Part shown: one piece after another, positions 1 through 64,000 of the stretch | Layout of the letters: each line of letters starts with the position of its first letter | Numbering within the stretch: position 1 is the stretch's first letter | Assembly (NCBI RefSeq): GCF_000026225.1 | Contig: NC_011740.1 | Coordinates: 4,161,576 to 4,225,575, forward strand | Direction: 5' to 3' | Length of the DNA stretch: 64,000 bases | Source of the DNA: Escherichia fergusonii ATCC 35469 | Lineage (GTDB): Bacteria > Pseudomonadota > Gammaproteobacteria > Enterobacterales > Enterobacteriaceae | Notes under the pieces: model-generated | Databases searched by the model: none | The model's input: only the letters and a program-made list of their open reading frames with translations | Told to the model about the DNA's origin: nothing | Translations under genes and position numbers: made by a program

Positions 1-1307
<1,307 letters not shown>

Positions 1308-1392
1308 CCTTAAAGAACTGTGCTTTGCAGTGCTCACACAGATTGTCTGATAGAAAGTGAAAAGCAAGGCGTCTTGCGAAGCAGACTGATAC

Positions 1393-1468
1393 GTCCCCTT
1401 CGTCTAGAGGCCCAGGACACCGCCCTTTCACGGCGGTAACAGGGGTTCGAATCCCCTAGGGGACGCCA
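1393..1468 (+). tRNA. gltV: tRNA-Glu (UUC) in the 16S-23S spacer
   Basis: 76-nt cloverleaf GTCCCCTTCGTCTAGAGGCCCAGGACACCGCCCTTTCACGGCGGTAACAGGGGTTCGAATCCCCTAGGGGACGCCA with a TTC anticodon and a GGTTCGAATCC T-arm. Confidence 0.95.
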
Positions 1469-1662
1469 CTTGCTGGTTTGTGAGTGAAAGTCGCCGACCT
1501 TAATATCGTTAAAGATGACTTACGAGTCATGTTTAAGATATTTGCTCTTTAAAAATCTGGATCAAGCTGAAAATTGAAACACTGAACAACGAAAGTTGTT
1601 CGTGAGTCTCTCAAATTTTCGCAACACGATGATGAATCGAAAGAAACATCTTCGGGTTGTGA

Positions 1663-4566
<2,904 letters not shown>

Positions 4567-4664
4567 ACAACGCCGAAGGTGTTTTGGCGGAAGAGACATC
4601 GACAAGTAAGCTTGATACAGATTAAATCGACAGGTCAGAACGGGACGTGTTGATAAACAGAATT

Positions 4665-4784
4665 TGCCTGGCGGCCTTAGCGCGGTGGTCCCACCTGACC
4701 CCATGCCGAACTCAGAAGTGAAACGCCGTAGCGCCGATGGTAGTGTGGGGTCTCCCCATGCGAGAGTAGGGAACTGCCAGGCAT
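4665..4784 (+). rRNA. rrfE: 5S ribosomal RNA
   Basis: 120 nt, TGCCTGGCGGCC...GGAACTGCCAGGCAT. Confidence 0.95.
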
Positions 4785-4796
4785 CAAATTTAGCAG

Positions 4797-4823
4797 AAGG
4801 CCATCCTGACGGATGGCCTTTTT
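4797..4823 (+). terminator. rrn operon rho-independent terminator
   Basis: GC hairpin AAGGCCATCCTGACGGATGGCCTT followed by TTTTT. Confidence 0.8.
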
Positions 4824-4901
4824 GCATTGGTGCAGAAAATAATGCCGGGTGCGACGCTGGCTGCGTCTTATCCAACCTACGCAGATACGGTAGGGGGCAG
4901 C

Positions 4902-5345
4902 TTATTCCTCCACATACGCCAGATTCAGCAACGGATACGGTTTCCCCAAATCGTCCACCTCAGAGCGCCCTGTAAACTTAAAGCCCATCTTCTTATAGAA
5001 CCCAACCGCCTGCTCATTTTGCTCATTAACATTGGTTGTCAGTTCCGGTGCCATTGAGAGTGCATGCTCCACCAGCATCCGGCCCACGCCGCAGCCGCGC
5101 ACATCAGGATCGATAAACAGCGCATCCATATGCTGCCCACTTAACAACATAAACCCAACCGGTTGATCCCGCTCATTAACCGCGACCCACAACGGTGCTT
5201 TCGGCAGAAAGGAACGCACCAGCTCTTCCAGCTCGGCCCGATACTCTGCTGATAAAAAATCGTGAGTGGCGTCGACAGAACGACACCAAATCGCAATGAG
5301 CTTTTCCCCTTCCTCATGCCGTGAGCGGCGAATACTAATAACCAT
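4902..5345 (-). CDS. yjaB: GNAT family N-acetyltransferase
   Basis: 147-aa ORF with an acetyl-CoA binding motif (RGCGVGRMLVEHAL). Its position between rrnE and metA matches K-12 as recalled. Confidence 0.8.
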   Translation of the reverse strand: MVISIRRSRHEEGEKLIAIWCRSVDATHDFLSAEYRAELEELVRSFLPKAPLWVAVNERDQPVGFMLLSGQHMDALFIDPDVRGCGVGRMLVEHALSMAPELTTNVNEQNEQAVGFYKKMGFKFTGRSEVDDLGKPYPLLNLAYVEE

Positions 5346-5458
5346 TTTCTCTCCTTTTAGTCATTCTTATATTCTAACGTAGCCTTTTCCTTGAAACTTT
5401 CTCACCTTCAACATGCAGGCTCGACATTGGCAAATTTTCTGGTTATCTTCAGCTATCT

Positions 5459-5482
5459 GGATGTCTAAACGTATAAGCGTAT
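5459..5482 (+). promoter_or_regulatory. Tandem MetJ 'met box'-like octamers upstream of metA
   Basis: GGATGTCT-AAACGTAT-AAGCGTAT resembles tandem AGACGTCT boxes. Lies 20-40 bp upstream of the metA start. Confidence 0.45.
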
Positions 5483-5501
5483 GTAGTGAGGTAATCAGGT
5501 T

Positions 5502-6431
5502 ATGCCGATTCGTGTGCCGGACGAGCTACCCGCCGTCAATTTCTTGCGTGAAGAAAACGTCTTTGTGATGACAACTTCTCGCGCGTCTGGTCAGGAAATT
5601 CGTCCGCTAAAGGTGCTTATCCTTAACCTGATGCCGAAGAAGATTGAAACTGAAAATCAGTTTTTGCGCCTGCTTTCAAACTCACCTTTGCAGGTCGATA
5701 TTCAGCTGTTGCGCATCGATTCCCGTGAATCGCGCAACACGCCCGCAGAGCATCTGAACAACTTCTATTGCAACTTTGAAGATATTCAGGAGCAGAACTT
5801 TGATGGCCTGATCGTCACCGGCGCGCCGCTGGGACTGGTGGAGTTTAATGACGTCGCTTACTGGCCGCAAATCAAACAGGTGCTGGAGTGGTCGAAAGAT
5901 CACGTCACCTCAACGCTGTTTGTCTGTTGGGCGGTACAGGCTGCGCTCAATATCCTCTATGGCATTCCTAAGCAAACCCGCACTGACAAACTCTCTGGCG
6001 TTTACGAACATCACATTCTCCATCCTCATGCACTTCTGACGCGTGGCTTTGATGATTCATTCCTGGCACCACATTCGCGCTATGCTGACTTTCCGGCAGC
6101 GTTGATTCGTGATTACACCGATCTGGAAATTCTGGCGGAGACAGAAGAAGGGGATGCCTATCTGTTTGCCAGCAAAGATAAGCGCATTGCCTTTGTGACA
6201 GGCCATCCCGAATATGATGCGCAAACGCTGGCGCAGGAATATTTCCGCGATGTGGAAGCCGGGCTGAATCCAGATGTACCGTATAACTATTTCCCGCATA
6301 ATGATCCGCAAAATACACCGCGAGCGAGCTGGCGTAGTCACGGTAATTTGCTGTTTACCAACTGGCTCAACTATTACGTCTACCAGATCACGCCATACGA
6401 TCTACGGCACATGAATCCAACGCTGGATTAA
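5502..6431 (+). CDS. metA: Homoserine O-succinyltransferase
   Basis: 309-aa [27 protein letters not shown]... matches MetA along its full length by recall. Confidence 0.9.
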
Positions 6432-6474
6432 TCTTCTGTAGCAGTCGATCGTTAAGCGTTTCAGCATGTTGAAT

Positions 6475-6498
6475 CAGGCACCTTCGGGTGCCTTTTTT
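6475..6498 (+). terminator. Rho-independent terminator after metA
   Basis: AGGCACCTTCGGGTGCCT followed by TTTTTTATTT. Confidence 0.75.
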
Positions 6499-6576
6499 AT
6501 TTCCGAAAACTTCTTCATTAAGTAAATAATTTTTAATTTTACTGTTATCAATAAGTTAACCATTAATTAAATTAAA

Positions 6577-6598
6577 AATGGAAATTGTTTTTGATTTT
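6577..6598 (+). promoter_or_regulatory. aceBAK promoter region with an IclR-box-like element
   Basis: AATGGAAATTGTTTTTGATTTT is a partial match to the IclR box TGGAAATnATTTCCA, in an AT-rich region about 100 bp upstream of aceB. Confidence 0.4.
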
Positions 6599-6699
6599 AC
6601 AATTTAATTGAGTAGTCTTAGTCGTGCTGAACGAAAAGCGCACAACGATCCTTCGTTCACATTTGGGATGCAGCAGGATCAAAGACGAGGGCTTACTCA

Positions 6700-8301
6700 A
6701 TGAATCAACAGGCAACAACAACCGAAGAATTAACCTTTACCATGCCATTCGGTGAGCAGGAGAAGCATATTCTTACTTCTGATGCTGTAGCATTTCTCAC
6801 TGAACTGGTGACACGTTTTACACCTCAGCGGAATAAATTACTGGCGGCGCGCATTCAGCAGCAGCAAGATATTGATAACGGAACGTTGCCTGATTTTATT
6901 TCGGAAACAGCTTCCATTCGTGATACAGACTGGAAAATTCGTGGTATTCCTGCGGACTTAGAAGATCGTCGGGTAGAGATTACCGGACCCGTAGAGCGCA
7001 AGATGGTGATCAACGCACTGAACGCCAATGTGAAAGTCTTTATGGCCGATTTCGAAGATTCACTGGCCCCGGACTGGAACAAAGTGATCGACGGGCAAAT
7101 TAACCTGCGCGATGCGGTTAATGGCACCATCAGTTACACCAATGAAGCAGGTAAAATTTACCAGCTCAAGCCCAATCCAGCGGTTTTGATTTGTCGGGTA
7201 CGCGGTCTGCACTTGCCGGAAAAACATGTCACCTGGCGTGGTGAGGCAATCCCCGGTAGCTTGTTTGATTTTGCGCTCTATTTCTTCCACAACTATCAGG
7301 CTCTGTTGGCAAAGGGCAGCGGTCCCTATTTCTATTTGCCGAAAACCCAGTCCTGGCAGGAGGCTGCCTGGTGGCGCGAAGTCTTCAGCTATGCAGAAGA
7401 TCGCTTTAATCTGCCGCGCGGTACCATCAAGGCGACGTTGCTGATTGAAACGCTGCCCGCCGTGTTCCAGATGGACGAAATCCTTCACGCGCTGCGTGAC
7501 CATATTGTTGGTCTGAACTGCGGTCGTTGGGATTACATCTTCAGCTATATCAAAACGTTGAAAAACTATCCCGATCGCGTCCTGCCAGACAGACAGGCAG
7601 TGACGATGGATAAACCATTCCTGAATGCTTACTCACGCCTGTTGATTAAAACCTGCCATAAACGTGGTGCTTTTGCGATGGGCGGCATGGCGGCGTTTAT
7701 TCCGAGCAAAGATGAAGAGCGCAATAACCAGGTGCTCAACAAAGTAAAAGCGGATAAAGCGCTGGAAGCCAATAACGGTCACGATGGCACATGGATCGCT
7801 CACCCAGGCCTTGCGGATACGGCAATGGCGGTATTCAACGACATTCTCGGCTCCCGTAAAAATCAGCTTGAAGTGATGCGCGAACAAGACGCGCCGATTA
7901 CTGCCGATCAGCTGCTGGCACCTTGTGATGGTGAACGCACCGAAGAAGGTATGCGCGCCAACATTCGCGTGGCTGTGCAGTACATCGAAGCATGGATCTC
8001 CGGCAACGGCTGCGTGCCGATTTATGGCCTGATGGAAGATGCGGCGACGGCTGAAATTTCCCGTACCTCCATCTGGCAGTGGATCCATCACCAAAAAACG
8101 TTGAGTAATGGCAAACCGGTGACCAAAGCCTTGTTCCGCCAGATGCTGGGCGAAGAGATGAAAGTCATTGCCAGCGAACTGGGCGAAGAACGTTTCTCCC
8201 AGGGGCGTTTTGACGATGCCGCACGCTTGATGGAACAGATCACCACTTCCGATGAGTTAATTGATTTCCTGACCCTGCCAGGCTACCGCCTGTTAGCGTA
8301 A
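6700..8301 (+). CDS. aceB: Malate synthase A
   Basis: 533-aa ORF, first gene of the glyoxylate-shunt operon. Malate synthase family by recall. Confidence 0.9.
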
Positions 8302-8330
8302 ACCACCACATAACTATGGAGCATCTGCAC

Positions 8331-9635
8331 ATGAAAACCCGTACACAACAAATTGAAGAATTACAGAAAGAGTGGACTCAACCGCGTTGGGAAGGCATTA
8401 CTCGCCCGTACAGTGCGGAAGATGTGGTGAAATTACGTGGTTCAGTCAATCCGGAATGCACGCTGGCACAACTGGGTGCGGCGAAAATGTGGCGACTGCT
8501 GCACGGTGAGTCGAAAAAAGGCTACATCAACAGCCTCGGCGCACTGACTGGCGGTCAGGCGCTGCAACAGGCGAAAGCGGGTATTGAAGCAGTCTATCTG
8601 TCGGGATGGCAGGTAGCCGCGGACGCTAACCTGGCGGCCAGCATGTATCCGGATCAGTCGCTCTATCCGGCAAACTCGGTGCCAGCCGTGGTGGAGCGGA
8701 TCAACAACACCTTCCGTCGTGCCGATCAGATCCAATGGTCCGCGGGCATTGAGCCGGGCGATCCGCGCTATGTCGATTACTTCCTGCCGATCGTTGCCGA
8801 TGCGGAAGCCGGTTTTGGCGGTGTCCTGAATGCCTTTGAACTGATGAAAGCGATGATTGAAGCCGGTGCAGCGGCAGTTCACTTCGAAGATCAGCTGGCG
8901 TCCGTGAAAAAATGCGGTCATATGGGCGGTAAAGTACTGGTGCCAACTCAGGAAGCAATCCAGAAACTGGTTGCGGCGCGTCTGGCTGCCGACGTTACGG
9001 GCGTTCCAACCCTGCTGGTTGCACGTACCGATGCTGATGCGGCGGATTTGATCACCTCCGATTGCGACCCGTATGACAGCGAATTTATTACCGGCGAGCG
9101 CACCAACGAAGGCTTCTTCCGTACTCATGCAGGCATTGAGCAAGCAATCAGCCGTGGCCTGGCGTATGCGCCGTATGCTGACCTGGTTTGGTGTGAAACC
9201 TCTACGCCGGATCTGGAACTGGCGCGTCGCTTTGCGGAAGCTATCCACGCGAAATATCCAGGCAAACTGCTGGCTTATAACTGCTCGCCGTCGTTCAACT
9301 GGCAGAAAAATCTCGACGACAAAACTATTGCCAGCTTCCAGCAGCAGCTGTCGGATATGGGCTACAAGTTCCAGTTCATCACCCTGGCAGGCATCCACAG
9401 CATGTGGTTTAACATGTTCGACCTGGCAAACGCCTATGCCCAGGGCGAAGGTATGAAGCACTATGTTGAAAAAGTGCAGCAACCGGAATTTGCCGCCGCG
9501 AAAGATGGCTACACCTTCGTTTCTCATCAACAGGAAGTGGGTACAGGTTACTTCGATAAAGTGACGACCATTATTCAGGGCGGCACGTCGTCGGTTACCG
9601 CGCTGACCGGCTCCACCGAAGAATCGCAGTTCTAA
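8331..9635 (+). CDS. aceA: Isocitrate lyase
   Basis: 434 aa from [15 protein letters not shown] (the track ORF begins 5 codons earlier). Isocitrate lyase signature K-K-C-G-H present (KKCGHMGGK). Confidence 0.9.
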
Positions 9636-9674
9636 TAACCAACGCCCCTTTCCGTAAGGCGAGGGGCGAATTAA

Positions 9675-11417
<1,743 letters not shown>

Positions 11418-11477
11418 TCACATTTTATCTGGGTCAAATGAGTGATATATTTTCACCCACTAATTCCGGGAGAAAAT

Positions 11478-12899
11478 ATGACTGAATTCGATCTGTTAGC
11501 TCAGGAGCTGCTGGAGAAAGCAGCCAATGATGAAAAAAACCAACAGGAGCGCGATAAACAACTTATCGATCGGGTTCTGGAAATCTACGATCAGAAATAC
11601 GTTGCTGAATTACTTAGAAAAATTGGTAAAAATGAGTGGAGTCGGGAAACACTTAACCGCTGGGTAAATGGCAAAAGTAAACCAAAAACACTCACTCAGG
11701 CGGAAGTTGAGCTATTAAGAAAAATGCTTCCAGAGCCACCAGCCCACCATCCAAATTATGCGTTTCGGTTTATTGATCTATTTGCCGGAATTGGTGGTAT
11801 CCGTAAGGGGTTTGAGGCAATTGGAGGTCAATGTGTATTTACCAGTGAGTGGAATAAGGAGGCTGTTCGCACTTATAAGGCAAACTGGTATAACGACGAA
11901 AGTAGCCATACATTTAATCATGATATACGCGAGGTCACGTTAAGCGCCGATGATACGGTAAGTGAAAAACAAGCGTATGCACATATTCAGCGTCATATTC
12001 CTGATCACGACGTATTACTGGCGGGATTTCCTTGCCAGCCATTCAGTCTGGCAGGGGTCAGTAAGAAAAATTCTCTCGGGCGTGCGCACGGTTTTGAATG
12101 CGAAACACAAGGCACTCTATTTTTTGATGTTGCACGGATTATTAAAGCAAAGCGCCCGGCGATATTTGTACTGGAAAATGTCAAAAACTTAAAAAGCCAT
12201 GATAAAGGTAAGACCTTTAAGGTCATTATGAATACCCTTGATGAGCTGGGCTATGAAGTGGCCAACGCTCATGAAACCGGGAAGGATGATCCTAAAATCA
12301 TTGATGGCAAACATTTCCTCCCGCAGCATCGTGAGCGGATTGTGCTGGTGGGTTTCCGTCGTGATCTCAATATTCATCAAGGTTTTACTTTACGGGATAT
12401 TGATCGTTTCTATCCGCAGCAAAGACCGCTCTTTGGTCAACTACTGGAATCCTCTGTTGATAGCAAATACATCCTCAGCCCAAAGCTCTGGCAATATCTG
12501 TATAACTATGCCAAAAAACATGCGGCGAAAGGCAATGGTTTTGGATTTGGGTTGGTTGATCCAAATAATGCAAATAGCGTCGCCAGGACATTATCTGCCC
12601 GTTACCATAAAGATGGCTCAGAAATATTGATCGACCGGGGCTGGGACAAGGCGCTTGGGGAGATAGATTTTAACAATGCTGAAAATCAGGCGAACAGACC
12701 ACGCAGATTAACGCCTCGCGAGTGTGCTCGTCTGATGGGATTTGAATCCCCTGGCGGGAAACCGTTCCGTATACCGGTTTCAGATACACAGGCTTACCGT
12801 CAATTTGGTAACTCAGTCGTCGTACCGGTATTTGCAGCAGTTGCGAAACTGCTTAAGCCCTATATTTTGCAGGCCACCAGTAAATCGATAAAAAAATAA
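11478..12899 (+). CDS. DNA (cytosine-5)-methyltransferase of the Dcm/EcoRII-methylase family; no adjacent restriction or vsr gene
   Basis: Motif [11 protein letters not shown], motif IV PCQPFS (catalytic Cys), motif VI ENVKNL, and C-terminal QFGNSV. The N-terminal ~90-aa extension and the target-recognition region resemble E. coli Dcm by recall. Start chosen at MTEFDLL (SD GGGAGA); the track ORF begins 12 codons upstream. Confidence 0.8.
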
Positions 12900-12906
12900 A
12901 TTGATC

Positions 12907-12934
12907 GTTATACCCGGCACGCTCCGGGTATAAC
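12907..12934. terminator. Bidirectional stem-loop between the methyltransferase gene and iclR
   Basis: GTTATACCCGGCACGCTCCGGGTATAAC is a perfect inverted repeat. Confidence 0.6.
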
Positions 12935-12946
12935 GCATCACTTTTC

Positions 12947-13771
12947 TTACCGCATTCCACCGTATGCCAGCGTCACTTCCTTCGCGGCTTTAATGACCAT
13001 TGCGCCAAACTCAGTCACGCGGTCATCGGTGATCCGCGATACTGGCCCGGAAATTGAAATAGCGGCAAATGGTTCGCGATGTTCATCAAAAATACATGAT
13101 GCCAGGCAGCGCAGACCCAATGCATGTTCTTCATCATCAAATGAATAACCCCGTTTGCGTGTCTGGGCGAGATCTTCTTTCAGGTGGACTGGCGACACCA
13201 GAGTAGCGTGGGTATAGGCATGTAACCCTTTGCGATGCAGCAGTTTCGTGACCTGCTCTTCACTGAGTTGCGATAAAAACGCTTTACCCGCACCGGAAGC
13301 ATGCATTGGCAGTTTGCCACCAATGGGCGCGGACATACGCATCAGTTGTGTACATTGCACCTGGTCGATGATGACGGCTTCATGGTCGCTTTGATCGAGT
13401 ACCGCCAGGTTGACTGTCTCACCAGAATCTTCCATTAATTTCCGCAGAATAGGGTGAACAATGGCAAGCAGGTTGCGGCTTTGCAAAAAGCTGCTGCCAA
13501 CCACAAAGGCATGTGCGCCCACCGCCCAGTGACCCAGTTCGCCAACCTGACGGACAAAGCCCTGTTGCTGCATGGTTGTGAGCAATCGATGGGTGGTAGA
13601 GTTGGGTAATCCCGCTTGCTGTGCCAGTTCCGTGAGTGCCACACTGCCATTGGATTCGGCTATCCATTCCAGTAATTTCAGGCCACGCGTTAAAGACTGT
13701 ACTTGCCCGGTAGCGGGGGCGGTGGCAGCGGCGGGTTTTCTGCCGCGTTTTGCGGGAACAGGTGCGACCAT
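12947..13771 (-). CDS. iclR: Glyoxylate shunt repressor IclR
   Basis: 274 aa from MVAPVPAKRGRKPA. IclR-family HTH plus effector domain. Convergent with the methyltransferase gene and divergent from metH. Confidence 0.9.
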   Translation of the reverse strand: MVAPVPAKRGRKPAAATAPATGQVQSLTRGLKLLEWIAESNGSVALTELAQQAGLPNSTTHRLLTTMQQQGFVRQVGELGHWAVGAHAFVVGSSFLQSRNLLAIVHPILRKLMEDSGETVNLAVLDQSDHEAVIIDQVQCTQLMRMSAPIGGKLPMHASGAGKAFLSQLSEEQVTKLLHRKGLHAYTHATLVSPVHLKEDLAQTRKRGYSFDDEEHALGLRCLASCIFDEHREPFAAISISGPVSRITDDRVTEFGAMVIKAAKEVTLAYGGMR

Positions 13772-13794
13772 GACAGCCTCCTTTTTCTGTATCG

Positions 13795-13809
13795 TGGAAA
13801 TCATTTTCA
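13795..13809. promoter_or_regulatory. IclR autoregulatory operator
   Basis: TGGAAATCATTTTCA is a near-consensus IclR box (TGGAAATnATTTCCA), 24 bp upstream of the iclR start. Confidence 0.5.
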
Positions 13810-13970
13810 TTTTTATTGCTATCTAATGCAATAGTTGCCACACTGATCCGATGAGTTAATGTTGAACAAATCTCATGTTGCGTGGTGCTCGCTTTTACCA
13901 CAGATGCGTTTATGCCAGTATGGTTTGTTGAATTTTTATTAAATCTGGGTTGAGCGTGTCGGGAGCAAGT

Positions 13971-17654
<3,684 letters not shown>

Positions 17655-17660
17655 ATGATA

Positions 17661-17684
17661 ATACCGGGGTATTTGCCCCGGTAT
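17661..17684 (+). terminator. Stem-loop after metH
   Basis: ATACCGGGGTATTTGCCCCGGTAT. Confidence 0.6.
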
Positions 17685-17713
17685 TTAATGTCATAAATAA
17701 TGGATTATTGAAA

Positions 17714-18034
17714 ATGATAAAAATTGATGAAATAGATTTTTTCGCTTTCGAAGGACGTTCAGAAGCCGAAGTTACTGAACTATTAGGGAAAAAACCAACA
17801 GGTTATAATGATTGGATAATTAATATAAAAACAGGTGTGGAGTGGGTATTTTCTGATGGTTGCTTTTGGTTGGATTTTCGTAAATCCAAAGAGGGGATAA
17901 GGTGTATCTCATGCAGTATTCTGTATCACGATAAAAGTAAAGGGCGTATCGACGTCTTCTTTAGCGAAGGTATGGCTGACAGAGGTTTAAAAAATACGGG
18001 TGGAGTGTTAATCCAAAAACGCCCGCAATTATAA
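17714..18034 (+). CDS. Hypothetical small soluble protein (AT-rich accessory gene)
   Basis: About 106 aa with no recognisable motif. Estimated by eye at about 33% GC, in an AT-rich insertion between metH and yjbB. Confidence 0.45.
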   Translation: MIKIDEIDFFAFEGRSEAEVTELLGKKPTGYNDWIINIKTGVEWVFSDGCFWLDFRKSKEGIRCISCSILYHDKSKGRIDVFFSEGMADRGLKNTGGVLIQKRPQL

Positions 18035-18076
18035 TAATCCCTGGTAATATTTGTTTTCGTAAAAAGGATTTACTTT

Positions 18077-18526
18077 ATGCAACGTCAATACAAAAAATAC
18101 ATTCTTCTTTTTTGGGGTGTCATGGATGTTATCGCCATAGCCACATATCTATTCTACTCGGTTGGTAATGGTCGTATCCCTTTTTATTCCGATATCGTTC
18201 ATTCAATTTCCTTACTTAAAGCTATCGGCATTGAAGGTGGTTTTTACGCGTATGCAGTCGCCACTGTTACGCTACAAATAGTATTATTGTTCTCTTTATT
18301 CTTTTCTGCGCAATCTTTTTTAAAACAAAAATTGTTTAGTTTCTCTTTTTTTGCGATTCAGGAATTTATACGTTTTGCTACCGTAAGCTGTTCAATCTCC
18401 GTAATACCGTTGATACTTAATTATTTTGATTCACAGAATCTGGTCTTAAATATTTCGTTGTTTATCTTCTCAGAGGTCACAAAAGTGACAACGTTTATCT
18501 GGTGTAAACGGCAAGAAAAAATGTGA
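18077..18526 (+). CDS. Hypothetical membrane protein with 4 predicted TM helices (AT-rich accessory gene)
   Basis: 149 aa. Good SD (AAAAGGAT) 8 nt upstream. Four hydrophobic segments. No family recognised. Confidence 0.5.
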   Translation: MQRQYKKYILLFWGVMDVIAIATYLFYSVGNGRIPFYSDIVHSISLLKAIGIEGGFYAYAVATVTLQIVLLFSLFFSAQSFLKQKLFSFSFFAIQEFIRFATVSCSISVIPLILNYFDSQNLVLNISLFIFSEVTKVTTFIWCKRQEKM

Positions 18527-18696
18527 CAAAAATAACAACAGGTATAGGTGGATTTTTATATAGATGCCTTTTTAAATGCTTTCTTGTATAAATCTCTTAT
18601 ACTGAAAGTACATACAAGTGAAATGCTTGGATAAAAACAACGTGATTAGAAAAATCTTAACAGGAAAATGCATAACAAAAAGGAGAACCTGATTCC

Positions 18697-20328
18697 GTGC
18701 TAACTTTGCTTCACCTGCTTTCCGCTGTCGCCCTACTGGTTTGGGGGACGCATATTGTGCGCACTGGCGTTATGCGCGTCTTTGGTGCTCGTCTGCGTAC
18801 CGTTCTTAGCCGTAGCGTAGAAAAAAAACCGCTTGCCTTTTGTGCGGGGATTGGCGTTACCGCGTTGGTTCAAAGCAGTAATGCCACCACCATGCTGGTG
18901 ACATCTTTTGTCGCTCAGGATCTTGTCGCTCTCGCGCCGGCCCTGGTCATTGTACTGGGTGCTGATGTTGGAACGGCGCTAATGGCGCGAATCCTCACCT
19001 TCGACTTATCCTGGTTGTCACCGCTACTCATTTTTATTGGGGTTATCTTTTTCCTCGGACGCAAACAGTCGCGTGCCGGGCAGTTGGGGCGTGTAGGTAT
19101 TGGTCTTGGGTTGATTTTGTTGGCACTGGAGTTGATTGTTCAGGCCGTCACACCGATTACTCAGGCCAGCGGCGTTCAGGTGATCTTTGCCTCATTGACG
19201 GGCGATATTTTACTGGATGCGTTGATAGGCGCGATGTTCGCCATTATCAGTTATTCCAGTCTTGCCGCTGTACTGTTGACCGCTACCCTGACTACTGCTG
19301 GTATTATTTCTTTTCCGGTAGCGCTGTGCCTGGTCATTGGCGCAAACCTTGGTTCTGGTTTGCTGGCTATGCTCAACAACAGTGCCGCAAATGCTGCTGC
19401 ACGACGTGTCGCTTTGGGTAGCCTGCTGTTTAAGCTGGTGGGTAGCCTGATTATCCTGCCATTTGTCCATCTGCTGGCGAACACGATGGGTAAGTTGCCG
19501 CTACCAAAAGCGGAACTGGTTATCTATTTCCACGTCTTCTATAACCTGGTGCGTTGTCTGCTGATGTTGCCATTTGTAGATCCGATGGCGCGGTTTTGTA
19601 AGCGTATTATCCGCGATGACCCTGAACTTGACGGGCATCTTAAACCCAAACATCTTGATGTCAGCGCGCTCGATACTCCTACGCTTGCCCTGGCAAATGC
19701 CGCCCGTGAAACGCTGCGTATTGGCGACGTGATGGAGCAAATGATGGAAGGACTATATAAAGTGATGCACGGTGCGCCTCGTGAGGAGAAAGAGCTGCGC
19801 AAGCTGGCGGACGATATCAATGTGTTATACACCGCCATTAAACTTTATCTGGCGCGGATGCCAAAAGAGGAACTGGCAGAAGAGGAGTCGCGGCGCTGGG
19901 CAGAAATTATTGAGATGTCACTTAACCTTGAACAGGCATCAGATATCGTCGAGCGCATGGGTAGTGAAATTGCTGATAAATCGCTGGCAGCACGACGGGC
20001 GTTTTCGATTGATGGTCTGAAGGAACTGGATGCGCTCTATAGCCAACTGCTCAGTAACTTAAAATTGGCGATGTCAGTCTTTTTCTCCGGCGATGTTACC
20101 AGTGCTCGCCGTTTACGCCGTAGCAAGCATCGCTTTCGTATTTTGAATCGCCGTTATTCCCATGCCCACGTTGATCGTCTGCATCAGCAAAACGTGCAGA
20201 GCATTGAGACCAGTTCACTTCACTTAGGCTTGTTAGGTGATATGCAGCGTCTGAATTCGTTATTTTGTTCCGTGGCTTATAGCGTTCTGGAACAACCGGA
20301 GGAAGACGACGAACGGGACGAGTATTAA
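18697..20328 (+). CDS. yjbB: Na+/phosphate symporter-family (PhoU-domain) membrane protein
   Basis: 543 aa, GTG start with SD AGGAGA. Matches YjbB full length by recall. Confidence 0.85.
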   Translation: MLTLLHLLSAVALLVWGTHIVRTGVMRVFGARLRTVLSRSVEKKPLAFCAGIGVTALVQSSNATTMLVTSFVAQDLVALAPALVIVLGADVGTALMARILTFDLSWLSPLLIFIGVIFFLGRKQSRAGQLGRVGIGLGLILLALELIVQAVTPITQASGVQVIFASLTGDILLDALIGAMFAIISYSSLAAVLLTATLTTAGIISFPVALCLVIGANLGSGLLAMLNNSAANAAARRVALGSLLFKLVGSLIILPFVHLLANTMGKLPLPKAELVIYFHVFYNLVRCLLMLPFVDPMARFCKRIIRDDPELDGHLKPKHLDVSALDTPTLALANAARETLRIGDVMEQMMEGLYKVMHGAPREEKELRKLADDINVLYTAIKLYLARMPKEELAEEESRRWAEIIEMSLNLEQASDIVERMGSEIADKSLAARRAFSIDGLKELDALYSQLLSNLKLAMSVFFSGDVTSARRLRRSKHRFRILNRRYSHAHVDRLHQQNVQSIETSSLHLGLLGDMQRLNSLFCSVAYSVLEQPEEDDERDEY

Positions 20329-20429
20329 GAAAGCGTTCTGGATAGCAATAAAATTGATATCCAGATCGTCAGTTTATGAGGTTTGGCGAGTATAATCCCA
20401 GCAAATTTCCAACAGGTTTAACGACGAAG

Positions 20430-20969
20430 ATGACAAAACTCACCCTACAAGAACAGTTGCTAAAAGCGGGATTAGTGACCAGCAAAAAAGCAGCTAAAGT
20501 CCAGAGAACGGCTAAAAAATCTCGTGTTCAGGCTCGTGAAGCCCGAGAGGCGGTGGAAGAAAACAAGAAAGCTCAACTCGAGCGTGATAAACAACTTAGC
20601 GAGCAGCAAAAACAAGCTGCGTTAGTGAAAGAATATAAAGCACAAATTAAACAGCTTATTGAAATGAATCGTATCACTGTTTCTCGTGGTGATATTGGTT
20701 TTAATTTCACTGATAATAATCTTATCAAGAAAATTGAAGTTGATAAAACAACTCAAACCCAATTAATAAATGGGCGCCTTGCTATTGCTCGTTTGATCAT
20801 TGATAGCAATGGGGAAAGCGAATACGCCATTATCCCGGCGAGCGTAGCAGATAAAATTGCCCAACGTGATGCGACTTTTATTGTATTAAATAGCGCACTC
20901 AGCCAGGAAGAGCAGGACGAAGATGATCCCTATGCTGACTTTAAGATCCCCGATGATTTAATGTGGTGA
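20430..20969 (+). CDS. Conserved hypothetical protein, Lys/Glu-rich; possibly DUF2058/YaiL-like
   Basis: About 179 aa from MTKLTLQEQLLKAGLV (the track ORF starts 18 codons earlier). The family assignment is a weak recollection. Confidence 0.5.
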   Translation: MTKLTLQEQLLKAGLVTSKKAAKVQRTAKKSRVQAREAREAVEENKKAQLERDKQLSEQQKQAALVKEYKAQIKQLIEMNRITVSRGDIGFNFTDNNLIKKIEVDKTTQTQLINGRLAIARLIIDSNGESEYAIIPASVADKIAQRDATFIVLNSALSQEEQDEDDPYADFKIPDDLMW

Positions 20970-20977
20970 TTTTTATT

Positions 20978-21001
20978 ATGAGCGCCTGATTGGGCGCTCA
21001 T
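20978..21001. terminator. Bidirectional stem-loop between the DUF gene and sorE
   Basis: ATGAGCGCCTGATTGGGCGCTCAT. Confidence 0.6.
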
Positions 21002-21121
21002 AGTATTAACCACCAATATTTATTGTGGATGCGACGTAAACGTCTTATTCAGGTTGCAAACTCTCGCAAATTCAATATATGGCACGCCCCATCCAGGCCT
21101 GGCTACCTATATTTTCCTGCC

Positions 21122-22342
21122 TCAAATATGTGCGGTATTCGCCAGTAAATACTGTTCAGCTTCCCGACACCAGATGCCCTGATGGCGGTCGAGGATCTCA
21201 CGTAGTTGTGGATCGTTAATTTGATCAAGAGCGATTAATGGCAGTGATTTATGGGTATAGACCAGTTTCTTTCCTCCGCCAATCTCTGGCAGAGCCAGCG
21301 TCGTTTCTCCAGCCGTATTCAGTCCCAGAATATGCGTAACGACTTTCGCTGCCTGAACTTTTTTCTCTTCAATCAATTTAACGGCCGCTCGCATATCATC
21401 AGTGTTGCCACCAGATGTGCCAACGTAATGCGTAAAGGCGTAATGCAGATCATAAAAATTAATGGGAGCACTGAAGTTTTTATCCTGCGGACCAGCAAAG
21501 AAATTCAGACAACCATCTGTCGCCAGCAAGGAAGAGGCAAGTTTCACAAGACCTTCGTTGGGAACAAAGACAAAAACATCATCGAAACCATGACCGCCAC
21601 TCAATGCCATTAATGTATCAAATGATGCATCAGCGGCATTGAGATAATGAATCAGTGTTTGTGGTTCTGAAGGATAGTGCTTACGTGCATAGCTCAATTT
21701 ATCGTTGTTGGTATCGGTAACGACAAGCAGCGATGGATTTATCGGGCCATGCAACGCATAGTCTATCGCCAGAAGACCCATTGGTCCGGTGCCGCCGAGG
21801 ATCAGTGTGCGTCCTTGCGGACGAATTCCCATCGTGTGGTTATAACTTCCTTCCTGAAGATGATAGTTTGCATTGAAAGCGCCAATTACACAGGAGAGCG
21901 GCTCAACCAGCGATCCTTCAAAATAGGTTTCGCCTTCATAAGCCAGCAGGCAGTCCTGTGCCATGACTTCATTTGGAATAACCACATGCGTTGCTTCGCC
22001 GCCTACCCACGGAAAGGAGTAGCCGGGGCAATCAGGGCTGTCGGGGAGTTGCAGGTTAGCCTGAATCACATAACGCTGACCCGGTTGAAATTTGTGCTGC
22101 CATTTTTTACCTACAGCAACAATATCGCCACAGAACTCGTGACCGATGATGATTGGATGAGTCGCCACATCATCAGGCACTTTTTTGTGATCTTCTCCCA
22201 GGCAAGCCTCTTTCCATGATGAGAGGCAAAGGCTGTCGGTTACTACCGTGGCGAGAATTTCATCCTCCTGCATTTCAGGAAGATCAAAGGATTCCAGGCG
22301 TAAATCACATTTGCCATAAAGACGCAGAGCCGTTGTTTGCAT
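21122..22342 (-). CDS. sorE: Zn-dependent dehydrogenase; L-sorbose-1-phosphate reductase-like
   Basis: 406-aa MDR-family ORF (GHEFCG zinc motif; GGTGPMG Rossmann motif). Last gene of a sorCDFBAME-type operon. Confidence 0.7.
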   Translation of the reverse strand: MQTTALRLYGKCDLRLESFDLPEMQEDEILATVVTDSLCLSSWKEACLGEDHKKVPDDVATHPIIIGHEFCGDIVAVGKKWQHKFQPGQRYVIQANLQLPDSPDCPGYSFPWVGGEATHVVIPNEVMAQDCLLAYEGETYFEGSLVEPLSCVIGAFNANYHLQEGSYNHTMGIRPQGRTLILGGTGPMGLLAIDYALHGPINPSLLVVTDTNNDKLSYARKHYPSEPQTLIHYLNAADASFDTLMALSGGHGFDDVFVFVPNEGLVKLASSLLATDGCLNFFAGPQDKNFSAPINFYDLHYAFTHYVGTSGGNTDDMRAAVKLIEEKKVQAAKVVTHILGLNTAGETTLALPEIGGGKKLVYTHKSLPLIALDQINDPQLREILDRHQGIWCREAEQYLLANTAHI

Positions 22343-22395
22343 ATAACCACCTCTTGTGTGAGCGATGGCCCCGGTAGTTAAACCGGGGCGAAGAA

Positions 22396-23220
22396 TCAGG
22401 ACAGGAAGCCCAGTGCGTTACCGACAATCCCTAAGCCAAACAGAGCAAAGATGAGCCACACCGGATTAATTTTTTTGTTAAGCAGACGCACCATCAGCAG
22501 AGTCAGGCCAAGCGCCAGCAAACCCGGGCACAACTGATCGAGAATGTTTTGCACGGTCATGGTGACGGTGGAGCTATCGGGGCCTGGTGTTTGAGAAACA
22601 ACCAACGGTACATTGATCGACGTCCATTTGGTGACCAGTACACCCATCACAAACAGACCGAGAATTGACGCACCTTCGGTGAGCTTTTGCAGCAAATTCC
22701 CCCCCATATCGCTGACGATATTCACCCCTTTACGAAAGCCCAGTTGCAGCCCATACCATTTCATTGCCAGGCGCACTGCGTTGAAAATAAAGAAGAACAG
22801 CAATGGGCCAAGAATGTTGCCCGAAAGTGCTAACGATGCGCCGAGGGCAGCAGTTATTGGACGCAATGTGCCCCATACCAGCGGATCGCCGACACCGGCC
22901 AGTGGCCCCATCAGACCGACTTTGATACCGTTTATGGTGCCATCATCAATCTCTGCGCCGTTGGCGCGTGCCTCTTCCATGGCAGCGGTGACGCCAATGA
23001 CCGGGCCACACACCGCAGGCGTAGTATTGAAGAACACCAGATGGCGCTTTAGCGCGGCGACCTGGTCCTCTTTCAGTGGGTAAAGGCGCTTAATGGCGGG
23101 GATCATGTCGTAGCAAAAACCCAGCCCATGAATGCGTTCGAAGTTAAATGATGCCTGTTGCAGATTGGAGCGCAGAAACATGCTCACCAGATCGCTGCGT
23201 GTGATTTTTCTCTGTTCCAT
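22396..23220 (-). CDS. sorM: PTS mannose/sorbose-family IID component
   Basis: About 274 aa. IID family membrane protein by recall. Confidence 0.75.
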   Translation of the reverse strand: MEQRKITRSDLVSMFLRSNLQQASFNFERIHGLGFCYDMIPAIKRLYPLKEDQVAALKRHLVFFNTTPAVCGPVIGVTAAMEEARANGAEIDDGTINGIKVGLMGPLAGVGDPLVWGTLRPITAALGASLALSGNILGPLLFFFIFNAVRLAMKWYGLQLGFRKGVNIVSDMGGNLLQKLTEGASILGLFVMGVLVTKWTSINVPLVVSQTPGPDSSTVTMTVQNILDQLCPGLLALGLTLLMVRLLNKKINPVWLIFALFGLGIVGNALGFLS

Positions 23221-23230
23221 GATGGCTCCG

Positions 23231-24028
23231 TTAATCGTCAAGTTGGTCAAGAGCGGTGGAGGGGGGGACTTGCGTTTGTGGTTCGGCTTTTCGCCATTGT
23301 GGATTTAGCTGGATATAAACCAGTGCCATGATCACGCCGACACCGCCGAATGCCAGAAGACTGAGATTAAGGTAGCCACCCGCGAGGAAGCCCAGGAAGA
23401 AGAAAGGCATCAGGTATTTCACGCCCATCATGCGCAGCACCATGGCATAACCGACCACGACGATAAAGCCGCCAGCAATCTGTAATCCTCGGGTCACAAA
23501 TTCGGGGATAGCATTCAACATATTGCTCACCATATCGGCGCTGACGAACAATGAGACTATGAGCGCCGGGATGGCGACGCGTAATGCCTGCACTCCAAGC
23601 GCGGAGACATGCAGAATATCGATAGTGCGAAAGCGTGCCTCTTCTGCTGCTTTATCTGCCGCATGTTGAAACACCACGGTGATGGTGCGGGCAAATACGG
23701 TTAGTACCTGGCCCGCGGCTGCCACAGGAAGTGCGATAGCAATACCGGTAGCGATGCTTTGTTGACCAACGATTACCAGAATGGCAGAGATAATACTGGC
23801 AAGTGCTGAATCCGGAGATTGCGCCGCACCGACGTTCATCCAGCCAAGCGCTATCAATTCCAGAGTGCCACCGAGCATAATTCCGGTTTTTAAATCACCG
23901 AGAATTAAACCAATAACTGTGCAGGCGATAAGTGGGCGGTGAGTCTGAAACTCGTCCAGTACGCTGCCCATTCCGGCAATACAGGAAAATAAAAATATGG
24001 CGATAATTTGTAGGGTACTAATTTCCAT
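23231..24028 (-). CDS. sorA: PTS mannose/sorbose-family IIC component
   Basis: 265-aa polytopic membrane protein. IIC(Man) family by recall. Confidence 0.75.
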   Translation of the reverse strand: MEISTLQIIAIFLFSCIAGMGSVLDEFQTHRPLIACTVIGLILGDLKTGIMLGGTLELIALGWMNVGAAQSPDSALASIISAILVIVGQQSIATGIAIALPVAAAGQVLTVFARTITVVFQHAADKAAEEARFRTIDILHVSALGVQALRVAIPALIVSLFVSADMVSNMLNAIPEFVTRGLQIAGGFIVVVGYAMVLRMMGVKYLMPFFFLGFLAGGYLNLSLLAFGGVGVIMALVYIQLNPQWRKAEPQTQVPPSTALDQLDD

Positions 24029-24095
24029 AATTTGTCACCTTATAAGTGTACTCGTCCCTGCCTGTTAAAGCATAAATACACAGGCCTGATATTTA

Positions 24096-24587
24096 TTAAG
24101 CCGTTACGTGTTCTTTTATTTTTTCGATAATATTGATTGAAGGATCTGTCGCAACTACGCGTAAATCTAGCTTTACGCCTAATTTATCCAGTTCATAGAA
24201 TGCGTTAATATCATTCTCATCTAATGATACCGCTTTAGTTAACTGTTTTTTACCAGGGCGCCATGCCATTCCGCCAATATTTAATACATTAATATTGACG
24301 CCTTGTTTAACCATCGCCAGGGCATCTTGCGGATTGGTAAAAAGATAAAAAACGGTTTCCTCTTTATATTGCGGATTGTGATAAACGGCGACGGCTTTTT
24401 CGATATTTACCACATTAACTTTCATTCCAGGTGGTGCCGCCTGCCGTAATAATGTCCGACGCACATCATCATTAAATACATCGTCATTACAAATAATAAT
24501 CCGCTGAGCATTGGCCACTTTTGACCAGACAGTTGTTACCTGACCGTGGATCAGGCGGTCATCAATGCGGGCAAGAGTAATGTTCAT
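24096..24587 (-). CDS. sorB: PTS mannose/sorbose-family IIB component
   Basis: 163 aa with N-terminal RIDDRLIHGQV, the IIB(Man) phospho-His motif. Confidence 0.8.
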   Translation of the reverse strand: MNITLARIDDRLIHGQVTTVWSKVANAQRIIICNDDVFNDDVRRTLLRQAAPPGMKVNVVNIEKAVAVYHNPQYKEETVFYLFTNPQDALAMVKQGVNINVLNIGGMAWRPGKKQLTKAVSLDENDINAFYELDKLGVKLDLRVVATDPSINIIEKIKEHVTA

Positions 24588-24994
24588 CAGAACTCCTCGT
24601 CAGTCGTATCCGGTTGTTGCCAGATAACACAAGTTTGTGAGGCGACTTGCGTCAGGTGTACACACAGTTCATCGACATTCATACTGCTCTGGTTGTCCAC
24701 CAGTTCCAGCGCCAGAGGGAGCGATAACCCGCTCATGACACGCAGATGTGGGTTTTGCATTGCCAGTGTGGCAGCGGCATTCCATGGACTACCGCACTGT
24801 AAGTCCACGGCAATCAGCCATTCATCATGAGCGTGAATGCTTACTAACTTTTCCAGCTTATTTATGATGTCGCTGGCATTTTCTCCAGGTACAAATTCTA
24901 CGGCTACAACATTGGCGTCGCCGTACACCATCTGTACCGACTCCAGCATGGCGCAAGCTAATTTGCCATGGGCACAGAAGATTGCATTAACCAT
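24587..24994 (-). CDS. sorF: PTS mannose/sorbose-family IIA component
   Basis: 135 aa. IIA(Man) fold by recall. Start overlaps the sorB stop. Confidence 0.7.
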   Translation of the reverse strand: MVNAIFCAHGKLACAMLESVQMVYGDANVVAVEFVPGENASDIINKLEKLVSIHAHDEWLIAVDLQCGSPWNAAATLAMQNPHLRVMSGLSLPLALELVDNQSSMNVDELCVHLTQVASQTCVIWQQPDTTDEEF

Positions 24995-25003
24995 ATCACC
25001 TCC

Positions 25004-25798
25004 TTAACCGCGCGTTTTACCGCCCGCAATGTTAGTGGTTACTCCGGTGATGTAGCTGGCGCGTTCAGACAGCAGGTAGCACACAAAATCAGCGACTTCC
25101 GTGAGCCGTCCGGAGCGTCCAATGGGAATCGCGTTCTTGCTGTAGCCTTCACGCAGTTGTGCAACAGTTATGTTTCGCGTCCATGCCAGGGCTTCTTCAT
25201 ACTCTGGTGTGCGCAATCCCGTTTTTTCCAGAATCCCTGGCGCAATACCAACTACACGGTTGCCATGCTTACCCAGTTCTTTTGCCCAGGAACGGGTAAA
25301 ACTGTTCAGTGCAGCTTTGGTGGCAGCGTAGCAACTCTGGCCTTCCGAACCTTCCAGCCCGCTTTCAGAAGAGACGTTCACAATGACGCCGTCACGCTGT
25401 TTCACCATCTGCCGCGCCACCGATTGCGACATCAAAAAAACACCTTTTTGATTGATATTAACCATCTTTTCAAAAGCGGCTTCGTTAAGTTCGTACTTTC
25501 CTGCCGGGGCTTTTTCATCTACCAACAGACGCGGATAGTTAACGCCAGCGTTATTGACCAGACCATCAATCCGACCAAAACGCTGAATTATTTCCGCAAT
25601 GGTATCTGTCACTTGTTGGGCTTTGGAAATATCTGTTGGCCAGAATTGATAGCCAGCATTATTTTCACCAGTATTGATATCCACCATCTGGACGTTTGCG
25701 CCATGAGTTATTAACTCCTCGACGATAGCACTACCTATTCCCGATGCACCTCCTGTCACAATAATTATTTTGCCAGATAAGTTTAACCATGATTGCAT
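25004..25798 (-). CDS. sorD: Short-chain dehydrogenase; sorbitol-6-phosphate 2-dehydrogenase-like
   Basis: About 265 aa from MQSWLNLSGKIIIVTGGASGIG (SDR TGxxxGxG motif; YxxxK as YAATK). Confidence 0.75.
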   Translation of the reverse strand: MQSWLNLSGKIIIVTGGASGIGSAIVEELITHGANVQMVDINTGENNAGYQFWPTDISKAQQVTDTIAEIIQRFGRIDGLVNNAGVNYPRLLVDEKAPAGKYELNEAAFEKMVNINQKGVFLMSQSVARQMVKQRDGVIVNVSSESGLEGSEGQSCYAATKAALNSFTRSWAKELGKHGNRVVGIAPGILEKTGLRTPEYEEALAWTRNITVAQLREGYSKNAIPIGRSGRLTEVADFVCYLLSERASYITGVTTNIAGGKTRG

Positions 25799-25867
25799 AA
25801 TTTTCTCTCCATACAGATAAATTGATTCCCCATAAAATAAATTATGTCGAATCAAAGTAAATAGTGT

Positions 25868-26905
25868 TTATTGCAATAGTAATTCGGCGGTTTGGTAATT
25901 GGTGACTAAACAGTTAATATATTTGCCACGTAACGCACCAAGAATCCCACTTAGTTTCTCTTCTCCCATGGCAATACCAATAGAATAACGTGCATTTTTT
26001 AATTTATGGATTTCGATAGACAACGTTTTTTCGTTTATCTGCGTCTCGACGGTTGCGCCGTTAATATCATAAAAGCGAGAGCAGATATCACCGGCAATTT
26101 GCCCTGCATATAAATCATCACTCTCTTCCCGACCATAAAATGCGTGCCAGATTGCACCATCACGTATTGCAGGGGAACCTATCCCCACCAGAGCAATATC
26201 GATGTTATTCCAGTAATCTGCAATGGTGCGAAAATGTTGGGACTGCATGATACCGTTACGAATCAATGCATTATCCAGTAGTGCCGGAAAGTCTGCGAGA
26301 TGAGATTCACCTTTCAGTTTTGCAGCAGCACCGTAGGTAAGGGTGTTCACATGGTAACGGCTTTCCAGTTTTCCCGAAGGTCCCCCGATAACAGGTACAC
26401 AAATATGCTGATGTGACTGGCTGGCTGTCGATAGCCCCTCAACCATCGCCCGTACCGCACGTCCCCAGGAAAACCCGATGATATCGCCTGGCTCCAGTAG
26501 TCGTTCCAGTAGCTGTGCGCCATGTACACCCATTATTGCCAGTTGCTCTTCTTCCTGTTCTTGTTGGCAGGGCACTACCACAGCTTCTTTAAGAGCAAAT
26601 TTTTGTTTTAGCTGCTGCTCCAGCCACAAGTTATCGTTGTAGTTGTAATTGATTGCGATGGTCACTAAACCCAGTTCACGACCACGTTTAAGCAGACGAC
26701 TGATGGTCGTTCGGTAGATACCTAGCTCGCGGGCGATTTGTGCCTGAGTCATTTCTTGATCGTAATAAAGCTGCGCTATTTTCACGATCAGGCGAATATC
26801 GTCACCGTTTTCTACCGCCATACTGGCCTCCTGCACGTGCACATTTGTGCAAATCTCATTTTTTACCGCTTGATCTGATATAACCTCATCAACAGAGTGT
26901 TTCAA
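25868..26905 (-). CDS. sorC: SorC/DeoR-type sugar-phosphate-binding transcriptional regulator
   Basis: 345 aa. N-terminal HTH (MTQAQIARELGIYRTTISRLLKRGRELG) plus a sugar-binding domain. First gene of the operon. Confidence 0.75.
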   Translation of the reverse strand: MKHSVDEVISDQAVKNEICTNVHVQEASMAVENGDDIRLIVKIAQLYYDQEMTQAQIARELGIYRTTISRLLKRGRELGLVTIAINYNYNDNLWLEQQLKQKFALKEAVVVPCQQEQEEEQLAIMGVHGAQLLERLLEPGDIIGFSWGRAVRAMVEGLSTASQSHQHICVPVIGGPSGKLESRYHVNTLTYGAAAKLKGESHLADFPALLDNALIRNGIMQSQHFRTIADYWNNIDIALVGIGSPAIRDGAIWHAFYGREESDDLYAGQIAGDICSRFYDINGATVETQINEKTLSIEIHKLKNARYSIGIAMGEEKLSGILGALRGKYINCLVTNYQTAELLLQ

Positions 26906-27169
26906 AAGGATTTTTCACTATTTATCCGCAAAAAATACAAGGTTAATTGTGCACATTTGTTTTTGTGTATCGTTAAGGCAAGCACATCTGTGCGTTATTA
27001 TTTAACTGATTGATATTTATATGTATTTGTTGGTCTTGTTACTGACTTCGATGCCGCTGATTTTTGTGCAGAAAATTGTGGTGGATCACAATTAATTTCA
27101 CTGTTGCGAAGAAACGCTGTTTTTCCTGCATCAGAGTCAGGGTATATTCCGCGTTTTACAGGAGAATTT

Positions 27170-28042
27170 ATGCTGCCCGACTCATCTATCCGATTAAACA
27201 AATACATTAGCGAAAGTGGAATTTGCTCACGACGCGAAGCGGATCGCTTTATTGAACAAGGCAATGTGTTCATCAATGGCAAACGTGCCACCATTGGCGA
27301 CCAGGTTAAACCAGGCGACGTCGTGAAGGTAAATGGTCGGTTGATTGAGCCGCGTGAAGCAGAAGACTTAGTGCTTATTGCTCTGAACAAACCTGTAGGG
27401 ATCGTTAGTACTACGGAAGATGGCGAGCGCGACAACATCGTTGATTTCGTCAACCACAGTAAACGCGTGTTCCCGATAGGTCGTCTGGATAAAGACTCTC
27501 AGGGGCTGATTTTTCTCACTAACCATGGCGATCTGGTCAATAAGATCCTGCGTGCTGGCAATGATCATGAAAAAGAGTATCTGGTGACGGTCGATAAACC
27601 GATCACCGATGAATTTATTCGTGGTATGGGGGCGGGAGTACCGATCCTCGGAACGGTGACGAAAAAGTGCAAAGTCAAAAAAGAAGCACCATTTGTCTTT
27701 CGCATTACCCTTGTGCAGGGGCTGAACCGTCAGATCCGGCGCATGTGCGAGCACTTTGGTTACGAAGTGAAAAAGCTGGAACGTACGCGCATTATGAACG
27801 TCAGCTTAAGCGGCATTCCGTTGGGTGAGTGGCGCGATTTAACCGACGATGAGCTAATTGATCTCTTTAAATTAATTGAGAATTCTACTTCCGAGGTGAA
27901 ACCTAAAGCGAAGGCCAAACCGAAAACGGCGGGCATCAAACGCCCGGTGGTGAAGATGGAAAAAACATCAGAAAAAGGTGGCCGCCCGGCGTCAAATGGT
28001 AAACGTTTCACCTCGCCGGGGCGTAAGAAAAAAGGGCGCTAA
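27170..28042 (+). CDS. rluF: 23S rRNA pseudouridine(2604) synthase
   Basis: 290 aa from [25 protein letters not shown] (S4 domain) with catalytic [20 protein letters not shown]. Confidence 0.85.
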
Positions 28043-28240
28043 TCAGCGCCTGCCGCGCGTCGACGTATTTGCCGACCAGCTAAATGACGCTTCGGGATCG
28101 GGTTTATAAGCCTGCTTTTTCTTCAACTGGCGGGCTTTTTTCGCTTCAGCCTCACGTTCAACCATTAATTTATCGATGTACTCTTTCTTGATGCTGTTGG
28201 TTTCGGAGTTTGTCAGTACGCGACCATGCGCAATACGCGC
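27526..28240. repeat. Direct repeat copy 1 (~715 bp): rluF 3' two-thirds plus yjbD 3' three-quarters
   Basis: Matches 30118..30832 with a single mismatch seen (27556 c versus 30148 t). A further ~25 bp beyond is about 70% similar. Confidence 0.9.
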
Positions 28241-28267
28241 GCGAACCAGCAGCGTTTTAGCTCGCAT
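28043..28267 (-). pseudogene. yjbD (DUF3811) copy with a replaced N-terminus; junction of the GT island
   Basis: The 74-aa ORF is identical to the downstream full yjbD from ARIAHGRVLTN onward. Its first ~10 residues (MRAKTLLVRA) are unrelated because the repeat ends at 28240. Confidence 0.7.
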
Positions 28268-28317
28268 TGCTTGTTAATATTACTTTTAGCAAATAAAATA
28301 GAACGTTTTCCATATTT

Positions 28318-29460
28318 TTAGCTAAACCAGTTACTCAATGTTTTTTCAAATTTATGAGTAACTTGCCACCACAAATAATTTTCCAGAACAAATTTTTTTC
28401 CGCACTGTGCAGTATTAAGTAGATCAGAATTAGCAAGTACTGTTTCAATATCTGCTGCAATCGTTTCGGGTGTCATTGGTTCTTGTAAATGATATCCAGT
28501 TTCTTTATCTTTTACGAATTCAACCATTCCTCCACGAGTGCTCACCAATACCGGTTTTCCTGAGCCCATAGCTTCTATTGCTACCATACAAAATGGTTCC
28601 TGAAATTGAGAAGGAATAACAACTAAATCAGCTAAAGAATAATATTGATGCATTTCTTCAGGAGCAACTCCTCCTAACATATGACAGTGTGAACCGAGTT
28701 GTTTAGCTAATTTTTGAATTTGCTGTTGGTAAGCTCCTTTTTCTCCCTTACTTTTGTTTGTATAATCACCTATAACAACCAATTCTATATTATCATGAGA
28801 TCTAACAATTTTTTCAAATGCTTGCATAAGTAAAATAACTCCTTTTTCAGGAGATATCCTTCCTGCATAAAATATAATTTTTTTATCAGGGGGTATATTT
28901 AGATCTGCTTTTTTGATTTTCTTATGCTGTTTATCCATATTATATAAAGTTGTTCCATTTGGAACTATAGCGATTTCAGCATCAGGAAGAAATCCTTTAT
29001 AGTAGTTTTTTAAATAATTACTGGGAACAATCATTTTCACATTCTTATCCATCCCTCTTGGTTCATAAGCGTTATGCATATGCATTACTATTTTGGCATG
29101 AGGTGAGCGCTCGCGAATCTGACGATATAACTTCATGCTATTATGTACAATAATTACACTATCATCTGTAATGTTGAAATTTTTAGCAATATTCAAAATT
29201 CTTTGGGAATAAGGAAGTGGATCTATACGTGTCCATTTCTGAAATACACGTTTATAAATTCGACTAAATCCAATGCGATGAATTGAGCATCGTTCATTGA
29301 CAGTAGTAACGTCAGAATACCCATCTTCTTTTATACAAATAATTCTGTTCGGTATTCTTGTCATTTTAGCAACCTGATAAATCCAGGTTTCTACTGCAGC
29401 GGCGCCACGTGGAGGAATGGAAAAAATTGGTGTAACAGTGAAAATTATTTTATCAACCAT
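28318..29460 (-). CDS. Family-4 (GT-B, retaining) glycosyltransferase; horizontally acquired
   Basis: 380 aa. C-terminal EPFCMVAIEAMGSGKPVLVSTRGGMVEF is the GT4 E-x7-E region. Estimated by eye at about 30% GC. Confidence 0.8.
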   Translation of the reverse strand: MVDKIIFTVTPIFSIPPRGAAAVETWIYQVAKMTRIPNRIICIKEDGYSDVTTVNERCSIHRIGFSRIYKRVFQKWTRIDPLPYSQRILNIAKNFNITDDSVIIVHNSMKLYRQIRERSPHAKIVMHMHNAYEPRGMDKNVKMIVPSNYLKNYYKGFLPDAEIAIVPNGTTLYNMDKQHKKIKKADLNIPPDKKIIFYAGRISPEKGVILLMQAFEKIVRSHDNIELVVIGDYTNKSKGEKGAYQQQIQKLAKQLGSHCHMLGGVAPEEMHQYYSLADLVVIPSQFQEPFCMVAIEAMGSGKPVLVSTRGGMVEFVKDKETGYHLQEPMTPETIAADIETVLANSDLLNTAQCGKKFVLENYLWWQVTHKFEKTLSNWFS

Positions 29461-29502
29461 GAATTATTATCCTTTTCAATCGTTATTTTGCGGTGTTGAA
29501 TT

Positions 29503-29646
29503 TTAATAAAAATGAGAGTTGATTGTATGTATGAATGTTGATTTATTTAAGCACCAGCCTTTGTGTTGTGCTAACAGCAACGTGTTATCTGACCCATTTT
29601 TATTAGTGATAATCTTACTTTCCCGGAGGAATGAGACACTAAACAT
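29503..29646 (-). pseudogene. 5' remnant of a gene homologous to the start of the 33391..34119 glycosyltransferase-like gene
   Basis: The 47-codon ORF MFSVSFLRESKIIT... aligns with MFIVSVLRQSKDFT... of the downstream gene. The flanking ~115 bp of upstream DNA is about 70% identical between the two loci. Confidence 0.5.
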
Positions 29647-30117
29647 GCTGTTTCCTTGCATCGTCAGTTAGGAGACTAAAGGACAAACTATATTTGAAGT
29701 GATTTATAACGCAATATCTTTGTGCTTAAAAAAATGATTTTATTTGTTGTGCAAATACATTATGCAAATTAATTTGTTTTGTAAATGTGTTATTATCTGA
29801 CTCTGCGTCGTAACTCAGTTTATTACTATAAAAAAGGACATTGTGCTCGGCGTTATTGTTTTTAAAAAATCACTAGCTGGTGGACTGGTGGCTCAATAAA
29901 TCTTTCAGTTTCGGAACAGTTATAAAAAACCTTGCAGTTTGGCTACTGAAAAAGTTAAGCAAGAAATCAAAGGGGTCGCAATGGTTTACGAATCCTGCTA
30001 GCTGAAAGCTGTGCCGACCATATCTACATACTCGTAGACATCCCTCTGAAGATGAGTGTGTAGAGTTTCATGTGATATTTGAAGGGGAAAAGCAAGTCTG
30101 ATGCTTCATGAGCAGTT

Positions 30118-30634
30118 TGGCGATCTGGTCAATAAGATCCTGCGTGTTGGCAATGATCATGAAAAAGAGTATCTGGTGACGGTCGATAAACCGATCACCG
30201 ATGAATTTATTCGTGGTATGGGGGCGGGAGTACCGATCCTCGGAACGGTGACGAAAAAGTGCAAAGTCAAAAAAGAAGCACCATTTGTCTTTCGCATTAC
30301 CCTTGTGCAGGGGCTGAACCGTCAGATCCGGCGCATGTGCGAGCACTTTGGTTACGAAGTGAAAAAGCTGGAACGTACGCGCATTATGAACGTCAGCTTA
30401 AGCGGCATTCCGTTGGGTGAGTGGCGCGATTTAACCGACGATGAGCTAATTGATCTCTTTAAATTAATTGAGAATTCTACTTCCGAGGTGAAACCTAAAG
30501 CGAAGGCCAAACCGAAAACGGCGGGCATCAAACGCCCGGTGGTGAAGATGGAAAAAACATCAGAAAAAGGTGGCCGCCCGGCGTCAAATGGTAAACGTTT
30601 CACCTCGCCGGGGCGTAAGAAAAAAGGGCGCTAA
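30118..30634 (+). pseudogene. 5'-truncated rluF fragment (direct repeat copy 2); lacks the S4 domain and the catalytic Asp motif
   Basis: Identical to the rluF 3' region (residues GDLVNKIL... to the end). The new 5 N-terminal residues are created by the junction. Confidence 0.85.
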
Positions 30635-30832
30635 TCAGCGCCTGCCGCGCGTCGACGTATTTGCCGACCAGCTAAATGACGCTTCGGGATCGGGTTTATA
30701 AGCCTGCTTTTTCTTCAACTGGCGGGCTTTTTTCGCTTCAGCCTCACGTTCAACCATTAATTTATCGATGTACTCTTTCTTGATGCTGTTGGTTTCGGAG
30801 TTTGTCAGTACGCGACCATGCGCAATACGCGC
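30118..30832. repeat. Direct repeat copy 2 (~715 bp)
   Basis: See copy 1. Confidence 0.9.
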
Positions 30833-30907
30833 CCGATCCAGCAGTGTTTTAAGTTCACGTTGCTCGCGCTCAGTCATCTCTTTTTGGGTAATACGCGGGA
30901 GTGCCAT
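30635..30907 (-). CDS. yjbD: DUF3811 family protein, full length
   Basis: 90 aa, MALPRITQKEMTEREQRELKTLLDRARIAHGRVL.... Matches YjbD by recall. Confidence 0.75.
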   Translation of the reverse strand: MALPRITQKEMTEREQRELKTLLDRARIAHGRVLTNSETNSIKKEYIDKLMVEREAEAKKARQLKKKQAYKPDPEASFSWSANTSTRGRR

Positions 30908-31436
30908 AGATGTTGCCCTCAGTTAGCCGATGGATTCAGTGTACGGGAATTCATTTGCAAGCAGAACTGATAATATTCCTTTGTTCTCTTCTTAAATATT
31001 TATCTTTCTTGATAATTGACGATAAATACAGATACAAATTTGGTGAAAAAATTTCCCGCTACAAACAACAGTAATTTATTAACTCTTTATTTTTCATTTG
31101 GTTAAAAATATTTCTCAATTCTGGCACGCTTTTCGCAATAACAATTTTGCGTTGATACTGAATTTCAAAGGGGGTTAAACCCCGTCGGCACACCAGGAAC
31201 GGCCAGGCTGTTTTCCGGGCGTGTTCCGTCAGCCTTTGACGCTAATTACGGGTTCGATTCCCGAATTCATTCCTGAAATGAATACTGGTTGTAACTTATT
31301 AAATAAAAAATGGGGGATTGCGCAGTCAGCGATCCCCGATAACGTCGCCGATAAAGACGCCGGGATACAGGCAAAAGGGAATTCCCCTGTCTCTTCGTGT
31401 CTGCTTCCGCGACAGCTATTAAGCAAGGAATAGATA

Positions 31437-32564
31437 ATGATTAAAAAAATAAGCGTAAGAAAAGATCAGCTGGCATTACTCTCCAGAAATGGCGATTACT
31501 ACAAAGTGCTGCATGCAGGCGAGCATCTTTTACCCTGGTTAAATACGCCAGAAGTCTTGCTGATTACGCTCGATGGCAGCGAAGTTCCCGACGTGCTGGC
31601 GGATTATTTGCGCCGCTTTCAGCCTGATTGGGTGGAAAGATATTGCGTGGTGGCCGACTTGTCGGAGACTGAAGCCGGGGCGTTGTATATGGACGGTATT
31701 TTGCTGGAGATCCTGCCGCCATCAACGCGTCGTTTGTACTGGCGTGTAGAGGATGATTTGACGCTTGTGCGGATGAATACGCAGCAAGTCCAGGTTCAAA
31801 CGGAGGTGATGAATGCGGTATTGCAGCCACGGCGCAAAGGGGCAGTTAAAGGCCGCGATGCGATACTGACGGTGCAGGTTCCGGCCTGGCACGTAGGCGT
31901 GCTGAAAATCGATGGTGAAACGCAGGCGCTGTTACCGCCGGGGCTGACCGCATACTGGAAAATAAATCATCTGGTTGAAGCTGAAGTTGTCGACACCCGC
32001 TTACAGGTTCTGGAAGTCAGCGGGCAAGAAATCTTAACGAAAGATAAGGTCAATCTGCGGATTAACCTCGCAGCTAACTGGCGCTACAGCGACGTGTTAT
32101 TGGCATTTAGTCAGTTAACGAAGCCGGTTGATCATTTGTATCGGGAATTGCAATTTGCACTGCGTGAAGCTGTAGGTACGCGTACGCTGGATGAATTACT
32201 GGAAGATAAACAGGTCATTGATGACGTTGTCAGCGAACAGGTGAAATCGCGCATGTTGCCATTTGGTATGGAGATTGCCTCATTAGGGGTGAAAGATATC
32301 GTCCTGCCTGGTGATATGAAAAATATCCTTGCGCAGCTGGTTGAGGCAGAGAAATCTGCGCAGGCCAATGTGATTCGCCGACGTGAAGAAACGGCAGCGA
32401 CGCGCTCGTTGCTGAACACCGCGAAGGTCATGGAAAACAACCCGGTAGCGCTGCGTTTAAAAGAGCTGGAAACGCTGGAGAGAGTGGCTGAGCGGATCGA
32501 TAACATCTCTGTATTTGGCGGTCTGGACCAGGTTCTGCACGGGTTAGTTAATATCAAAGGATGA
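31437..32564 (+). CDS. SPFH/band-7 (stomatin/prohibitin/flotillin-like) domain protein without an N-terminal membrane anchor
   Basis: 375 aa. The band-7 core is recognisable from residue ~150 on. The first 30 residues are not hydrophobic. Confidence 0.65.
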   Translation: MIKKISVRKDQLALLSRNGDYYKVLHAGEHLLPWLNTPEVLLITLDGSEVPDVLADYLRRFQPDWVERYCVVADLSETEAGALYMDGILLEILPPSTRRLYWRVEDDLTLVRMNTQQVQVQTEVMNAVLQPRRKGAVKGRDAILTVQVPAWHVGVLKIDGETQALLPPGLTAYWKINHLVEAEVVDTRLQVLEVSGQEILTKDKVNLRINLAANWRYSDVLLAFSQLTKPVDHLYRELQFALREAVGTRTLDELLEDKQVIDDVVSEQVKSRMLPFGMEIASLGVKDIVLPGDMKNILAQLVEAEKSAQANVIRRREETAATRSLLNTAKVMENNPVALRLKELETLERVAERIDNISVFGGLDQVLHGLVNIKG

Positions 32565-33361
32565 GTCAAATGCCAATAAATGGAGTCAGTGCTGCGATGC
32601 GCGAACGGGTATCGCAGCAATTAAAAGAAATAGAACGTCGCTATGGCGTGAAAGTGCTGTACGCCTGCGAATCGGGGAGTCGCGGTTGGGGATTTGCCTC
32701 TCCCGACAGCGACTACGATGTACGATTTTTGTATGTTCACCCGCTGGAATGGTATCTGCGGGTGGAGGCGCCGCGCGATGTTATTGAGTTGCCTATTGAC
32801 GACGAGTTAGATGTTTCAGGCTGGGAGTGGCGCAAGGCGCTGGGATTACTGAAAGGAGCGAATCCGACGCTGATAGAATGGCTGGATTCTCCGGTGGTCT
32901 ATCAACAAGATGAAGAAACGATAACGCCGCTTAAGGCAATGGTGCCGAAGTGGTTTTCTCCGCTGCGTGCGCGTTGGCATTATTATTCGATGGCGCGGAA
33001 AAACTTTCGCGGTTATTTGCAGGGCGACGTAGTTCGGCTGAAAAAATACTTTTACGTGCTGCGACCACTACTGGCTGTGCGTTGGGTTGAAGCGGGAAAA
33101 GGCGTACCGCCAATGCGCTTTGCCGAGTTACTGGCGGGAAGCGAGCTTGATGCACCGTTACGTGCAGAAATAGACGAACTGCTGGAACGTAAACAGCGCG
33201 CGGGAGAAGCGGAATATGGTCCGCGCCGTCCTTTGTTACATGCGTTTATTCGTGTGGAACTGGCGCGTGGGGAAATTCCACCAGTGTTACCGGACAGCAG
33301 GGACGGAGATGCCAGGGAACTGGATGGGTTGTTGTATCAAACAGTGATACGCCGGGCGTGA
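32561..33361 (+). CDS. Minimal (Pol-beta superfamily) nucleotidyltransferase with a C-terminal helical domain
   Basis: 266 aa. N-terminal GSRGWGFASPDSDYDV is the classic hG[GS]...D-x-D NTase motif. ATGA start/stop overlap with the SPFH gene. Confidence 0.65.
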   Translation: MSQMPINGVSAAMRERVSQQLKEIERRYGVKVLYACESGSRGWGFASPDSDYDVRFLYVHPLEWYLRVEAPRDVIELPIDDELDVSGWEWRKALGLLKGANPTLIEWLDSPVVYQQDEETITPLKAMVPKWFSPLRARWHYYSMARKNFRGYLQGDVVRLKKYFYVLRPLLAVRWVEAGKGVPPMRFAELLAGSELDAPLRAEIDELLERKQRAGEAEYGPRRPLLHAFIRVELARGEIPPVLPDSRDGDARELDGLLYQTVIRRA

Positions 33362-33372
33362 TGCCCGGCGCC
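33350..33372. terminator. Stem-loop between convergent genes
   Basis: GCCGGGCGTGATGCCCGGC followed by GCCTTCC. Confidence 0.5.
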
Positions 33373-33390
33373 TTCCAATAAAAAAGTTTT

Positions 33391-34119
33391 TTACCGAAGA
33401 GAATATTTGAGCTGTTTAAATTTGCTGCAGAGTGTGTTTTTTATGCTGAAACCTGGAACCCAGTGGAGAGCTGTGTTCCAGGGACGAGGTGAACCGTGAA
33501 AACATACAATTTTTGCATCCGATGGCAATTCTCCGTTTGCTTTACCATCGTGTAAGTCAGGATTAAAGCCTATCATTTTAGGCGTCGCTATATTCGCTTT
33601 GTAACTGATAATTTGTCCTGGAAAAATATCCTGCCATCTTTCAGCGTCATGACATACTCTGCCGATAAATCCCTGATCCCCATGATATGGCGGCTTTCTG
33701 GTTGAATTTATTTCAGTTTCAGGCGATCTCATAAACTCTTCCCAGACAAGTTTTTTGGCGTCCGCAGGAATGAACATTATTCCAGTCGCAGGAGCAGCAT
33801 TGGAACCATGCTGCGAGAAGTCGTTCAGTAATGTTACTTTTTTCATTTTAGTAAACTGTGTAATATCACCGACGATTACAGTATCAATATCAATATAAAG
33901 TATATCTTCATTCCCGATAACAGGATGTTCGGGATTAAATAGCTCTAATTTTGCCCACCATCCTGGCCAATTATACAGTAATGGAGTGGTTTGAACCCCT
34001 TTGATTTCTGAAGCATCCGTCATGCAAATGGAATTATACCCATCCAGCTGCTGGTGAAGCCATTGTGCATGTTTAATAGTGAAATCCTTACTTTGTCTGA
34101 GAACTGAGACAATAAACAT
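33391..34119 (-). CDS. Hypothetical DxD-motif protein, possible GT-A-like glycosyltransferase; AT-rich
   Basis: 242 aa. ILYIDIDTVIVGD gives a DxD after a hydrophobic beta-strand. Last gene after the tail-fiber module. Low GC. Confidence 0.4.
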   Translation of the reverse strand: MFIVSVLRQSKDFTIKHAQWLHQQLDGYNSICMTDASEIKGVQTTPLLYNWPGWWAKLELFNPEHPVIGNEDILYIDIDTVIVGDITQFTKMKKVTLLNDFSQHGSNAAPATGIMFIPADAKKLVWEEFMRSPETEINSTRKPPYHGDQGFIGRVCHDAERWQDIFPGQIISYKANIATPKMIGFNPDLHDGKANGELPSDAKIVCFHGSPRPWNTALHWVPGFSIKNTLCSKFKQLKYSLR

Positions 34120-34332
34120 GTAATTTCCCTGTAGCGATTAGCAAAATATATAAGTAGTGAACTATATTTGATGTAATTTACAATGCAATAGTTATTGTAT
34201 TTAAATTCTTCTATATTCACTCAGTGGATGGTTAATATGGAAATATAATTACTGTGAATATTTATAAGCATGTGCTTTGTTTGTGATGGAATATACAGCC
34301 TGATTAAAGCCGGGCTTGAAGCCCGGCGTAGT

Positions 34333-34788
34333 TTATGGTTGATATTGCCAACTGTTAACTAAAGCGTACAAGTGGTTTGGGGAATAGCGCCAACTTTCTT
34401 TTAATTGCAGAAATTCGGCACAAAATTCGCTACAAAACAGGCGATCGCGCTGTTCTTTATTGCCGGTGATAATTCCTAAGGCTCCACGCCAGTCGTATTT
34501 TTTGCCATCATGTTTACGGAAAAAAGCTTCTACATCCTGAAGGCTGACCTGGAGCGGCAGCATATCCCACTTGTCTGGCGGTAAAGGCATTATCTTTCCA
34601 CGAACGCCGCGATCGCGCAGAGAGGCGGAGTAACAAAGGTAACTCTTTTCTCCATGTGCTACGGCTAATTCACAGTGGGAATAACTGCCGCGAGTGATTT
34701 TGCGTGTAAGCCAGTCAGCCAGTCTCGCAATAACCCGGTGCTCTGTTCGCCCTTTATAGCAAGCGAGCCAGACTGTAGTTTTACTCAT
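34333..34788 (-). CDS. YiiX/YaeF-like permuted papain-fold (NlpC/P60 superfamily, C92-like) protein
   Basis: 151 aa. GKKYDW...LFCSEFC and SHCELAV match the YiiX catalytic Cys/His context by recall. ATGA overlap with the upstream tfa gene. Confidence 0.5.
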   Translation of the reverse strand: MSKTTVWLACYKGRTEHRVIARLADWLTRKITRGSYSHCELAVAHGEKSYLCYSASLRDRGVRGKIMPLPPDKWDMLPLQVSLQDVEAFFRKHDGKKYDWRGALGIITGNKEQRDRLFCSEFCAEFLQLKESWRYSPNHLYALVNSWQYQP

Positions 34789-35492
34789 GGTTGCCAGCCT
34801 GTTGAATAATCGTAGTCGAGTACCGACTGAATATCGTCCAGAGCTTCCACCGCCGCGATATGGCGTTGGGCGTTGGCAAACAAGCGTATATCGTGATCCA
34901 TTGTGACGGATTCAAACTGGGCAGCGATTTCGTTGGTTAACTCAGTCAGACCATTATTTTTAGTTTTCCACATTAAACCTGGCGGAATTTTTTTCTCCGC
35001 TCCCATTTTTGTGAGTGAGAGTTGTTGGATGCGGCTGCTTGTATCACTGTGGAAGTAATTGTCGTTGATGATGATGTAGTCGGTAGTGATGGAGTCGCGC
35101 AATGTTTTGATTTCGGCACATTTCGCCTGTTTAGCATCATCAATTGATGGCTGCCATTTTTCGCCATCCCAACGCTCAAAAGTACTGGTAGGGGAAATGA
35201 TGGTGACAGTTTCAGGCAATTGACCCAATTTATTAATAATAATCTGGCTGCCATCAACTTTGTTATAAACAGTTTGGCCTCGATGATCTTCAATAAGTTC
35301 CCATTTATTAATTGACCATATAGAAGTAAAACCTGCAATTTTTTGTGGTGGTGGTGTTAATGTGCAGTAATTCGGTAGTCCAGTGTTTGGTGCTATATAT
35401 ACATTGGACTCACCAATAAATTCTTGTGTGTCTGGTGAAAAATTAAAAACAGATAAAATTTGTGCGTTATCGGAAAAAGTAAAAGTATTCAT
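34785..35492 (-). CDS. Phage tail fiber assembly protein (Tfa / gpG / Mu U-like)
   Basis: 235 aa. Tfa family by recall. Overlaps the tail fiber stop. Confidence 0.75.
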
Positions 35493-37069
35493 GCAAGCCT
35501 CACAATATAATTGAATGCAATGTTTTTAACAGTATTTTCTGTATTGCCAGTGTTATTGATGATAATTGAGTGATTATGTGTACCTAACACAATATTATGT
35601 GTATGACTTCCCAGTGCGATTGTATGTGCATGGGCGCCAATCGTAATACTATGATAATGACTACCAGCAGACTCAGTAGGTTCTCTGTAGTTCTCATCTG
35701 AATTGGGGCTGTTCCATAAAGACGGTCCATCTTTACCTTCTGCACCATCAGTTGGTATTCGGTGTGTATGTTCTCCAGATGTGCTTGTATTTCTACTTCC
35801 ATGATTAAATGAAGCTGTAGTTTTTGTTCCTAAGTCCGTAGAGGTAGATGTTATTGTCCCTAAATTGGTACTAGAAATACTGCCCGTATGGTTATGTGAT
35901 TTAACTCCATCCAGTTCAGTAGATAATATAGCGCGCCCACTGGATGGTTTTCCTTTAATTATCCATCCGCGCATATCAGGAATAACGCCAGATGGATATG
36001 CAATTGCCAGTTTGGGATAGGAGGTTTTATTAAATGTCTGACCAGTCATCAGAGCGTAGCCTGAAGGTACAGAATCAGATGGCCAGGGTATAGGCATCCC
36101 TACAGGACAGCTTTCCGCAGCAATAGCCTTATCCATCGCTGCCTTAACCGCGTTCGGCGTTGCAGCTTCCGTCGTACTGGTGCTGTTGGTCGCATTATTA
36201 AGTTTCACGACCCCTTTTTGTGTCAGCGTACCGTCGGGGATACCTGTTATTTGCCCCCAGGCATGGGTATGGCTGGACGGTGCCGCAGCAATAGCCTTGT
36301 CCATCGCTGCTTTAACAGCACTTGGCGTTGCAGCTTCCGTTGTACTGGTGCTATTTGTTGTGTTGTTAAGTTTAACGACTCCTTTCTGCGTCAGTGTACC
36401 ATCAGGGATACCAGTAATCTGACTCCAGGCATGATTATGACTGGTGGCAGCTTTGCTATTTGCCAGGTCATATGCCGTTTTTACCGCTTTTGGCGTGGCC
36501 GCTTTGGTTTCATCATCGCTATTAGTCGCATTACTCAGCTGCGTAAAACCTTTTTGTGTCAGCGTCGCATCAGGATGATTTCGTGATTGCTGATGTGTTT
36601 TCAACGCGTCATCGACATATTCCCTGGTTGCCACAACGACTGAAGGGTCGATCAAAAGCGTCACCGCATCTGCATTGGTGACTTCCATGACCGCGCGTAT
36701 AACGATTTGCTTACTGGCCCCCGCAGGTAATCGTGGCTTATAGGTTTCAGGGATTTTTCCGATAGCGACCAGCGTGCCGTCGGTATCCAGTAACCCAACT
36801 TCGCGTACATACCAGCCTCCGACTTGTTCGGGAATAATCGCTTCCGCGATAACCCAGGCCGGATTATCTGGCGCAATTTTTAACGTATTGAGCTGACCAC
36901 GCCAGACCTCATGGACTACTTTAGTCTGACTTTCTGTCGGTTCGATATATTTACCATTACCGTCGCCAACTACCATAGTTTGCAGACGGATCTGTTTTTG
37001 CTCCGTCAATGCAGAGGCAATTTTGGCTTTGCCTGCAGTAGTTAATATTGTAAAAAATTCACTTGCCAT
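35489..37069 (-). CDS. Phage tail fiber protein (P2 gpH / Mu S / lambda Stf-like) with tandem repeats and a His-rich C-terminus
   Basis: About 526 aa from [21 protein letters not shown] (SD GGAGGA; the track ORF starts 41 codons earlier, inside gpI). Two 168-bp tandem repeats. C-terminal HxH-rich tip. Confidence 0.8.
36117..36452. repeat. 2 x 168-bp tandem repeat inside the tail-fiber gene, plus a degenerate third unit to ~36620
   Basis: GCAGCAATAGCCTT[A/G]TCCATCGCTGC... recurs at 36117 and 36285. Encodes a ~56-aa repeat ([24 protein letters not shown]...[18 protein letters not shown]). Confidence 0.85.
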
Positions 37070-37803
37070 TATTCCTCCGGATATACAGACATAATTTCGG
37101 TGCTCCAGTATCCTGTGCCGACCTTCATCGGTTGGGATTGTGTAAGGCGATCGGGTTGATAAGGTAGTAGTTGGATATATTCCTCCACACAATAACCCGT
37201 CGCTAAAAATATTCCTGATGACTGGCTGAGGCTTTCTGCAACAGGAGGCAATACTGTAATGACTTCCCCTCCTTGCATGGCGCTGCCAATAACTGGTATT
37301 GGGCTTCGATTAATAAGCCAAATAACAATGCTTTCCAGCTTTGAACGAACATTTTTATATTCATGAATTAATGTGATAAGTGCATTGAATTCATCTTCAT
37401 TTAATCCTTTTTCCTCTAGTGTAATATTTACCTTAAAAAAATAAGCCCTTCCCCCATATTCAAACCATTCTGAAATAGTTCCGGGTAAGGAAAGTATTTC
37501 CAGCACCCGCCGTACCGCCCAAATTGTTCCTTTATATTTATGCAGTTCAATGGCTTGTTTAATTAACTCGCGCTTCTCCCGCTCATCGGTGGTAAATAAC
37601 CAACCTTCCAGCCCCTGAACGTGAAATTGTTCTGCAAGGGCTGGTAATGCCGAAGCATCAACCAGGTCGACCAGATAAACCATCAACGCCGTCAGATCGA
37701 GTTGGGCAAAACGCTCGGCGGCGATGTTTGCCAGAATCGAAAAACGCTCATCGCTGGCAAGCGGCGGCGGTGGCAGCAATTTATCCATCGCTGACTCCGG
37801 CAA
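37069..37803 (-). CDS. Baseplate protein (P2 gpI / Mu gp48-like)
   Basis: 244 aa. Its stop overlaps the tail-fiber start (TAATG). Position follows the J-like gene. Confidence 0.65.
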
Positions 37804-38896
37804 TCGTGACGTCTATTGCAGTGCATTCCGCCCATTCATGCGCCTGCAAAATACGTTTTGTAGGCATATTCAGCGCAACGTCATAGACGCCATCGACCTG
37901 TAACACTTTGATTATCTGGTTTGGCACAATGTCCTGCCCCAGATGTTTCTGCCGCTGTTGCGTCCAGAGGCTAATCGCTTTACGCGCCGCAGCCAGCGTT
38001 GTCTCCTGATCGGCGGTGGTAAACAGCGTTAGCTGAGCACGGATCTCATACGGCACTCGAAGAGCGCATTTCGCACTCACTTTGTCGGTCAGCGGACGTT
38101 TTTTCTCCTTGCTAACCTCCTGTTCGATTTGCGCGAGCAGTTCTGTTCCCGGCAGTCCGTTCAGGGTTAGCGGGTAGATCTCCACGCAGCCTTCTGGCAA
38201 TCCCTCGTCCGGCCCCAGTACTGCAACGTCAATAATCGACTGGCTAACAGAAAGCGTATGAAAGCGGTATGCGCCATAGCTGCCCGCATTACTAAAGCTT
38301 TCTGGTGCCAGTTGGATACGCTGGCGCAATGCGTCATCGCTCTCCTCACCGCAGCCGCCCGTTGACGCAGTCAGGTTAGTTACGTTGATGTCATAATGAC
38401 CCATCCTGTCGACCAGTGCGCTAATTTGTGCAGGCTGCCAGCCGTTGCCCTGTTCACCTGCTGCGAGGCTGGTGGCAGGAACGGCGATATGCAAACTCCT
38501 GGCCGGAAGCAGAACATCTTCATCGGTGGCGAACATCACGCTATCAGAGGCACTGGCCCGCGTCCCCTGGGGAATCAGGATATTGCTGGTATACGCACTG
38601 ACGACCGAAAACTGCAACGTCGTTTTTGCAGGCTGCGCAGGCAAACGGTGAACGCCCACCAACTCCCCTAAATAATCCAGCATTGGCGCGCGGGAATACG
38701 CGACCAGGTTTTGTTTCGCCGCTTCCTGAATGGCGATGCGTACAAGGTTTTCACGATAGGCAAACAGGTCGATGAGCAACCGCTCAGCCTGTGCCGGATA
38801 GAGTTTTTTACCACTGGCATCTTCGTATTGCGCAATCATCTCACTGGTAATTTGCGCAGGATCGCGGTCAATAAAATTGGGTTCGGCTATCGCCAT
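37781..38896 (-). CDS. Baseplate wedge protein (P2 gpJ / Mu gp47-like)
   Basis: 371 aa. Baseplate J family by recall. Confidence 0.7.
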   Translation of the reverse strand: MAIAEPNFIDRDPAQITSEMIAQYEDASGKKLYPAQAERLLIDLFAYRENLVRIAIQEAAKQNLVAYSRAPMLDYLGELVGVHRLPAQPAKTTLQFSVVSAYTSNILIPQGTRASASDSVMFATDEDVLLPARSLHIAVPATSLAAGEQGNGWQPAQISALVDRMGHYDINVTNLTASTGGCGEESDDALRQRIQLAPESFSNAGSYGAYRFHTLSVSQSIIDVAVLGPDEGLPEGCVEIYPLTLNGLPGTELLAQIEQEVSKEKKRPLTDKVSAKCALRVPYEIRAQLTLFTTADQETTLAAARKAISLWTQQRQKHLGQDIVPNQIIKVLQVDGVYDVALNMPTKRILQAHEWAECTAIDVTIAGVSDG

Positions 38897-39246
38897 AACA
38901 CCTCCGTTGAGTTGATAACGCCGTCAGCGGCGCGCCATTGCACACGTAACGTCAGATGTTCGCCGTCGATTACTGGTGTCAGCTTCAGCAACCGACAGCG
39001 CGGTTCCCACTGGCGGATGGCTTCCACCGACTCCCGTACCACATGCGGGATTGCCCGCTCGATGGGGTAATCGATGTAGTGCCACAAGTTGCTGCCAAAC
39101 AGCGGTCTGTGGGGATCACTGCCGCGCGGTGTACGCAGAATGATGTGTATTGCCTGGTGAATATCATCCAGCCCGCAGACGTATTCTTCAGGCCGCTGCA
39201 AGGCCGGTTGCCAGTGCAGCGTTGAGGGTCGTGTTTTTGTGTTCAT
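38887..39246 (-). CDS. Baseplate protein (gp25 / GPW-like)
   Basis: 119 aa. GPW/gp25 family by recall. Confidence 0.7.
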   Translation of the reverse strand: MNTKTRPSTLHWQPALQRPEEYVCGLDDIHQAIHIILRTPRGSDPHRPLFGSNLWHYIDYPIERAIPHVVRESVEAIRQWEPRCRLLKLTPVIDGEHLTLRVQWRAADGVINSTEVLWR

Positions 39247-39344
39247 GAGGGTATTTTCGCCCTGAACGGGCTGTGGCGATATTAAAGCGATTTAGAAAAC
39301 TGATTGATTAAAAAGAGAAAACCCGCCATCAGGCGGGTTAAACG

Positions 39345-40046
39345 TCAGTGTGTATGGTGGTTGGAGTTGCCACCGCTGTCCTGCAATGCGCCGCTGGCCT
39401 GAACGTTGCCGATCACGTTGACATTGCCAGTTATCGTGGCGGCGTTACCGATGCCTCCACTTCCTGCCATCCCGCCAAGCCAGGTGAGTTTTTTCATTAC
39501 CGTGACGTTGCCAGTAAAGGTGCTCATGGGCGCATCTACCGTCACTGCTGCCGCTTTAACATCGACCTTAGTGGCGTCGATGCTGACATCGGTCGCTTTA
39601 ACATCGACAGTATCGGAAGTCACGATGACCTGTTGGGCTTTAATCTCAACGTTGGGTGATGTCAGGCGGGTACTGTCGATAACCTCAATCACGATTTTCT
39701 CGATACCGCCGTTAATCGTCAGCTGGTGCGTGCTGCGGTCATATTCAAACGCTGCGCCATCAGAAAACTGGACGTAACGTTTATCGCGCGAGGCCACAGG
39801 CGCGGTGTCAACCGTAGAATAAACTGCGCCCAGCACCACGCCATCTTCACCGTTATTGTCCAGCAGAACTTCCACTTGCTCGCCCATATCCGGTAGCCAG
39901 TAGTCTTTATTGTCCTGGGAATTGCGTTGAAGTACCGCAAGCCAGTTGCTCTTCAGATTGTCACACTCCGGGAGCGTGACCCGCACCCGAACGCTGGTTT
40001 CGTCAATATCGATGATAATCCCCGTTTGCCGGGTTACTCCTTTCAT
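39345..40046 (-). CDS. Baseplate central spike (P2 gpV / Mu gp45-like)
   Basis: 233 aa. N-terminal OB-fold region, then a beta-helical repeat (VDVKATDVSIDATKVDVKAAAVTVDAP) and a C-terminal apex. Confidence 0.7.
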   Translation of the reverse strand: MKGVTRQTGIIIDIDETSVRVRVTLPECDNLKSNWLAVLQRNSQDNKDYWLPDMGEQVEVLLDNNGEDGVVLGAVYSTVDTAPVASRDKRYVQFSDGAAFEYDRSTHQLTINGGIEKIVIEVIDSTRLTSPNVEIKAQQVIVTSDTVDVKATDVSIDATKVDVKAAAVTVDAPMSTFTGNVTVMKKLTWLGGMAGSGGIGNAATITGNVNVIGNVQASGALQDSGGNSNHHTH

Positions 40047-40055
40047 ATTTCCTCC

Positions 40056-41096
40056 TTACTGGCTGGTCGCTGGCCCGCGCGACACGTCGATTTCAGTGGT
40101 ATAGCCGCTGCGCACAAAACTGTGAGTAGATTTATCAATTAGCCATTGACCGGAAAGCACGCCAAAATCGGTTAGCTCGATTTTATTGCCCGCCGTCAGT
40201 TCCGGGCAGCCCATCATTGTGAGCGTTCCGGTTTGCTGATATTCGTTGTGGCTGTCGAGTGCAGCGTTGGCTTTTGCCTGTGCTGCGCCAACGTCCGTCG
40301 CCCGACTGTTCAGTTTTAGCGTGTCGGCACTGGTGCCGACTCCACGGGCAGACGGTTTTTGCTGGCTGTCGTGGGTGTAGATAACCAGTTCTTTTTTCTT
40401 ACTATTTTGATGCTGTACGGTGGCGTTTTTGTAGATACGGTTAATGGTATCTTTGAAGGTGAAATGCGAAACGTCTTTGCGGTCGATCGTTTTTACCGGT
40501 GCCAGGCAGCGCAGCGTGGGTAAATGTGAAAAAATCAGCTCTTTTGTCGTCACTTTTACGGCATAACCATATTCACTGGCCAGACGTTTGAGAAATCCGA
40601 CATCGGTTTCACCATACTGCGTTACCCGGTCGATGGTGAGCGGCTCGATTTTGCCCACCAGTTTCAGACCGTGCGTTTGGGCGATACGGCTGGCGATAGC
40701 CGAAAGCGTCGTTTCTTCAAAGCCCTGGCTGTTACGGGTGCGCAGCGCCTGATTGACGGAAGTGGCGATGCCATCAATATTTACCGTGGAAGGTGGCGCT
40801 GAAATATCAATTTTATCAATAATATATTGACCACAATCGAGCAGTTTTTCCCCCTGATAACCCATATGCAGCGCCAGCGTATCGCCTTTGCCGGGATACC
40901 ACTCTTTTATCCAGCGTCCATCGGTGTCATCCAGTGTAATCGCGATGGTATCCGACTCGTTTTTAATACTGTCCTGGTAACTGATGCTGGTGACATAAGG
41001 CGTGATGTCATAAGTGATATCTTTATGCCCATACCAGAGGGTAAAAATGGGCGCGAGCGTGGCAAAGACGCCGCCAGTTACGCTTATCTCAGCCAT
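40056..41096 (-). CDS. Baseplate hub / late control protein (P2 gpD / Mu gpP-like)
   Basis: 346 aa. gpD family by recall. Confidence 0.7.
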   Translation of the reverse strand: MAEISVTGGVFATLAPIFTLWYGHKDITYDITPYVTSISYQDSIKNESDTIAITLDDTDGRWIKEWYPGKGDTLALHMGYQGEKLLDCGQYIIDKIDISAPPSTVNIDGIATSVNQALRTRNSQGFEETTLSAIASRIAQTHGLKLVGKIEPLTIDRVTQYGETDVGFLKRLASEYGYAVKVTTKELIFSHLPTLRCLAPVKTIDRKDVSHFTFKDTINRIYKNATVQHQNSKKKELVIYTHDSQQKPSARGVGTSADTLKLNSRATDVGAAQAKANAALDSHNEYQQTGTLTMMGCPELTAGNKIELTDFGVLSGQWLIDKSTHSFVRSGYTTEIDVSRGPATSQ

Positions 41097-41296
41097 GGTG
41101 GGAGCTCCGATACGGTTTTGTTGACGGAAATGACCGGAATGATGAGCTGAATACCGGAAGGTAGTACCGGGTAAATGGCGACATGTGGATTGGCGGCGAT
41201 AATGCGTTCATAAGCCAGCGCATCGCCATAGTAATGCCATGCCAGATTATCCCAGCGTTCGCCGTCGGTGGTGATATGTTCAAGGTATCGCATCAC
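41084..41296 (-). CDS. Tail protein X (LysM-like)
   Basis: 70 aa. P2 gpX-like by recall. Confidence 0.6.
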   Translation of the reverse strand: MMRYLEHITTDGERWDNLAWHYYGDALAYERIIAANPHVAIYPVLPSGIQLIIPVISVNKTVSELPPWLR

Positions 41297-42246
41297 CAGC
41301 TCCTCGTAATGGTTGCGGCAGCAAACTGACTCACTGCTGGAGTGGTTCGTTGTACCGTTGTTCGTGCCTGATCAACCAACGTTGCTGCTTTATCAAACGT
41401 CGTTTCGGCGATGTCGCTGGTAATGTCATCGAAAAGCGCCTGAGCATGGTCAACCAGCGTACTGGCGTCATTGGCGCAGTCCCGGATACCTGGCATGTTA
41501 CCCAGTAAAGCTTTAATCTGCGCCGACAACGCTTTTGGGAGTCCTGCCAGCGTTTGCAGATCCATCGGCTGTATAAACAGGGTTTCGATGGCGTCGATTG
41601 TCTTTTTCAACGACGTAATTATCTTTTCACACTTTTCTTTTAACGCTTTGGCCTCTTTAATCAGTGCTTTCACTTTTGCCACTGTTTTTTTAATATCTTC
41701 AATGGATTGCGCCAGTTCATCGAGCATCTCTTTGGCTTTGCGCATACCTTCTTCAATGGCGTTCAATATCTGATCTAACCAGGACTCCTCCTTATTCGGA
41801 AAATCGCTCGCCTTTTCCTCGATATTAGGCTCCTGGGTGGTAATTGCCGGGGGCAGCAGTGGGTTTTTCGGATCGCCGGTATACTCCTGGAGCGACATTG
41901 TTCCACTTTGGGCAATCACATTGCCCCAGGGATCGGTGTGCTGGTGAGTGGCGGTTAACTCTGTAATTACAAACCAGCCGCGATAATCTCCGTTGCCAAA
42001 CACCAGCGCCATTGCTTTGTGGGCGAGCATGGCTTCACGCAGTCGATTCAGCTCTGTTGTGGGTTGGCAAAACTGGCTGTGCAGGGAAAATTCCAGCGCC
42101 AGCATATCCAGCTTATCGCCAATAAACTGTACGCCAGGTTTGCCTTCAATACGGGCATGTGTGGCGTAATCCACGCCCATTGTGCTCTTAAAGCCATCCC
42201 AGAACGTGACAACTTTAAATTCAATCTCTCCTAAAACGGCATACAT
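41293..42246 (-). CDS. Tail protein (P2 gpU / Mu gpN-like) with a C-terminal coiled-coil extension
   Basis: 317 aa. The N-terminal ~150 aa are gpU-like. Follows the tape-measure gene. Confidence 0.55.
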   Translation of the reverse strand: MYAVLGEIEFKVVTFWDGFKSTMGVDYATHARIEGKPGVQFIGDKLDMLALEFSLHSQFCQPTTELNRLREAMLAHKAMALVFGNGDYRGWFVITELTATHQHTDPWGNVIAQSGTMSLQEYTGDPKNPLLPPAITTQEPNIEEKASDFPNKEESWLDQILNAIEEGMRKAKEMLDELAQSIEDIKKTVAKVKALIKEAKALKEKCEKIITSLKKTIDAIETLFIQPMDLQTLAGLPKALSAQIKALLGNMPGIRDCANDASTLVDHAQALFDDITSDIAETTFDKAATLVDQARTTVQRTTPAVSQFAAATITRSW

Positions 42247-44621
42247 CAGGCATACCCCCGGCGCTGCTGCTGCGCCATTACATCGTTAATCATTCTTTCC
42301 AGTTCGCGTTTACTCATCGTCAACACGTTCTGAATCTCTTTAGTGGTGTTTTGTCCGTTACCCTGCACGGTAATTTGTGGCGAAAAATTCACCTGAACTT
42401 TTCCTGAGGAACGGGAAGGTAGCGTCGCCGCTTTGGTTACGGATTTACCAGGTAAAGAGGCCGATGCTTGTTTGGCGGCTGTATTTTTTGCCGCTGATGC
42501 CGATGGTAGCGTTGTCGTTTTACTGGATGGCGCGAGTTGTTTCCCCACTGGAGGCGTTAAAATCGCACCGGCAACGCCTGGAACAACGGTCGTGGAGGAG
42601 ACGGATGCGGTATTACTCGTGCTTGTAACAGCCGTAGCCGATCCTTCTGTACTAATACCCATCGTGGTTTTTAGCCAGTCCGGTAAGGCGTTTTTGATCT
42701 GGTCAATAATGCCTTTCAGAGCGGGGAAGGCATTTATTATGCCGTCAACCAGACTGCCCAGAAGATTGCTGCCGAACTCGCTAAAACTTGCAGGCATCTC
42801 GACACCAAACCAATTCATCACACTGGAAAAGGCGCTATAGAACAAAGCCAGCGGCGACCAGTCGAGAATCAACCGGCAAATCCCTGCAATACCGCCGTCA
42901 AAGGCCGTGGTGATACGTTGCCAGATGGTCGAAAAGAACCTGGAGATAGGCTCCCAGTTGCGATAAATCAGATAAGCAGCACCCGCAATTGCGGTGATGA
43001 CCAGGCCAATGGGATTCATCAATAAAACCCTACCCAACCAGAAGACGGTCTGACCTACCTGTTTCAGTGCGCCAATCAGGCCACGACCAAGCAGTTGCAT
43101 TAGCCATTTTGCGCCGCCACCCAATGACTTAACCGCTGATAGCATCTTACTTGCCCCGCCTGTGAGCGCCAGACTTGCCTTGACTTTCAGGAAGATATCG
43201 ACCAGACGAATAAACGGCGAGGTGATGAGGTTCGCGCCCAGCTTTAAAACATTCAGCGCACCGTTAAACAGCCAAATCGCCCCGACGATTTTCGCGATGT
43301 TTTGCACCAGTGTCGGGTGCTCACGTAGCCAGGTGCTGAACTGACGAATAACCGGCGTAAGGCTTTGTGCCAGCTCGCCAATCAGCGGCATTAATTGCAA
43401 GCCAATGCTGAGCCATAAATCATTTAACGCCAGCTGTAACGCTTTAGTCTGTTCAATGGGCGAGGCCATTTGCGCAGAAAAGTCGGCATCAATCAGATTC
43501 TTGCTGGTGGCTTGCATGGCAGAGGTTTTTAACTGGCGATATTCCTCCATATTCGCCAGCATAGGTGCCAGGAATTCCACCGTTTGCGCATCGCCGAACA
43601 TTTCGCCCAGATTAAATTGCGTCACCATCGATTGCAGCGCATTGCTGCGAGCAGATAAATCTTCAATCTGCATAGTTCGTTTGAAGGTGTCGAGGATCGC
43701 CGGATTCATCTTCTCAAGCTGCATTTGTACGATATGAGTCATGGCTTCGCTAACACCCATACCGTTTTGCTGATGTTCAAGCAGAGAGCCTTGCAGATCG
43801 ACGCCCTGGCTGGCGAACCAGTTATCGGTCTTTTTCGAAAAGGTGGTTTGCAGAAAGTGGTCGAAATTCTCCGCCGCCGCACTGGCGCTGGCTCCGTTTT
43901 TCATGGCGATCTGCATGGCGGCAGTCAGTTCAGCCATACCTTCCAGACCCTGAGCGCCGGTTTTACCTGCAAATTTGTCTATCCACAGCGTTTGCTCGGC
44001 AACGGCAGGCCCACCGCTTTTGCTAATGCCGTACATCATGTTTTGCGCGACGTGGAAATTTTCTGGCGCAATATTCAGTCGATCATGGGTTGCGAGCGCG
44101 GCATTCGCCCATGTTTCAGCACTTTCGCGCGTGGCGGTGGCAGCTTTGGCGATCTCCGGCATATAACGGTTGAGATCCTGTATCGACGACAAATTGCCTT
44201 CGATCAGCGTTTGGGCTGCGTTCTGTAAGGTGGTCTGATGCTGGTTAAAATCCATGCTCCAGTCGCGCAGATTAAGGCTGAGCGTCTCGCGAGTTGTATC
44301 ATTCATCCCACCTTTGGTCGCCATATTGACCATGTTGTCCTGGAACTCATACGGCAACTTCCAGTCGGGGGCTTCAACATTGAATACTTTGCTAAATTGC
44401 CCGGCAAATGTGTGGGTTTTCTCCATCAGATTAGCGCGGCTGCGGCTATTTTCCTCCAGGCGGAGAGCGGAATCGGCAAGCCGCTGCGTTAGTTTGATAA
44501 CTGTCGCTTGCTGAGTAGAGAGAGCTAACAATGTTCTGGCGTTGAGTGAGCCGTAACGGGCTATTGCCTGCGTCAACGTCTCATTACGCGCCTGAAGCTG
44601 GGTAATAATATCGTTGGCCAA
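42246..44621 (-). CDS. Tail tape measure protein
   Basis: 791 aa. Ala/Gly-rich with a central hydrophobic segment. Position between the chaperone and U-like genes. Confidence 0.8.
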   Translation of the reverse strand: MANDIITQLQARNETLTQAIARYGSLNARTLLALSTQQATVIKLTQRLADSALRLEENSRSRANLMEKTHTFAGQFSKVFNVEAPDWKLPYEFQDNMVNMATKGGMNDTTRETLSLNLRDWSMDFNQHQTTLQNAAQTLIEGNLSSIQDLNRYMPEIAKAATATRESAETWANAALATHDRLNIAPENFHVAQNMMYGISKSGGPAVAEQTLWIDKFAGKTGAQGLEGMAELTAAMQIAMKNGASASAAAENFDHFLQTTFSKKTDNWFASQGVDLQGSLLEHQQNGMGVSEAMTHIVQMQLEKMNPAILDTFKRTMQIEDLSARSNALQSMVTQFNLGEMFGDAQTVEFLAPMLANMEEYRQLKTSAMQATSKNLIDADFSAQMASPIEQTKALQLALNDLWLSIGLQLMPLIGELAQSLTPVIRQFSTWLREHPTLVQNIAKIVGAIWLFNGALNVLKLGANLITSPFIRLVDIFLKVKASLALTGGASKMLSAVKSLGGGAKWLMQLLGRGLIGALKQVGQTVFWLGRVLLMNPIGLVITAIAGAAYLIYRNWEPISRFFSTIWQRITTAFDGGIAGICRLILDWSPLALFYSAFSSVMNWFGVEMPASFSEFGSNLLGSLVDGIINAFPALKGIIDQIKNALPDWLKTTMGISTEGSATAVTSTSNTASVSSTTVVPGVAGAILTPPVGKQLAPSSKTTTLPSASAAKNTAAKQASASLPGKSVTKAATLPSRSSGKVQVNFSPQITVQGNGQNTTKEIQNVLTMSKRELERMINDVMAQQQRRGYA

Positions 44622-44809
44622 AATTGTTTCTCTTATAGATTGGTGATGGCCCGCTGGTTAGTTTTCTGAAAAATGGGCTGGGAAGAAATAAACCTGGCGG
44701 GCTTTGAAGAACTCGCAGACATCAGGTCTGCGAGTCATATTCGATCTTTATTTGAGCGCTGGCTTCATCCAGCCAGTTGCTAAAGTCATCTATGGTGAGC
44801 GCGTCTATC

Positions 44810-45127
44810 TCACTGGGCGGAAAGCGAAACCATCTCGCCAGTAACGCCATCGCTTGCCATAACAGTGGCGGATTCTGTAGCCACGCTAAGCATGGATTGA
44901 AATCGTTTCTGCAATGCCTGGTAATCCAGCAAATCCATTTCAGCTAAATCTTCTGGCACCAGTCCGGTCATTGCCGCCATTAGCGGTTCATCCCATTCTT
45001 CTGGTTTTTCGCTGATCCGGCGCGCGTTGCGCATATCTTTTACTTTCAGGCGACGTAATTGCAGCGTGTCGATATTATTTCCTGCTGCCGACGTAAATGG
45101 AAACTGCAAGATATAATGTTCTTTCAT
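44810..45127 (-). CDS. Tail assembly chaperone (gpE-like); probable frameshift extension (E') into the 44622..44809 gap
   Basis: 105 aa. A ~190-bp unannotated gap before the tape-measure gene is typical of the programmed -1 frameshift product. Confidence 0.6.
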   Translation of the reverse strand: MKEHYILQFPFTSAAGNNIDTLQLRRLKVKDMRNARRISEKPEEWDEPLMAAMTGLVPEDLAEMDLLDYQALQKRFQSMLSVATESATVMASDGVTGEMVSLSAQ

Positions 45128-45177
45128 TTTGTGTCCTTATTTATTTTGCAAAGTTCGGGGCCGTAGCCCCGAATAAC

Positions 45178-45702
45178 TTAGCCACCGATGTTATTGCGAT
45201 AGGTACTTAATTGATCCACACCATTAACCCGGAAAATATTGGCCATATAATCAAGTTCAAGCAGCGTTTCACCATCAACTACTTGTTTAATATAAGTGCA
45301 ACCAAAGGCGCTGCTGAATTCCGGGTTTTCATTCTGTTTAAATGTGCCCAGTGGATTCTTTTTAAACATCACGGTTAAATGTGTCACTAACGCTAATTGA
45401 TTCGCTTTCCCCTGGGAGTTATAGCAATCAATACTGGAGCGGCACTGTAATGCCACCGCCTGCCACGGGTTTGCCGTTTTACGCATGACGTCCTGATAAA
45501 AGGAGTTCCATTTAATTTCGCCCTCCAGTTTATCGAAACCTGCCGGGAGTTCGATTTTGCCGACCATACCCAGTGCCTTATGCTCTTGCATAATTAAACT
45601 GACATCCGGCAATTTAATTTCGGTTGCACGACCTAAAAGGTTATTACCATCGAGATAAATATTGGCGTTGGTAATACGGTTAATTTGAATTTTTCCAGCC
45701 AT
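45178..45702 (-). CDS. Contractile tail tube protein (P2 gpFII / Mu gpM-like)
   Basis: 174 aa, immediately downstream of the sheath gene. Confidence 0.75.
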   Translation of the reverse strand: MAGKIQINRITNANIYLDGNNLLGRATEIKLPDVSLIMQEHKALGMVGKIELPAGFDKLEGEIKWNSFYQDVMRKTANPWQAVALQCRSSIDCYNSQGKANQLALVTHLTVMFKKNPLGTFKQNENPEFSSAFGCTYIKQVVDGETLLELDYMANIFRVNGVDQLSTYRNNIGG

Positions 45703-47132
45703 TAGCTATTGCTCTCCAGAGAGACTAAATATTCAGAAGTAATTTCAGTTTCAAACGTCAGACGTTCCAGCGGCGGTGGCGGGGTGAATTTATAGCTCAG
45801 CAATAAATGCCCGGCGCTGAGTTCGGTCGGTGAATTTCGCGCCGGATCGTACCAGCACTCAAAGCCAAGCAGTGCGCCGTCGGCAATCAGCTTACGGCCC
45901 CAGGTATTTACCGATTCGGTCAGGGCATCAATCAGCGCCTGATTAATCGGCATATCAATATACTGCTGACTGAAATAACGGATTGACTCATTAATTACAT
46001 CGCCTGTCCGGCGGGCGTTTTCAAAGTTACGCATATGGGTCACGGTAGGCCATGCCGCTGTGCGGTTGCCCCACAAGCGCAGACCAGAGCCGTAACTATT
46101 GAAAATAGTGGTAATGCCGTTTTCGTTGAGCTGATTCACTTCGCTTTGAGGATCATCAATCATTGCGGAAAGCGAACGTTCAATACCGGTAATACCCTGA
46201 ATTTCCTGGTTTGAGTTGCTCCACCAGAAACCTTTTTCGAGGTCTACTTTGGCACGTAGCCCGGCAGCGCGCGAAGAGAGCGGTTCGAGAACTTCCTGGT
46301 TAGTGATGCCATCGTAAACTTTGACGTGTGGGTAACATAAACGCGCACGATCAGAGCTGGTGTTGAAGTTGATAGCCCCTTGCGAACCGCGTCCTGCCAA
46401 TACCTGCTGGAATGTCGTCCCAATCGGGGCATCAATGTAGGTAATCGCACCAAGTTTTTCCGCTTGTGCAATCAGCTCGGTAGTTACTGATTTTTGCGTA
46501 CAGAACACGGGAGCAAGCAGGATTTTGGCGTAGAAACCATACAGGTTATAGGTGTCCTGTAGCAGTTTCATCCCCGTGCGATCGCCTGCGGTATTAACGG
46601 CACCGATAATATCGGCTGCGGTGACCTTTGTAGGGTCGCACCAGGAATAATAGGCGCAAACTTTCGCACCAGGAGGAATGTCGGCTCCTGTACGGGTAAT
46701 TATGCCTGTTTGTTCATCTACGCTAAATGCTGCGGTGTTATAGGTTGATGAATTTGATGAAGAGGGCTTTAGAACCACGTTACGCACATTGCGGTGAGCG
46801 AGTTTCGCCTGGTTGTTAGCGTCAAAAGTGATACTCTCATTGCTGATGTTGGAGCCATGTTTTGCCGGATCCAGCACGTTAATCACCACCACCGTACCGG
46901 CACCGTGGTCATAAATCGCCTTCAGTGCCTGCGGGATCGTAAAGTTAGCCTGAGTCGAACCAAACTGCGCAGCATCGCTTTCAGAAAGGCATAATGTTGG
47001 TTTATTTACCGGACCACAGGGGGCCGTACCGATTAAAGCGATGACGGCGGATTTTACCGCTTTAACCGGACGCGGGCCGGTTTCAATTTCAATGGTTTCT
47101 ACACCGTGCAGATAATTAGCTGCCATGTACAA
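45702..47132 (-). CDS. Contractile tail sheath protein (P2 gpFI / Mu gpL-like)
   Basis: 476 aa. Sheath family by recall. Confidence 0.8.
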   Translation of the reverse strand: MYMAANYLHGVETIEIETGPRPVKAVKSAVIALIGTAPCGPVNKPTLCLSESDAAQFGSTQANFTIPQALKAIYDHGAGTVVVINVLDPAKHGSNISNESITFDANNQAKLAHRNVRNVVLKPSSSNSSTYNTAAFSVDEQTGIITRTGADIPPGAKVCAYYSWCDPTKVTAADIIGAVNTAGDRTGMKLLQDTYNLYGFYAKILLAPVFCTQKSVTTELIAQAEKLGAITYIDAPIGTTFQQVLAGRGSQGAINFNTSSDRARLCYPHVKVYDGITNQEVLEPLSSRAAGLRAKVDLEKGFWWSNSNQEIQGITGIERSLSAMIDDPQSEVNQLNENGITTIFNSYGSGLRLWGNRTAAWPTVTHMRNFENARRTGDVINESIRYFSQQYIDMPINQALIDALTESVNTWGRKLIADGALLGFECWYDPARNSPTELSAGHLLLSYKFTPPPPLERLTFETEITSEYLVSLESNS

Positions 47133-47313
47133 TTTCCTCTCCGTTATTTTGTTCTTCCTGAGTGATGACAGGTGTCAGATGATTGCGGGCAATCATGGTC
47201 ATGACCCACTCGTTGTCTTCTGGCAGATCAATTTCACTGTTCGGCCACAATAAGATTTCTTGTCCGTCGGCAAGGGTGACGCCGCTTGCCGGGCCGTTGT
47301 AGATGTATTTCAT
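47116..47313 (-). CDS. Small Mu-like virion/tail protein (DUF2635-like)
   Basis: 65 aa, overlapping neighbours in an operon. Confidence 0.4.
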   Translation of the reverse strand: MKYIYNGPASGVTLADGQEILLWPNSEIDLPEDNEWVMTMIARNHLTPVITQEEQNNGEEIVHGS

Positions 47314-47765
47314 TCAGTTTCCTCGTAATTAACTTCAGTAAGCAGGGTAAGGTCCGTGCTTTCCCGTTTCGCGATAAACAGCGAGCTGGTCGCCATTTCC
47401 AGGATGTAGCGGCAGAAACCACCGCTCTCGCCTGCATTGATTTCTTTTTCAAGCCAAAGAAGACGCTCGCAATCAGGAAGCTGGATCCCCCCCAGTGCGC
47501 TGCGTATGCGGTCCAGTGCGTTTAACGCGTCACAATTTTTGCCAACAATAACGGTGGCAGTTAAACGGAGCGTTTGCTGTTGCACGAGAGCATCACTGCT
47601 TTCAGACATGGCAAATAGAGAACCGCTATAATTAATAATCACTGTAACTTGCTGCGTCTGCGGAATATATTTATGGGCATCAACCGATGAAATAGATACA
47701 TCCATTTCGGGATTCTGTTCACATAATCTGGTCACAACAGAATTCATTACTGATAAAATTTCCAT
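47310..47765 (-). CDS. Mu-like tail completion / neck protein (DUF1834-like)
   Basis: 151 aa, immediately upstream of the sheath gene. Confidence 0.45.
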   Translation of the reverse strand: MEILSVMNSVVTRLCEQNPEMDVSISSVDAHKYIPQTQQVTVIINYSGSLFAMSESSDALVQQQTLRLTATVIVGKNCDALNALDRIRSALGGIQLPDCERLLWLEKEINAGESGGFCRYILEMATSSLFIAKRESTDLTLLTEVNYEETE

Positions 47766-47882
47766 ATAGGGTATCCCTTAATTATCGCTGATTCGTTAAC
47801 GCTCACTTCGTTATCGTTGAAATGTATTCTGACGTAGTGAAGGTGAAGGATCTTTTAATCTGCTTTAGAGAAAAAATTGAAT

Positions 47883-48197
47883 TTAATAGCTACCGCGTTG
47901 TAATAGCTCTATTTTGCTATATAAGGCATCCAGCTTTGCTTCTAATACTGCCTGGCCACGAAGATAATCTTCTCTGCGGACATAATGCAGCGGAAGCTCG
48001 GCACGAAATTCGAGAAATTCTCTTTCCAGTTTCGACCAGTTTGTTTCTGATTCCCGGCGCGCGTTTTCCAGAGATTCAAAACGCTCATTAAGTCTTTTTT
48101 CAATTTGCGCTAACAGCAATTTTCCGGCAGCAAACATTAATCCAACGAAGGAAAGCATAAGGGAGATCACTTCCCAAAAATCGATACTGAGTTTCAT
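47883..48197 (-). CDS. Spanin-like lysis protein (N-terminal TM plus coiled coil)
   Basis: 104 aa. TM helix ISLMLSFVGLMFAAGKLLL, then a charged coiled coil. Confidence 0.45.
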   Translation of the reverse strand: MKLSIDFWEVISLMLSFVGLMFAAGKLLLAQIEKRLNERFESLENARRESETNWSKLEREFLEFRAELPLHYVRREDYLRGQAVLEAKLDALYSKIELLQRGSY

Positions 48198-48209
48198 CGG
48201 CCCCTCTGA

Positions 48210-48815
48210 TTAGTGAAGACAGCTTGCCTGTCCCCAGAGTAAATAGCGGGCGGCGTGTTGATAGAGAATCATCTTTGGATAGCGACGATTTTCTCGCCAG
48301 TTCGTGGCGCTGCGCCCGGCGTTGACTTGCTCAACATGACCAAACCAGAGAGTGGCATCTAGCCCTTTGGATACAGCCAGTTTTTTATCCCGATTAACCC
48401 ATCCCTGACCGCCGTTATAGGCGCTTAGGGTAAACGCCATACGCTGACAATCATTTTTCGCAGAGATGTTTTTCCACAAATACTGGTCATATTGCACCAG
48501 CGCGCGAATCGCCCAGGTTGGGTTATACGGTTTGTTTTCACGCAACTGCGGATACAACTGGCTTACCCATGTCGCTGTAGCAGGCATGAATTGCGCCATA
48601 CCTTGTGCGCCAACGGGGGAACGTACCATTGGCTGCCAGGCGGACTCCTGGTGTAATTGCCCGGCAAAGTCGGCCACTGGGGCATTCAGTCCCCAGACTT
48701 CTCGAGCGGTACGAATTAGTTCGTTTCGCCATGCCAGAGAGGCTCTCGGCGGTTCAGAGGCGTTGAGTGGGAAAAGAACGAAAATAATCATAGACGCGAT
48801 ATATTTCAGCCACAT
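48210..48815 (-). CDS. Lytic transglycosylase (SLT-domain endolysin) with a signal peptide / signal-anchor-release sequence
   Basis: About 201 aa from MWLKYIASMIIFVLFPL. SLT core ES...GAQGMAQFMP...AYNGG. Confidence 0.75.
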   Translation of the reverse strand: MWLKYIASMIIFVLFPLNASEPPRASLAWRNELIRTAREVWGLNAPVADFAGQLHQESAWQPMVRSPVGAQGMAQFMPATATWVSQLYPQLRENKPYNPTWAIRALVQYDQYLWKNISAKNDCQRMAFTLSAYNGGQGWVNRDKKLAVSKGLDATLWFGHVEQVNAGRSATNWRENRRYPKMILYQHAARYLLWGQASCLH

Positions 48816-48817
48816 CA

Positions 48818-49105
48818 CTATAGCCCTAACGCGACGGAAAGGCAGACGGCAGCAACGATGATAGCCCGGCGAATCATTGCCGCCGCGCAGCAACGCGGTT
48901 CCTTCCAGGGGCAAAAAGAGTCAGGCCGTGCCCAGGGGAACAAACTGCGATCGAGCCAGTATCCCAGCACCGCGGAAAGCGAAACCAGGCTTAGTTTATA
49001 AATGACGACCGGGATTTGTGCTGAAGAGGTCCAGCCGATCACGACAAACAGCGCGACGGAAGCGACCAGCCAGCCGGAAAGCCGGGGAAATGTGATTTTT
49101 TTCAT
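48818..49105 (-). CDS. Holin-like membrane protein, first gene of the lysis/tail operon
   Basis: 95 aa with 2-3 TM segments. SD AGGAGA. Abuts the transglycosylase start. Confidence 0.5.
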   Translation of the reverse strand: MKKITFPRLSGWLVASVALFVVIGWTSSAQIPVVIYKLSLVSLSAVLGYWLDRSLFPWARPDSFCPWKEPRCCAAAMIRRAIIVAAVCLSVALGL

Positions 49106-49401
49106 ACGATATCTCCTGATAAATGAGCGTTTAGTGTCGTCAGAACCCGCCAGTGAAGAATGAAAAAAGCTTTAATAAATAAGTTTAAAAAATAGATTCT
49201 CTATAAATGAACATGCCCGCTAATAAATCCACCCGTCAATAAAAGAGCAAAAGGTGACCTGGCGAACAAGTGCATCATTATGCAGGGGAAAGATGATGGT
49301 GGATCGTAGGAATATTCGATAGTTATTTGATTTTTAAAGTTTGTTTAAGAAAGTCAGCGACTGTGAGGGAAACGATCTTTTTACACTACAAGTAAAAATA
49401 A

Positions 49402-49421
49402 TACTGTATGTGTATACAGTA
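49402..49421. promoter_or_regulatory. LexA (SOS) box
   Basis: TACTGTATGTGTATACAGTA has the CTGT-N8-ACAG half-sites and an AT-rich centre, 18/20 to consensus TACTGTATATATATACAGTA. It lies in the divergent region between the tail operon and the Mor-like gene. A TTGACA -35-like hexamer is at 49443. Confidence 0.75.
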
Positions 49422-49642
49422 TCGTGTAAAATGATACACCTGTTGACAAGAAACATAACGCAAACAATATATCTATTTCATGAATTTATGGCGTTCATTA
49501 ATATTAAAAATTTATATTTTTGTTAATTGTTTATTTGTTTGTTGAATGTATTGAGTAGCAGTAATGACAACTGCTTAGCGTATATCCGTGGTTTTACACG
49601 CATCGGGTCTTATTCAGGATGCAAGATATATGGAGATGAAAA

Positions 49643-49987
49643 ATGATACGAAAATCAAAAGAGATGGCCCGGACACCGGAGATCATTAACGACCTGGCTT
49701 TTCATGCATCGCAAGTTCTGATTGAAAGCATCAATCTCGACAGTTCATCGGCAGAAAATGTGGGCTTTGCCATTGCCGACCGAATGATGCGTAACTGGGG
49801 CGGACAAAGCATTTATTTCCCTAAGGGGATCTCCGGACGAGCATCGGAGCGTGACTACCAAATCTATAGCGAGTGCGATGGGCGCAACTACGCCGAATTA
49901 GCGAAGAAATATAATCTGACGCTGCAATGGATTTATAAGATTGTGAAGCGGGTGCACGCAGAAAAACAGCAGCAACGTCGGATGTAA
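49643..49987 (+). CDS. Mor/C-family (Mu middle/late operon) transcriptional activator
   Basis: 114 aa with C-terminal HTH NYAELAKKYNLTLQWIYKIVKRV. Mor family by recall. SD GGAGA. Confidence 0.65.
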   Translation: MIRKSKEMARTPEIINDLAFHASQVLIESINLDSSSAENVGFAIADRMMRNWGGQSIYFPKGISGRASERDYQIYSECDGRNYAELAKKYNLTLQWIYKIVKRVHAEKQQQRRM

Positions 49988-50038
49988 ATCGTCAGCATAA
50001 ATGAGTCATTTAAAGGCTAATATCAGAAGTGGCTTGTC

Positions 50039-50134
50039 ATGGTGTAAGCGCTATAAGATAGCGCTTACACCAGCAAGACGATTTACGCCGCCGTGATATT
50101 GGGTTTAGATAATACGCCGGGTGTAATTCCCGGC
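50039..50134. terminator. Two stem-loops between the convergent Mor and zeta-like genes
   Basis: GGTGTAAGCGCTATAAGATAGCGCTTACACC and ACGCCGGGTGTAATTCCCGGCGT followed by TATTT. Confidence 0.65.
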
Positions 50135-50158
50135 GTTATTTCACGCCATCAGCCCTTA

Positions 50159-51088
50159 TTATTCTTGTGAATTCCCGCTGATTTCATTCTGGATAAGCGT
50201 CGCAATATTGTCATTCGATGCCGCTTGTGAACTAAATATCATCTTCTCACGCGCATACACCGCAAACTTATCTGCCAGATTCGAAGCAAACACCTTACTG
50301 GCATTCTCTGTCAGCAAATCGGTGACGATATCATGGTGATTTTTATCCACTTTTCGGGCGATATTTCCCGCCTCTTTGTCCTTATTATACCGTTCATTGG
50401 TGCTTTCCCAGCTTACCGTCGCTGAGGTGGTTTTTATCATGACGTTTGTTTGGTAGCCTGCATCTTTGAGTTTTTTTAATGTTTGTAGCGGCGTAGCGGC
50501 ATTACGAAATGTTCCTTCGACAACAATGTTGAGTTTACCGACTATCGCTCTCTCAATTGCTCGTTCGACCGTTTCGCCGGAAAATTTCGCCGTATGGGTA
50601 ACAAAATCATCCCCATAAGTTTGGTAGATATAATTAAAATCAGGGTGTAGAAACCGGAAATCATCACCGTTAATAATCATTATATTATTCTTTGTTTCCC
50701 TTTTTGCTAATTCAATCAGCGATGATTTACCCGCTCCGGGTTGCCCACCTAAAACAAAACCAATGGGATGCTGTTGCGGTGTGACTTCATGATTTGTCAG
50801 ACGCTGCCAAATAGAATCAAAAGATACTTTATTTTCTGAATGTGCAGTATTATTGAATTCACGCTGATATTGAGTTCTTACCTGCTGAAGGTGACTCTTT
50901 CCCTGTGTAAAATCAACAAATTCAGCTGGAGTGGAATAAAGATAATCGCGATAGCCGACTAATCGTGTGAGATCATCGACTGAATCCTGACATGACGAAA
51001 TGGAGCGATTATCAACGATATTTGATAAAAACGCGATGCACTGACTGGCTCCGTTTAAAAGAGCATCTTTTTCCATTAATGTAGCCAT
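50159..51088 (-). CDS. Zeta-toxin-family P-loop kinase with a ~110-aa N-terminal extension; no adjacent antitoxin ORF
   Basis: Walker A GGQPGAGKS in a zeta/PezT-like context. ATG start chosen at MATLMEKD with SD GGAGTG; the track ORF starts at a GTG two codons upstream (51094). Confidence 0.6.
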   Translation of the reverse strand: MATLMEKDALLNGASQCIAFLSNIVDNRSISSCQDSVDDLTRLVGYRDYLYSTPAEFVDFTQGKSHLQQVRTQYQREFNNTAHSENKVSFDSIWQRLTNHEVTPQQHPIGFVLGGQPGAGKSSLIELAKRETKNNIMIINGDDFRFLHPDFNYIYQTYGDDFVTHTAKFSGETVERAIERAIVGKLNIVVEGTFRNAATPLQTLKKLKDAGYQTNVMIKTTSATVSWESTNERYNKDKEAGNIARKVDKNHHDIVTDLLTENASKVFASNLADKFAVYAREKMIFSSQAASNDNIATLIQNEISGNSQE

Positions 51089-51232
51089 TAACACTCCTGT
51101 TAAATGATATTTTTCGGTGATTATAATACTGTTCTACAGGAGTGATTTTATTTTTCAGATATTATTTGATCTATGTTTTCAGTGAGGATGGCGTATAACA
51201 ATTGGTGAGCGTTATACGCCAGTAGGAAAATA

Positions 51233-52582
51233 TTACTCAAACAAATTAAAATGCAGCTTCTGCACAACTTTCTCGGCATCTTCGCCTGGCACCAGGAAGC
51301 ACAGGTTATGGCTGGAAGCACCATAGCAAATCATGCGAATATTAAACGGTTCCAGCACGCCAAAGACCTCTTTGCCAACGCCGCAGGCTTTTGACAGGTC
51401 ATTACCAATCAATGCCACCAGCGCCAGACCTTCTTCCACTTCTACCCGGCACAGTGCAGACAGCTCCATCAACAGGGATTGTGTTAACAGGGTATCTCCC
51501 GTTGACGTCGAACCCGTAGTGTCGAGAGTCAATGCGATACTAACTTCAGAGGTCGTGATCAAATCAACCGAAATATTATGCCGTGCGAGAATGCCAAAAA
51601 CTTCTGCAAGAAACCCGCGAGAATGCAGCATATTCAGGCTGTGCAAAGTGAGCAGAGTCTGATTGCGACGAAGCGCCAGCGCACGGAACAATGGCGGGTC
51701 TTCGGTTTTATTACACACCAGAGTGCCACCAGCACGAGGATCTTTGCTGGAACCGACAAACACCGGGATATCGCTGCGCACTGCAGGCAGTAACGTTGCC
51801 GGATGAAGTACTTTGGCACCAAAGGTTGCCATCTCAGCCGCTTCTTCAAAGGCGATTTCATCAATTCGTTTAGCATCAGGCACAACGCGCGGATCAGTAG
51901 TATAAATTCCCGGAACATCTGTCCAGATATCGACACGAGCAGCGTGTAATGCTTCTGCCAACAGTGCTGCGGTGTAGTCACTACCGCCGCGACCAAGTGT
52001 TGTAGTGCGCCCTTTACTTTCACTACCAATAAAGCCCTGGGTGATGACTAATCCTTCACTGAGACGTGGGGTCAATTGCAGCGCAGACAGTTCCGCCAGC
52101 GCAGCAATATCTGGTTCTGCGCGGCCAAAACGATCATTAGTACGCATCACTTTACGCACATCGAACCACTGAGCCTGAACATTGCGTTCACGCAGAATCT
52201 CCACAAACAGCAGGGTAGACATCAGTTCGCCGTGGCTGACCAGTTCATCTGTTAATGCCGGAGAAGTTGCCAGCGCAGCTGCTTCCGCCAGCACCGTAAT
52301 ATTCTCCATCAGCCGTTCAATCTCATCACGGATGACATTAGGGTAGCGCAGACGTTCTACAATTGAGAACTGAATATTGCGAATAGCATCGAGTTTTTCG
52401 AAACGTTCAGTAGGTTCCAGACCTTCAGCCAGTGCCACCAACAGATTAGTGATCCCGGCGGAAGCTGAGAGGACGACTAAACGTACATTGGTATCAGAAA
52501 GCACAATGTCAGCACTGCGATTCATGGCGTCAAAATCAGCAACGCTGGTACCACCAAATTTAGAGACAACAATATCGGGCAT
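51233..52582 (-). CDS. lysC: Lysine-sensitive aspartokinase III
   Basis: 449 aa, MPDIVVSKFGGTSVADFDAM..., ACT domains C-terminal. Matches LysC by recall. Confidence 0.92.
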   Translation of the reverse strand: MPDIVVSKFGGTSVADFDAMNRSADIVLSDTNVRLVVLSASAGITNLLVALAEGLEPTERFEKLDAIRNIQFSIVERLRYPNVIRDEIERLMENITVLAEAAALATSPALTDELVSHGELMSTLLFVEILRERNVQAQWFDVRKVMRTNDRFGRAEPDIAALAELSALQLTPRLSEGLVITQGFIGSESKGRTTTLGRGGSDYTAALLAEALHAARVDIWTDVPGIYTTDPRVVPDAKRIDEIAFEEAAEMATFGAKVLHPATLLPAVRSDIPVFVGSSKDPRAGGTLVCNKTEDPPLFRALALRRNQTLLTLHSLNMLHSRGFLAEVFGILARHNISVDLITTSEVSIALTLDTTGSTSTGDTLLTQSLLMELSALCRVEVEEGLALVALIGNDLSKACGVGKEVFGVLEPFNIRMICYGASSHNLCFLVPGEDAEKVVQKLHFNLFE

Positions 52583-52870
52583 AACTACCTCGTGTCAGGG
52601 AGTGAAAGAAGCGACCATGGCACAAAGGCAGAACTGAAACCGGTGCAGGCGCAAACCGTATTTATAAATAAAAGGTGCGGGGGAGGCTGTCAACGCTGGG
52701 ATTATGCGGATTTTTCATGCAGCGGGGATGCTCAGAAACTGTGCTTATAACAGCTATACTTTTTATCCTCTTTCGCAGTTCGCCGAGCTAACGGCACTAA
52801 AACCATCACATTTTTCTGTGACTGGCGCTACAATCGTCCACAGTCACAATTCTCAAATCAGAAGAGTATT
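52583..52870 (-). promoter_or_regulatory. lysC promoter and long 5' leader; expected site of the lysine riboswitch (L-box)
   Basis: About 290-nt untranslated leader between the divergent lysC and pgi. The riboswitch is assigned from established knowledge of lysC, not from a motif match. Confidence 0.45.
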
Positions 52871-52874
52871 GCTA

Positions 52875-54524
52875 ATGAAAAATATCAATCCAACGCAGAC
52901 CGCGGCCTGGCAGGCACTACAGAAACACTTCGATGAAATGAAAGACGTTACGATCGCCGATCTTTTTGCTAAAGACGGCGATCGTTTTTCTAAGTTCTCC
53001 GCAACCTTCGACGATCAGATGCTGGTGGATTACTCCAAAAACCGCATCACTGAAGAGACGCTGGCGAAATTACAAGATCTGGCGAAAGAGTGCGATCTGG
53101 CGAGTGCGATTAAGTCGATGTTCTCTGGCGAGAAGATCAACCGCACCGAAAACCGCGCTGTTCTGCACGTAGCGCTGCGTAACCGTAGCAATACCCCGAT
53201 TCTGGTTGATGGCAAAGATGTTATGCCGGAAGTCAACGCGGTGCTGGAGAAGATGAAAACCTTCTCGGAAGCGATTATTTCTGGTGAGTGGAAAGGCTAT
53301 ACCGGCAAAGCAATCACTGACGTAGTGAACATCGGGATCGGCGGTTCTGACCTCGGCCCATACATGGTGACTGAAGCACTGCGTCCGTACAAAAATCACC
53401 TGAACATGCACTTTGTTTCTAACGTCGATGGGACTCACATCGCGGAAGTGCTGAAAAAAGTGAACCCGGAAACCACGCTGTTCCTGGTAGCATCTAAAAC
53501 CTTCACCACTCAGGAAACCATGACCAACGCCCATAGCGCGCGTGACTGGTTCCTGAAAGCGGCAGGTGATGAAAAACACGTTGCGAAACACTTTGCGGCG
53601 CTCTCCACCAATGCCACAGCCGTTGGCGAGTTTGGTATTGATACCGCCAACATGTTCGAGTTCTGGGACTGGGTCGGCGGCCGTTACTCTTTGTGGTCAG
53701 CGATTGGCCTGTCGATTGTTCTCTCCATCGGCTTTGATAACTTCGTTGAACTGCTTTCTGGTGCACACGCGATGGACAAGCATTTCTCCACCACGCCTGC
53801 AGAGAAAAACCTGCCTGTACTGCTGGCGCTGATTGGCATCTGGTACAACAATTTCTTTGGCGCGGAAACTGAAGCGATTCTGCCGTATGACCAGTATATG
53901 CACCGTTTTGCGGCGTACTTCCAGCAGGGCAATATGGAGTCCAACGGTAAGTATGTTGACCGTAACGGTAACGTTGTGGATTACCAGACTGGCCCGATTA
54001 TCTGGGGTGAACCTGGCACGAACGGTCAGCACGCGTTCTACCAGCTGATCCACCAGGGTACGAAGATGGTGCCGTGCGATTTCATCGCCCCGGCTATCAC
54101 CCATAACCCGCTCTCTGATCATCACCAGAAACTGCTGTCTAACTTCTTCGCTCAGACCGAAGCGCTGGCGTTTGGTAAATCCCGCGAAGTGGTTGAGCAG
54201 GAATATCGCGATCAGGGTAAAGATCCGGCAACCCTGGACTATGTGGTGCCGTTCAAAGTGTTCGAAGGTAACCGCCCGACCAACTCTATCCTGCTGCGCG
54301 AAATCACTCCGTTCAGCCTGGGTGCGTTGATTGCGCTGTATGAGCACAAAATCTTTACTCAGGGCGTGATCCTGAACATCTTCACCTTCGACCAGTGGGG
54401 CGTGGAGCTGGGTAAACAGCTGGCGAACCGTATTCTGCCAGAGCTGAAAGATGACAAAGAAATCAGCAGCCACGATAGCTCAACCAATGGTCTGATTAAC
54501 CGCTATAAAGCGTGGCGCGGTTAA
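52875..54524 (+). CDS. pgi: Glucose-6-phosphate isomerase
   Basis: 549 aa from [19 protein letters not shown] (the track ORF starts upstream in the leader). PGI signatures present. Confidence 0.92.
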
Positions 54525-54539
54525 TTAAATAACCTTAAT

Positions 54540-54572
54540 AACAATGCCGACTATAAGTCGGCATTGTTTTAT
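54540..54572 (+). terminator. Rho-independent terminator after pgi
   Basis: AACAATGCCGACTATAAGTCGGCATTGTT followed by TTAT. Confidence 0.75.
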
Positions 54573-54878
54573 CAGATAAATCCCCTTGTCTGTGATTTAA
54601 CAGAAATCATACCGTGAGGTTAATCCTAAAATAGATTTTTAATTGCGGTTGATTTCGGAAAATACGCAGGTTCATTCCTTTTTGTTTTATTTTAAGTTTA
54701 TGATTTTCAATGTTATTTATATATAAGGTGAAACTTATATTTGATAATCATTCCAATTATCTTAAAACCCCATCACTAATTACCCGCACCGTAATTCGCA
54801 TGCTTTAGTTGTGTATACTCGATCCCGCCCGAAATGTTTTTGGGTAAATCTCCATTCATTCAATGAAGGGAAATTGTT

Positions 54879-55121
54879 ATGAAAAAAGTTCTGTATGGCA
54901 TTTTTGCCATATCTGCGCTTGCGGCGACTTCTGCGTGGGCTGCACCTGTACAGGTGGGCGAAGCGGCAGGGTCGGCAGCAACGTCGGTTTCGGCGGGTAG
55001 TTCCTCCGCGACCAGCGTCAGCACCGTAAGCTCGGCGGTAGGTGTCGCGCTCGCGGCAACCGGTGGCGGTGATGGTTCTAATACCGGGACCACAACAACC
55101 ACGACCACCAGTACCCAGTAA
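54879..55121 (+). CDS. yjbE: Small secreted Ser/Thr/Ala-rich protein
   Basis: 80 aa with a signal peptide and low complexity. First gene of the yjbEFGH operon. Confidence 0.75.
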
Positions 55122-55235
55122 TAAAGTATGTATCCCCAAAATAATTTGAGTCATCGCATCTGTGGCTTGAAGTATGACGGGGATTAACCATAACCACACT
55201 CCGGTGTGGTTATTCTGCCCCTCTGGAGAAGAGTC

Positions 55236-55874
55236 GTGAAGCGACCTGCACTCATTCTTATCTGCCTGCTATTACAGGCCTGTTCAGCCACGACTCAAGA
55301 GCTGGGCAATTCACTGTGGGACAGTCTGTTCGGTACGCCAGGCGTACAGCTGACGGACGATGATATTCAAAATATGCCCTACGCCAGCCAGTACATGCAG
55401 CTTAATGGCGGGCCGCAGTTGTTTGTGGTGCTGGCCTTCGCTGAAGACGGACAACAAAAATGGGTCACTCAGGATCAGGCCACTCTCGTCACACAACATG
55501 GTCGTCTGGTGAAGACTTTGCTTGGCGGCGACAACCTGATTGAAGTGAATAACCTTGCCGCCGACCCGCTGATTAAACCCGCACAAATTGTTGATGGCGC
55601 AACATGGACGCGCACGATGGGCTGGACCGAGTACCAGCAGGTACGCTACGCCACCGCGCGCTCAGTCTTCAAATGGAATGGCACCGATACCGTCAAAGTC
55701 GGCAGCGATGAAACCCCGGTTCGCGTGCTGGACGAAGAAGTCTCCACCGACCAGGCGCGCTGGCATAACCGCTATTGGATCGACAGCGAAGGGCAAATTC
55801 GCCAGTCGGAACAGTATCTCGGCGCGGATTATTTCCCGGTGAAAACCACTCTCATCAAGGCGGCAAAACAATGA
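55236..55874 (+). CDS. yjbF: Lipoprotein YjbF
   Basis: 212 aa from a GTG start (VKRPALILICLLLQAC lipobox). Confidence 0.75.
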   Translation: MKRPALILICLLLQACSATTQELGNSLWDSLFGTPGVQLTDDDIQNMPYASQYMQLNGGPQLFVVLAFAEDGQQKWVTQDQATLVTQHGRLVKTLLGGDNLIEVNNLAADPLIKPAQIVDGATWTRTMGWTEYQQVRYATARSVFKWNGTDTVKVGSDETPVRVLDEEVSTDQARWHNRYWIDSEGQIRQSEQYLGADYFPVKTTLIKAAKQ

Positions 55875-56608
55875 TTAAACAAACTATTGCTGCGTTGATT
55901 ATGAGCGTGGGAGCGTCATCGGTCTTTGCGGCAGGAACCGTCAAAGTGTTCAGCAATGGCAGCAATGAGGCCAAAACGCTAACGGGCGCAGAGCATTTAA
56001 TCGATCTGGTAGGCCAACCGCGGCTCGCAAACAGTTGGTGGCCCGGAGCGGTGATTAGCGAAGAGCTGGCAACGGCGGCGGCATTACGGCAGCAGCAGGC
56101 GTTGCTGACAAGGCTGGCAGAACTGGCGGCAGACTCCAGTGCTGACGATGCTGCCGCCATTAACGCCTTACGCCAGCAAATTCAGGCGTTGAAGGTGACG
56201 GGCAGACAAAAAATCAATCTTGATCCTGATATCGTGCGCGTTGCCGAACGCGGTAACCCGCCGTTGCAGGGCAACTACACGCTGTGGGTCGGACCACCGC
56301 CGTCCACGGTCACGTTGTTTGGGCTTATCAGCCGTCCTGGCAAGCAGCCATTCACTCCCGGTCGCGACGTGGCGAGCTATCTCTCCGGGCAAAGTCTGCT
56401 TAGTGGTGCGGATCGCAGCTACGCGTGGGTGGTTTACCCGGATGGACGCACGCAAAAAGCGCCGGTGGCTTACTGGAACAAGCGTCACGTAGAGCCGATG
56501 CCCGGCAGCATTATTTATGTTGGCCTCGCGGACTCCGTCTGGAGTGAGACGCCTGATGCCCTTAACGCTGACATTCTTCAGACTCTGACGCAGCGGATAC
56601 CGCAATAA
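55871..56608 (+). CDS. yjbG: Periplasmic protein YjbG
   Basis: 245 aa from [20 protein letters not shown] (signal peptide). ATGA overlap with yjbF. Confidence 0.75.
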
Positions 56609-58704
56609 TGAAAAAAAGACATCTGCTTAGTTTACTGGCGCTGGGCATTAGCACGGCTTGCTATGGCGAAACATATCCTGCGCCCATTGGTCCGTCGCAA
56701 TCGGATTTCGGTGGTGTAGGATTATTACAAACACCTACCGCGCGCATGGCGCGGGAAGGGGAGTTGAGTCTGAACTATCGCGATAACGATCAGTACCGTT
56801 ATTACTCAGCTTCAGTGCAACTCTTCCCGTGGCTGGAAACAACGCTGCGTTATACCGACGTGCGCACTCGGCAGTACAGCAGCGTCGAAGCGTTCTCTGG
56901 TGATCAAACGTATAAAGATAAAGCCTTCGATCTCAAACTGCGTTTATGGGAAGAGAGTTACTGGCTGCCGCAGATAGCGGTTGGTGCGCGGGATATCGGC
57001 GGTACGGGGCTGTTCGATGCGGAATATCTTGTCGCCAGCAAAGCCTGGGGGCCATTCGATTTTACGCTCGGCCTGGGCTGGGGATATCTGGGCACCAGCG
57101 GTAACGTGAAAAATCCGCTCTGTTCAGCCAGTGACAAATATTGCTATCGCGATAACAGCTACAAACAAGCGGGATCTATCGACGGCAGCCAGATGTTCCA
57201 CGGTCCGGCCTCACTGTTTGGCGGCGTGGAATACCAGACGCCCTGGCAGCCGCTGCGTCTGAAACTGGAGTATGAAGGCAATAATTATCAGCAGGATTTT
57301 GCCGGGAAGCTGGAGCAAAAAAGTAAGTTTAACGTCGGGGCGATTTATCGCGTTACCGATTGGGCCGACGTTAACCTTAGCTATGAACGCGGTAACACCT
57401 TTATGTTTGGCGTCACGCTGCGTACCAACTTTAACGATCTACGCCCGTCCTACAATGATAACGCCCGTCCGCAATATCAACCGCAGCCGCAGGATGCCAT
57501 TTTGCAGCATTCGGTGGTGGCGAATCAGTTAACGCTGTTGAAATACAACGCCGGACTGGCCGATCCGCAGATCCAGACGAAAGGCGATACGCTGTACGTC
57601 ACCGGTGAGCAGGTGAAATATCGTGATTCGCGTGAAGGGATCATCCGTGCTAATCGGATCGTGATGAACGATCTGCCGGAGGGGATCAAGACGATCCGCG
57701 TTACAGAAAATCGCCTTAACATGCCGCAGGTGACGACGGAAACCGATGTAGCCAGCCTGAAAAATCATCTTGCCGGAGAGCCGTTGGGCCACGAAACGAC
57801 GCTGGCGCAAAAACGCGTCGAGCCGGTAGTTCCTGCGTCCACCGAGCAGGGCTGGTATATAGACAAATCACGCTTTGATTTCCATATCGATCCGGTGCTG
57901 AACCAGTCGGTCGGTGGCCCGGAAAACTTTTACATGTACCAGCTGGGCGTGATAGGAACGGCGGATTTGTGGCTGACGGACCATCTGCTGACCACCGGTA
58001 GTCTGTTTGCTAACCTGGCGAACAATTACGACAAGTTTAATTACACCAATCCACCGCAGGACTCGCACTTACCGCGCGTTCGTACCCATGTGCGTGAGTA
58101 TGTGCAGAATGATGTCTATGTGAATAACCTGCAAGCCAACTACTTCCAGCATCTGGGCAACGGCTTCTACGGTCAGGTCTACGGTGGTTATCTCGAAACC
58201 ATGTTTGGCGGCGTGGGGGCAGAGGTGTTGTATCGCCCGCTGGATAGCAACTGGGCGTTTGGTCTGGATGCTAACTACGTTAAACAGCGCGACTGGCGTA
58301 GCGCGAAAGATATGATGAAATTCACCGATTACAGCGTGAAAACTGGTCATTTGACCGCATACTGGACGCCATCTTTCGCTCAGGATGTATTAGTGAAAGC
58401 CAGCGTCGGGCAATATCTGGCAGGGGATAAAGGCGGCACGCTGGAAATCGCCAAACGCTTTGACAGCGGCGTGGTAGTGGGTGGGTATGCCACGATCACG
58501 AATGTTTCGAAAGAGGAGTACGGCGAAGGGGACTTCACCAAAGGCGTGTATATCTCTGTACCGTTGGATCTCTTCTCGTCTGGCCCGACTCGTAGCCGGG
58601 CGGCAATTGGCTGGACGCCGCTGACGCGCGACGGTGGTCAGCAACTTGGGCGTAAGTTCCAGTTGTATGACATGACCAGCGACCGAAGCGTCAATTTCCG
58701 CTAA
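56608..58704 (+). CDS. yjbH: Outer-membrane protein YjbH (exopolysaccharide-associated)
   Basis: 698 aa with a signal peptide and a C-terminal beta-rich region. Confidence 0.8.
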
Positions 58705-58824
58705 CAAGCAGCGCCGAATACAGGAATCGTATTCGGCGTTGAACAAAACATACACAAAAAATATAGATCTCCGTCACATTTTTGCGTTATACAGGAAGCT
58801 CGCCATTGTGAAGGAGGTACTGCT

Positions 58825-59235
58825 ATGACGTCACTCTCTCGTCCGCGCGTGGAGTTTATCTCCACCATTTTGCAGACCGTTCTCAATCTTGGCCTGTTGT
58901 GTCTCGGCCTGATTTTGGTTGTCTTCCTCGGCAAAGAAACGGTGCATCTGGCTGATGTGCTGTTCGCGCCAGAACAAACCAGCAAATATGAGCTGGTGGA
59001 AGGGCTGGTGGTTTACTTTCTCTATTTCGAATTTATCGCGCTGATTGTGAAGTACTTTCAGTCCGGTTTTCACTTTCCCTTACGTTACTTTGTCTATATC
59101 GGGATCACCGCCATTGTGCGCTTGATCATCGTCGATCATAAATCACCGCTGGATGTGTTGATCTACTCGGCAGCGATCCTGCTACTGGTGATCACCTTAT
59201 GGCTGTGTAATTCGAAACGGCTGAAGCGGGAGTAA
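58825..59235 (+). CDS. psiE: Phosphate-starvation-inducible membrane protein PsiE
   Basis: 136 aa with 4 TM segments. Matches PsiE by recall. Confidence 0.8.
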
Positions 59236-59240
59236 AAAGA

Positions 59241-59268
59241 CAGCACGCCGAACTGGCGCGGCGTGCTG
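59241..59268. terminator. Bidirectional stem-loop between psiE and xylE
   Basis: CAGCACGCCGAACTGGCGCGGCGTGCTG. Confidence 0.7.
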
Positions 59269-59278
59269 GACAGGAAGA

Positions 59279-60754
59279 TTACAGCGTAGCAGTTTGTTGT
59301 GTTTTCTTCGTTTCCGGTTCCCAGAGCGCTTCCAGCTCCTCAAGGGTTTTACCTTTAGTTTCCGGGACAAATTTCCACATAAACAGTGCCGCCAGAACGC
59401 CCATACAACCGTAAATCCAGTAGGAGAAACCGTTGTGGAAATGGGCCACCAGCCAGGAGTTTTTGTCCATCATCGGGAAGGTCCAGGAGACGAAGTAGTT
59501 CGCCAGCCACTGGGCCGCCACCGCGATTGCCAGTGCTTTACCACGAATGGCATTCGGGAAGATTTCCGACAGCAGTACCCAGCATACCGGACCCCAGGAC
59601 ATGGCAAAGGCGGCAACATAGAACAGCATCGATAGCAGCGCCACAATACCCGGTGCCTGAGTGTAAAACGCAGTACCGAGGCTAAACATACCGATTGCCA
59701 TTCCGAGCGCGCCGATAATTTGCAGTGGCTTACGACCAAATTTATCCACCGTCATAATTGCCAGAACGGTGAAGGTGAGGTTGATAACTCCGACAATAAT
59801 GGTCTGCAACAGCGCGATATCGGTGCTGGCCCCCAGCGTTTTGAACACTTCCGGCGCGTAGTACAACACCACATTGATGCCAACAAATTGCTGGAAGATG
59901 GAGAGCATAACGCCGATTACAATCACGCCCACGCCAAACATCAGCAGACGACCACCGGTTTTGCGGCCATGATCCAGGGAGTGTTTAATTTCCTGTACTG
60001 CCTGAGTTGCAAGGGTGTTGCCCATAATTTTGCGCAGGATACCTTCCGCCTGTTCCTGTTTGCCGCGCGACATCAGCCAGCGAGGACTTTCTGGAACGGT
60101 ATACAGCAGCATTAAGAACAGCAGTGCAGGGATACATTCCGAGGCGAACATATAACGCCAGCCGTCAGTATTCAGCCAGGTGGCATCGCCGGAACGGGCA
60201 ATAAAATAGTTCACGCAGTAAACTAAAAGTTGCCCGAAAATAATGGCAAACTGGTTAAAAGAGACCAGTTTCCCGCGAATATGAGCTGGAGCCAGTTCCG
60301 CAATATACATTGGCGAGAGCATTGAGGCTAAACCAACACCAATACCGCCAATAATGCGATAAATAACAAATTCCGGGACATAACCTGCCAGATAAACAGG
60401 CACTGTGTTGTCCGGGTTTATTGAGGTAAAACCAAGTTCTGGCCAGGCAGAACCTACACCAGAAATAAAAAACAGGACAGCAGCAATCTTAAGTGAATCA
60501 CGACGACCGAAGCGGTTACTGCAATAACCACCGAGGGCACCGCCGATGATGCAACCAATCAGAGCGCTGGCTACGCAAAACCCTAACAGGGAATTGGCAG
60601 CGGATTCACTTAAGTTTTGTGGAGCAACAAAGACGGTATTGAGTGACTCAACAGTACCGGAAATAACGGCGGTGTCGTAGCCAAATAATAAACCACCTAA
60701 TGTAGCGACTAAGGTAATCGAAAATATATAACTGGAATTATACTGGGTACTCAT
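59279..60754 (-). CDS. xylE: D-xylose:H+ symporter (MFS sugar porter)
   Basis: 491-aa 12-TM MFS protein with sugar-transporter signatures (GRR/PESPRW). Confidence 0.9.
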   Translation of the reverse strand: MSTQYNSSYIFSITLVATLGGLLFGYDTAVISGTVESLNTVFVAPQNLSESAANSLLGFCVASALIGCIIGGALGGYCSNRFGRRDSLKIAAVLFFISGVGSAWPELGFTSINPDNTVPVYLAGYVPEFVIYRIIGGIGVGLASMLSPMYIAELAPAHIRGKLVSFNQFAIIFGQLLVYCVNYFIARSGDATWLNTDGWRYMFASECIPALLFLMLLYTVPESPRWLMSRGKQEQAEGILRKIMGNTLATQAVQEIKHSLDHGRKTGGRLLMFGVGVIVIGVMLSIFQQFVGINVVLYYAPEVFKTLGASTDIALLQTIIVGVINLTFTVLAIMTVDKFGRKPLQIIGALGMAIGMFSLGTAFYTQAPGIVALLSMLFYVAAFAMSWGPVCWVLLSEIFPNAIRGKALAIAVAAQWLANYFVSWTFPMMDKNSWLVAHFHNGFSYWIYGCMGVLAALFMWKFVPETKGKTLEELEALWEPETKKTQQTATL

Positions 60755-61142
60755 TCAGACCTGCCTTAGGCTATTCCATTATTTTATCAGTACATTGATG
60801 TTGGAATTGTCTGGCAGTTATGACAATTATCATTTTTTACAACGCTTTTACGTTATGTATTTTCTGTGATCTTAATTCGGAAAATTTGTTGCAATTGATG
60901 AAAAAAAGAGTGTTGCCGTGACTCAGAGCACGAATAAGAATTATCGTAAGTATAAAAACATATAACGTAATAAATTTTGTATATTGGAAAATATTAATCG
61001 TTGAATAATAAAACTTGTGATTGGACGAAAAAATGGCGCTCCGTGGAGCGCCGAATAACAGTCACAAGATGGAATAACAGACTTGAGGGTGCAGTGGCAT
61101 AGCCCGTTTCCGGGCTGGGTTACAGCTAAATATCGACAACAA

Positions 61143-62033
61143 TTAACCTTTCACACCACCCGCCGTCAGGCCGTTGACCAGCCAGCGTTGGGCCAGCAGG
61201 AAAACCAGAGTGATAGGAATGGCTGACAGCACCGCCGCTGCAGCAAAGTCGCCCCACAGATAGTTTTGTGGGTTGAGATACTGCTGCATACCAACAGCCA
61301 GCGTGTAGCTGTTTACATCACGCAACAACAGTGATGCGACAGGAACTTCGGTGATTGCGGCGATAAACGACAGAATAAACACGACTGCCAGAATCGGTAC
61401 TGACAATGGCAGTAGTACCAGACGGAAGGCTTGCCATGGTGTTGCGCCATCCAGCGCCGCAGCTTCTTCCAGTGACCCATCGATGGTTTCGAAATAGCCT
61501 TTAATTGTCCAGACATGCAGGGCAATACCACCGAGGTAGGCGAAAATCACACCGCCATGAGTGTTCAGACCAATAAACGGGATGTACTGGCCGAGGCGAT
61601 CAAACAATGCATACAATGCCACCAGCGAAAGCACTGCCGGGAACATCTGGAAAATCAACATTCCTTTCAGCAGTGTTGCTTTCCCCGGAAAACGCATTCG
61701 GGCGAAGGCGTAGGCGCAAGTGGTGGAAAGCGCCACAATACCCAGCGCGGTGATGCCAGCAATTTTTACCGAGTTCCACAGCCACAACAGTACCGGGAAA
61801 GGTGGTGGTGTGACGCGACCGTCGGCGTGCTCTACGCTGAAACCTAATGCCAGTTTCCAGTGCTCCCAGGAGATATGTTCCGGGATCAGGCTACCCGTGG
61901 CGAAGTTACCTTCGCGCAGGGAGATGGTGATAACCATCAGCAACGGGAACATAATTGCTGCGATGAAAACCAGTAACCCTACGTGGGTGATGAATAAACG
62001 CAGTTTTTGCGATTTAGGTTGGACCATTGCCAT
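61143..62033 (-). CDS. malG: Maltose ABC transporter permease MalG
   Basis: 296 aa. EAA loop ([20 protein letters not shown]). Confidence 0.9.
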
Positions 62034-62045
62034 ATCTATTGTTCC

Positions 62046-63590
62046 TTAATCAAACTTCATCCGCGTGGCTTTCAAATTCACAATCGCCAGTGCACCAACC
62101 AACAGGAAGATCAGCGTGGCAATCGCTGCCGCAAGCCCAAAGTCCTGCCCCCCGCCACCTTCAAAGGCGATACGGTAGGTGTAGCTAACTAACAAGTCGG
62201 TGTAACCGGCTGGCGTGGTGGTGCCGAGTCGATCAGGTCCGCCATTAGTCAACAGCTGAATCAGTACAAAGTTATTGAAGTTAAAGGCGAAGCTGGCAAT
62301 CATCAGCGGTGTCAGCGGTTTGATCAACAGCGGTAATGTGATCTTGAAGAAGTTCTGTAACGGACTCGCACCGTCCATTGCTGATGCTTCGTACAGGTCG
62401 TCAGGAATCGCTTTTAACAAGCCCATGCACAAGATCATCATGTATGGATAACCGAGCCAGGTATTGACGATGATAATCATCAAACGGGCGGTATTCGGAT
62501 CGCTGAACCAGGCCGGTTTAATGCCAAACAGCGAACTGAGCATCATGTTGATTTCACCGAAGCTCTGGTTAAACAACCCCTTGAAGATCAGAATCGAGAT
62601 AAATGACGGCACGGCGTAGGGCAATATCAGCAATACGCGATATATCGCTTTACCTTTTAACGCTTCCCATTGCACCAGGCAGGCCAACACCATGCCTACC
62701 GCGACGGTCAGCAAAACTGTTAACACTGAGAACACCACGGTCCAGGCGAAGATGGCCAGGAACGGCTTCTGAATACCTTCATCGGTAAAGACGCGGGAGA
62801 AATTGTCCCAGCCGGTGGTGACGGTATAACCGGGACTTAATTTTTCATCGCCCCAGTGACCATCAGCGGTCAGTGACTGGTAGTAACCAATCTCATTGTT
62901 CGGGCGATATTTCACGCCGCTCTGATTATTGGTCAATGTGCCATCTTCAGACAGCGTGTAGAGCGGCTGCGTGCCGGAAAACTGGCGCAGCGAACTCATT
63001 ATCACTTTGTTGTCATTAGGCAATATGGCGGTGATATCGTTTAATGCCTGGCGGTTTTGCGTGATAACGCGCAGTGTTGCGCGTTCGCCTTCAGGAAGCG
63101 TATCGCTCTCTTTCAGTTGTAGCTTCTGCACGCCGCCAAATTTAAAGGCATCTGAAAGATAATATTTGCCACTTTCTCCATCAGTAAGGGCCAGTTGCCA
63201 CTCATCACCCGCTGGATAAAGGCCAAAGTTATAGGTTTTTCCTGACTGCCAGGTACGGTCTAACAACACTTCCTGCGCGCGTTCAAAAGTCAGCTGGTTA
63301 GTGCTGCTGTAGTTGGTAAAAGCAATAGCGATGGTACAAACCAATGGGAACAGGACAAATAGCCCCATACCCGCCATACCAGGGTAAACATAGCGCCAGG
63401 CGTAAGTCTTACGATTGGCAAAAATATACAGGCCAGCAGAGCTTAAAATCAGCGTCATGATGGCGAACAGGTATTCCCCTTGTGCGTACATTAAAACAAC
63501 AAGGTATCCCACCAGCAGACTTAGCAGACCAATAACTGACCATTTCAGTGTGTCGCTTTGCCACCAATGTTTCTTTTTAATGACATCCAT
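62046..63590 (-). CDS. malF: Maltose ABC transporter permease MalF
   Basis: 514 aa from MDVIKKKHWWQSD (the track ORF starts 15 codons earlier). Large periplasmic P2 loop. Confidence 0.9.
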   Translation of the reverse strand: MDVIKKKHWWQSDTLKWSVIGLLSLLVGYLVVLMYAQGEYLFAIMTLILSSAGLYIFANRKTYAWRYVYPGMAGMGLFVLFPLVCTIAIAFTNYSSTNQLTFERAQEVLLDRTWQSGKTYNFGLYPAGDEWQLALTDGESGKYYLSDAFKFGGVQKLQLKESDTLPEGERATLRVITQNRQALNDITAILPNDNKVIMSSLRQFSGTQPLYTLSEDGTLTNNQSGVKYRPNNEIGYYQSLTADGHWGDEKLSPGYTVTTGWDNFSRVFTDEGIQKPFLAIFAWTVVFSVLTVLLTVAVGMVLACLVQWEALKGKAIYRVLLILPYAVPSFISILIFKGLFNQSFGEINMMLSSLFGIKPAWFSDPNTARLMIIIVNTWLGYPYMMILCMGLLKAIPDDLYEASAMDGASPLQNFFKITLPLLIKPLTPLMIASFAFNFNNFVLIQLLTNGGPDRLGTTTPAGYTDLLVSYTYRIAFEGGGGQDFGLAAAIATLIFLLVGALAIVNLKATRMKFD

Positions 63591-63614
63591 GGGGATCTTC
63601 CTCATTCCAGAACG

Positions 63615-63740
63615 GATAAAGCGTTTACGCTGCATCCGACAACAACCGCCTGATACGACGCTGACGCGTCTTATCAGGCTTACATTCGTTTCGGTTTTGT
63701 TGGCCGGATAAGGCGTTCACGCCGCATCCGGCATTTCACA
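63615..63740. repeat. REP (repetitive extragenic palindrome) elements in the malE-malF intergenic region
   Basis: GCCGGATGCGGCGTGAACGCCTTATCCGGCC-type palindromes. Confidence 0.8.
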
Positions 63741-63743
63741 GCA

Positions 63744-64000
<257 letters not shown>

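Follow-up and report, generated by a model that had tools for sequence, protein, structure and literature searches.

How did a lone glycosyltransferase gene come to lie between two near-identical copies of the same chromosomal junction, and does the likeness of the copies mean that the duplication is young? The question is raised by the rluF-yjbD locus of Escherichia fergusonii ATCC 35469, for which literature searches found no published account. The locus was analyzed within a stretch of 64,000 nucleotides (the window), and all positions refer to that stretch. The comparisons below make it likely that the structure is an old insertion-duplication, polymorphic in E. fergusonii, at the seam of two divergent rluF-yjbD haplotypes.

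Layout of the locus and its glycosyltransferase gene

Both copies of the 715-bp direct repeat described by the original prediction were recovered, at an offset of 2592 (Table 1). Their single C/T difference also stands, although it lies at 27555/30147, one nucleotide before the positions first given (27556/30148). Open reading frames and profile matches confirm the predicted order of full rluF, truncated yjbD (yjbD'), a GT4 glycosyltransferase gene (GT), truncated rluF ('rluF) and full yjbD. The last 517 bp of the intact rluF form the rluF part of the left repeat, and the functional gene ends are split between the copies, with rluF using the left copy and yjbD the right one. The 'rluF fragment has neither the S4 domain nor the upstream part with the GRLD motif and is therefore a pseudogene. 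The yjbD' fragment, which corresponds to YjbD residues 19-90 after a 1-nt deletion in an A-run and aligns through residues 4-74 of its ORF to YjbD 20-90 (NCBIfam PRK10515), is probably a decaying duplicate. The intact YjbD protein is identical to the common E. coli YjbD, so that an exact-protein look-up returned E. coli contexts only; it revealed variability of the locus in E. coli and no E. fergusonii alleles.

Table 1. Features of the rluF-yjbD locus in the window.
Feature	Position	Strand	Evidence or content
Intact rluF, 23S rRNA pseudouridine-2604 synthase, 290 aa	27170..28042	+	NCBIfam PRK10475, 604 bits (cutoff 318); Pfam S4, PseudoU_synth_2
Left repeat copy (R_L)	27526..28240	.	rluF 3' 517 bp + yjbD 3' 198 bp
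yjbD' fragment, 74-aa ORF with new start codon	28043..28267	-	Pfam DUF3811 positions 17-88 of 88
Left junction: left yjbD 5' remnant and GT-yjbD spacer remnant	28241..28317	-	Alignments
GT4 gene, WaaK/RfaK-family LPS N-acetylglucosaminyltransferase paralogue, 380 aa	28318..29460	-	NCBIfam PRK15484
GT 5' region, conserved, presumed promoter region	29461..29804	-	Homology to GT upstream regions elsewhere
657-bp AT-rich stretch	29461-30117		Between GT gene and right repeat copy
About 60 bp without homologue	29805..29865	.	No match in sequence searches
IS200 (IS200/IS605 family) remnant	about 29866-30126	+	Two pieces matching E. coli IS200 at 80% nt identity (E=2e-32 and 2e-14)
Proposed illegitimate junction, microhomology TGG(C/G)GATCT	30118..30126	+	Three-way alignment of intact rluF, fused copy and IS200
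'rluF 3' fragment, C-terminal 172 aa	30118..30634	+	NCBIfam PRK10475 positions 118-290 only
Right repeat copy (R_R)	30118..30832	.	One mismatch to 27526-28240
Intact yjbD, DUF3811, 90 aa	30635..30907	-	Pfam and NCBIfam profile matches

The GT product matches PRK15484 at 701.7 bits (cutoff 618) over residues 1-379 of 380 and shares 68-76% amino acid identity with Salmonella LPS GlcNAc-transferases. It carries the EX7E motif (EPFCMVAIE, residues 288-296) and a Pfam Glycos_transf_1 match (1.7e-40), and a PDB sequence search returned generic GT4 folds only. With an omega of about 0.14, the gene is judged from its sequence to be intact and under purifying selection; its GC content is 29-36%. WaaK (RfaK) is described as the LPS outer-core alpha-1,2-N-acetylglucosaminyltransferase of Salmonella enterica and of the E. 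coli R2 core (Heinrichs et al. 1998, cited in PMC13293308). GT resembles WaaK in its full-length profile match, identity (65-76% at the amino acid level) and motif. Unlike WaaK, it stands alone between rluF/yjbD and lysC, outside the waa (rfa) cluster, and no other LPS genes were found near it within 64 kb. One E. fergusonii strain has been typed as R2 core (PMC13293308), and GT would therefore be a second paralogue there.

The view of GT as an island was overstated: in E. albertii and cryptic-clade/E. ruysiae-like genomes the same gene adjoins an intact yjbD, and no duplication is present. Its 5' region is likewise homologous in E. albertii and one further genome (L011) up to 29745, and in another (L026) up to 29804. 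A promoter/terminator scan did not rise above shuffled expectation for promoters. The insert gave no megablast match in 5426 complete E. coli genomes. A search of genome contigs with the GT protein returned three loci (E. coli at 72%, Buttiauxella and a planctomycete) and none from E. fergusonii.

An old polymorphism with homogenized copies

The full layout is present in at least 12 other E. fergusonii assemblies (L001-L010, L048, L049). Several of these are complete, with single chromosome records of 4.5-4.7 Mb (e.g. L001, L002, L048, L049), and one (L007) is identical to the window over 23170-34500. An assembly artefact, the false expansion of a single rluF-yjbD copy, had been suggested, and near-identical 715-bp repeats can indeed confuse short-read assemblers. 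The arrangement is nevertheless shared, with diverged copies, by independent assemblies that include complete chromosomes and L007; the copies carry different strain-specific haplotypes, and the IS200 fusion and the yjbD deletion junctions described below are unique sequence. An artefact is thus excluded for practical purposes. Single-copy rluF-yjbD-slipin loci without GT occur in other E. fergusonii genomes (L041-L047, L050), whose left flanks are 99.6% identical, and the locus is therefore polymorphic. The original prediction did not include this within-species presence/absence polymorphism, the IS200 remnant fused to the rluF fragment or the ~221-bp yjbD deletion.

The original prediction offered a very recent duplication as one option and named many related genomes with diverged copies as the sign of an old, stable structure. 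The comparison returned the latter: left and right copies within a genome differ at 1, 11, 21, 22, 25, 26 or 45 of 715 sites, and near-identical copies are confined to the window, L005 and L007. These numbers also bear on a very recent Campbell-type single crossover that would have brought a circle carrying the repeat and GT into this strain. Such an event would yield the repeat-insert-repeat topology and the 1/715 difference of the window copies, yet the same structure and junctions recur in many strains with copies differing at 11-45 sites. In addition, the unique insert (28241-30117) is as diverse as the core flank, with 0-8 SNPs per 1877 bp among strains with GT compared with 10-19 SNPs per 4356 bp in the left flank. 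We therefore regard a recent crossover of this kind as extremely improbable.

The near-identity of the copies in the window is, by sequence comparison, the product of later homogenization rather than of youth. Inside the repeat, no fixed left-right differences and 25 shared polymorphisms were observed, and the sites that differ within a genome lie in clusters (maximum chi-square permutation test, p<=0.002 in 4/6 genomes). The left copy of the window (W_L) is identical to the right copy of another genome (L006_R) and to two single-copy alleles (L045_S and L047_S). It thus represents a common right-copy and single-copy allele, which indicates secondary homogenization and argues against a recent Campbell-type event. 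Similarly, L049_R equals L002_R and is close to L046_S. Conversely, the four aligned left copies (window, L002, L004, L048) agree in the edge differences (28241, 28245 and a 1-nt indel). At repeat sites 601-715, most left copies show the non-E. coli state (0/6 E. coli-like sites) and most right copies the E. coli state, while the left copy of the window is of the right type; this association of position and haplotype covers about seven independent genome groups and is not significant alone. The shared polymorphisms, absent fixed differences and clustering fit the alternative that had been offered to recency, namely that the copies are kept identical by gene conversion. The homogenization could be intragenomic gene conversion; instead, single-copy strains may have supplied replacement alleles through recombination, for which the same pattern is expected.

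Junctions, ancestry and the proposed history

The right junction lies within an IS200 remnant, which surfaced only in a distant-mode nucleotide search and takes up about 250 bp of the AT-rich stretch. The remnant keeps the left end, the 5' UTR, the start codon and, of tnpA, codons about 50-96. An internal stretch of 136 bp is deleted, in-frame stop codons are present, and the 3' half is missing, with rluF in its place. The Rfam family STnc490 (IS200 5' UTR RNA) matches 29868-29970 below threshold (E=0.013), and the Rfam scan otherwise gave only a chance tmRNA fragment. The sequence TGG(C/G)GATCT is common to IS200 tnpA and rluF and encodes G-D-L in both, and the resulting tnpA-rluF fusion is in frame (ORF 30101-30634). 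Compared with an active IS200, which has an intact Y1 transposase and both subterminal ends, the remnant is dead and lacks the right end, its likeness resting on 80% nucleotide identity across 5' UTR, start codon and the middle of tnpA and on the weak STnc490 match. IS200 did not bring about the rearrangement by any form of transposition.

At the left junction, the ~25 bp of weaker similarity noted beyond the repeat end were found again: 28241-28260 has three mismatches and is followed by a 1-nt deletion and a few further matches, to ~28265. The segment from 28241 to ~28265 is an unhomogenized left yjbD 5' remnant of a cryptic-clade-like allele, in keeping with the predicted diverged yjbD homologue; at four sites it agrees with a cryptic-clade Escherichia and departs from the right copy of E. 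fergusonii itself. In comparison with E. albertii, a deletion of ~221 bp took the spacer and about the first 15 yjbD codons, and its endpoints fall in the imperfect repeat AACAA(A/C)GC(A/G)A.

From their sequence affinities, two haplotypes appear to meet at this locus. The first, (DUF2058 gene)-sorbose operon-rluF-yjbD-GT-IS200, differs from E. coli and shows affinity to E. albertii and the cryptic clades; the second, rluF-yjbD-slipin-RlaP, shares about 92% identity with E. coli. DNA that does not resemble E. coli forms a block from about 20330 to the IS200 junction, between flanks of ~92% E. coli-identical DNA: metH-yjbB and R_R-yjbD-slipin reach about 92% identity with E. coli, compared with 75-80% for the sor operon. 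Informative sites are mostly E. albertii-like from 25800 to 27538 and mostly E. coli-like from 27592 onward, so that the switch falls 13-66 bp into the repeat from its left end. The coincidence of the switch with the repeat end is approximate, since one E. albertii-like site, 27538, falls 12 bp past the start of the repeat. The switch in rluF is present in strains without GT as well. Neither haplotype is singled out as the resident one by dS gradients, lysC and site patterns. We also observed that lysC, tried as a divergence yardstick, is itself unusually diverged.

The junction and the ancestry switch fit a single one-ended (homology-facilitated) illegitimate recombination between the haplotypes. 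One illegitimate microhomology join would have linked IS200 tnpA codon ~96, upstream of GT, to rluF position 27526, and an ordinary homologous crossover elsewhere would have completed the fusion. Because both haplotypes carried convergent rluF/yjbD gene ends, ~840 bp would have been duplicated as homeologous copies, so that the present 715-bp repeats were originally about 840 bp long. Next, as the comparison with E. albertii suggests, the redundant left yjbD would have lost its 5' end through the ~221-bp microhomology deletion. The population data show that the repeat interior was homogenized repeatedly and in both directions, while the edges stayed distinct. In the lineage of the window, the right end of the left copy may have been overwritten by right-type sequence, with a later substitution at 30147. 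Through a RecA-dependent crossover of the two copies, GT would be lost cleanly, and this probably gave rise to the common single-copy alleles without GT; such a pop-out is scarless, and this origin is read from breakpoint coincidence only. The presumed parental haplotype, with an intact IS200 upstream of GT, was found in no genome.

Two other routes to the same structure were weighed. In the first, a linear rluF'-yjbD-GT-IS200' segment would have been circularized by microhomology and integrated, long ago, into an ancestor of the GT-bearing strains that lacked the gene. This gives exactly the observed topology, with TGG(C/G)GATCT as the closure junction; the left yjbD remnant represents a foreign type of allele; and the dS of GT to E. 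albertii (0.285 vs 0.64-0.94 in flanking genes), about one third of that of its neighbors, suggests that GT moved between lineages. However, two rare steps are required, and the ancestry switch within 13-66 bp of the repeat's left end, also present in strains without GT, would be left unexplained, as would the continuous non-E. coli-like DNA from the sor operon to the IS200 junction. No plasmid or phage function was associated with the insert, and ORF and profile searches of 28241-30117 found no replication, integrase or mobilization gene. We consider an ancient circle unlikely. The originally proposed Campbell-type crossover of a circle holds for its repeat-insert-repeat topology, whereas the circle itself is not needed, the right junction being a microhomology join in IS200 tnpA.

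In the second, a sister-chromosome exchange at microhomology would have doubled the repeat-yjbD-GT-IS200' unit, and the slipin haplotype would have replaced the second GT. RecA-independent tandem duplications typically show microhomology at their join points, and the IS200 tnpA/rluF microhomology agrees with this. An extra replacement step is needed, however, and the copies would have begun identical, yet the left edge remnant is of a different allele type from the right copy. Two tandem GT copies were seen in no genome examined, and this course of events is very improbable.

Related systems and possible consequences

Homology-facilitated illegitimate recombination, known from Acinetobacter and pneumococcus, combines one homologous anchor with a microhomology join, and a short-microhomology join is found here at 30118-30126. 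The favored one-ended join would resemble this process and the transformation-generated merodiploids of S. pneumoniae (PMC3784515) in fixing foreign or allelic DNA through a single homologous exchange and a join at 3-9 bp of microhomology. As in the merodiploids, partial duplication of a resident locus is possible and an IS sequence takes part in the join. Unlike them, the locus is a natural old allele that persists across one species, in a non-competent enterobacterium, and IS200 provides chance microhomology only, whereas the IS in the pneumococcal case provides repeat homology (PMC3784515).

As in Campbell insertion-duplication, the GT-bearing DNA is bracketed by direct repeats of target homology, and pop-out would restore a clean single copy. 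In contrast to Campbell integration, no circular element, replication function or integrase was found with the insert and the event is old; a linear one-ended event fits the data no worse. Bacterial duplicates such as tufA/tufB and the rRNA operons are known to undergo concerted evolution by gene conversion. The repeats share with them a homogenized interior, shared polymorphisms without fixed differences and mosaic tracts that end sharply, but each copy here carries one functional and one truncated gene end. In addition, the repeats flank a dispensable accessory gene, so that crossover also yields presence/absence variation.

It is conceivable, though we think it unlikely, that repeat-GT-repeat acts as a reversible, RecA-driven gain/loss cassette for LPS-core modification, with homologous re-entry at single-copy loci. 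In that case the near-identical 715-bp repeats would allow frequent clean pop-out of the WaaK-like gene, homogenization of the repeats would tune the switching rate, and the result would be LPS-core bet-hedging against phages or the R-type tailocin-like particles encoded ~3 kb away. Across strains, GT presence showed no association with the tail cluster. A biological payoff would require the WaaK-like paralogue to alter the LPS core and to change phage or tailocin sensitivity.

The locus may offer a natural case in which a one-ended illegitimate join between alleles produced a segmental duplication whose age was later hidden by gene conversion, and whose repeats are then able to make an accessory LPS gene present in some strains and absent from others. 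For genome scanning, it cautions that near-identical repeats do not equal a recent event. A separate candidate, a cassette moving between strains with breakpoints inside the repeat, was rejected: the window and L005 share an identical block of ~5 kb that extends beyond the repeats and spans 26.5-31.5 kb.

The 715-bp repeat and its occurrence in E. fergusonii

The predicted direct repeat around the lone GT4 gene (hereafter GT) is real. Offset by 2592 bp, its two copies align gaplessly and differ at a single C/T site, 27555/30147, one nucleotide from where the mismatch had first been placed (27556/30148). Leftward of 27526/30118 both sequences are unrelated, and the weak similarity of ~25 bp reported past the right end is also seen, with three mismatches in 28241-28260 followed by a 1-nt deletion. 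The gene order and calls of the original prediction agree with those listed in the table.

Features of the rluF-yjbD region and its neighbourhood (window positions)
Feature	Position	Strand	Remark
Left repeat copy	27526-28240
Right repeat copy	30118-30832
Intact rluF	27170-28042
DUF3811 fragment	28043-28267	-	74 aa; co-oriented with GT and 50 bp downstream of it
GT4 gene (GT)	28318-29460	-	380 aa; DNA 29-36% GC
IS200 tnpA-rluF fusion ORF	30101-30634		177 aa
rluF C-terminal fragment	30118-30634
Intact yjbD	30635-30907	-
Slipin, RlaP-like and zeta-toxin genes	31437-33361 and 50159-51094		between yjbD and lysC
Contractile-tail cluster	33391-49100	-	tail genes only
lysC	51233-52582

The window is ~91% identical to E. 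coli, and the insert between the copies (28241-30117) has no megablast match among 5426 complete E. coli genomes. An index of the assembly collection lists the exact GT protein (CAQ91509.1, Escherichia fergusonii) in 83 blocks. The same arrangement is present at every one of the ten loci fetched (L001-L010), and L007 shows no differences from the window across 23170-34500. Within a genome, the two copies differ at 1 of 715 sites in the window, L005 and L007, at 11 in L001, 21 in L006, 22 in L004, 25 in L049, 26 in L002, L003 and L008, and 45 in L048. Because the copies are non-identical in other strains that carry the arrangement, the proposal of a very recent duplication is contradicted and an assembly artefact is excluded; the same arrangement with diverged copies in related genomes is the very pattern that the original prediction had named as speaking against it.

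An exact-protein look-up of the window's RluF, by which single-copy alleles were retrieved, returned E. fergusonii chromosomes (L041-L047 and L050) with a single-copy rluF-yjbD-slipin order, no GT and a left flank 99.6% identical to the window, together with two GT-bearing genomes (L048 and L049). Compared with the window, GT-bearing strains show 0-8 differences at the 1877 sites of the unique insert and 10-19 at the 4356 sites of the left flank, so that the GT-bearing allele is about as old as the sampled diversity of the species.

Ancestry breakpoint, junctions and origin of the duplication

Ancestry was scored at positions that distinguish E. coli from E. albertii. E. fergusonii sides with E. 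albertii over 25800-27538 (in the sor regulator, each 100 bp has 9-22 E. albertii-like and 0-8 E. coli-like sites) and with E. coli from 27592 on. The switch lies 13-66 bp inside the left end of the repeat, at the same position in GT-less strains. Identity to E. coli is 92% across metH-yjbB (15500-20328), 75-80% in the sor operon and 91.9% from the right repeat copy through yjbD and slipin to RlaP (30119-33370). In GT-bearing chromosomes, DNA unlike E. coli spans from ~20330 to the IS200 junction, and the sequence is E. coli-like again exactly from the truncated rluF. The block at ~20330-27540, which holds the L-sorbose PTS operon between a DUF2058 gene and the 5´ portion of rluF, shares only 75-86% identity with E. 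coli and shows affinity to E. albertii; pepE, found at this place in many E. coli, is absent.

At the right junction, the AT-rich stretch matches IS200/IS605 transposase genes in a 'distant' search. Two segments, 29923-29992 and 29987-30126, are 80-81% identical to E. coli IS200 (E=2e-14 and 2e-32) and correspond to the 5´ UTR, the start codon and about codons 50-96 of tnpA, with an internal deletion of 136 bp. A sub-threshold match to STnc490 (29868-29970) puts the left end of the element near 29866. The IS200 homology extends into the repeat, and the fusion matches IS200 through TTTGG and rluF from TGGCGATCTGG. Both tnpA and rluF encode G-D-L at the fusion point, and the fusion is in frame. 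This junction is an illegitimate join with a microhomology of 3-9 bp. The resulting ORF (MLHEQFGDL joined to VNKIL...), which lacks what precedes residue ~118 in RluF, is annotated as a protein in some records.

At the left junction, E. albertii L022 aligns in two blocks, 13683-9418 with window 24000-28269 and 9196-7728 with window 28267-29745, from which it follows that E. fergusonii is short of ~221 bp: the GT-yjbD spacer together with roughly 15 codons at the start of yjbD. The endpoints of this deletion fall within AACAA(A/C)GC(A/G)A, and its size implies that the duplication would originally have been ~840 bp. The unhomogenised left yjbD remnant carries the cryptic-clade allele at four sites at which the right copy is E. 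coli-like, which bears out the suggestion of a diverged yjbD homologue beyond the repeat end.

The simplest account would be homology-facilitated illegitimate recombination, in which a single event fused one haplotype (...sor-rluF-yjbD-GT-IS200) with another (rluF-yjbD-slipin...) through one microhomology join of IS200 tnpA to rluF at 27526 and one homologous crossover elsewhere; the duplication would arise because both haplotypes had rluF/yjbD ends. The Campbell-type single crossover originally proposed captures the repeat-insert-repeat topology, and a circle closed at the same IS200/rluF microhomology would yield an identical product. However, it leaves the coincidence of the ancestry breakpoint with the repeat end unexplained and commits to a circular intermediate where a microhomology join and a homologous crossover suffice, and we consider it unlikely. 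Tandem duplication followed by allele replacement requires more steps and appears more improbable still. Alongside the single fusion event that we favor, the GT-less alleles, which have the ancestry switch at the left end of the repeat, would most readily have arisen by pop-out or by conversion from the duplicated state.

Homogenization of the repeat copies

Thirteen left copies, 11 right copies and eight single-copy alleles were compared. No fixed difference between the left and right copies was found inside the repeat, and 25 polymorphisms are common to both. Identical haplotypes occur across contexts: the window's left copy equals the right copy of L006 and the single-copy alleles of L045 and L047; the right copies of L049 and L002 are the same and close to the L046 single-copy allele; and the L044 single-copy allele equals the left copies of L001 and L049. 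Within-genome differences are clustered in L001, L002, L006 and L049 (maximum chi-square permutation test, p<=0.002). Just outside the repeat, 28241, 28245 and the 1-nt deletion are identical in all four left copies aligned (window, L002, L004 and L048). Of six E. coli-specific states at repeat sites 601-715, the majority of left copies show none (their state is not found in E. coli) and the majority of right copies 3-4; the left copy of the window is of the right-copy type. Across 26.5-31.5 kb, the window and L006 differ almost only at ~21 sites at the right end of the left copy.

Together, the haplotype sharing, the clustering and the patterns at the edge and at sites 601-715 indicate that the copies began as diverged alleles, that their interior was exchanged both ways, and that right-copy-type sequence replaced the right end of the left copy in the lineage of the window. 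The T at 30147 occurs only in three right copies (window, L005 and L007) and reads as a later change. Homogenization may have proceeded either by intragenomic gene conversion or by allelic replacement via recombination with single-copy strains; gene conversion, offered earlier as one explanation of the near-identity, is consistent with the lack of fixed differences, the shared polymorphisms and the clustering. The locus is a new, well-resolved case of known processes, namely illegitimate recombination, concerted evolution and repeat-mediated presence/absence variation, which here surround a WaaK-like paralogue that is itself uncharacterized. No description of the rluF-yjbD-GT locus was found in the literature searched.

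The glycosyltransferase and the neighboring genes

GT scores 701.7 bits against NCBIfam PRK15484 (LPS N-acetylglucosaminyltransferase, WaaK/RfaK; cutoff 618), shares 68-76% identity with Salmonella proteins so named and has an intact EX7E motif. GT proteins of the same 90%-identity cluster occur in E. albertii in the order rluF-yjbD(full)-GT, and an 83% relative occurs in E. ruysiae and the cryptic clades as rluF-yjbD-GT or rluF-yjbD-RlaP-GT beside a phage-tail cluster; neither arrangement has the duplication. The omega of 0.14 versus both relatives points to purifying selection on GT. Its dS to E. albertii is 0.285, compared with 0.64-0.94 for its neighbors rluF, yjbD and the sor genes; GT was therefore transferred between the two lineages after their split. 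One E. fergusonii strain has been typed as R2 core, which has its own waaK (PMC13293308), so GT is probably a second WaaK-type paralogue.

In Salmonella enterica (L015-L018), a lone paralogue at 8001-9143, 76% identical to GT, lies outside the waa cluster between umuDC and an endonuclease/lpxR region; stand-alone WaaK-like genes are therefore recurrent in Enterobacteriaceae. E. albertii L022 holds at 6951-7733, beside its intact GT, a degenerate second GT 3´ fragment (72% identical to GT) and an RlaP 3´ remnant (76%), both located between the region upstream of GT and the gene for tail-fibre assembly, implying past rearrangements and the existence of two GT lineages at the locus.

The tail cluster encodes sheath, tube, tape measure, P2-like baseplate, fibre, fibre-assembly protein, SLT lysozyme and a Mu Gp37-like protein. 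Capsid, terminase and integrase ORFs were not seen in it, and it therefore looks like an R-type tailocin. Its presence or absence in E. fergusonii strains is independent of GT; in E. albertii and the cryptic clades, a WaaK-like GT stands directly at its fibre end. The slipin (SPFH/Band 7), RlaP-like nucleotidyltransferase and zeta-toxin family trio is present in some E. coli (e.g. strain E105) and missing from others. For lysC, dS is ~0.9-1.0 whether the comparison is with E. coli, with E. albertii or with an E. ruysiae-like genome, and also ~0.9 between E. coli and E. albertii, far above that of neighboring core genes such as yjbD and slipin (0.23-0.27 to E. coli). In L002 (12640-21143) and L008, a lambdoid prophage (integrase, Kil, CIII, N, Ral and a CI-like repressor) is inserted ~350-600 bp upstream of rluF and the sor regulator is truncated; some strains therefore also have a phage attachment site beside rluF.

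What the first reader, a model, noticed from the sequence alone, without database searches (positions are those of the whole stretch)
29503..29745. The GT4 island and the tailocin-end DxD-glycosyltransferase-like gene share a homologous promoter/5'-coding module
Plus-strand 29611..29728 aligns with 34083..34200 at roughly 70% identity. Matching blocks include GAGACA[C/A]TAAACATG, TTTCC[T/C]TG, ACTATATTTGA and GCAATA. The alignment covers the start codon and first ~16 codons of the 242-aa gene at 34119. A 47-codon remnant ORF upstream of the GT4 gene (MFSVSFLRESKIIT) is similar to MFIVSVLRQSKDFT. Two different putative sugar-transferase cassettes therefore sit behind the same 5' module, one at the tail-fiber end of the tailocin and one 4.5 kb away. 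This fits a cassette-swapping system, possibly surface-glycan modification that sets susceptibility or self-immunity to the tailocin or to phages.
Basis: seen in the sequence. Interest (0 to 1): 0.6.

Follow-up and report, generated by a model that had tools for sequence, protein, structure and literature searches.

The report
Shared moron promoter, two glycosyltransferase genes
Two unrelated sugar-transferase genes in an Escherichia fergusonii chromosome share a ~140-bp promoter-plus-gene-start, because one gene once replaced the body of the other at the end of a phage-tail (tailocin) gene cluster; the homology is real, but it is an ordinary product of phage-style gene shuffling, not an active cassette-swapping device.

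Summary
Window 29595-29730 aligns with 34068-34205 at 71.6% over 141 columns (blastn E 1.7e-10 in a whole-window self-search). It is one of only three repeats in the window.

On the minus strand the module is a sigma-70-like promoter core (TTGCNT-16 nt-TATAGT), a diverged 5'UTR, an RBS, an ATG and 17 codons. It is native to the 242-aa gene, a GT8-like DxD glycosyltransferase related to phage P1 PmgQ. That gene is the last gene of a head-less P2-type tail cluster.

Upstream of the GT4 gene (WaaK-type LPS GlcNAc-transferase, NCBIfam PRK15484) the module is a truncated relic. In E. ruysiae/cryptic-clade Escherichia the same relic+GT4 unit sits in the tailocin-end slot. In E. albertii it sits elsewhere in the same neighbourhood.

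All GT4 copies share one breakpoint, which indicates a single ancient gene replacement. Viral, genome and metagenome scans found only these two cargos. No recombinase is present, and the longest shared exact word is 12 bp. "Shared 5' module on two GT cassettes" is therefore supported, and "cassette-swapping system" is not.

A role in LPS modification and tailocin or phage immunity is plausible but untested. Slot cargo does not track fibre type.

The parts
34161..34188 (-). Promoter-like core, copy B: -35 TTGCAT (34188-34183), 16-nt spacer, -10 TATAGT (34166-34161)
   Evidence: It is conserved at 82-86% between the 242-type and GT4-type copies and with the Salmonella-type copy, while the flanking 5'UTR is only 23-46% identical. 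There are exactly two copies in the window. The simple promoter scan does not call it, because the -35 hexamer matches 3 of 6.
34068..34205 (-). Module copy B: promoter core, ~41-nt 5'UTR, RBS (GGGAA), ATG at 34119 and the first 17 codons of the 242-aa gene
   Evidence: blastn 71.6% over 141 columns, E 1.7e-10, against 29595-29730. Alignments A1 and A2.
33391..34119 (-). 242-aa GT-A/GT8-like DxD glycosyltransferase, a PmgQ/HdmD relative. It is the intact, native owner of the module and the terminal moron of the tail cluster.
   Evidence: PHROG 1962 at E 9e-99. 36% identity to P1 PmgQ / P7 HdmD. AF2 pLDDT 95.6. Best PDB fold matches are LgtC, glycogenin and other GT8 enzymes, E 8e-8, TM 0.5-0.57. 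D77 and D79 are invariant in 46 homologues. dN/dS is 0.06 against the Salmonella-type copy. GC is 40.5% against 47-53% for neighbours.
33348..33369 (.). GC hairpin after the 242-aa gene, shared with the convergent RlaP gene. It is one of two hairpin copies that bracket the cargo slot.
   Evidence: Inverted-repeat pair I2. Fold energy -22 kcal/mol. Empty-slot E. coli A37 has a single copy.
34309..34330 (.). GC hairpin directly after the 151-aa gene. It is the terminator-like end of the tail operon and the upstream boundary of the slot.
   Evidence: terminator-like call; -16.7 kcal/mol.
34333..34788 (-). Conserved 151-aa last structural-side gene of the tail cluster, used as the anchor of the slot. 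The tail cluster continues to about 49987.
   Evidence: Pfam hits for gpU, tape measure, tube, sheath, Gp37, SLT and Mor, with no head, terminase or integrase genes. The cluster is bounded by RlaP and by zeta-toxin/lysC.
29687..29714 (-). Promoter-like core, copy A: -35 TTGCGT (29714-29709), 16-nt spacer, -10 TATAGT (29692-29687)
   Evidence: It is 96-100% identical among the E. fergusonii, E. albertii and clade GT4 units, while the 60 nt upstream are 53-63% identical and the 5'UTR 78-82%.
29595..29730 (-). Module copy A: promoter core, 5'UTR, RBS (AGGAA), ATG at 29646 and 17 relic codons
29503..29646 (-). 47-codon relic ORF. Codons 1-17 are homologous to the 242-aa gene and the rest is unrelated. 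It is not conserved as a peptide.
   Evidence: Length varies between lineages: 47, 44, 71 or 21 codons. dN 0.135 / dS 0.276 against E. albertii, compared with dN 0.040 for GT4.
29461..29594 (-). Unit-specific leader between the breakpoint and the GT4 start, with its own Shine-Dalgarno sequence (AAGGA) 6 nt before the ATG at 29460
   Evidence: It is found only in GT4 units and has no similarity to 242-type genes or proteins. One lineage (L034) has lost ~140 bp of it between short direct repeats.
28318..29460 (-). GT4 gene: WaaK-type lipopolysaccharide N-acetylglucosaminyltransferase homologue, lying outside any waa cluster
   Evidence: NCBIfam PRK15484 at 701.7 bits against a 618 cut-off, full length. 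Pfam Glycos_transf_1 at 1.7e-40. dN/dS 0.14-0.15 across three species. GC 33.6%.
28267..29804 (-). Extent of the transferable 'module + relic + GT4' unit, as defined by homology to other species
   Evidence: 90% identity to E. albertii over 28267-29745, and 82% identity to E. ruysiae/clade loci over 28344-29804.
29868..30117 (+). Decayed IS200/IS605-family remnant between the unit and the rluF' duplicate. It has the left end and tnpA with a ~136-bp internal deletion and a stop codon.
   Evidence: Sub-threshold Rfam STnc490 hit at 29868-29970.
27526..28271 (.). Left copy of the 747-bp direct repeat (3' part of rluF plus 5'-truncated yjbD') that flanks the GT4 island
   Evidence: 98.9% identical to 30118-30864. 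Pfam PseudoU_synth_2 and DUF3811.
30118..30864 (.). Right copy of the 747-bp direct repeat (5'-truncated rluF' plus most of the intact yjbD at 30635-30907)

Best explanation
The shared segment is the expression module of a phage-type 'moron'. It consists of a sigma-70-like promoter, a 5'UTR, an RBS, a start codon and 17 codons.

The module belongs natively to a PmgQ-like, GT8-fold glycosyltransferase gene (242 aa). That gene sits between two terminator hairpins, after the tail-fibre-assembly and 151-aa genes of a head-less P2-type tail cluster (a tailocin-like element).

Once, in an ancestor within Escherichia, a WaaK-type LPS GlcNAc-transferase gene (GT4) with ~135-190 bp of its own leader was joined by illegitimate recombination after codon 17 of such a gene. 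This replaced the body of the gene and kept its promoter and translation start.

The resulting ~1.5-kb unit (promoter, relic ORF, leader, GT4) spread among Escherichia species. It now lies at three different points of the same lysC-rluF neighbourhood:
- in the tailocin-end slot in E. ruysiae and cryptic clades;
- between an RlaP remnant and yjbD in E. albertii;
- between a 747-bp rluF'-yjbD duplication, next to an IS200 relic, in E. fergusonii (this window).

This E. fergusonii genome also has the intact 242-aa version in its tailocin slot. That is why two diverged (~72%) copies of the module lie 4.5 kb apart.

Shown: the homology, the direction of the event (intact gene to relic), the single breakpoint, slot polymorphism, and purifying selection on both enzymes.

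Inferred: that the core is a working promoter driving GT4 through the relic ORF, and that the enzymes decorate the LPS core and so change receptors for tail fibres of phages or tailocins.
For: Homology is significant and unique in the window.

The module is native to the 242-type gene:
- The closest orthologue (78% aa) sits in the same position after the 151-aa gene in the Salmonella-type clusters and shares the promoter core and start.
- The N-terminus is a conserved strand of a widespread family, with V6 invariant and L7 near-invariant.

The GT4 copy is a relic. Homology stops after codon 17 in all four GT4-type variants at the same column, and is followed by unrelated sequence and stop codons.

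The same relic+GT4 unit occupies the tailocin-end slot directly after the 151-aa gene in L030/L045, L034/L039, L043 and L106-108. It lies at another position in E. albertii.

Slot states (empty, 242, GT4) are documented.

The conservation profile fits a functional promoter. The core is 96-100% identical among GT4 units and 82-86% between types. The upstream flank is 27-63% identical, and the 5'UTR is 23-46% identical between types.

Both enzymes are under purifying selection: dN/dS 0.14-0.15 and 0.06. Both are AT-rich relative to neighbours, at 33.6% and 40.5% against 47-53%.

Only these two cargos lie behind the module in the IMG/VR, genome-representative and metagenome scans. The other hits are chance matches with no further homology.
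Against: - No transcript or TSS data exist. The simple sigma-70 scan does not call either copy, because the -35 hexamer matches 3 of 6.
- Part of the apparent invariance of the core is ascertainment. The clade and some Salmonella-type copies were found with a pattern that fixes 20-21 of the 28 positions. The E. albertii, L002 and window copies were found independently.
- The donor of GT4 and its leader was not found. An ancestral tandem operon with a later deletion therefore cannot be excluded.
- The mechanism that placed the unit between the 747-bp repeats is unexplained.
- The genome-contig scans missed the source species, so that negative result is weak for Escherichia.
- The LPS and immunity role has no direct support here. 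Identical fibre/TFA types occur with different slot cargo, and GT4 occurs without the tail cluster.
Confidence: 0.75

Rival explanations
1. Active cassette-swapping system. The module is a common 5' conserved segment at which different glycosyltransferase cassettes are repeatedly exchanged, as in an integron or shufflon, to retune surface glycans.
For: Two different GT genes lie behind one module. The slot after the 151-aa gene is polymorphic and is bracketed by two copies of a GC hairpin that could serve as short recombination anchors. A hexapeptide acetyltransferase occupies the same slot in L054.
Against: Only two cargo types lie behind the module in all collections scanned, and L054 has no module. 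All GT4 copies share one breakpoint. The in-window copies are 72% identical with a longest exact word of 12 bp. No recombinase, invertase or repeated att-like sites are present in 27-35.5 kb. Divergence between the 242-type and GT4-type modules is as deep as that between the E. fergusonii and Salmonella-type 242 copies, so the event is old.
Confidence: 0.07
2. Deletion within an ancestral two-gene operon. A 242-type GT gene was once followed by GT4, and an internal deletion removed codons 18-242, leaving the relic. Nothing was 'replaced'.
For: It would give the same end product. One lineage (L034) shows that deletions between short direct repeats do occur in this leader.
Against: No locus with both genes in tandem was found among 100+ loci. 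The leader shows no similarity to the 3' end or downstream region of any 242-type gene.
Confidence: 0.13
3. Dead relic. The module upstream of GT4 is a non-functional fossil, and GT4 is transcribed from another promoter in the leader, the AT-rich 29746-29867 stretch or the IS200 remnant.
For: There is no expression evidence. The -35 hexamer is weak. The relic ORF evolves almost neutrally, with dN/dS about 0.5.
Against: The module is the only upstream sequence shared by the three genomic contexts in which GT4 is kept under purifying selection. The IS200 remnant is absent from the E. albertii and clade contexts. The promoter core is 96-100% conserved while adjacent non-coding DNA is 53-82% conserved.
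Confidence: 0.15
4. Chance similarity or a generic AT-rich regulatory motif.
For: Both regions are AT-rich (27-32% GC), which inflates weak matches.
Against: E 1.7e-10 in the window-wide search, and a score of 83 against a shuffle maximum of 37. The similarity runs colinearly through promoter, RBS, ATG and 17 codons. There are only two copies in the window with 3 mismatches allowed. No module match appeared among the listed E. coli hits. The only hit among 185,579 species representatives is a chance one.
Confidence: 0.01

Closest known systems
Phage 'morons' (promoter-ORF-terminator units inserted between conserved late genes, such as lambda/HK97 morons and the Z/fun hot spot after the tail-fibre genes of P2-like phages; from general knowledge)
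   Same: An AT-rich foreign gene with its own promoter-like core and a flanking terminator hairpin is inserted between two genes that are adjacent in relatives. The insertion lies next to tail-fibre and assembly genes. Presence and absence vary between strains.
   Different: The host element is a head-less tail cluster rather than a complete prophage. One moron's expression module has been re-used for a second, unrelated enzyme gene, and that derived unit has left the element.
Glycosyltransferase genes in the hypervariable tail-fibre region of Xenorhabdus xenorhabdicin (tailocin) loci, proposed to give self-resistance (PMC13280938)
   Same: GT genes are physically linked to the fibre end of an R-type tailocin locus. 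The hypothesis that they alter LPS so that sister cells are not targeted is the same.
   Different: The genus and the enzymes differ (mannosyl- and glycosyltransferases there). In that study the association with killing spectra was statistical. Here, cargo does not track fibre type in the small sample available. No shared promoter module was reported there.
Lysogenic conversion by phage LPS-modifying enzymes (gtrABC, Oac of Shigella/Salmonella phages; Pseudomonas D3; from general knowledge)
   Same: A mobile-element-borne enzyme presumably changes an LPS receptor and so protects against superinfection.
   Different: There is no GtrA/GtrB/GtrC or O-acetyltransferase here. The enzymes are cytoplasmic core-type GTs (GT4 WaaK-like and GT8-like). 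The target is probably the core, not the O-antigen. Function is untested.
WaaK (RfaK), the LPS outer-core alpha-1,2-GlcNAc transferase of Salmonella and E. coli R2 (NCBIfam PRK15484)
   Same: Full-length match above the curated cut-off. About 74% nucleotide identity to a Salmonella waaK fragment next to a candidate waaZ gene, identified from recalled Salmonella waa gene order rather than by any search.
   Different: It is not in a waa cluster. It is driven by a phage-type module, is AT-rich and is mobile. Homologues (72% aa) lie in P1-like phage-plasmids beside tail-fibre-assembly genes.
Phage P1 PmgQ / P7 HdmD
   Same: The 242-aa protein is a homologue (36% identity over 93% of its length). 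PmgQ is dispensable for P1 plaque formation in a CRISPRi screen (PMC10695390), as expected for an accessory gene.
   Different: The genome position in P1 is different (next to ppp), and no upstream homology was detected for the other phage homologues tested (Chuche, Chlobot). The function of PmgQ is unknown, so it gives no mechanistic help.
Integron or shufflon-type cassette systems
   Same: One expression module sits in front of alternative cargo genes.
   Different: There is no integrase or invertase, no attC/sfx-like repeats, only two cargos, a single ancient junction, and copies too diverged to recombine.

Membership tests
Phage/tailocin moron | Inserted between two genes that are adjacent in related elements | tested here: met
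   The 151-aa gene is followed directly by RlaP in E. coli A37, in E. fergusonii L014/L015 and in six IMG/VR loci. It is followed by the 242-type gene or by the GT4 unit in others.
Phage/tailocin moron | Own promoter | tested here: inconclusive
   A TTGCNT-16-TATAGT core is selectively conserved, but it falls below the scan's threshold. There are no transcript data.
Phage/tailocin moron | Own terminator | tested here: met
   This holds for the 242-aa gene: a hairpin at 33348-33369 with -22 kcal/mol. It does not hold for the displaced GT4 unit in this window, where the best fold after the stop codon is -4.9 kcal/mol.
Phage/tailocin moron | Base composition distinct from the host element | tested here: met
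   GT4 33.6%, 242-aa gene 40.5% and upstream regions 27-32% GC, against 50.4% for the tail cluster.
WaaK-type LPS N-acetylglucosaminyltransferase (NCBIfam PRK15484, GT4) | Full-length HMM match above the curated cut-off | tested here: met
   701.7 bits against 618, residues 1-379 of 380. Glycos_transf_1 at 1.7e-40.
WaaK-type LPS N-acetylglucosaminyltransferase (NCBIfam PRK15484, GT4) | Encoded in the waa (rfa) core-biosynthesis cluster | tested here: not met
   It lies between yjbD' and an IS200 relic next to rluF.
WaaK-type LPS N-acetylglucosaminyltransferase (NCBIfam PRK15484, GT4) | Transfers GlcNAc to the outer-core glucose | not testable with these tools
   This needs LPS core chemistry on a deletion mutant.
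GT8-like retaining GT-A glycosyltransferase (LgtC / glycogenin / WaaJ type) | GT-A fold resembling GT8 structures | tested here: met
   AF2 pLDDT 95.6. Top Foldseek PDB hits are LgtC 1ss9/1g9r, glycogenin, GlyE and 3tzt, with E 8e-8 to 1e-5, probability 1.0 and TM 0.5-0.57. This is moderate similarity.
GT8-like retaining GT-A glycosyltransferase (LgtC / glycogenin / WaaJ type) | DxD metal/nucleotide-sugar motif | tested here: met
   D77 is invariant and D79 is at least 90% conserved in 46 homologues (YIDIDT).
GT8-like retaining GT-A glycosyltransferase (LgtC / glycogenin / WaaJ type) | Sequence membership in Pfam Glyco_transf_8 or a solved relative | tested here: not met
   No Pfam-A or NCBIfam hit. 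No significant PDB sequence hit. Only PHROG 1962 'glycosyltransferase' matches.
Integron/shufflon-like cassette exchange system | Site-specific recombinase plus repeated recombination sites | tested here: not met
   No integrase or invertase ORF in 27-35.5 kb. The only repeats are the rluF-yjbD duplication, the module and two hairpins.
Integron/shufflon-like cassette exchange system | Several alternative cassettes joined at the same site by independent events | tested here: not met
   Two cargos only, and one shared breakpoint.
R-type tailocin (head-less contractile tail cluster) | Complete tail, baseplate and fibre genes plus lysis and regulator genes, with no capsid, terminase or integrase genes | tested here: met
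   Sheath, tube, tape measure, gpU, baseplate V/W/J/I, fibre, TFA, SLT and Mor lie between RlaP and zeta-toxin/lysC. Nothing head-related is present. Killing activity is not testable here.

The most novel reading that the evidence does not exclude
The end-of-tailocin slot in Escherichia carries exchangeable LPS-core-modifying 'immunity' genes: a GT8-like hexosyltransferase, a WaaK-like GlcNAc-transferase, or elsewhere an acetyltransferase. These would mask the receptor of the linked tail fibre, so the slot would be the tailocin counterpart of a bacteriocin immunity gene. The re-used promoter module would ensure constitutive, lysogen-type expression. The GT4 unit's escape to nearby chromosomal sites would let strains keep immunity after losing or changing the weapon.
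Probability: 0.2. Interest if true: 0.65.

Novelty: new member of a known kind. Interest (0 to 1): 0.35.

Why it matters
This is a clear case of how a moron's promoter and translation start can be recycled for an unrelated gene by one illegitimate join. It also shows how the resulting unit then moves within a chromosomal neighbourhood across species.

It points to two accessory LPS-type glycosyltransferases that vary independently among E. fergusonii, E. albertii and cryptic-clade strains, and that are physically or historically tied to the fibre end of a tailocin-like cluster. If they alter the LPS core, they would affect phage and tailocin susceptibility, serology and possibly host interaction in these emerging pathogens. 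The four natural genotypes (both, either, neither) would allow that test.

The mechanism itself (mosaic recombination, lysogenic-conversion-like genes) is well known. The tailocin-linked GT self-resistance idea has already been proposed for Xenorhabdus.

Tried and rejected
- A first self-blastn run with megablast scoring missed the repeat. With blastn scoring it is significant.
- I first took the 2592-bp-spaced repeats for IS copies. They are a duplication of rluF 3' plus yjbD.
- The 'Salmonella phage S.Kent' 1.7-kb record that matched the GT4 start looks like host-chromosome waaK beside a candidate waaZ (my reading from recalled gene order; the record is unannotated and no family search was run). 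It is not a phage context.
- A megablast search of the island and of the 242 region against 5,426 complete E. coli genomes gave no match. The distant search found only IS200 for the island, and 66-68% coding-only matches for the 242-aa gene.
- The genome contigs pattern scans gave 0 hits, then 1 chance hit (Ohtaekwangia). They did not even return the source species, so they are weak evidence.
- A tblastn search for the origin of the 134-bp leader and of the relic-ORF tail in 242-type proteins gave only noise.
- PADLOC: no defence-system hits for GT4, the 242-aa, 151-aa, slipin, RlaP or zeta-toxin proteins.
- Rfam: nothing at the module.
- A test for coupling between slot cargo and fibre/TFA type found the same types with different cargo.
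- Literature: no functional data for PmgQ beyond non-essentiality. No paper on prophage-borne waaK. The ST131 'tailocin' paper concerns another locus.
Full report
**Observation**

- A local alignment of 29450-29800 against 34000-34350 scores 83, against 21.7 +/- 2.9 for shuffles.
- A sensitive blastn self-comparison of the whole window reports 29595-29730 vs 34068-34205 at 71.6% over 141 columns, E = 1.7e-10. Only two other repeats appear in the 64 kb.
- Both genes are on the minus strand. The alignment runs colinearly from ~85 nt upstream of the start codons, through the ATGs (34119 and 29646), to codon 17.

**Anatomy of the module**

Read on the coding strand, the module has these elements:

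| Element | Sequence |
|---|---|
| -35 | TTGC(A/G)T |
| Spacer | 16 nt |
| -10 | TATAGT |
| 5'UTR | ~40 nt |
| RBS | GGAA-type |
| Start | ATG |
| N-terminus | MF(I/S)VS(V/F)LR(Q/E)SK..T |

A segment-wise comparison shows two conserved islands separated by diverged DNA.
- The 28-nt -35..-10 core is 82-86% identical between the two types, and 96-100% identical among GT4-linked copies from three species.
- The 60 nt upstream are 27-63% identical.
- The 5'UTR is 23-46% identical between types.
- The first 17 codons are 78-80% identical between types.

This is the pattern expected of a working promoter and translation-initiation region, but it is inference. The simple promoter scan does not call either site, because the -35 hexamer matches 3 of 6. 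Part of the invariance is also built into the search pattern I used. The core occurs only twice in the window even with three mismatches allowed, and no Rfam family matches it.

**The two genes**

The 242-aa protein has no Pfam or NCBIfam hit.
- It belongs to PHROG 1962, annotated 'glycosyltransferase, moron' (E 9e-99).
- It is 36% identical to phage P1 PmgQ / P7 HdmD.
- An AlphaFold model built on 46 homologues is confident, with pLDDT 95.6.
- Its best PDB neighbours are GT8 enzymes: LgtC, glycogenin and GlyE, with E down to 8e-8 and TM 0.5-0.57.
- The YIDID motif has D77 invariant and D79 near-invariant.

GT4 is a full-length match to NCBIfam PRK15484, 'lipopolysaccharide N-acetylglucosaminyltransferase' (WaaK type), at 701.7 bits against a cut-off of 618.

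Both genes are AT-rich relative to their surroundings (33.6% and 40.5% GC against ~50%). Both are under purifying selection (dN/dS 0.14-0.15 and 0.06).

**Genomic setting**

The window is Escherichia fergusonii. Both proteins are identical to CAQ91509.1 and CAQ91515.1 (B7LKX4_ESCF3), and the DNA is ~91% identical to E. coli.

Positions 34333 to ~49987 encode a P2-type contractile tail. The genes cover fibre, assembly protein, baseplate, gpD/X/U, tape measure, tube, sheath, Gp37, an SLT lysis enzyme and a Mor-type activator. There are no head, terminase or integrase genes. The cluster is inserted between RlaP and zeta-toxin/lysC. This is a tailocin-like cluster.

The 242-aa gene is the last gene of the cluster. 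It lies between two copies of a GC hairpin (34309-34330 and 33348-33369). E. coli A37, which lacks the gene, has one hairpin between the 151-aa-type gene and RlaP. This is the classical anatomy of a moron.

**Where the module comes from**

The closest orthologues of the 242-aa gene (78% aa) are the Salmonella-type clusters. There the gene occupies the same position after the 151-aa gene and carries the same promoter core and start. More distant homologues (phages Chuche and Chlobot, E. coli plasmids, a P2-like prophage) share only coding sequence. The module is therefore native to this sub-lineage of the 242-aa gene.

Upstream of GT4 only codons 1-17 survive. They are followed by unrelated sequence and a stop codon, giving the 47-codon ORF at 29503-29646. 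A further 42 nt lead to the GT4 start, which has its own Shine-Dalgarno sequence. A 17-codon fragment of the first beta-strand of a GT-A fold cannot be an enzyme, so the direction is intact gene to relic.

**The key comparative result**

A degenerate pattern for the promoter core was scanned in IMG/VR. The 151-aa protein was used to fetch 65 related tail-cluster ends.
- In L030/L045, L034/L039 and L043, and in chromosomal loci L106-L108, the same 'module + relic + leader + GT4' unit lies directly after the 151-aa gene. Sources name these proteins E. ruysiae or cryptic Escherichia clades, and the GT4 is 82-84% identical at the amino-acid level. This is exactly where E. fergusonii has the 242-aa gene.
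- In E. albertii the unit (90% nucleotide identity to 28267-29745) lies between a 3' remnant of RlaP and yjbD. It is also present in strains with no tail cluster at all.
- In E. fergusonii it lies between yjbD' and an IS200 relic, inside a 747-bp rluF'-yjbD duplication. Again it occurs with or without the tail cluster and with or without the 242-aa gene.

All GT4-linked copies diverge from the 242-type sequence at the same column. One lineage (L034) has additionally lost ~140 bp of leader between short direct repeats. The metagenome scan recovered the same two classes. The four remaining metagenome matches, and the single genome-representative match, share nothing beyond the pattern itself.

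**Interpretation**

The evidence supports one ancient illegitimate recombination. It placed a WaaK-type gene, with its own leader, behind the promoter and start of a PmgQ-like moron at the tailocin end. The ~1.5-kb unit then spread and was relocated.

The evidence does not support an ongoing cassette-exchange device:
- there are two cargos only;
- there is one junction;
- no recombinase is present;
- the two copies in this genome share at most a 12-bp exact word, which from general knowledge is below what RecA-dependent recombination needs.

The relic ORF is open in all variants (47, 44, 71 or 21 codons). In two lineages it ends on or just after the GT4 start, which would allow translational coupling. 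It evolves nearly neutrally as a peptide, so I regard it as a by-product, not a gene.

**Function**

The inferred role is that both enzymes add a sugar to the LPS core, and so alter receptors for tail fibres. This rests on family membership and on analogies:
- WaaK-type and GT8 core transferases (general knowledge);
- GT4 homologues (72% aa) with an acetyltransferase beside the tail-fibre-assembly gene of P1-like phage-plasmids;
- a fragment of a third GT4 lineage directly after a tail-assembly gene in E. albertii;
- the proposal that GT genes in Xenorhabdus tailocin loci give self-resistance (PMC13280938), and the general view that producers are immune because their LPS does not bind their own fibres (PMC12090994).

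Against a tight fibre-matched immunity role, identical fibre/TFA types occur with empty, 242 or GT4 slots, and GT4 persists without the tailocin. 'Empty' strains may, however, carry the unit elsewhere. No PADLOC model matches. P1 pmgQ is non-essential (PMC10695390), which is uninformative about its function.

**Verdict**

This is a new example of known processes: moron acquisition, mosaic gene replacement and lysogenic-conversion-type LPS genes. It has a tidy comparative history and offers a testable, but not novel, hypothesis about tailocin and phage susceptibility. Interest is moderate to low (0.35).

Noticed in passing
window 27526-28271 and 30118-30864: A 747-bp direct repeat (98.9% identical) duplicates the 3' 534 nt of rluF plus most of yjbD (DUF3811). 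It flanks the 1.85-kb GT4 island. The left copy completes an intact rluF but truncates yjbD to 74 aa, and the right copy is the reverse. It is present in all ten E. fergusonii contexts examined. The structure looks like Campbell-type integration of a ~2.6-kb circle, or homology-facilitated illegitimate recombination. The mechanism is unexplained.
   Followed up: partly
window 29868-30117 (+): A decayed IS200/IS605-family element. It has the left end and tnpA, with a ~136-bp internal deletion and an in-frame stop, and is cut off at the rluF' junction with ~9 bp of possible microhomology. There is a sub-threshold Rfam STnc490 hit at 29868-29970.
   Followed up: partly
window 36115-36574 (inside tail-fibre ORF 35489-37192, minus strand): Three in-frame tandem copies of a 168-nt unit (74-83% identical) lie in the tail-fibre gene. 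This is a repeated 56-residue fibre module.
   Followed up: no
L004 (E. coli p1919D3-2) 5250-7774; L005 (E. albertii pEA22_2): ~95-kb plasmids carrying holin, lysis, tail-fibre and tail-fibre-assembly genes carry a 72%-aa GT4 homologue plus a hexapeptide acetyltransferase. I take them to be P1-like phage-plasmids from their size and gene content, without testing this. The GT4 and acetyltransferase genes lie between the holin/lysis genes and the tail-fibre-assembly gene, and converge on the latter. No copy of the module is present. In pEA22_2 an IS5-like element separates the two genes.
   Followed up: partly
L100 and L103 (E. albertii) 4951-5303: A 3' fragment of a third, more divergent GT4 lineage (72% nucleotide identity to the window gene) lies directly after a Caudo_TAP tail-assembly gene, upstream of the RlaP remnant and the intact GT4 unit. 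This suggests repeated association of WaaK-type genes with fibre ends.
   Followed up: no
L054 4777-5208: In one Salmonella-type genome a second tail cluster has a hexapeptide-repeat acetyltransferase after the same 151-aa gene, without the module. This is another kind of cargo in the slot.
   Followed up: partly
window 33348-33369 and 34309-34330: The cargo slot is bracketed by two copies of a GC hairpin (GCCGGGC-N4-5-GCCCGGC). The clade GT4 slot is bracketed in the same way, and the empty slot of E. coli A37 has one copy. The hairpin may be the recurrent insertion point.
   Followed up: partly
window 31437-33361 and 50159-51094: A slipin (SPFH/Band 7) gene overlapping an RlaP nucleotidyltransferase gene lies between yjbD and the tail cluster. 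A zeta-toxin-domain gene lies at the other end, next to lysC. None matches PADLOC. Slipin is absent in the clade loci, and both slipin and RlaP are partly deleted in E. albertii.
   Followed up: no
L011 8896-13143 (E. fergusonii CP042945): In one strain an integrase and genes typical of a lambdoid/P22-type prophage (ERF, anti-RecBCD) replace the sorC regulator immediately upstream of rluF. This adds to the evidence that the neighbourhood is a recombination hot spot.
   Followed up: no
Genome-contig scans: The pattern scans of species-representative genomes did not return E. fergusonii, although the window's proteins are identical to accessions CAQ91509.1 and CAQ91515.1 (UniProt B7LKX4_ESCF3). 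I take these to be from the type strain ATCC 35469. The source genome appears to be missing or masked there, so negative results from that collection are weak for this species.
   Followed up: no

Follow-up and report, generated by a model that had tools for sequence, protein, structure and literature searches.

A headless Mu-like tail and lysis cluster beside lysC that is probably a Mu-type tailocin locus

The R-type pyocins of Pseudomonas aeruginosa are P2-derived, headless contractile bacteriocins whose clusters include a holin and a lytic enzyme, whose baseplate and fiber genes precede those of sheath and tube, and which are controlled by PrtR/PrtN and induced in a RecA-dependent manner. 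Complete Mu-like prophages of the BcepMu/ECA41 type, known from Photorhabdus, Xenorhabdus, Pectobacterium, Pantoea and Burkholderia, are described as having early regions with transposase and repressor and carry a head module of ~8.5 kb between the lysis genes and gp37. Carotovoricin Er (Ctv) of the plant pathogen Pectobacterium, an R-type particle which is experimentally proven, has been described as a 'Mu-type tailocin' that is SOS/LexA-regulated without a dedicated repressor (PMC13566846; PMC13195805). Finally, Salmonella enterica carries Def4 (STM4196-STM4219; 'BTP6' in D23580), which contains gtr genes and is catalogued as a 'prophage remnant' (PMC5322425; PMC3591323); the literature that we searched assigns no tailocin function to it.

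The locus described here lies in a 64-kb stretch of DNA (the window), in which Pfam and PHROG matches place lysis and tail genes on the minus strand from 34333 to 49105 (Table 1). The listed features, among them the contractile tail set and the holin/SLT lysis genes, are found where the original prediction had put them, its label 'spanin-like' and its plural 'neck/completion proteins' excepted. Likewise, the cluster does lie in the yjbD-lysC interval, but not simply between these two genes, as slipin, RlaP and zeta-toxin genes are also located there and flank it. The p242 cargo gene is a unit separate from the tail operon and has no match in the islands of E. coli LWY24 and Salmonella. The host lies outside E. 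coli sensu stricto: the core genes flanking the island are ~95% identical to those of E. coli, lysC only 85%.

Table 1. Features of the lysC-linked island and its surroundings (window coordinates)
Feature	Position	Strand	Matches and remarks
RlaP nucleotidyltransferase gene	31437-33361		flanks tail cluster
Cargo gene, glycosyltransferase-like, 242 aa (p242)	33391..34119	-	DxD motif; PHROG 1962 'glycosyltransferase' E=9e-99
Conserved 151-aa protein, final operon gene	34333..34788	-	ortholog of STM4198
Tail fiber assembly protein, Tfa/DUF4376	34785..35492	-	Pfam Caudo_TAP + DUF4376; PHROG
Tail fiber, 526 aa	35489..37069	-	Pfam Phage_tail_fib, Phage_fiber_2, Collar
Baseplate wedge I	37069..37788	-	Pfam Tail_P2_I
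Baseplate wedge J	37781..38896	-	Pfam Baseplate_J
Baseplate wedge W (gp25-like)	38887..39246	-	Pfam GPW_gp25
Terminator-like hairpin after V	39310..39344	-	
gpV spike	39345..40046	-	Pfam Phage_base_V; NCBIfam phage_P2_V
gpD hub	40056..41096	-	Pfam Phage_GPD
gpX	41084..41293	-	Pfam Phage_tail_X
gpU-domain protein, 317 aa	41293..42246	-	Pfam Phage_P2_GpU
Tape measure protein (TMP), 791 aa	42246..44621	-	Pfam PhageMin_Tail
gpE-type tail assembly chaperone + E'	44719..45127	-	gpE 44810-45127, Pfam Phage_TAC_7; E' ~44719-44940
Tail tube, 174 aa	45178..45702	-	Pfam Phage_tube E=4e-56
Tail sheath, 474 aa	45702..47126	-	Pfam Phage_sheath_1, Phage_sheath_1C
65-aa protein, terminator-sheath interval	47116..47313	-	PHROG 895
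Tail terminator/collar, Gp37 family, 151 aa	47310..47765	-	
Junction, 117 bp	47766..47882	-	site of ~8.5 kb head module in complete relatives
Membrane-anchored coiled-coil protein, 104 aa, spanin-like (candidate role)	47883..48197	-	N-terminal transmembrane segment + coiled coil
SLT-domain lytic transglycosylase endolysin, 201 aa	48210..48815	-	Pfam PF01464 SLT; PHROG endolysin
Holin, 95 aa	48818..49105	-	Pfam PF13272 Holin_2-3 E=2e-27; PHROG holin
Candidate Mor-dependent late promoter element	49169..49193	-	ATTTTTTAAAsTTATTTATTAAAGC on coding strand
Candidate LexA operator	49402..49421		TACTGTATGTGTATACAGTA; 18/20 to consensus; CTGT/ACAG arms both perfect
Mor/C-family transcription activator, 114 aa	49643..49987	+	Pfam PF08765 Mor E=4e-38; PHROG late transcriptional activator
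Zeta-toxin gene	50159-51088		flanks tail cluster

In the lysis part, the SLT endolysin begins with a hydrophobic signal or anchor. The 104-aa protein encoded 3' of it is kept at this place in all relatives, complete phages included, and has no match in Pfam and NCBIfam searches; it is indeed a membrane-anchored coiled coil, for which a spanin role is a candidate one. We found no o-spanin lipoprotein and counted this against the tailocin reading. Among the tail genes, the one for the 65-aa protein is found in nearly all related loci and occupies what we take to be the position of Mu gp38, and the TMP is identical on 14 public contigs that carry the same island. The E' extension lies in the +1/-2 frame relative to gpE and matches Phage_P2_GpE below the curated cut-off (E=6e-4); almost all of ~60 matching loci have it open, conserved and placed in this frame. 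The programmed-frameshift arrangement is thus kept, a point in favor of the tailocin reading. The fiber consists of a collar-fiber N-terminus, fiber repeats, a Collar domain and a tip of HxH repeats (HYH, HAH, HTH, HNH) at its C-terminus, and was therefore correctly labeled 'His-tipped'. The final gene of the operon, which is followed by a terminator-like hairpin, shows a dN/dS of 0.035 versus E. coli, and its 151-aa product has no match in Pfam, NCBIfam and PADLOC searches.

The closest characterized relative of the island is carotovoricin. A Pectobacterium cluster next to a TolC-like gene, the neighbor published as the upstream boundary of the carotovoricin cluster, has the same architecture and a sheath that is 76% identical. 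Both loci are headless and share the order holin, SLT, (membrane protein), Gp37, 65-aa protein, sheath, tube, gpE/E', TMP, U, X, D, V, W, J, I and fibers, with identities of 76% for sheath and tube, 59% for D and 66% for W. They are also alike in that carotovoricin responds to DNA damage via SOS with no dedicated repressor linked to it (PMC13566846), and in that its core is conserved while its tail-fiber locus varies (PMC13195805). However, the sites differ (tolC_2-ybiB in Pectobacterium, lysC here), and in a tree of sheath, tube and D the two fall into separate clades, which suggests that head loss and domestication occurred independently. In addition, the Ctv cluster differs from the island in having extra ORFs in the SLT-gp37 interval, in lacking a linked mor gene within 10 kb upstream and a LexA box in the few hundred bp 5' of the holin gene, and in carrying, reportedly in about half of the clusters, a fiber invertase not seen in the island; moreover, Ctv is experimentally proven, unlike the island. 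Novelty is thus limited, since this kind of cluster is already represented by carotovoricin and the Salmonella ortholog of the island is already catalogued as Def4; the description as a Mu-type gene set holds.

Def4 is the orthologous island, in the same yjbD-lysC position and headless order, and shares Mor, the LexA box (19/20), holin, SLT and Gp37, the last of these with a solved structure (2GJV); its genes are 59-96% identical to those of the island on the amino acid level. It differs in carrying gtrABC within the V-W interval, where the island has a hairpin, and other genes on the yjbD side instead of the slipin, RlaP, zeta-toxin and glycosyltransferase-like cargo genes of the window. Like the R-type pyocins, the island encodes a headless contractile tail plus holin and lytic enzyme; its sheath has pyocin R2 PA0622 as its nearest solved structure (E=3e-45), and the collar fold is the same. 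The pyocins descend from a different phage ancestor. In the island, sheath, tube and TMP precede baseplate and fiber, confirming the predicted Mu-lineage rather than P2/R-pyocin order, and control would be by LexA and Mor in place of PrtR/PrtN. Mu-lineage ancestry is borne out as well. The complete Mu-like prophages share with the island the lysis cassette, the tail module (sheath 71-76% identical), a Mor-family activator and the chaperone extension in the -2 frame, which reportedly is also the frame of the extension in Mu (Xu et al. 2004). The island terminator also resembles that of Mu in fold.

What separates the island from these prophages is the head module, which is missing precisely at the junction of lysis and terminator genes: the interval from the spanin-like gene to gp37 measures ~8.3-8.7 kb in complete Mu-like prophages versus ~0.5 kb here. 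In the Photorhabdus locus L029 this interval encodes Mu gp27, TerL, Mu portal, Mu F, a probable major capsid protein (a call that rests on a weak Pfam match) and Mu gp36. As predicted, the window scan (tblastn; Pfam) found no head, packaging, replication, integrase, transposase or repressor genes; nine proteins from the head module of a complete relative, used as tblastn queries on the 64 kb, yielded a chance match at best (E = 0.003), and a Pfam scan of the island's other ORFs revealed no integrase, transposase or repressor.

The predicted regulatory elements are present as well, namely a mor gene oriented opposite to the lysis-tail operon, whose product is 91% identical to its Salmonella ortholog, and a near-consensus LexA box between mor and the holin gene. 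The box overlaps a candidate holin-ward promoter on the minus strand (TTTACA-16-TACAGT), and towards mor it is followed closely by an invariant TAAAAT that faces this gene; its distance from the start codons of mor and holin (220-300 bp each) was counted against the tailocin reading. It matches in 17-19 of 20 positions in all the lysC-linked islands compared (those of the window, of three further contigs from its lineage, and of E. coli, two E. albertii, Salmonella, two Superficieibacter and Phytobacter), flanked by invariant CATTTTACAC in an otherwise poorly conserved spacer, and is absent from the ~77 other related loci searched. The block that we regard as a candidate Mor-dependent late promoter element has one variable base among six aligned lysC-linked islands and sits ~65-85 bp 5' of the holin start; carotovoricin-type clusters have a related motif, TTAAAC..TTTAAAATC, 5' of their holin gene. 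Nalidixic acid raised the expression of STM14_5073 (348 bp), which is the mor ortholog of S. Typhimurium 14028 by size, strand and position, 4.1-fold (PMC8072944 Dataset S1), a response in favor of the tailocin reading. Of this locus, however, only the mor homolog is among the genes up at least 2-fold in this RNA-seq and none of the lysis and tail genes are, and the LexA-box gene list of that study does not contain the locus (PMC8072944); both points we counted against the tailocin reading.

We suggest that the island is probably a domesticated headless derivative of a Mu-like (BcepMu/ECA41-type) myophage, that is, an R-type 'Mu-type' tailocin cluster. This reading is well supported by sequence, because the headless cluster and its LexA box are conserved, the ORFs are intact, dN/dS is low and the genes are homologous to those of carotovoricin. 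Of the original view of a tailocin rather than a decaying prophage, the sequence elements are borne out; we infer that the island acts as a tailocin, that particles are made and kill, that its tail genes are SOS-induced, and that regulation runs in the order that follows. DNA damage would inactivate LexA and free the operator on the presumed back-to-back promoters of the mor-holin intergenic region, so that Mor would be made and switch on the leftward operon from its late promoter(s). The operon products (terminator, sheath, tube, gpE/E', tape measure, hub, spike, wedges, HxH-tipped fiber and Tfa) would then self-assemble into DNA-free contractile particles, to be set free when holin and SLT endolysin lyse the producer cell. 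By means of the variable fiber tip the particles would attach to receptors on the surface of related strains, probably LPS, and would then contract, puncture the envelope and kill.

But could the island simply be an inert prophage remnant, with tail genes left over after loss of the head and early region and drifting to decay without a functional particle? Several observations are compatible with this, and were counted against the tailocin reading: the island is missing from 96% of E. coli genomes (it is found beside lysC in 196 of 5426 complete ones), and IS elements interrupt it in some strains (e.g. IAI39, CE10), as does gtrABC in Salmonella. An apparent disruption of gpE in one E. albertii strain was also counted against the tailocin reading. 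The cataloguing of the Salmonella ortholog solely as a remnant, the uninduced tail genes of S. Typhimurium and the missing o-spanin fit a remnant as well. Nevertheless, we consider decay unlikely, as a gene-by-gene comparison of Escherichia, Salmonella, Superficieibacter and Phytobacter finds each of the ~19 ORFs intact, and dN/dS versus Salmonella is 0.05-0.24 at a saturated dS of ~1-1.7, similar to the flanking lysC and yjbD, with pN/pS of 0.06-0.5 versus Superficieibacter and Phytobacter. These values indicate purifying selection on the island ORFs across several genera. Drift is also hard to reconcile with a conserved out-of-frame E' extension, with a LexA box and promoter-proximal blocks that persist in a divergent spacer, and with a clean head deletion at a functional boundary. 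Inspection of the flanks in E. coli LWY24, two strains of E. albertii, S. Infantis, Superficieibacter, Phytobacter and one contig from the window's lineage shows the same headless layout at the same site, and the 196 E. coli copies are 95-96% identical to the tail core of the island. The NJ tree, in which Salmonella clusters with Superficieibacter, is partly incongruent with host phylogeny, so that vertical descent since a common ancestor is unproven as opposed to locus-specific transfer; this, too, was counted against the tailocin reading.

A functional role other than that of a bacteriocin appears less probable still. The island might serve altruistic SOS lysis (releasing DNA, vesicles or other toxins), provide tails for other mobile elements, or be maintained for its cargo with the tail hitch-hiking. 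Such roles would fit the LPS-modifying cargo (in Salmonella gtrABC, in the window the glycosyltransferase-like p242), the proximity of holin and SLT to the LexA/Mor control region, and the retention of only the first 5-7 carotovoricin genes in P. atrosepticum and P. betavasculorum, in the former of which public transcriptomic data suggest that the retained genes are expressed (PMC13195805). However, purifying selection extends beyond lysis and cargo genes to every structural tail gene, and neither effector nor toxin cargo nor an eCIS-type AAA+ ATPase is found among the scanned ORFs. Moreover, it is the receptor-binding fiber tip that varies most within the island: the fiber-tip/Tfa module is 84-87% identical versus 96% in other parts and is swapped outright in other genera, resembling the carotovoricin tail-fiber locus, as would be expected if target recognition matters.

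Finally, the cluster could be one half, the tail half, of an otherwise complete Mu-like prophage that has its head and early genes at another place in the genome or directly beyond the island. This is highly improbable even though the sequence inspected is 64 kb of the genome, since the window has no head homologs, chromosomal genes border the island on either side, the inspected carriers share the headless layout and site, the E. coli copies match the island in their tail core, and complete relatives keep the head module inside the gene order, contiguous with lysis and tail genes.

The contractile-tail and lysis cluster adjoining lysC is probably a functional, SOS-inducible tailocin and, judged by its genes, is best filed as a Mu-type R-tailocin. 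Gene assignments are based on ORF layout and on Pfam, PHROG and NCBIfam scans, and they bear out the original prediction of a complete contractile tail, as terminator, sheath, tube, chaperone, tape measure protein (TMP), hub, spike, wedges, fiber and fiber chaperone are all present. The fiber ends in HYH, HAH, HTH and HNH repeats and is accompanied by a Tfa/DUF4376 gene, so that the announced His-tipped fiber with Tfa was also found. The predicted lysis cassette stands as far as a holin and an SLT endolysin are concerned, whereas its spanin complement is uncertain: a search for embedded or overlapping o-spanins returned no lipobox ORF. Terminator-like hairpins lie 3' of V, of the tube gene and of the gene for the 151-aa protein. 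The 65-aa, 104-aa, 151-aa and 242-aa proteins have no match in NCBIfam, PADLOC or relaxed Pfam searches. The 151-aa protein, the ortholog of STM4198, is strongly conserved (dN/dS of 0.035 against E. coli), and the Cys and His residues of its SHCE and CSEFC stretches point to a small enzyme of the thiol type; the PHROG label 'enoyl-CoA hydratase-like' for its family looks unreliable.

Features of the island and its surroundings (window positions)
Feature	Position	Strand	Placement	Match
Holin	operon 49105 -> 34333	minus	start of tail operon	PF13272, PHROG
SLT-domain endolysin, N-terminal hydrophobic anchor		minus	after holin gene	Pfam, PHROG
104-aa protein, membrane-anchored, coiled-coil		minus	after SLT gene	
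Interval equivalent to that holding the head module	47766-47882		between 104-aa gene and gp37	
Gp37 (tail terminator)		minus	after 104-aa gene	PF09646
65-aa protein		minus	between Gp37 and sheath genes	
Sheath, tube, gpE-type chaperone		minus	after 65-aa gene, in that order	
Tape measure protein, 791 aa		minus	after gpE-type chaperone gene	
gpU-domain protein, X, D, V, W, J, I		minus	after tape measure gene, in that order	
Fiber, 526 aa		minus	after I	
Tfa/DUF4376 fiber chaperone		minus	after fiber gene	
Conserved 151-aa protein	34333-34788	minus	last operon gene	
242-aa glycosyltransferase-like gene, separate	33391-34119		closes island	
LexA box (candidate)	49402-49421		between mor and lysis-tail operon	
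Mor-family activator	49643-49987		divergent from tail operon	PF08765, E=4e-38
Terminator hairpins	33349-33370; 50114-50135		bracket island	
Slipin (SPFH), RlaP nucleotidyltransferase and zeta-toxin genes	31437-33361; 50159-51088		flank tail cluster	
Duplicated rluF 3' part and yjbD	27104-30907		copies 27527-28259 and 30119-30851	
GT4-family glycosyltransferase gene	28318-29460	minus	in insertion flanked by rluF-yjbD copies	
lysC-pgi spacer	52583-52874			
rRNA operon: 16S (cut by window start), tRNA-Glu, 23S, 5S	1-4782			

Gp37 matches PDB 2GJV, a six-chain structure of the Salmonella ortholog STM4215, at 2e-52. Modelled by AlphaFold from its single sequence, Gp37 gave a useless prediction (pLDDT 38.5); a model from a shallow alignment reached a pLDDT of 60, enough to recover 2GJV and tail terminators, and a homologous-protein search returned close relatives only (79-95%). 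The nearest solved sheath structure is that of pyocin R2 PA0622. The apparent 188-bp 'gap' that separates gpE from the tape measure gene turns out to be an open frame; its product, ..LLARWFRFPPSEID..WLDEA..QIK.., matches Pfam Phage_P2_GpE weakly (E=6e-4, under the curated cut-off). This extension frame is kept in about 60 related loci and is +1/-2 relative to gpE in nearly all of them; in accord with a -2/+1 frame, no classic -1 slippery heptamers were found in gpE. An unusual -2 frameshift was reportedly seen in the equivalent Mu genes by Xu, Hendrix and Duda (2004), and the extension thus fits the Mu lineage.

The claimed Mu-lineage layout is likewise upheld by the Mor/C activator, which was found divergently encoded as foreseen, by the sheath-tube-chaperone-TMP-baseplate-fiber order and by the Mu-like terminator. 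A P2-type or R-pyocin layout, in which V-W-J-I-H-G precede FI-FII-E-T-U-D, does not apply, because sheath and tube here come before TMP, U, X, D, V, W, J, I and H, even though the individual proteins still match P2-named Pfam families. Nor is the island a Mu-like transposable prophage, as it is without transposase A/B, c repressor and a Mu-type head module.

The absence of capsid, portal, terminase, replication, repressor and integrase genes, a further part of the original prediction, holds by tblastn of head-module proteins in the 64-kb window and by Pfam on the ORFs of the island. Related loci were collected by scanning one genome per species with sheath protein patterns, which gave 80 loci that were then grouped by tblastn synteny; because the peptide patterns are exact, the scan missed the host species and Salmonella, and it is therefore unusable as evidence that other genera are without the island. 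In complete prophages of Photorhabdus, Xenorhabdus, Pantoea, Erwinia, Buttiauxella, Pectobacterium, Brenneria, Dickeya and Burkholderia the 104-aa gene and gp37 are about 8.3-8.7 kb apart. In a complete Photorhabdus prophage (L029) this interval holds Mu Gp27, the large terminase, Mu portal, Mu F and Mu Gp36 as well as a probable capsid protein with a weak Pfam match only (E=5e-4). Since the head-module genes of the complete relatives are Mu-type, the relatives with heads are Mu-like. The equivalent interval in the window measures 117 bp, nine head-module proteins gave no tblastn match in the 64-kb window, and Pfam revealed no integrase, transposase or repressor among the island ORFs. By this comparison the window keeps exactly the lysis genes on one side of the junction and everything from the terminator onward on the other.

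The near-consensus LexA box expected between mor and the lysis-tail operon was found as well: TACTGTATGTGTATACAGTA agrees with the consensus at 18/20 positions, both arms being perfect (operator pattern CTGT-N8-ACAG / TACTGTATATATATACAGTA at a promoter). CTGT-N8-ACAG alone occurs twice in 64 kb against 0.64 expected, a rarity that is not significant, and the weight of the box therefore rests on its conservation. The mor-holin spacer has a mean column identity of 62% over six aligned islands, from which three blocks stand out: the LexA box with an invariant flank (CATTTTACAC-nATACTGTAT..ATACAGT), the element ATTTTTTAAAsTTATTTATTAAAG about 65-85 bp 5' of the holin start, with one variable position, and the ribosome-binding region. 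Every lysC-linked island, that of E. albertii included, has a box of 17-19/20, and the score is below 15 in all other loci (about 77 related loci). This conserved operator match at a promoter suggests that the island is a member of the LexA (SOS) regulon.

Which promoter would LexA control? Towards holin, the box overlaps a predicted TTTACA-16-TACAGT promoter, and on the mor-ward strand it lies directly 5' of an invariant TAAAAT; both are candidates by sequence, and the Salmonella expression data, the only such data, favour mor. STM14_5073 of S. Typhimurium 14028 is 348 bp long, lies on the plus strand at a distance of 21 kb from yjbD and is by size, strand and position the mor ortholog; it is up 4.1-fold with nalidixic acid, and no gene of the range STM14_5045-5072 is in the same induced list (PMC8072944 Dataset S1). 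We suggest that LexA would govern Mor and that Mor in turn would act on the late promoter(s) of the tail operon, with the second spacer block as the candidate site for Mor. Head-less clusters of the type of carotovoricin (Ctv), the Pectobacterium tailocin, and those of Brenneria, Lonsdalea and Lelliottia have a motif related to this block, TTAAAC..TTTAAAATC, 5' of the holin gene. Carotovoricin-type clusters have no LexA-like box 5' of the holin gene down to 13/20, and none was found near the motif in the Brenneria, Lonsdalea and Lelliottia clusters.

Of 5426 complete E. coli genomes, 196 (about 3.6%) have the tail core, in every case on the chromosome and with 95-96.4% identity. The window's flanks are about 95% identical to E. 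coli (lysC 85% only), which places the host in an Escherichia lineage that is non-coli or cryptic, and the divergence of the island from its E. coli counterpart is that of the neighbouring core genes. The same island is found beside lysC also in E. albertii, in two Superficieibacter species, in Phytobacter massiliensis and in Salmonella Infantis, where the annotation maps to STM4198-STM4219, the region described as the 'Def4' remnant of S. Typhimurium (PMC5322425; PMC3591323). In the NJ tree of sheath, tube and D, Salmonella groups with Superficieibacter and not with Escherichia, and strict vertical descent is thus not established as against locus-targeted exchange. In one E. albertii island (L090, CP045690.1, 8585-9141) the gpE gene is seemingly disrupted, just a 42-aa ORF being called, and it is intact in the sister locus L091 (105 aa); the gene thus seems to have decayed recently in this single carrier.

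Identity to the best E. coli copies is 84-87% for the segment of fiber tip, Tfa and 151-aa gene as compared to 96% for the rest, and this segment is full length in only 147 of the 196 E. coli carriers. In Superficieibacter and Phytobacter the fiber is homologous in its N-terminal half only, and the Tfa and 151-aa genes are replaced. Such variability is as expected if target recognition is under diversifying pressure, and the carotovoricin tail-fiber locus has been described with the same pattern (PMC13195805).

An inert prophage remnant is an unlikely explanation, yet several observations argue against function: the tail genes are not visibly induced in the one Salmonella data set, 96% of complete E. 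coli genomes are without the tail core, some carriers, IAI39 and CE10 among them, have ISEc53 or ISKox3 insertions, gtrABC is inserted in the V-W interval of Salmonella Def4 (L002, 11131-13966), gpE is seemingly disrupted in one E. albertii strain and no o-spanin was found. Against Salmonella, however, every lysis and tail gene is full length and without stops, with dN/dS of 0.05-0.24 at dS of about 0.6-1.7 (comparable to flanking lysC, 1.67, and yjbD, 1.14), and pN/pS against Superficieibacter and Phytobacter is 0.06-0.5. Intact genes and low ratios do not have the appearance of a decaying remnant. The claim of a tailocin rather than a decaying prophage is thus, as far as sequence goes, supported by gene set, head absence and selection, and qualified by the Salmonella tail genes that are outside the induced list. 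A function other than that of a bacteriocin we regard as improbable. An extracellular contractile injection system (PVC/Afp) is rejected, as Pfam, PHROG and NCBIfam searches of the island ORFs show no AAA+ ATPase, no effector or toxin cargo and no Afp-type cap and tail proteins, and the lysis cassette and fiber are of phage type. That the island is part of a split complete phage is hardly credible. Megablast of the whole island against phage databases returned Salmonella contigs and short fragments only and no complete phage, the close complete relatives having been found by protein search in genomes.

A tailocin of this kind is already known in carotovoricin, and the Salmonella ortholog is already catalogued (Def4). 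Carotovoricin has been called a 'Mu-type tailocin' that has no dedicated repressor and is controlled through SOS/LexA (PMC13566846). Head-less Pectobacterium loci carry a TolC-like gene immediately 5' of the holin gene. The carotovoricin cluster has been described as bounded upstream by this gene (PMC13195805), and one of the loci, L047, is for this reason taken as the Ctv cluster. Its structural gene order is the same as that of the island, sheath and tube are 76% identical, and amino acid identity is 56-76% for most core structural genes and 29-41% for TMP, gpU, gpI and gp37. Different from the island beside lysC, however, carotovoricin is located at tolC_2 ... ybiB. In the NJ tree the lysC-linked islands and the head-less Lelliottia cluster form a clade of their own and carotovoricin and Samsonia another, the complete prophages are closer to Ctv, and the clusters of Brenneria and Lonsdalea, head-less too, fall among complete prophages. 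Membership in the carotovoricin locus is ruled out, as chromosomal site and clade differ, and a common head-less ancestor of the island and Ctv is disfavoured by what is a simple NJ tree only. From these placements, head loss at the lysis/terminator junction seems to have occurred at least four times in this phage lineage.

Further head-less derivatives of the Mu-like tail module (L009, L015 in Brenneria, L042/L044/L045 in Lonsdalea and L006 in Lelliottia) retain lysis genes beside gp37, and in head-less Chromobacterium loci (L069-L073/L077/L081) mor is directly divergent from gp37 without lysis genes between them. All of these clusters are possible uncharacterised tailocins. The 'ST131 tailocin' paper is no precedent, as it concerns a different, complete P2-like prophage. 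In the searchable literature we found no report that treats the enteric island as a tailocin or notes the LexA-Mor wiring, and no functional study on a lysC/yjbD tailocin, Def4 as a tailocin, the STM42xx genes or tailocins of non-coli Escherichia.

Taken as a whole, the picture would be that of an enteric tailocin beside lysC in Escherichia, Salmonella, Superficieibacter and Phytobacter, anciently fixed, independently domesticated from Mu-like phages and maybe functional since before the Escherichia-Salmonella split, in which a host LexA operator wired to the element's Mor would have replaced the phage repressor and which would represent one of at least four parallel head-module deletions. We hold this combined picture tentatively, as plausible but just short of probable. 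If functional, the island would be a native R-type tailocin of Escherichia, namely of about 3.6% of complete E. coli genomes, of E. albertii and of cryptic lineages. Salmonella would carry one too, also in its model strains LT2 and 14028, and there it now passes for a dead remnant. The known modes of tailocin control would gain a self-contained circuit of LexA, Mor and late operon. The tailocin would also provide a genetically tractable enteric model of a Mu-type tailocin with an exchangeable HxH fiber module for retargeting, and constitute a clean case of repeated, convergent phage-to-weapon domestication via the same head-module deletion. Possible further implications are for strain competition in the gut and for the question why LPS-modifying genes, gtrABC and the glycosyltransferase-like gene, travel with the island. 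The hypothesis is concrete and cheaply testable in model organisms.

LPS-modifying cargo is carried on the island in the form of a DxD glycosyltransferase-like gene in the window and of gtrABC in Def4; speculatively, it might give self-immunity to the island's own particles. Beyond the island, the 3' part of rluF and yjbD are duplicated, both copies aligning to one E. coli segment and flanking an insertion of about 1.9 kb of low GC content (34-37%). The lysC-pgi spacer is 292 bp long as compared to 524 bp in E. coli, and the S. Infantis leader is likewise short; no lysine riboswitch was detectable in this lysC leader at the Rfam gathering threshold or at E<=1. Where E. coli has no island, as in KW21, the slipin, RlaP and zeta-toxin genes are neighbours in the yjbD-lysC interval, and zeta-toxin and nucleotidyltransferase genes lie beside lysC in many E. 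coli, up to about 1434 genomes covering most of the lysC-side query. The set had no match as a defence system in PADLOC, NCBIfam or relaxed Pfam searches and is possibly an uncharacterised toxin or defence islet. Finally, the two hairpins bracketing the island are GC-rich (ACGCCGGG-N6-CCCGGCG) and too long for the 5-bp target duplication of Mu, and the empty site in KW21 contains a single copy of this hairpin.

What the first reader, a model, noticed from the sequence alone, without database searches (positions are those of the whole stretch)
49106..49642. Near-consensus LexA box in the divergent control region between the tail/lysis operon and the Mor-like activator
TACTGTATGTGTATACAGTA at 49402..49421 carries both CTGT/ACAG half-sites with correct 8-bp spacing and an alternating AT centre (18/20 to consensus). 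It sits about 220 bp upstream of the Mor-like gene and about 300 bp upstream of the first lysis gene, next to a TTGACA hexamer. This predicts a two-tier cascade: LexA cleavage leads to Mor expression, which activates the lysis and tail operon. That is the same logic as PrtN/PrtR-controlled pyocins but is built from Mu parts.
Basis: seen in the sequence. Interest (0 to 1): 0.7.

Follow-up and report, generated by a model that had tools for sequence, protein, structure and literature searches.

The report
SOS (LexA) switch for E. coli tailocin
A very strong, evolutionarily conserved binding site for the DNA-damage repressor LexA lies between a Mu Mor-type activator gene and the lysis/tail genes of an uncharacterised phage-tail bacteriocin in E. 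coli, so this weapon is probably switched on directly by the host SOS response without a repressor of its own.

Summary
TACTGTATGTGTATACAGTA lies at 49402-49421, is unique in the window, and scores above my recalled recA and sulA operators. It sits in the 537-bp gap between a holin/endolysin/contractile-tail cluster (minus strand) and a Mor-family gene (plus strand). This headless, integrase-less element is inserted beside lysC in about 4% of complete E. coli genomes.

A box at the same place occurs in every orthologous locus that keeps the lysis/tail cluster in Salmonella, Dryocola, Phytobacter and Superficieibacter. Only LexA-tolerant positions vary, while the surrounding DNA is about 51-60% identical. 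It is absent from Mu-like prophage mor genes and from Pectobacterium rdgA-rdgB.

The cited TTGACA is E. coli-specific. The best positionally conserved promoter over the box points towards the holin. A weaker one (-10 TAAAAT) points towards mor. Published Salmonella RNA-seq shows the mor orthologue induced 4.1-fold by nalidixic acid, but no lysis or tail gene induced.

Most likely LexA directly represses mor, and Mor then activates two late promoters that carry a shared conserved motif. This is a new wiring variant of known SOS-to-activator bacteriocin cascades (RdgA/RdgB, PrtR/PrtN). It is untested experimentally.

The parts
49402..49421 (.). LexA operator (SOS box) TACTGTATGTGTATACAGTA
   Evidence: Conserved in orthologous loci of 5 genera. 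15 of 20 positions are invariant against a 23% background, P~6e-7.
49427..49432 (+). Candidate -10 (TAAAAT) of a mor-ward promoter. Part of the invariant TGTAAAATG (49425-49433). The box would then cover about -38 to -19, over a weak -35 (CTGTAT), with A-tracts upstream.
   Evidence: 8 of 9 invariant. About 6.5 bits in the rough PWM. Retained as TATAAAATGG in E. hormaechei, where the box is lost. Prediction only.
49403..49430 (-). Candidate holin-ward promoter: -35 TTTACA (49430-49425), 16-nt spacer, -10 TACAGT (49408-49403, the left arm of the box)
   Evidence: The only positionally conserved sigma70-like prediction across genera, 8.1-9.0 bits. Prediction only. The Salmonella RNA-seq argues against it as the main output.
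49643..49987 (+). mor-like gene (114 aa), a Mor/C-family transcription activator and homologue of Pectobacterium RdgB
   Evidence: PF08765 E=4e-38 and phrog_532. Matches Mu Mor 1RR7 at E=3e-8 and Mu C. About 50% identical to the Pectobacterium Mor-family protein next to an S24 repressor.
49170..49192 (-). Invariant AT-rich island TTTTTTAAACTTATTTATTAAAG upstream of the holin: candidate Mor-binding site of late promoter 1
   Evidence: The most conserved 20-mer of the intergenic region. 18 of 23 invariant, P~1e-8. Shares its layout with the second island.
49133..49138 (-). Candidate -10 of late promoter 1 (GACACT; GATACT or CATACT in other genera), with a poor -35 (ATTCTT)
   Evidence: Alignment. 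The architecture expected of Mor/C-dependent promoters (bioRxiv 10.1101/2025.05.02.651988; PMC4390567 abstract). Inference.
48818..49105 (-). Holin (95 aa)
   Evidence: PF13272 E=2e-27 and phrog_1528
48210..48815 (-). SLT-domain endolysin (RefSeq start; the maximal ORF runs to 48914)
   Evidence: PF01464 and phrog_669; RefSeq annotation of strain A37
47883..48197 (-). Membrane protein of the lysis cassette (spanin-like, 104 aa)
   Evidence: phrog_462; annotated 'membrane protein'
47853..47876 (-). Second conserved island TTTTTTCTCTAAAGCAGATTAAAA upstream of the Gp37/tail genes: candidate Mor site of late promoter 2
   Evidence: In Salmonella, Phytobacter and Superficieibacter a terminator-like hairpin precedes it.
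34333..47765 (-). Contractile-tail module: Gp37, sheath, tube, chaperone, tape measure, gpU/X/D-like, baseplate V/W/J/I, tail fibre, fibre-assembly protein
   Evidence: RefSeq annotation. No capsid, terminase, integrase, replication or repressor genes.

Best explanation
The 20-mer is a functional, high-affinity LexA operator. It is the only repressor input of a chromosomally domesticated R-type tailocin inserted next to lysC.

In undamaged cells a LexA dimer sits on the operator and blocks RNA polymerase at the promoter or promoters that overlap it. The principal target is a mor-ward promoter whose -10 is the invariant TAAAAT five bases downstream of the box; the box then covers the -35 and spacer.

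DNA damage activates RecA, LexA cleaves itself, and mor is transcribed with a leader of about 200 nt. The Mor-family activator then binds the two conserved AT-rich islands (layout TTTTTT, [T/C]TAAAG, ATTAAA(A)G) upstream of the holin and of the Gp37/tail genes. It recruits sigma70 RNA polymerase to promoters with poor -35 elements, giving tail particles and then lysis.

What is shown: the operator's sequence quality and its cross-genus conservation; the gene identities; the absence of a dedicated repressor; the two conserved islands; and modest induction of the Salmonella mor orthologue by nalidixic acid.

What is inferred: LexA binding; which promoter is controlled; Mor binding to the islands; and particle production.
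For: 1. Operator quality. The box is unique in 64 kb with 0 of 100 shuffles matching. It scores 25.9 bits against recA at 22.9 and sulA at 22.6 in an approximate PWM.

2. Conservation. Exactly one strong box lies 221-230 bp upstream of mor (291 bp in S. electus, which has an insertion). This holds in E. coli (3 haplotypes), Salmonella (7 loci, 4 variants), Dryocola, Phytobacter and Superficieibacter (3 loci), although the intergenic DNA is only 51-60% identical. 15 of 20 positions are invariant against a 23% background (P~6e-7). All variation falls at positions 1, 2, 7, 9, 11 and 12, which LexA tolerates.

3. Link to the lysis/tail cluster. All 7 Salmonella loci with holin and tail genes have the box. 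All 6 orphan-mor remnants have lost the box and the cluster together.

4. No alternative repressor. No HTH, S24 or cI-like gene is present in the cluster. By contrast, Pectobacterium homologues have an adjacent S24 repressor and no box, and Mu-like prophages place mor in the early operon with no box.

5. Expression. STM14_5073 is 348 bp, on the + strand, 21 kb from yjbD. It goes from 49 to 205 TPM (4.1-fold) with nalidixic acid (PMC8072944 Dataset S1).

6. Second tier. The two most conserved non-RBS islands precede the two operon starts and share a composite motif found nowhere else in the window. The protein is a Mor/C-family member. That family activates promoters with a dyad upstream of a poor -35 (bioRxiv 10.1101/2025.05.02.651988).
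Against: - The mor-ward promoter is weak by consensus (-35 CTGTAT, about 6.5 bits). The better conserved prediction points the other way.
- The box is about 220 bp from the mor ATG, which is unusually far. tisB at 236 bp is a precedent in PMC8072944 Table 1.
- The Salmonella induction is modest, basal expression is not zero (49 TPM), and the data set is unspecific (1091 genes up). The authors did not list the gene among their 48 SOS genes.
- No lysis or tail gene is induced in that experiment, so Mor-dependent activation is not shown.
- E. coli has an extra, non-conserved TTGACA downstream of the box. It could give LexA-independent transcription.
- E. hormaechei has lost the box yet keeps intact genes.
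- There are no binding data.
Confidence: 0.6

Rival explanations
1. The operator primarily controls the minus-strand promoter TTTACA-16-TACAGT. LexA would then gate the holin/endolysin/tail operon directly, as in colicin operons, through a leader of about 290 nt. Mor would be regulated otherwise, or would act only as an amplifier. A combined version has one operator shutting two back-to-back overlapping divergent promoters, forming a coherent feed-forward loop.
For: This is the only sigma70-like promoter conserved in position across genera: 8.1-9.0 bits, and the top minus-strand hit in 4 taxa. Its -10 lies inside the box and its -35 is the invariant TGTAAA. The ISKox3 insertion splits exactly this promoter.
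Against: - TACAGT is dictated by the LexA half-site itself, so its 'conservation' is not independent evidence.
- In S. Typhimurium, SOS induction raises mor but none of the 31 lysis/tail genes.
- The invariant ATG after TGTAAA is unexplained by a -35 alone.
- The spacing from the box to mor is more constant (221-230) than the spacing to the holin (296-347).
- An unrepressed Mor would be dangerous, and no other repressor is encoded.
Confidence: 0.2
2. The operator controls an unannotated small gene or sRNA in the intergenic region (a tisB/istR-like or dinQ-like SOS toxin module) rather than mor or the holin operon.
For: tisB also has its box about 236 bp from the ATG (PMC8072944 Table 1). In the window a 21-codon hydrophobic ORF starts at 49480 (read).
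Against: That ORF is not conserved even within E. coli: haplotype L040 has GTG and an indel there. It is absent in Salmonella. There is no Rfam hit and no conserved RNA structure. Outside the listed islands the intergenic region is 51-60% identical.
Confidence: 0.07
3. The palindrome is a non-functional relic or a chance AT-rich palindrome, for example an insertion hot spot, with no regulatory role today.
For: The element looks decayed in some lineages: the box is lost in E. hormaechei, split by ISKox3 in about 11 E. coli genomes (one with a frameshifted sheath gene), and deleted with the cluster in many Salmonella. The tail genes are silent in Salmonella RNA-seq.
Against: Both half-sites are invariant across 5 genera while the flanks have diverged to 51-60% identity, and substitutions fall only at LexA-tolerant positions. 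0 of 100 shuffles matched. Its score exceeds bona fide operators.
Confidence: 0.05

Closest known systems
RdgA/RdgB control of pectin lyase, carotovoricin and lysis in Pectobacterium (Liu et al. 1994 and McEvoy et al. 1992, as cited in PMC13566846 and PMC7843439)
   Same: - A DNA-damage signal leads to expression of a small Mor-family activator, which switches on bacteriocin and lysis genes.
- The E. coli protein is about 50% identical to the Pectobacterium Mor-family protein.
- I found that protein immediately downstream of an HTH_3 + Peptidase_S24 gene in P. versatile and P. carotovorum.
- PMC13566846 describes carotovoricin as a Mu-type tailocin with no repressor inside its own cluster.
   Different: Pectobacterium uses a dedicated autocleavable S24 repressor (RdgA), has no LexA box near rdgB (best 8.9-11.5 bits), and keeps the regulators away from the tail cluster. 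Here there is no S24 gene; a host LexA operator lies upstream of mor, and mor abuts the lysis/tail cluster. That RdgB resembles Mu Mor is my recollection of Liu et al. 1994, which I could not read. The Pfam assignment of the Pectobacterium protein is a tool result.
[quoted passage not shown]
   Same: Two tiers: an SOS-sensitive repressor, then an activator, then a lysis and tail operon carrying repeated activator boxes.
   Different: PrtR is a dedicated LexA-like repressor and PrtN is not a Mor-family protein. Here the host LexA itself is the predicted repressor.
Colicin operons and LexA-controlled prophage switches (coliphage 186 tum; Gifsy dinI-type antirepressors) - established knowledge; the Gifsy genes are listed in PMC8072944
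   Same: Host LexA binds directly to a mobile-element promoter, so that a lethal function fires only during SOS.
   Different: Colicin boxes lie directly on the toxin/lysis operon promoter, and the phage examples control antirepressors. Here the predicted target is a positive activator of the Mor/C family.
Phage Mu Mor/C regulatory cascade
   Same: The same protein family (PF08765; matches to 1RR7 and Mu C). The candidate target promoters have a recognisable -10, a poor -35 and a conserved upstream element.
   Different: In Mu-like prophages mor is the last gene of the early operon (gemA-mor, or transposase-MuB-mor) and is governed by the phage repressor, with no LexA box. Here a single activator replaces the Mor-then-C relay, and it is free-standing.

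Membership tests
Gammaproteobacterial LexA operator (SOS box) | CTGT-N8-ACAG palindrome with an AT-rich centre, and a score within the range of proven operators | tested here: met
   18 of 20 to consensus. 25.9 bits, above recA and sulA, in a PWM built from recalled operators. Unique in the window.
Gammaproteobacterial LexA operator (SOS box) | Conserved at the orthologous position in related genomes, with substitutions confined to tolerated positions | tested here: met
   5 genera and 14 or more loci. 15 of 20 invariant, P~6e-7.
Gammaproteobacterial LexA operator (SOS box) | Overlaps or adjoins core promoter elements of the regulated gene | tested here: inconclusive
   Two predicted promoters overlap it, one on each strand. 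No mapped transcription start is available.
Gammaproteobacterial LexA operator (SOS box) | The downstream gene is induced by DNA damage in a LexA- and RecA-dependent way | tested here: inconclusive
   The Salmonella orthologue STM14_5073 is up 4.1-fold with nalidixic acid. There is no lexA or recA control, the data set is unspecific, and the authors did not list the gene.
Gammaproteobacterial LexA operator (SOS box) | LexA binds the site (EMSA, footprint or ChIP) | not testable with these tools
   No binding data were found in the held literature.
Mor/C family transcription activators (PF08765) | Sequence membership: N-terminal dimerisation region, linker and C-terminal HTH | tested here: met
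   PF08765 E=4e-38, covering positions 2-104 of the 107-position model. Mu Mor 1RR7 at E=3e-8 and Mu C at 8e-5.
Mor/C family transcription activators (PF08765) | Target promoters have a usable -10, a poor -35 and a dyad or two-site element just upstream of the -35 | tested here: inconclusive
   Two conserved islands with a shared motif lie upstream of the holin and of Gp37. With the -10 I propose, the holin island lies at about -44 to -67, further upstream than Mu's -43.5. No transcription start is known.
R-type tailocin (phage tail-like bacteriocin) | A complete contractile-tail gene set and a lysis cassette, without capsid, packaging, replication or integration genes | tested here: met
   The cluster is bounded by host genes (an NTase gene, and zeta toxin or lysC).
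R-type tailocin (phage tail-like bacteriocin) | Produces tail particles that kill related strains | not testable with these tools
   No report on this element was found. The ST131 'tailocin' of PMC9205054 is a different, P2-like prophage.
Dedicated-repressor SOS cascades (PrtR/PrtN, RdgA/RdgB) | An element-encoded autocleavable S24/LexA-like repressor controls the activator gene | tested here: not met
   No HTH or Peptidase_S24 protein is encoded in or beside the cluster. The Pectobacterium homologues do have one.

The most novel reading that the evidence does not exclude
One LexA dimer on a single operator shuts two back-to-back, physically overlapping divergent promoters: the -10 of the mor-ward promoter overlaps the -35 of the holin-ward promoter. 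This would create a coherent feed-forward loop. LexA represses mor and also a basal lysis/tail promoter, and Mor activates the late promoters. Together these would give a delay or threshold before suicidal lysis. On this reading, host LexA has replaced the element's own repressor during domestication of a Mu/P2-hybrid tail that has sat beside lysC since before the Escherichia, Salmonella, Phytobacter and Superficieibacter lineages diverged.
Probability: 0.2. Interest if true: 0.65.

Novelty: new variant of a known kind. Interest (0 to 1): 0.5.

Why it matters
SOS-triggered bacteriocin and tailocin production is well known, so the principle is not new. Three things would be new.

First, it would show that a Mor/C-family activator can be wired straight to host LexA. 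That would be a third solution alongside Mu's early operon and Pectobacterium's RdgA.

Second, it gives a concrete, testable regulatory model for a tailocin that is present in about 4% of complete E. coli genomes and in many Salmonella serovars. I found no functional study of this element in the held literature.

Third, it poses a puzzle. In S. Typhimurium the activator gene is induced but the tail genes are not. That may point to an extra threshold, to silencing, or to decay.

If the element is active, it bears on strain competition in the gut and on antibiotic-induced lysis, because quinolones induce the SOS response.

Tried and rejected
- TTGACA (49443-49448) as the controlled -35: rejected. 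It is not conserved, reads TTGATA in the ST648 haplotype, and lacks a good -10.
- A small hydrophobic ORF at 49480 as a tisB-like target: rejected, because it is not conserved.
- A conserved leader RNA structure or a known RNA family: none found.
- The ST131 'tailocin' paper (PMC9205054): a different, P2-like prophage.
- The kosakonicin and BceTMilo papers: no mention of Mor, LexA or SOS regulation.
- Searches on the LT2 locus tags STM4210-4219: only motility-screen and gene-list mentions, nothing on induction.
- Reading Liu et al. 1994 directly: the paper is not held.
- Looking for the box in the supplementary lists of PMC8072944: the list of FIMO hits is not held, so I cannot say why STM14_5073 is missing from their Table 1.
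- 'Island ii' (49327-49352) as a general conserved element: it is conserved only among E. coli, Salmonella, Dryocola and Phytobacter (5 of 26 invariant over six taxa). It remains unexplained.
- I did not run structure prediction or fold searches, because the sequence assignment of Mor was unambiguous.

Full report
**1. The observation.**

The sequence TACTGTATGTGTATACAGTA is at 49402-49421, exactly as reported. It differs from the palindromic LexA consensus TACTG(TA)5CAGTA only at the central positions 9 and 11. It is the only site in the 64-kb window within three mismatches of that consensus, and no dinucleotide shuffle out of 100 produced one. The bare core CTGT-N8-ACAG is not significant on its own: 2 were found against 0.64 expected.

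I built a position weight matrix from about 23 E. coli K-12 operators. These were recalled from the Lewis 1994 and Fernandez de Henestrosa 2000 compilations, so the matrix is approximate. With it the site scores 25.9 bits, above recA (22.9) and sulA (22.6). The next-best site in the window scores 16.3 bits.

**2. The setting.**

The window is E. coli chromosome. The 537-bp region 49106-49642 separates two divergent units.

- On the minus strand lie a holin (PF13272), an SLT endolysin and a small membrane protein. They are followed by Gp37, sheath, tube, chaperone, tape measure, gpU/X/D-like proteins, baseplate V/W/J/I, a tail fibre and a fibre-assembly protein.
- On the plus strand lies a 114-aa Mor-family protein. 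It hits PF08765 at E=4e-38 and resembles Mu Mor 1RR7 and Mu C.

There are no capsid, terminase, replication, integrase or repressor genes. The element is therefore an R-type tailocin-like cluster, not a prophage. It lies between a nucleotidyltransferase gene and lysC. It is present in 197 of 5426 complete E. coli genomes, always on the chromosome.

The Salmonella LT2 genes STM4212-STM4219 are the orthologous cluster at the same site, and STM4219 is the Mor gene.

**3. Comparative evidence for the operator.**

I collected orthologous loci from one genome per species and from the assembly index. Every locus that retains the holin/tail cluster carries exactly one strong box. These are E. coli (three haplotypes), Salmonella (seven loci, four box variants), Dryocola, Phytobacter and Superficieibacter (three loci). 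The box is 221-230 bp upstream of the mor start codon, or 291 bp in S. electus, which has a 62-bp insertion.

The intergenic DNA is only 51-60% identical to E. coli. In a six-taxon alignment, 15 of the 20 box positions are invariant against a background of 23% (hypergeometric P about 6e-7). Across all loci the variable positions are 1, 2, 7, 9, 11 and 12, which are the ones LexA tolerates. Within E. coli and within Salmonella the polymorphisms also fall in the central spacer. This is the signature of selection for LexA binding rather than of general conservation.

The box is absent in three kinds of locus:

- Thirteen Pasteurellaceae Mor loci and a gemA-mor contig, which look like Mu-type prophages.
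- A Hafnia transposase-MuB-mor locus.
- The Pectobacterium loci.

**4. Natural variants.**

- Salmonella has a second configuration in which the tail cluster is gone. Homology to the intact locus begins only about 135 bp upstream of mor, and the box is lost together with the cluster.
- Enterobacter hormaechei keeps intact genes but has lost the left half-site. The holin-proximal island is also degraded there.
- In about 11 E. coli genomes the region is interrupted. In strain CREC-544 an ISL3-family element (ISKox3) sits in the centre of the box with an 8-bp duplication, ATGTGTAT, and the sheath gene of that strain is frameshifted.

**5. Which promoter does the box control?**

The conserved neighbour of the box is TGTAAAATG at 49425-49433, with 8 of 9 positions invariant. 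It can be read in two ways.

- On the minus strand it supplies a -35, TTTACA. This lies 16 nt from TACAGT, the left arm of the box, and forms a promoter that points at the holin. It is the only sigma70-like prediction conserved in position across genera. However, its -10 is dictated by the LexA half-site, so that part of the conservation is not independent.
- On the plus strand it supplies a -10, TAAAAT. The box then covers the spacer and a weak -35 (CTGTAT), and A-tracts lie upstream in all taxa. This promoter points at mor and scores lower (about 6.5 bits).

Three observations favour mor as the main output.

- No other repressor is encoded, and an unrepressed activator of a holin operon would be lethal.
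- The spacing from the box to mor is more constant than the spacing from the box to the holin.
- Published RNA-seq from S. Typhimurium 14028 supports it (next paragraph).

In that RNA-seq (nalidixic acid versus LB; PMC8072944, Dataset S1) the gene STM14_5073 rises from 49 to 205 TPM, a 4.1-fold increase. It is on the plus strand, is 348 bp long, and lies 21 kb beyond yjbD (STM14_5041). None of STM14_5042-5072 appears among genes changed two-fold or more. The stored table covers all up-regulated genes.

There are caveats. That experiment changes more than 2000 genes and has no lexA control. The authors did not list this gene among their 48 SOS genes. I could not verify the 14028 sequence itself, although every Salmonella locus with the holin that I examined has the box.

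**6. The second tier.**

The most conserved 20-mer of the whole intergenic region is CTTTAATAAATAAGTTTAAA at 49170-49189. It lies 65-85 bp upstream of the holin start. Downstream of it are a conserved -10-like element (GACACT, or GATACT/CATACT in other genera) and a poor -35.

A second invariant island lies in the 117-bp gap before the Gp37/tail genes, at 47853-47876. In Salmonella, Phytobacter and Superficieibacter a terminator-like hairpin precedes it.

Read on the transcribed strand, the two islands share the layout TTTTTT, then [T/C]TAAAG, then ATTAAA(A)G. The composite pattern occurs only at these two places in the window. That pattern was derived from the two sites themselves, so this shows specificity, not independent significance.

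This is the architecture expected for Mor/C-dependent promoters: a usable -10, a non-optimal -35, and a two-part element of about 26 bp just upstream (bioRxiv 10.1101/2025.05.02.651988; PMC4390567 abstract). With my proposed -10, however, the holin island would lie about one helical turn further upstream than in Mu. Binding by the Mor-like protein is an inference. The Salmonella RNA-seq gives no sign that a four-fold rise in mor mRNA turns the late genes on.

**7. Comparison with known systems.**

A profile search found Mor-family proteins about 50% identical in Pectobacterium versatile, P. carotovorum, P. brasiliense and P. aroidearum. In the two loci I fetched, the gene lies just downstream of a 244-aa HTH_3 + Peptidase_S24 gene, in a separate transcription unit.

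This matches the published rdgA-rdgB pair. That pair mediates RecA-dependent induction of pectin lyase, carotovoricin and lysis (Liu et al. 1994 and McEvoy et al. 1992, as cited in PMC13566846 and PMC7843439). That RdgB resembles Mu Mor is my recollection of the 1994 abstract, which I could not read. PMC13566846 calls carotovoricin a Mu-type tailocin without a repressor in its own cluster. There is no LexA box near the Pectobacterium gene.

Mor-family activators therefore occur in three wirings:

- At the end of the Mu early operon, under the phage repressor.
- Behind a dedicated S24 repressor (RdgA).
- Here, behind a host LexA operator.

The PrtR/PrtN pyocin system shares the two-tier logic but neither protein family. 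Colicins and the 186 tum / Gifsy antirepressor promoters share direct LexA control but not the activator tier.

**8. Verdict.**

The site is very probably a working LexA operator (about 0.85). That its main target is mor is likely but unproven (about 0.65). The full cascade to tail production is plausible (about 0.5).

I rate it a new variant of a known kind, of moderate interest.

Noticed in passing
window 49409-49416; locus L038 4311-5642 (E. coli CREC-544): In about 11 of 197 carrier genomes the holin-mor region is interrupted at the box. In CREC-544 an ISL3-family ISKox3 element is inserted in the centre of the LexA box with an 8-bp target duplication, ATGTGTAT. This separates the half-sites by about 1.3 kb. 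The sheath gene of that strain is annotated as frameshifted.
   Followed up: partly
window 50159-51094 (minus strand): A 311-aa zeta-toxin-domain protein (PF06414, phrog_25145) lies between mor and lysC, with no obvious antitoxin ORF upstream. The gene is in 1434 of 5426 E. coli genomes, where it normally sits next to the RlaP-type nucleotidyltransferase gene. The tailocin-plus-mor block therefore looks like an insertion between those two genes. Strain A37 has the tailocin but not the zeta gene. No complete RefSeq genome matched this segment at 97% identity or more.
   Followed up: partly
loci L026-L028, L030, L032, L037 (Salmonella): There is a second Salmonella configuration. An identical Mor protein sits next to lysC, but the tail cluster is replaced by a hexapeptide-repeat gene and a 242-aa ORF. 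Homology to the intact locus starts about 135 bp upstream of mor, so this is an orphan mor without a LexA box.
   Followed up: partly
loci L020/L021 3700-3790 (Enterobacter hormaechei): This orthologous cluster has intact genes, but the LexA box is degenerate (AAGC...GCAG) and the holin-proximal island is partly degraded. TATAAAATGG is retained.
   Followed up: partly
window 33961-33980: The second-best LexA-like site in the window is TCCTGGCCAATTATACAGTA (16.3 bits, comparable to weak operators in my approximate PWM). It lies inside the unknown 242-aa ORF 33391-34119 at the far end of the cluster. That ORF is absent from strain A37.
   Followed up: no
window 47766-47882 versus L019 2912-3070, L003 and L004/L005: Salmonella, Phytobacter and Superficieibacter have a GC-rich hairpin plus T-run (terminator-like) between the lysis cassette and the second conserved island. 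The E. coli window lacks it. Read-through from the lysis genes into the tail genes may therefore differ between genera.
   Followed up: no
window 49327-49352: TTGATTTTTAAAGTTTGTTTAAGAAAG is conserved in E. coli, Salmonella, Dryocola and Phytobacter but not in Superficieibacter. On the plus strand it resembles the putative Mor-site layout (TTTTT, TAAAG, TTTAAG). It might be an autoregulatory site, but its distance from either candidate promoter does not fit.
   Followed up: partly
window 49973-49987: Homology to the tailocin-bearing RefSeq genomes ends at 49973, 14 nt before the mor stop codon. The window's Mor is 114 aa, against 115 aa elsewhere. The junction with the zeta-toxin segment therefore seems to lie within the last codons of mor.
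   Followed up: no
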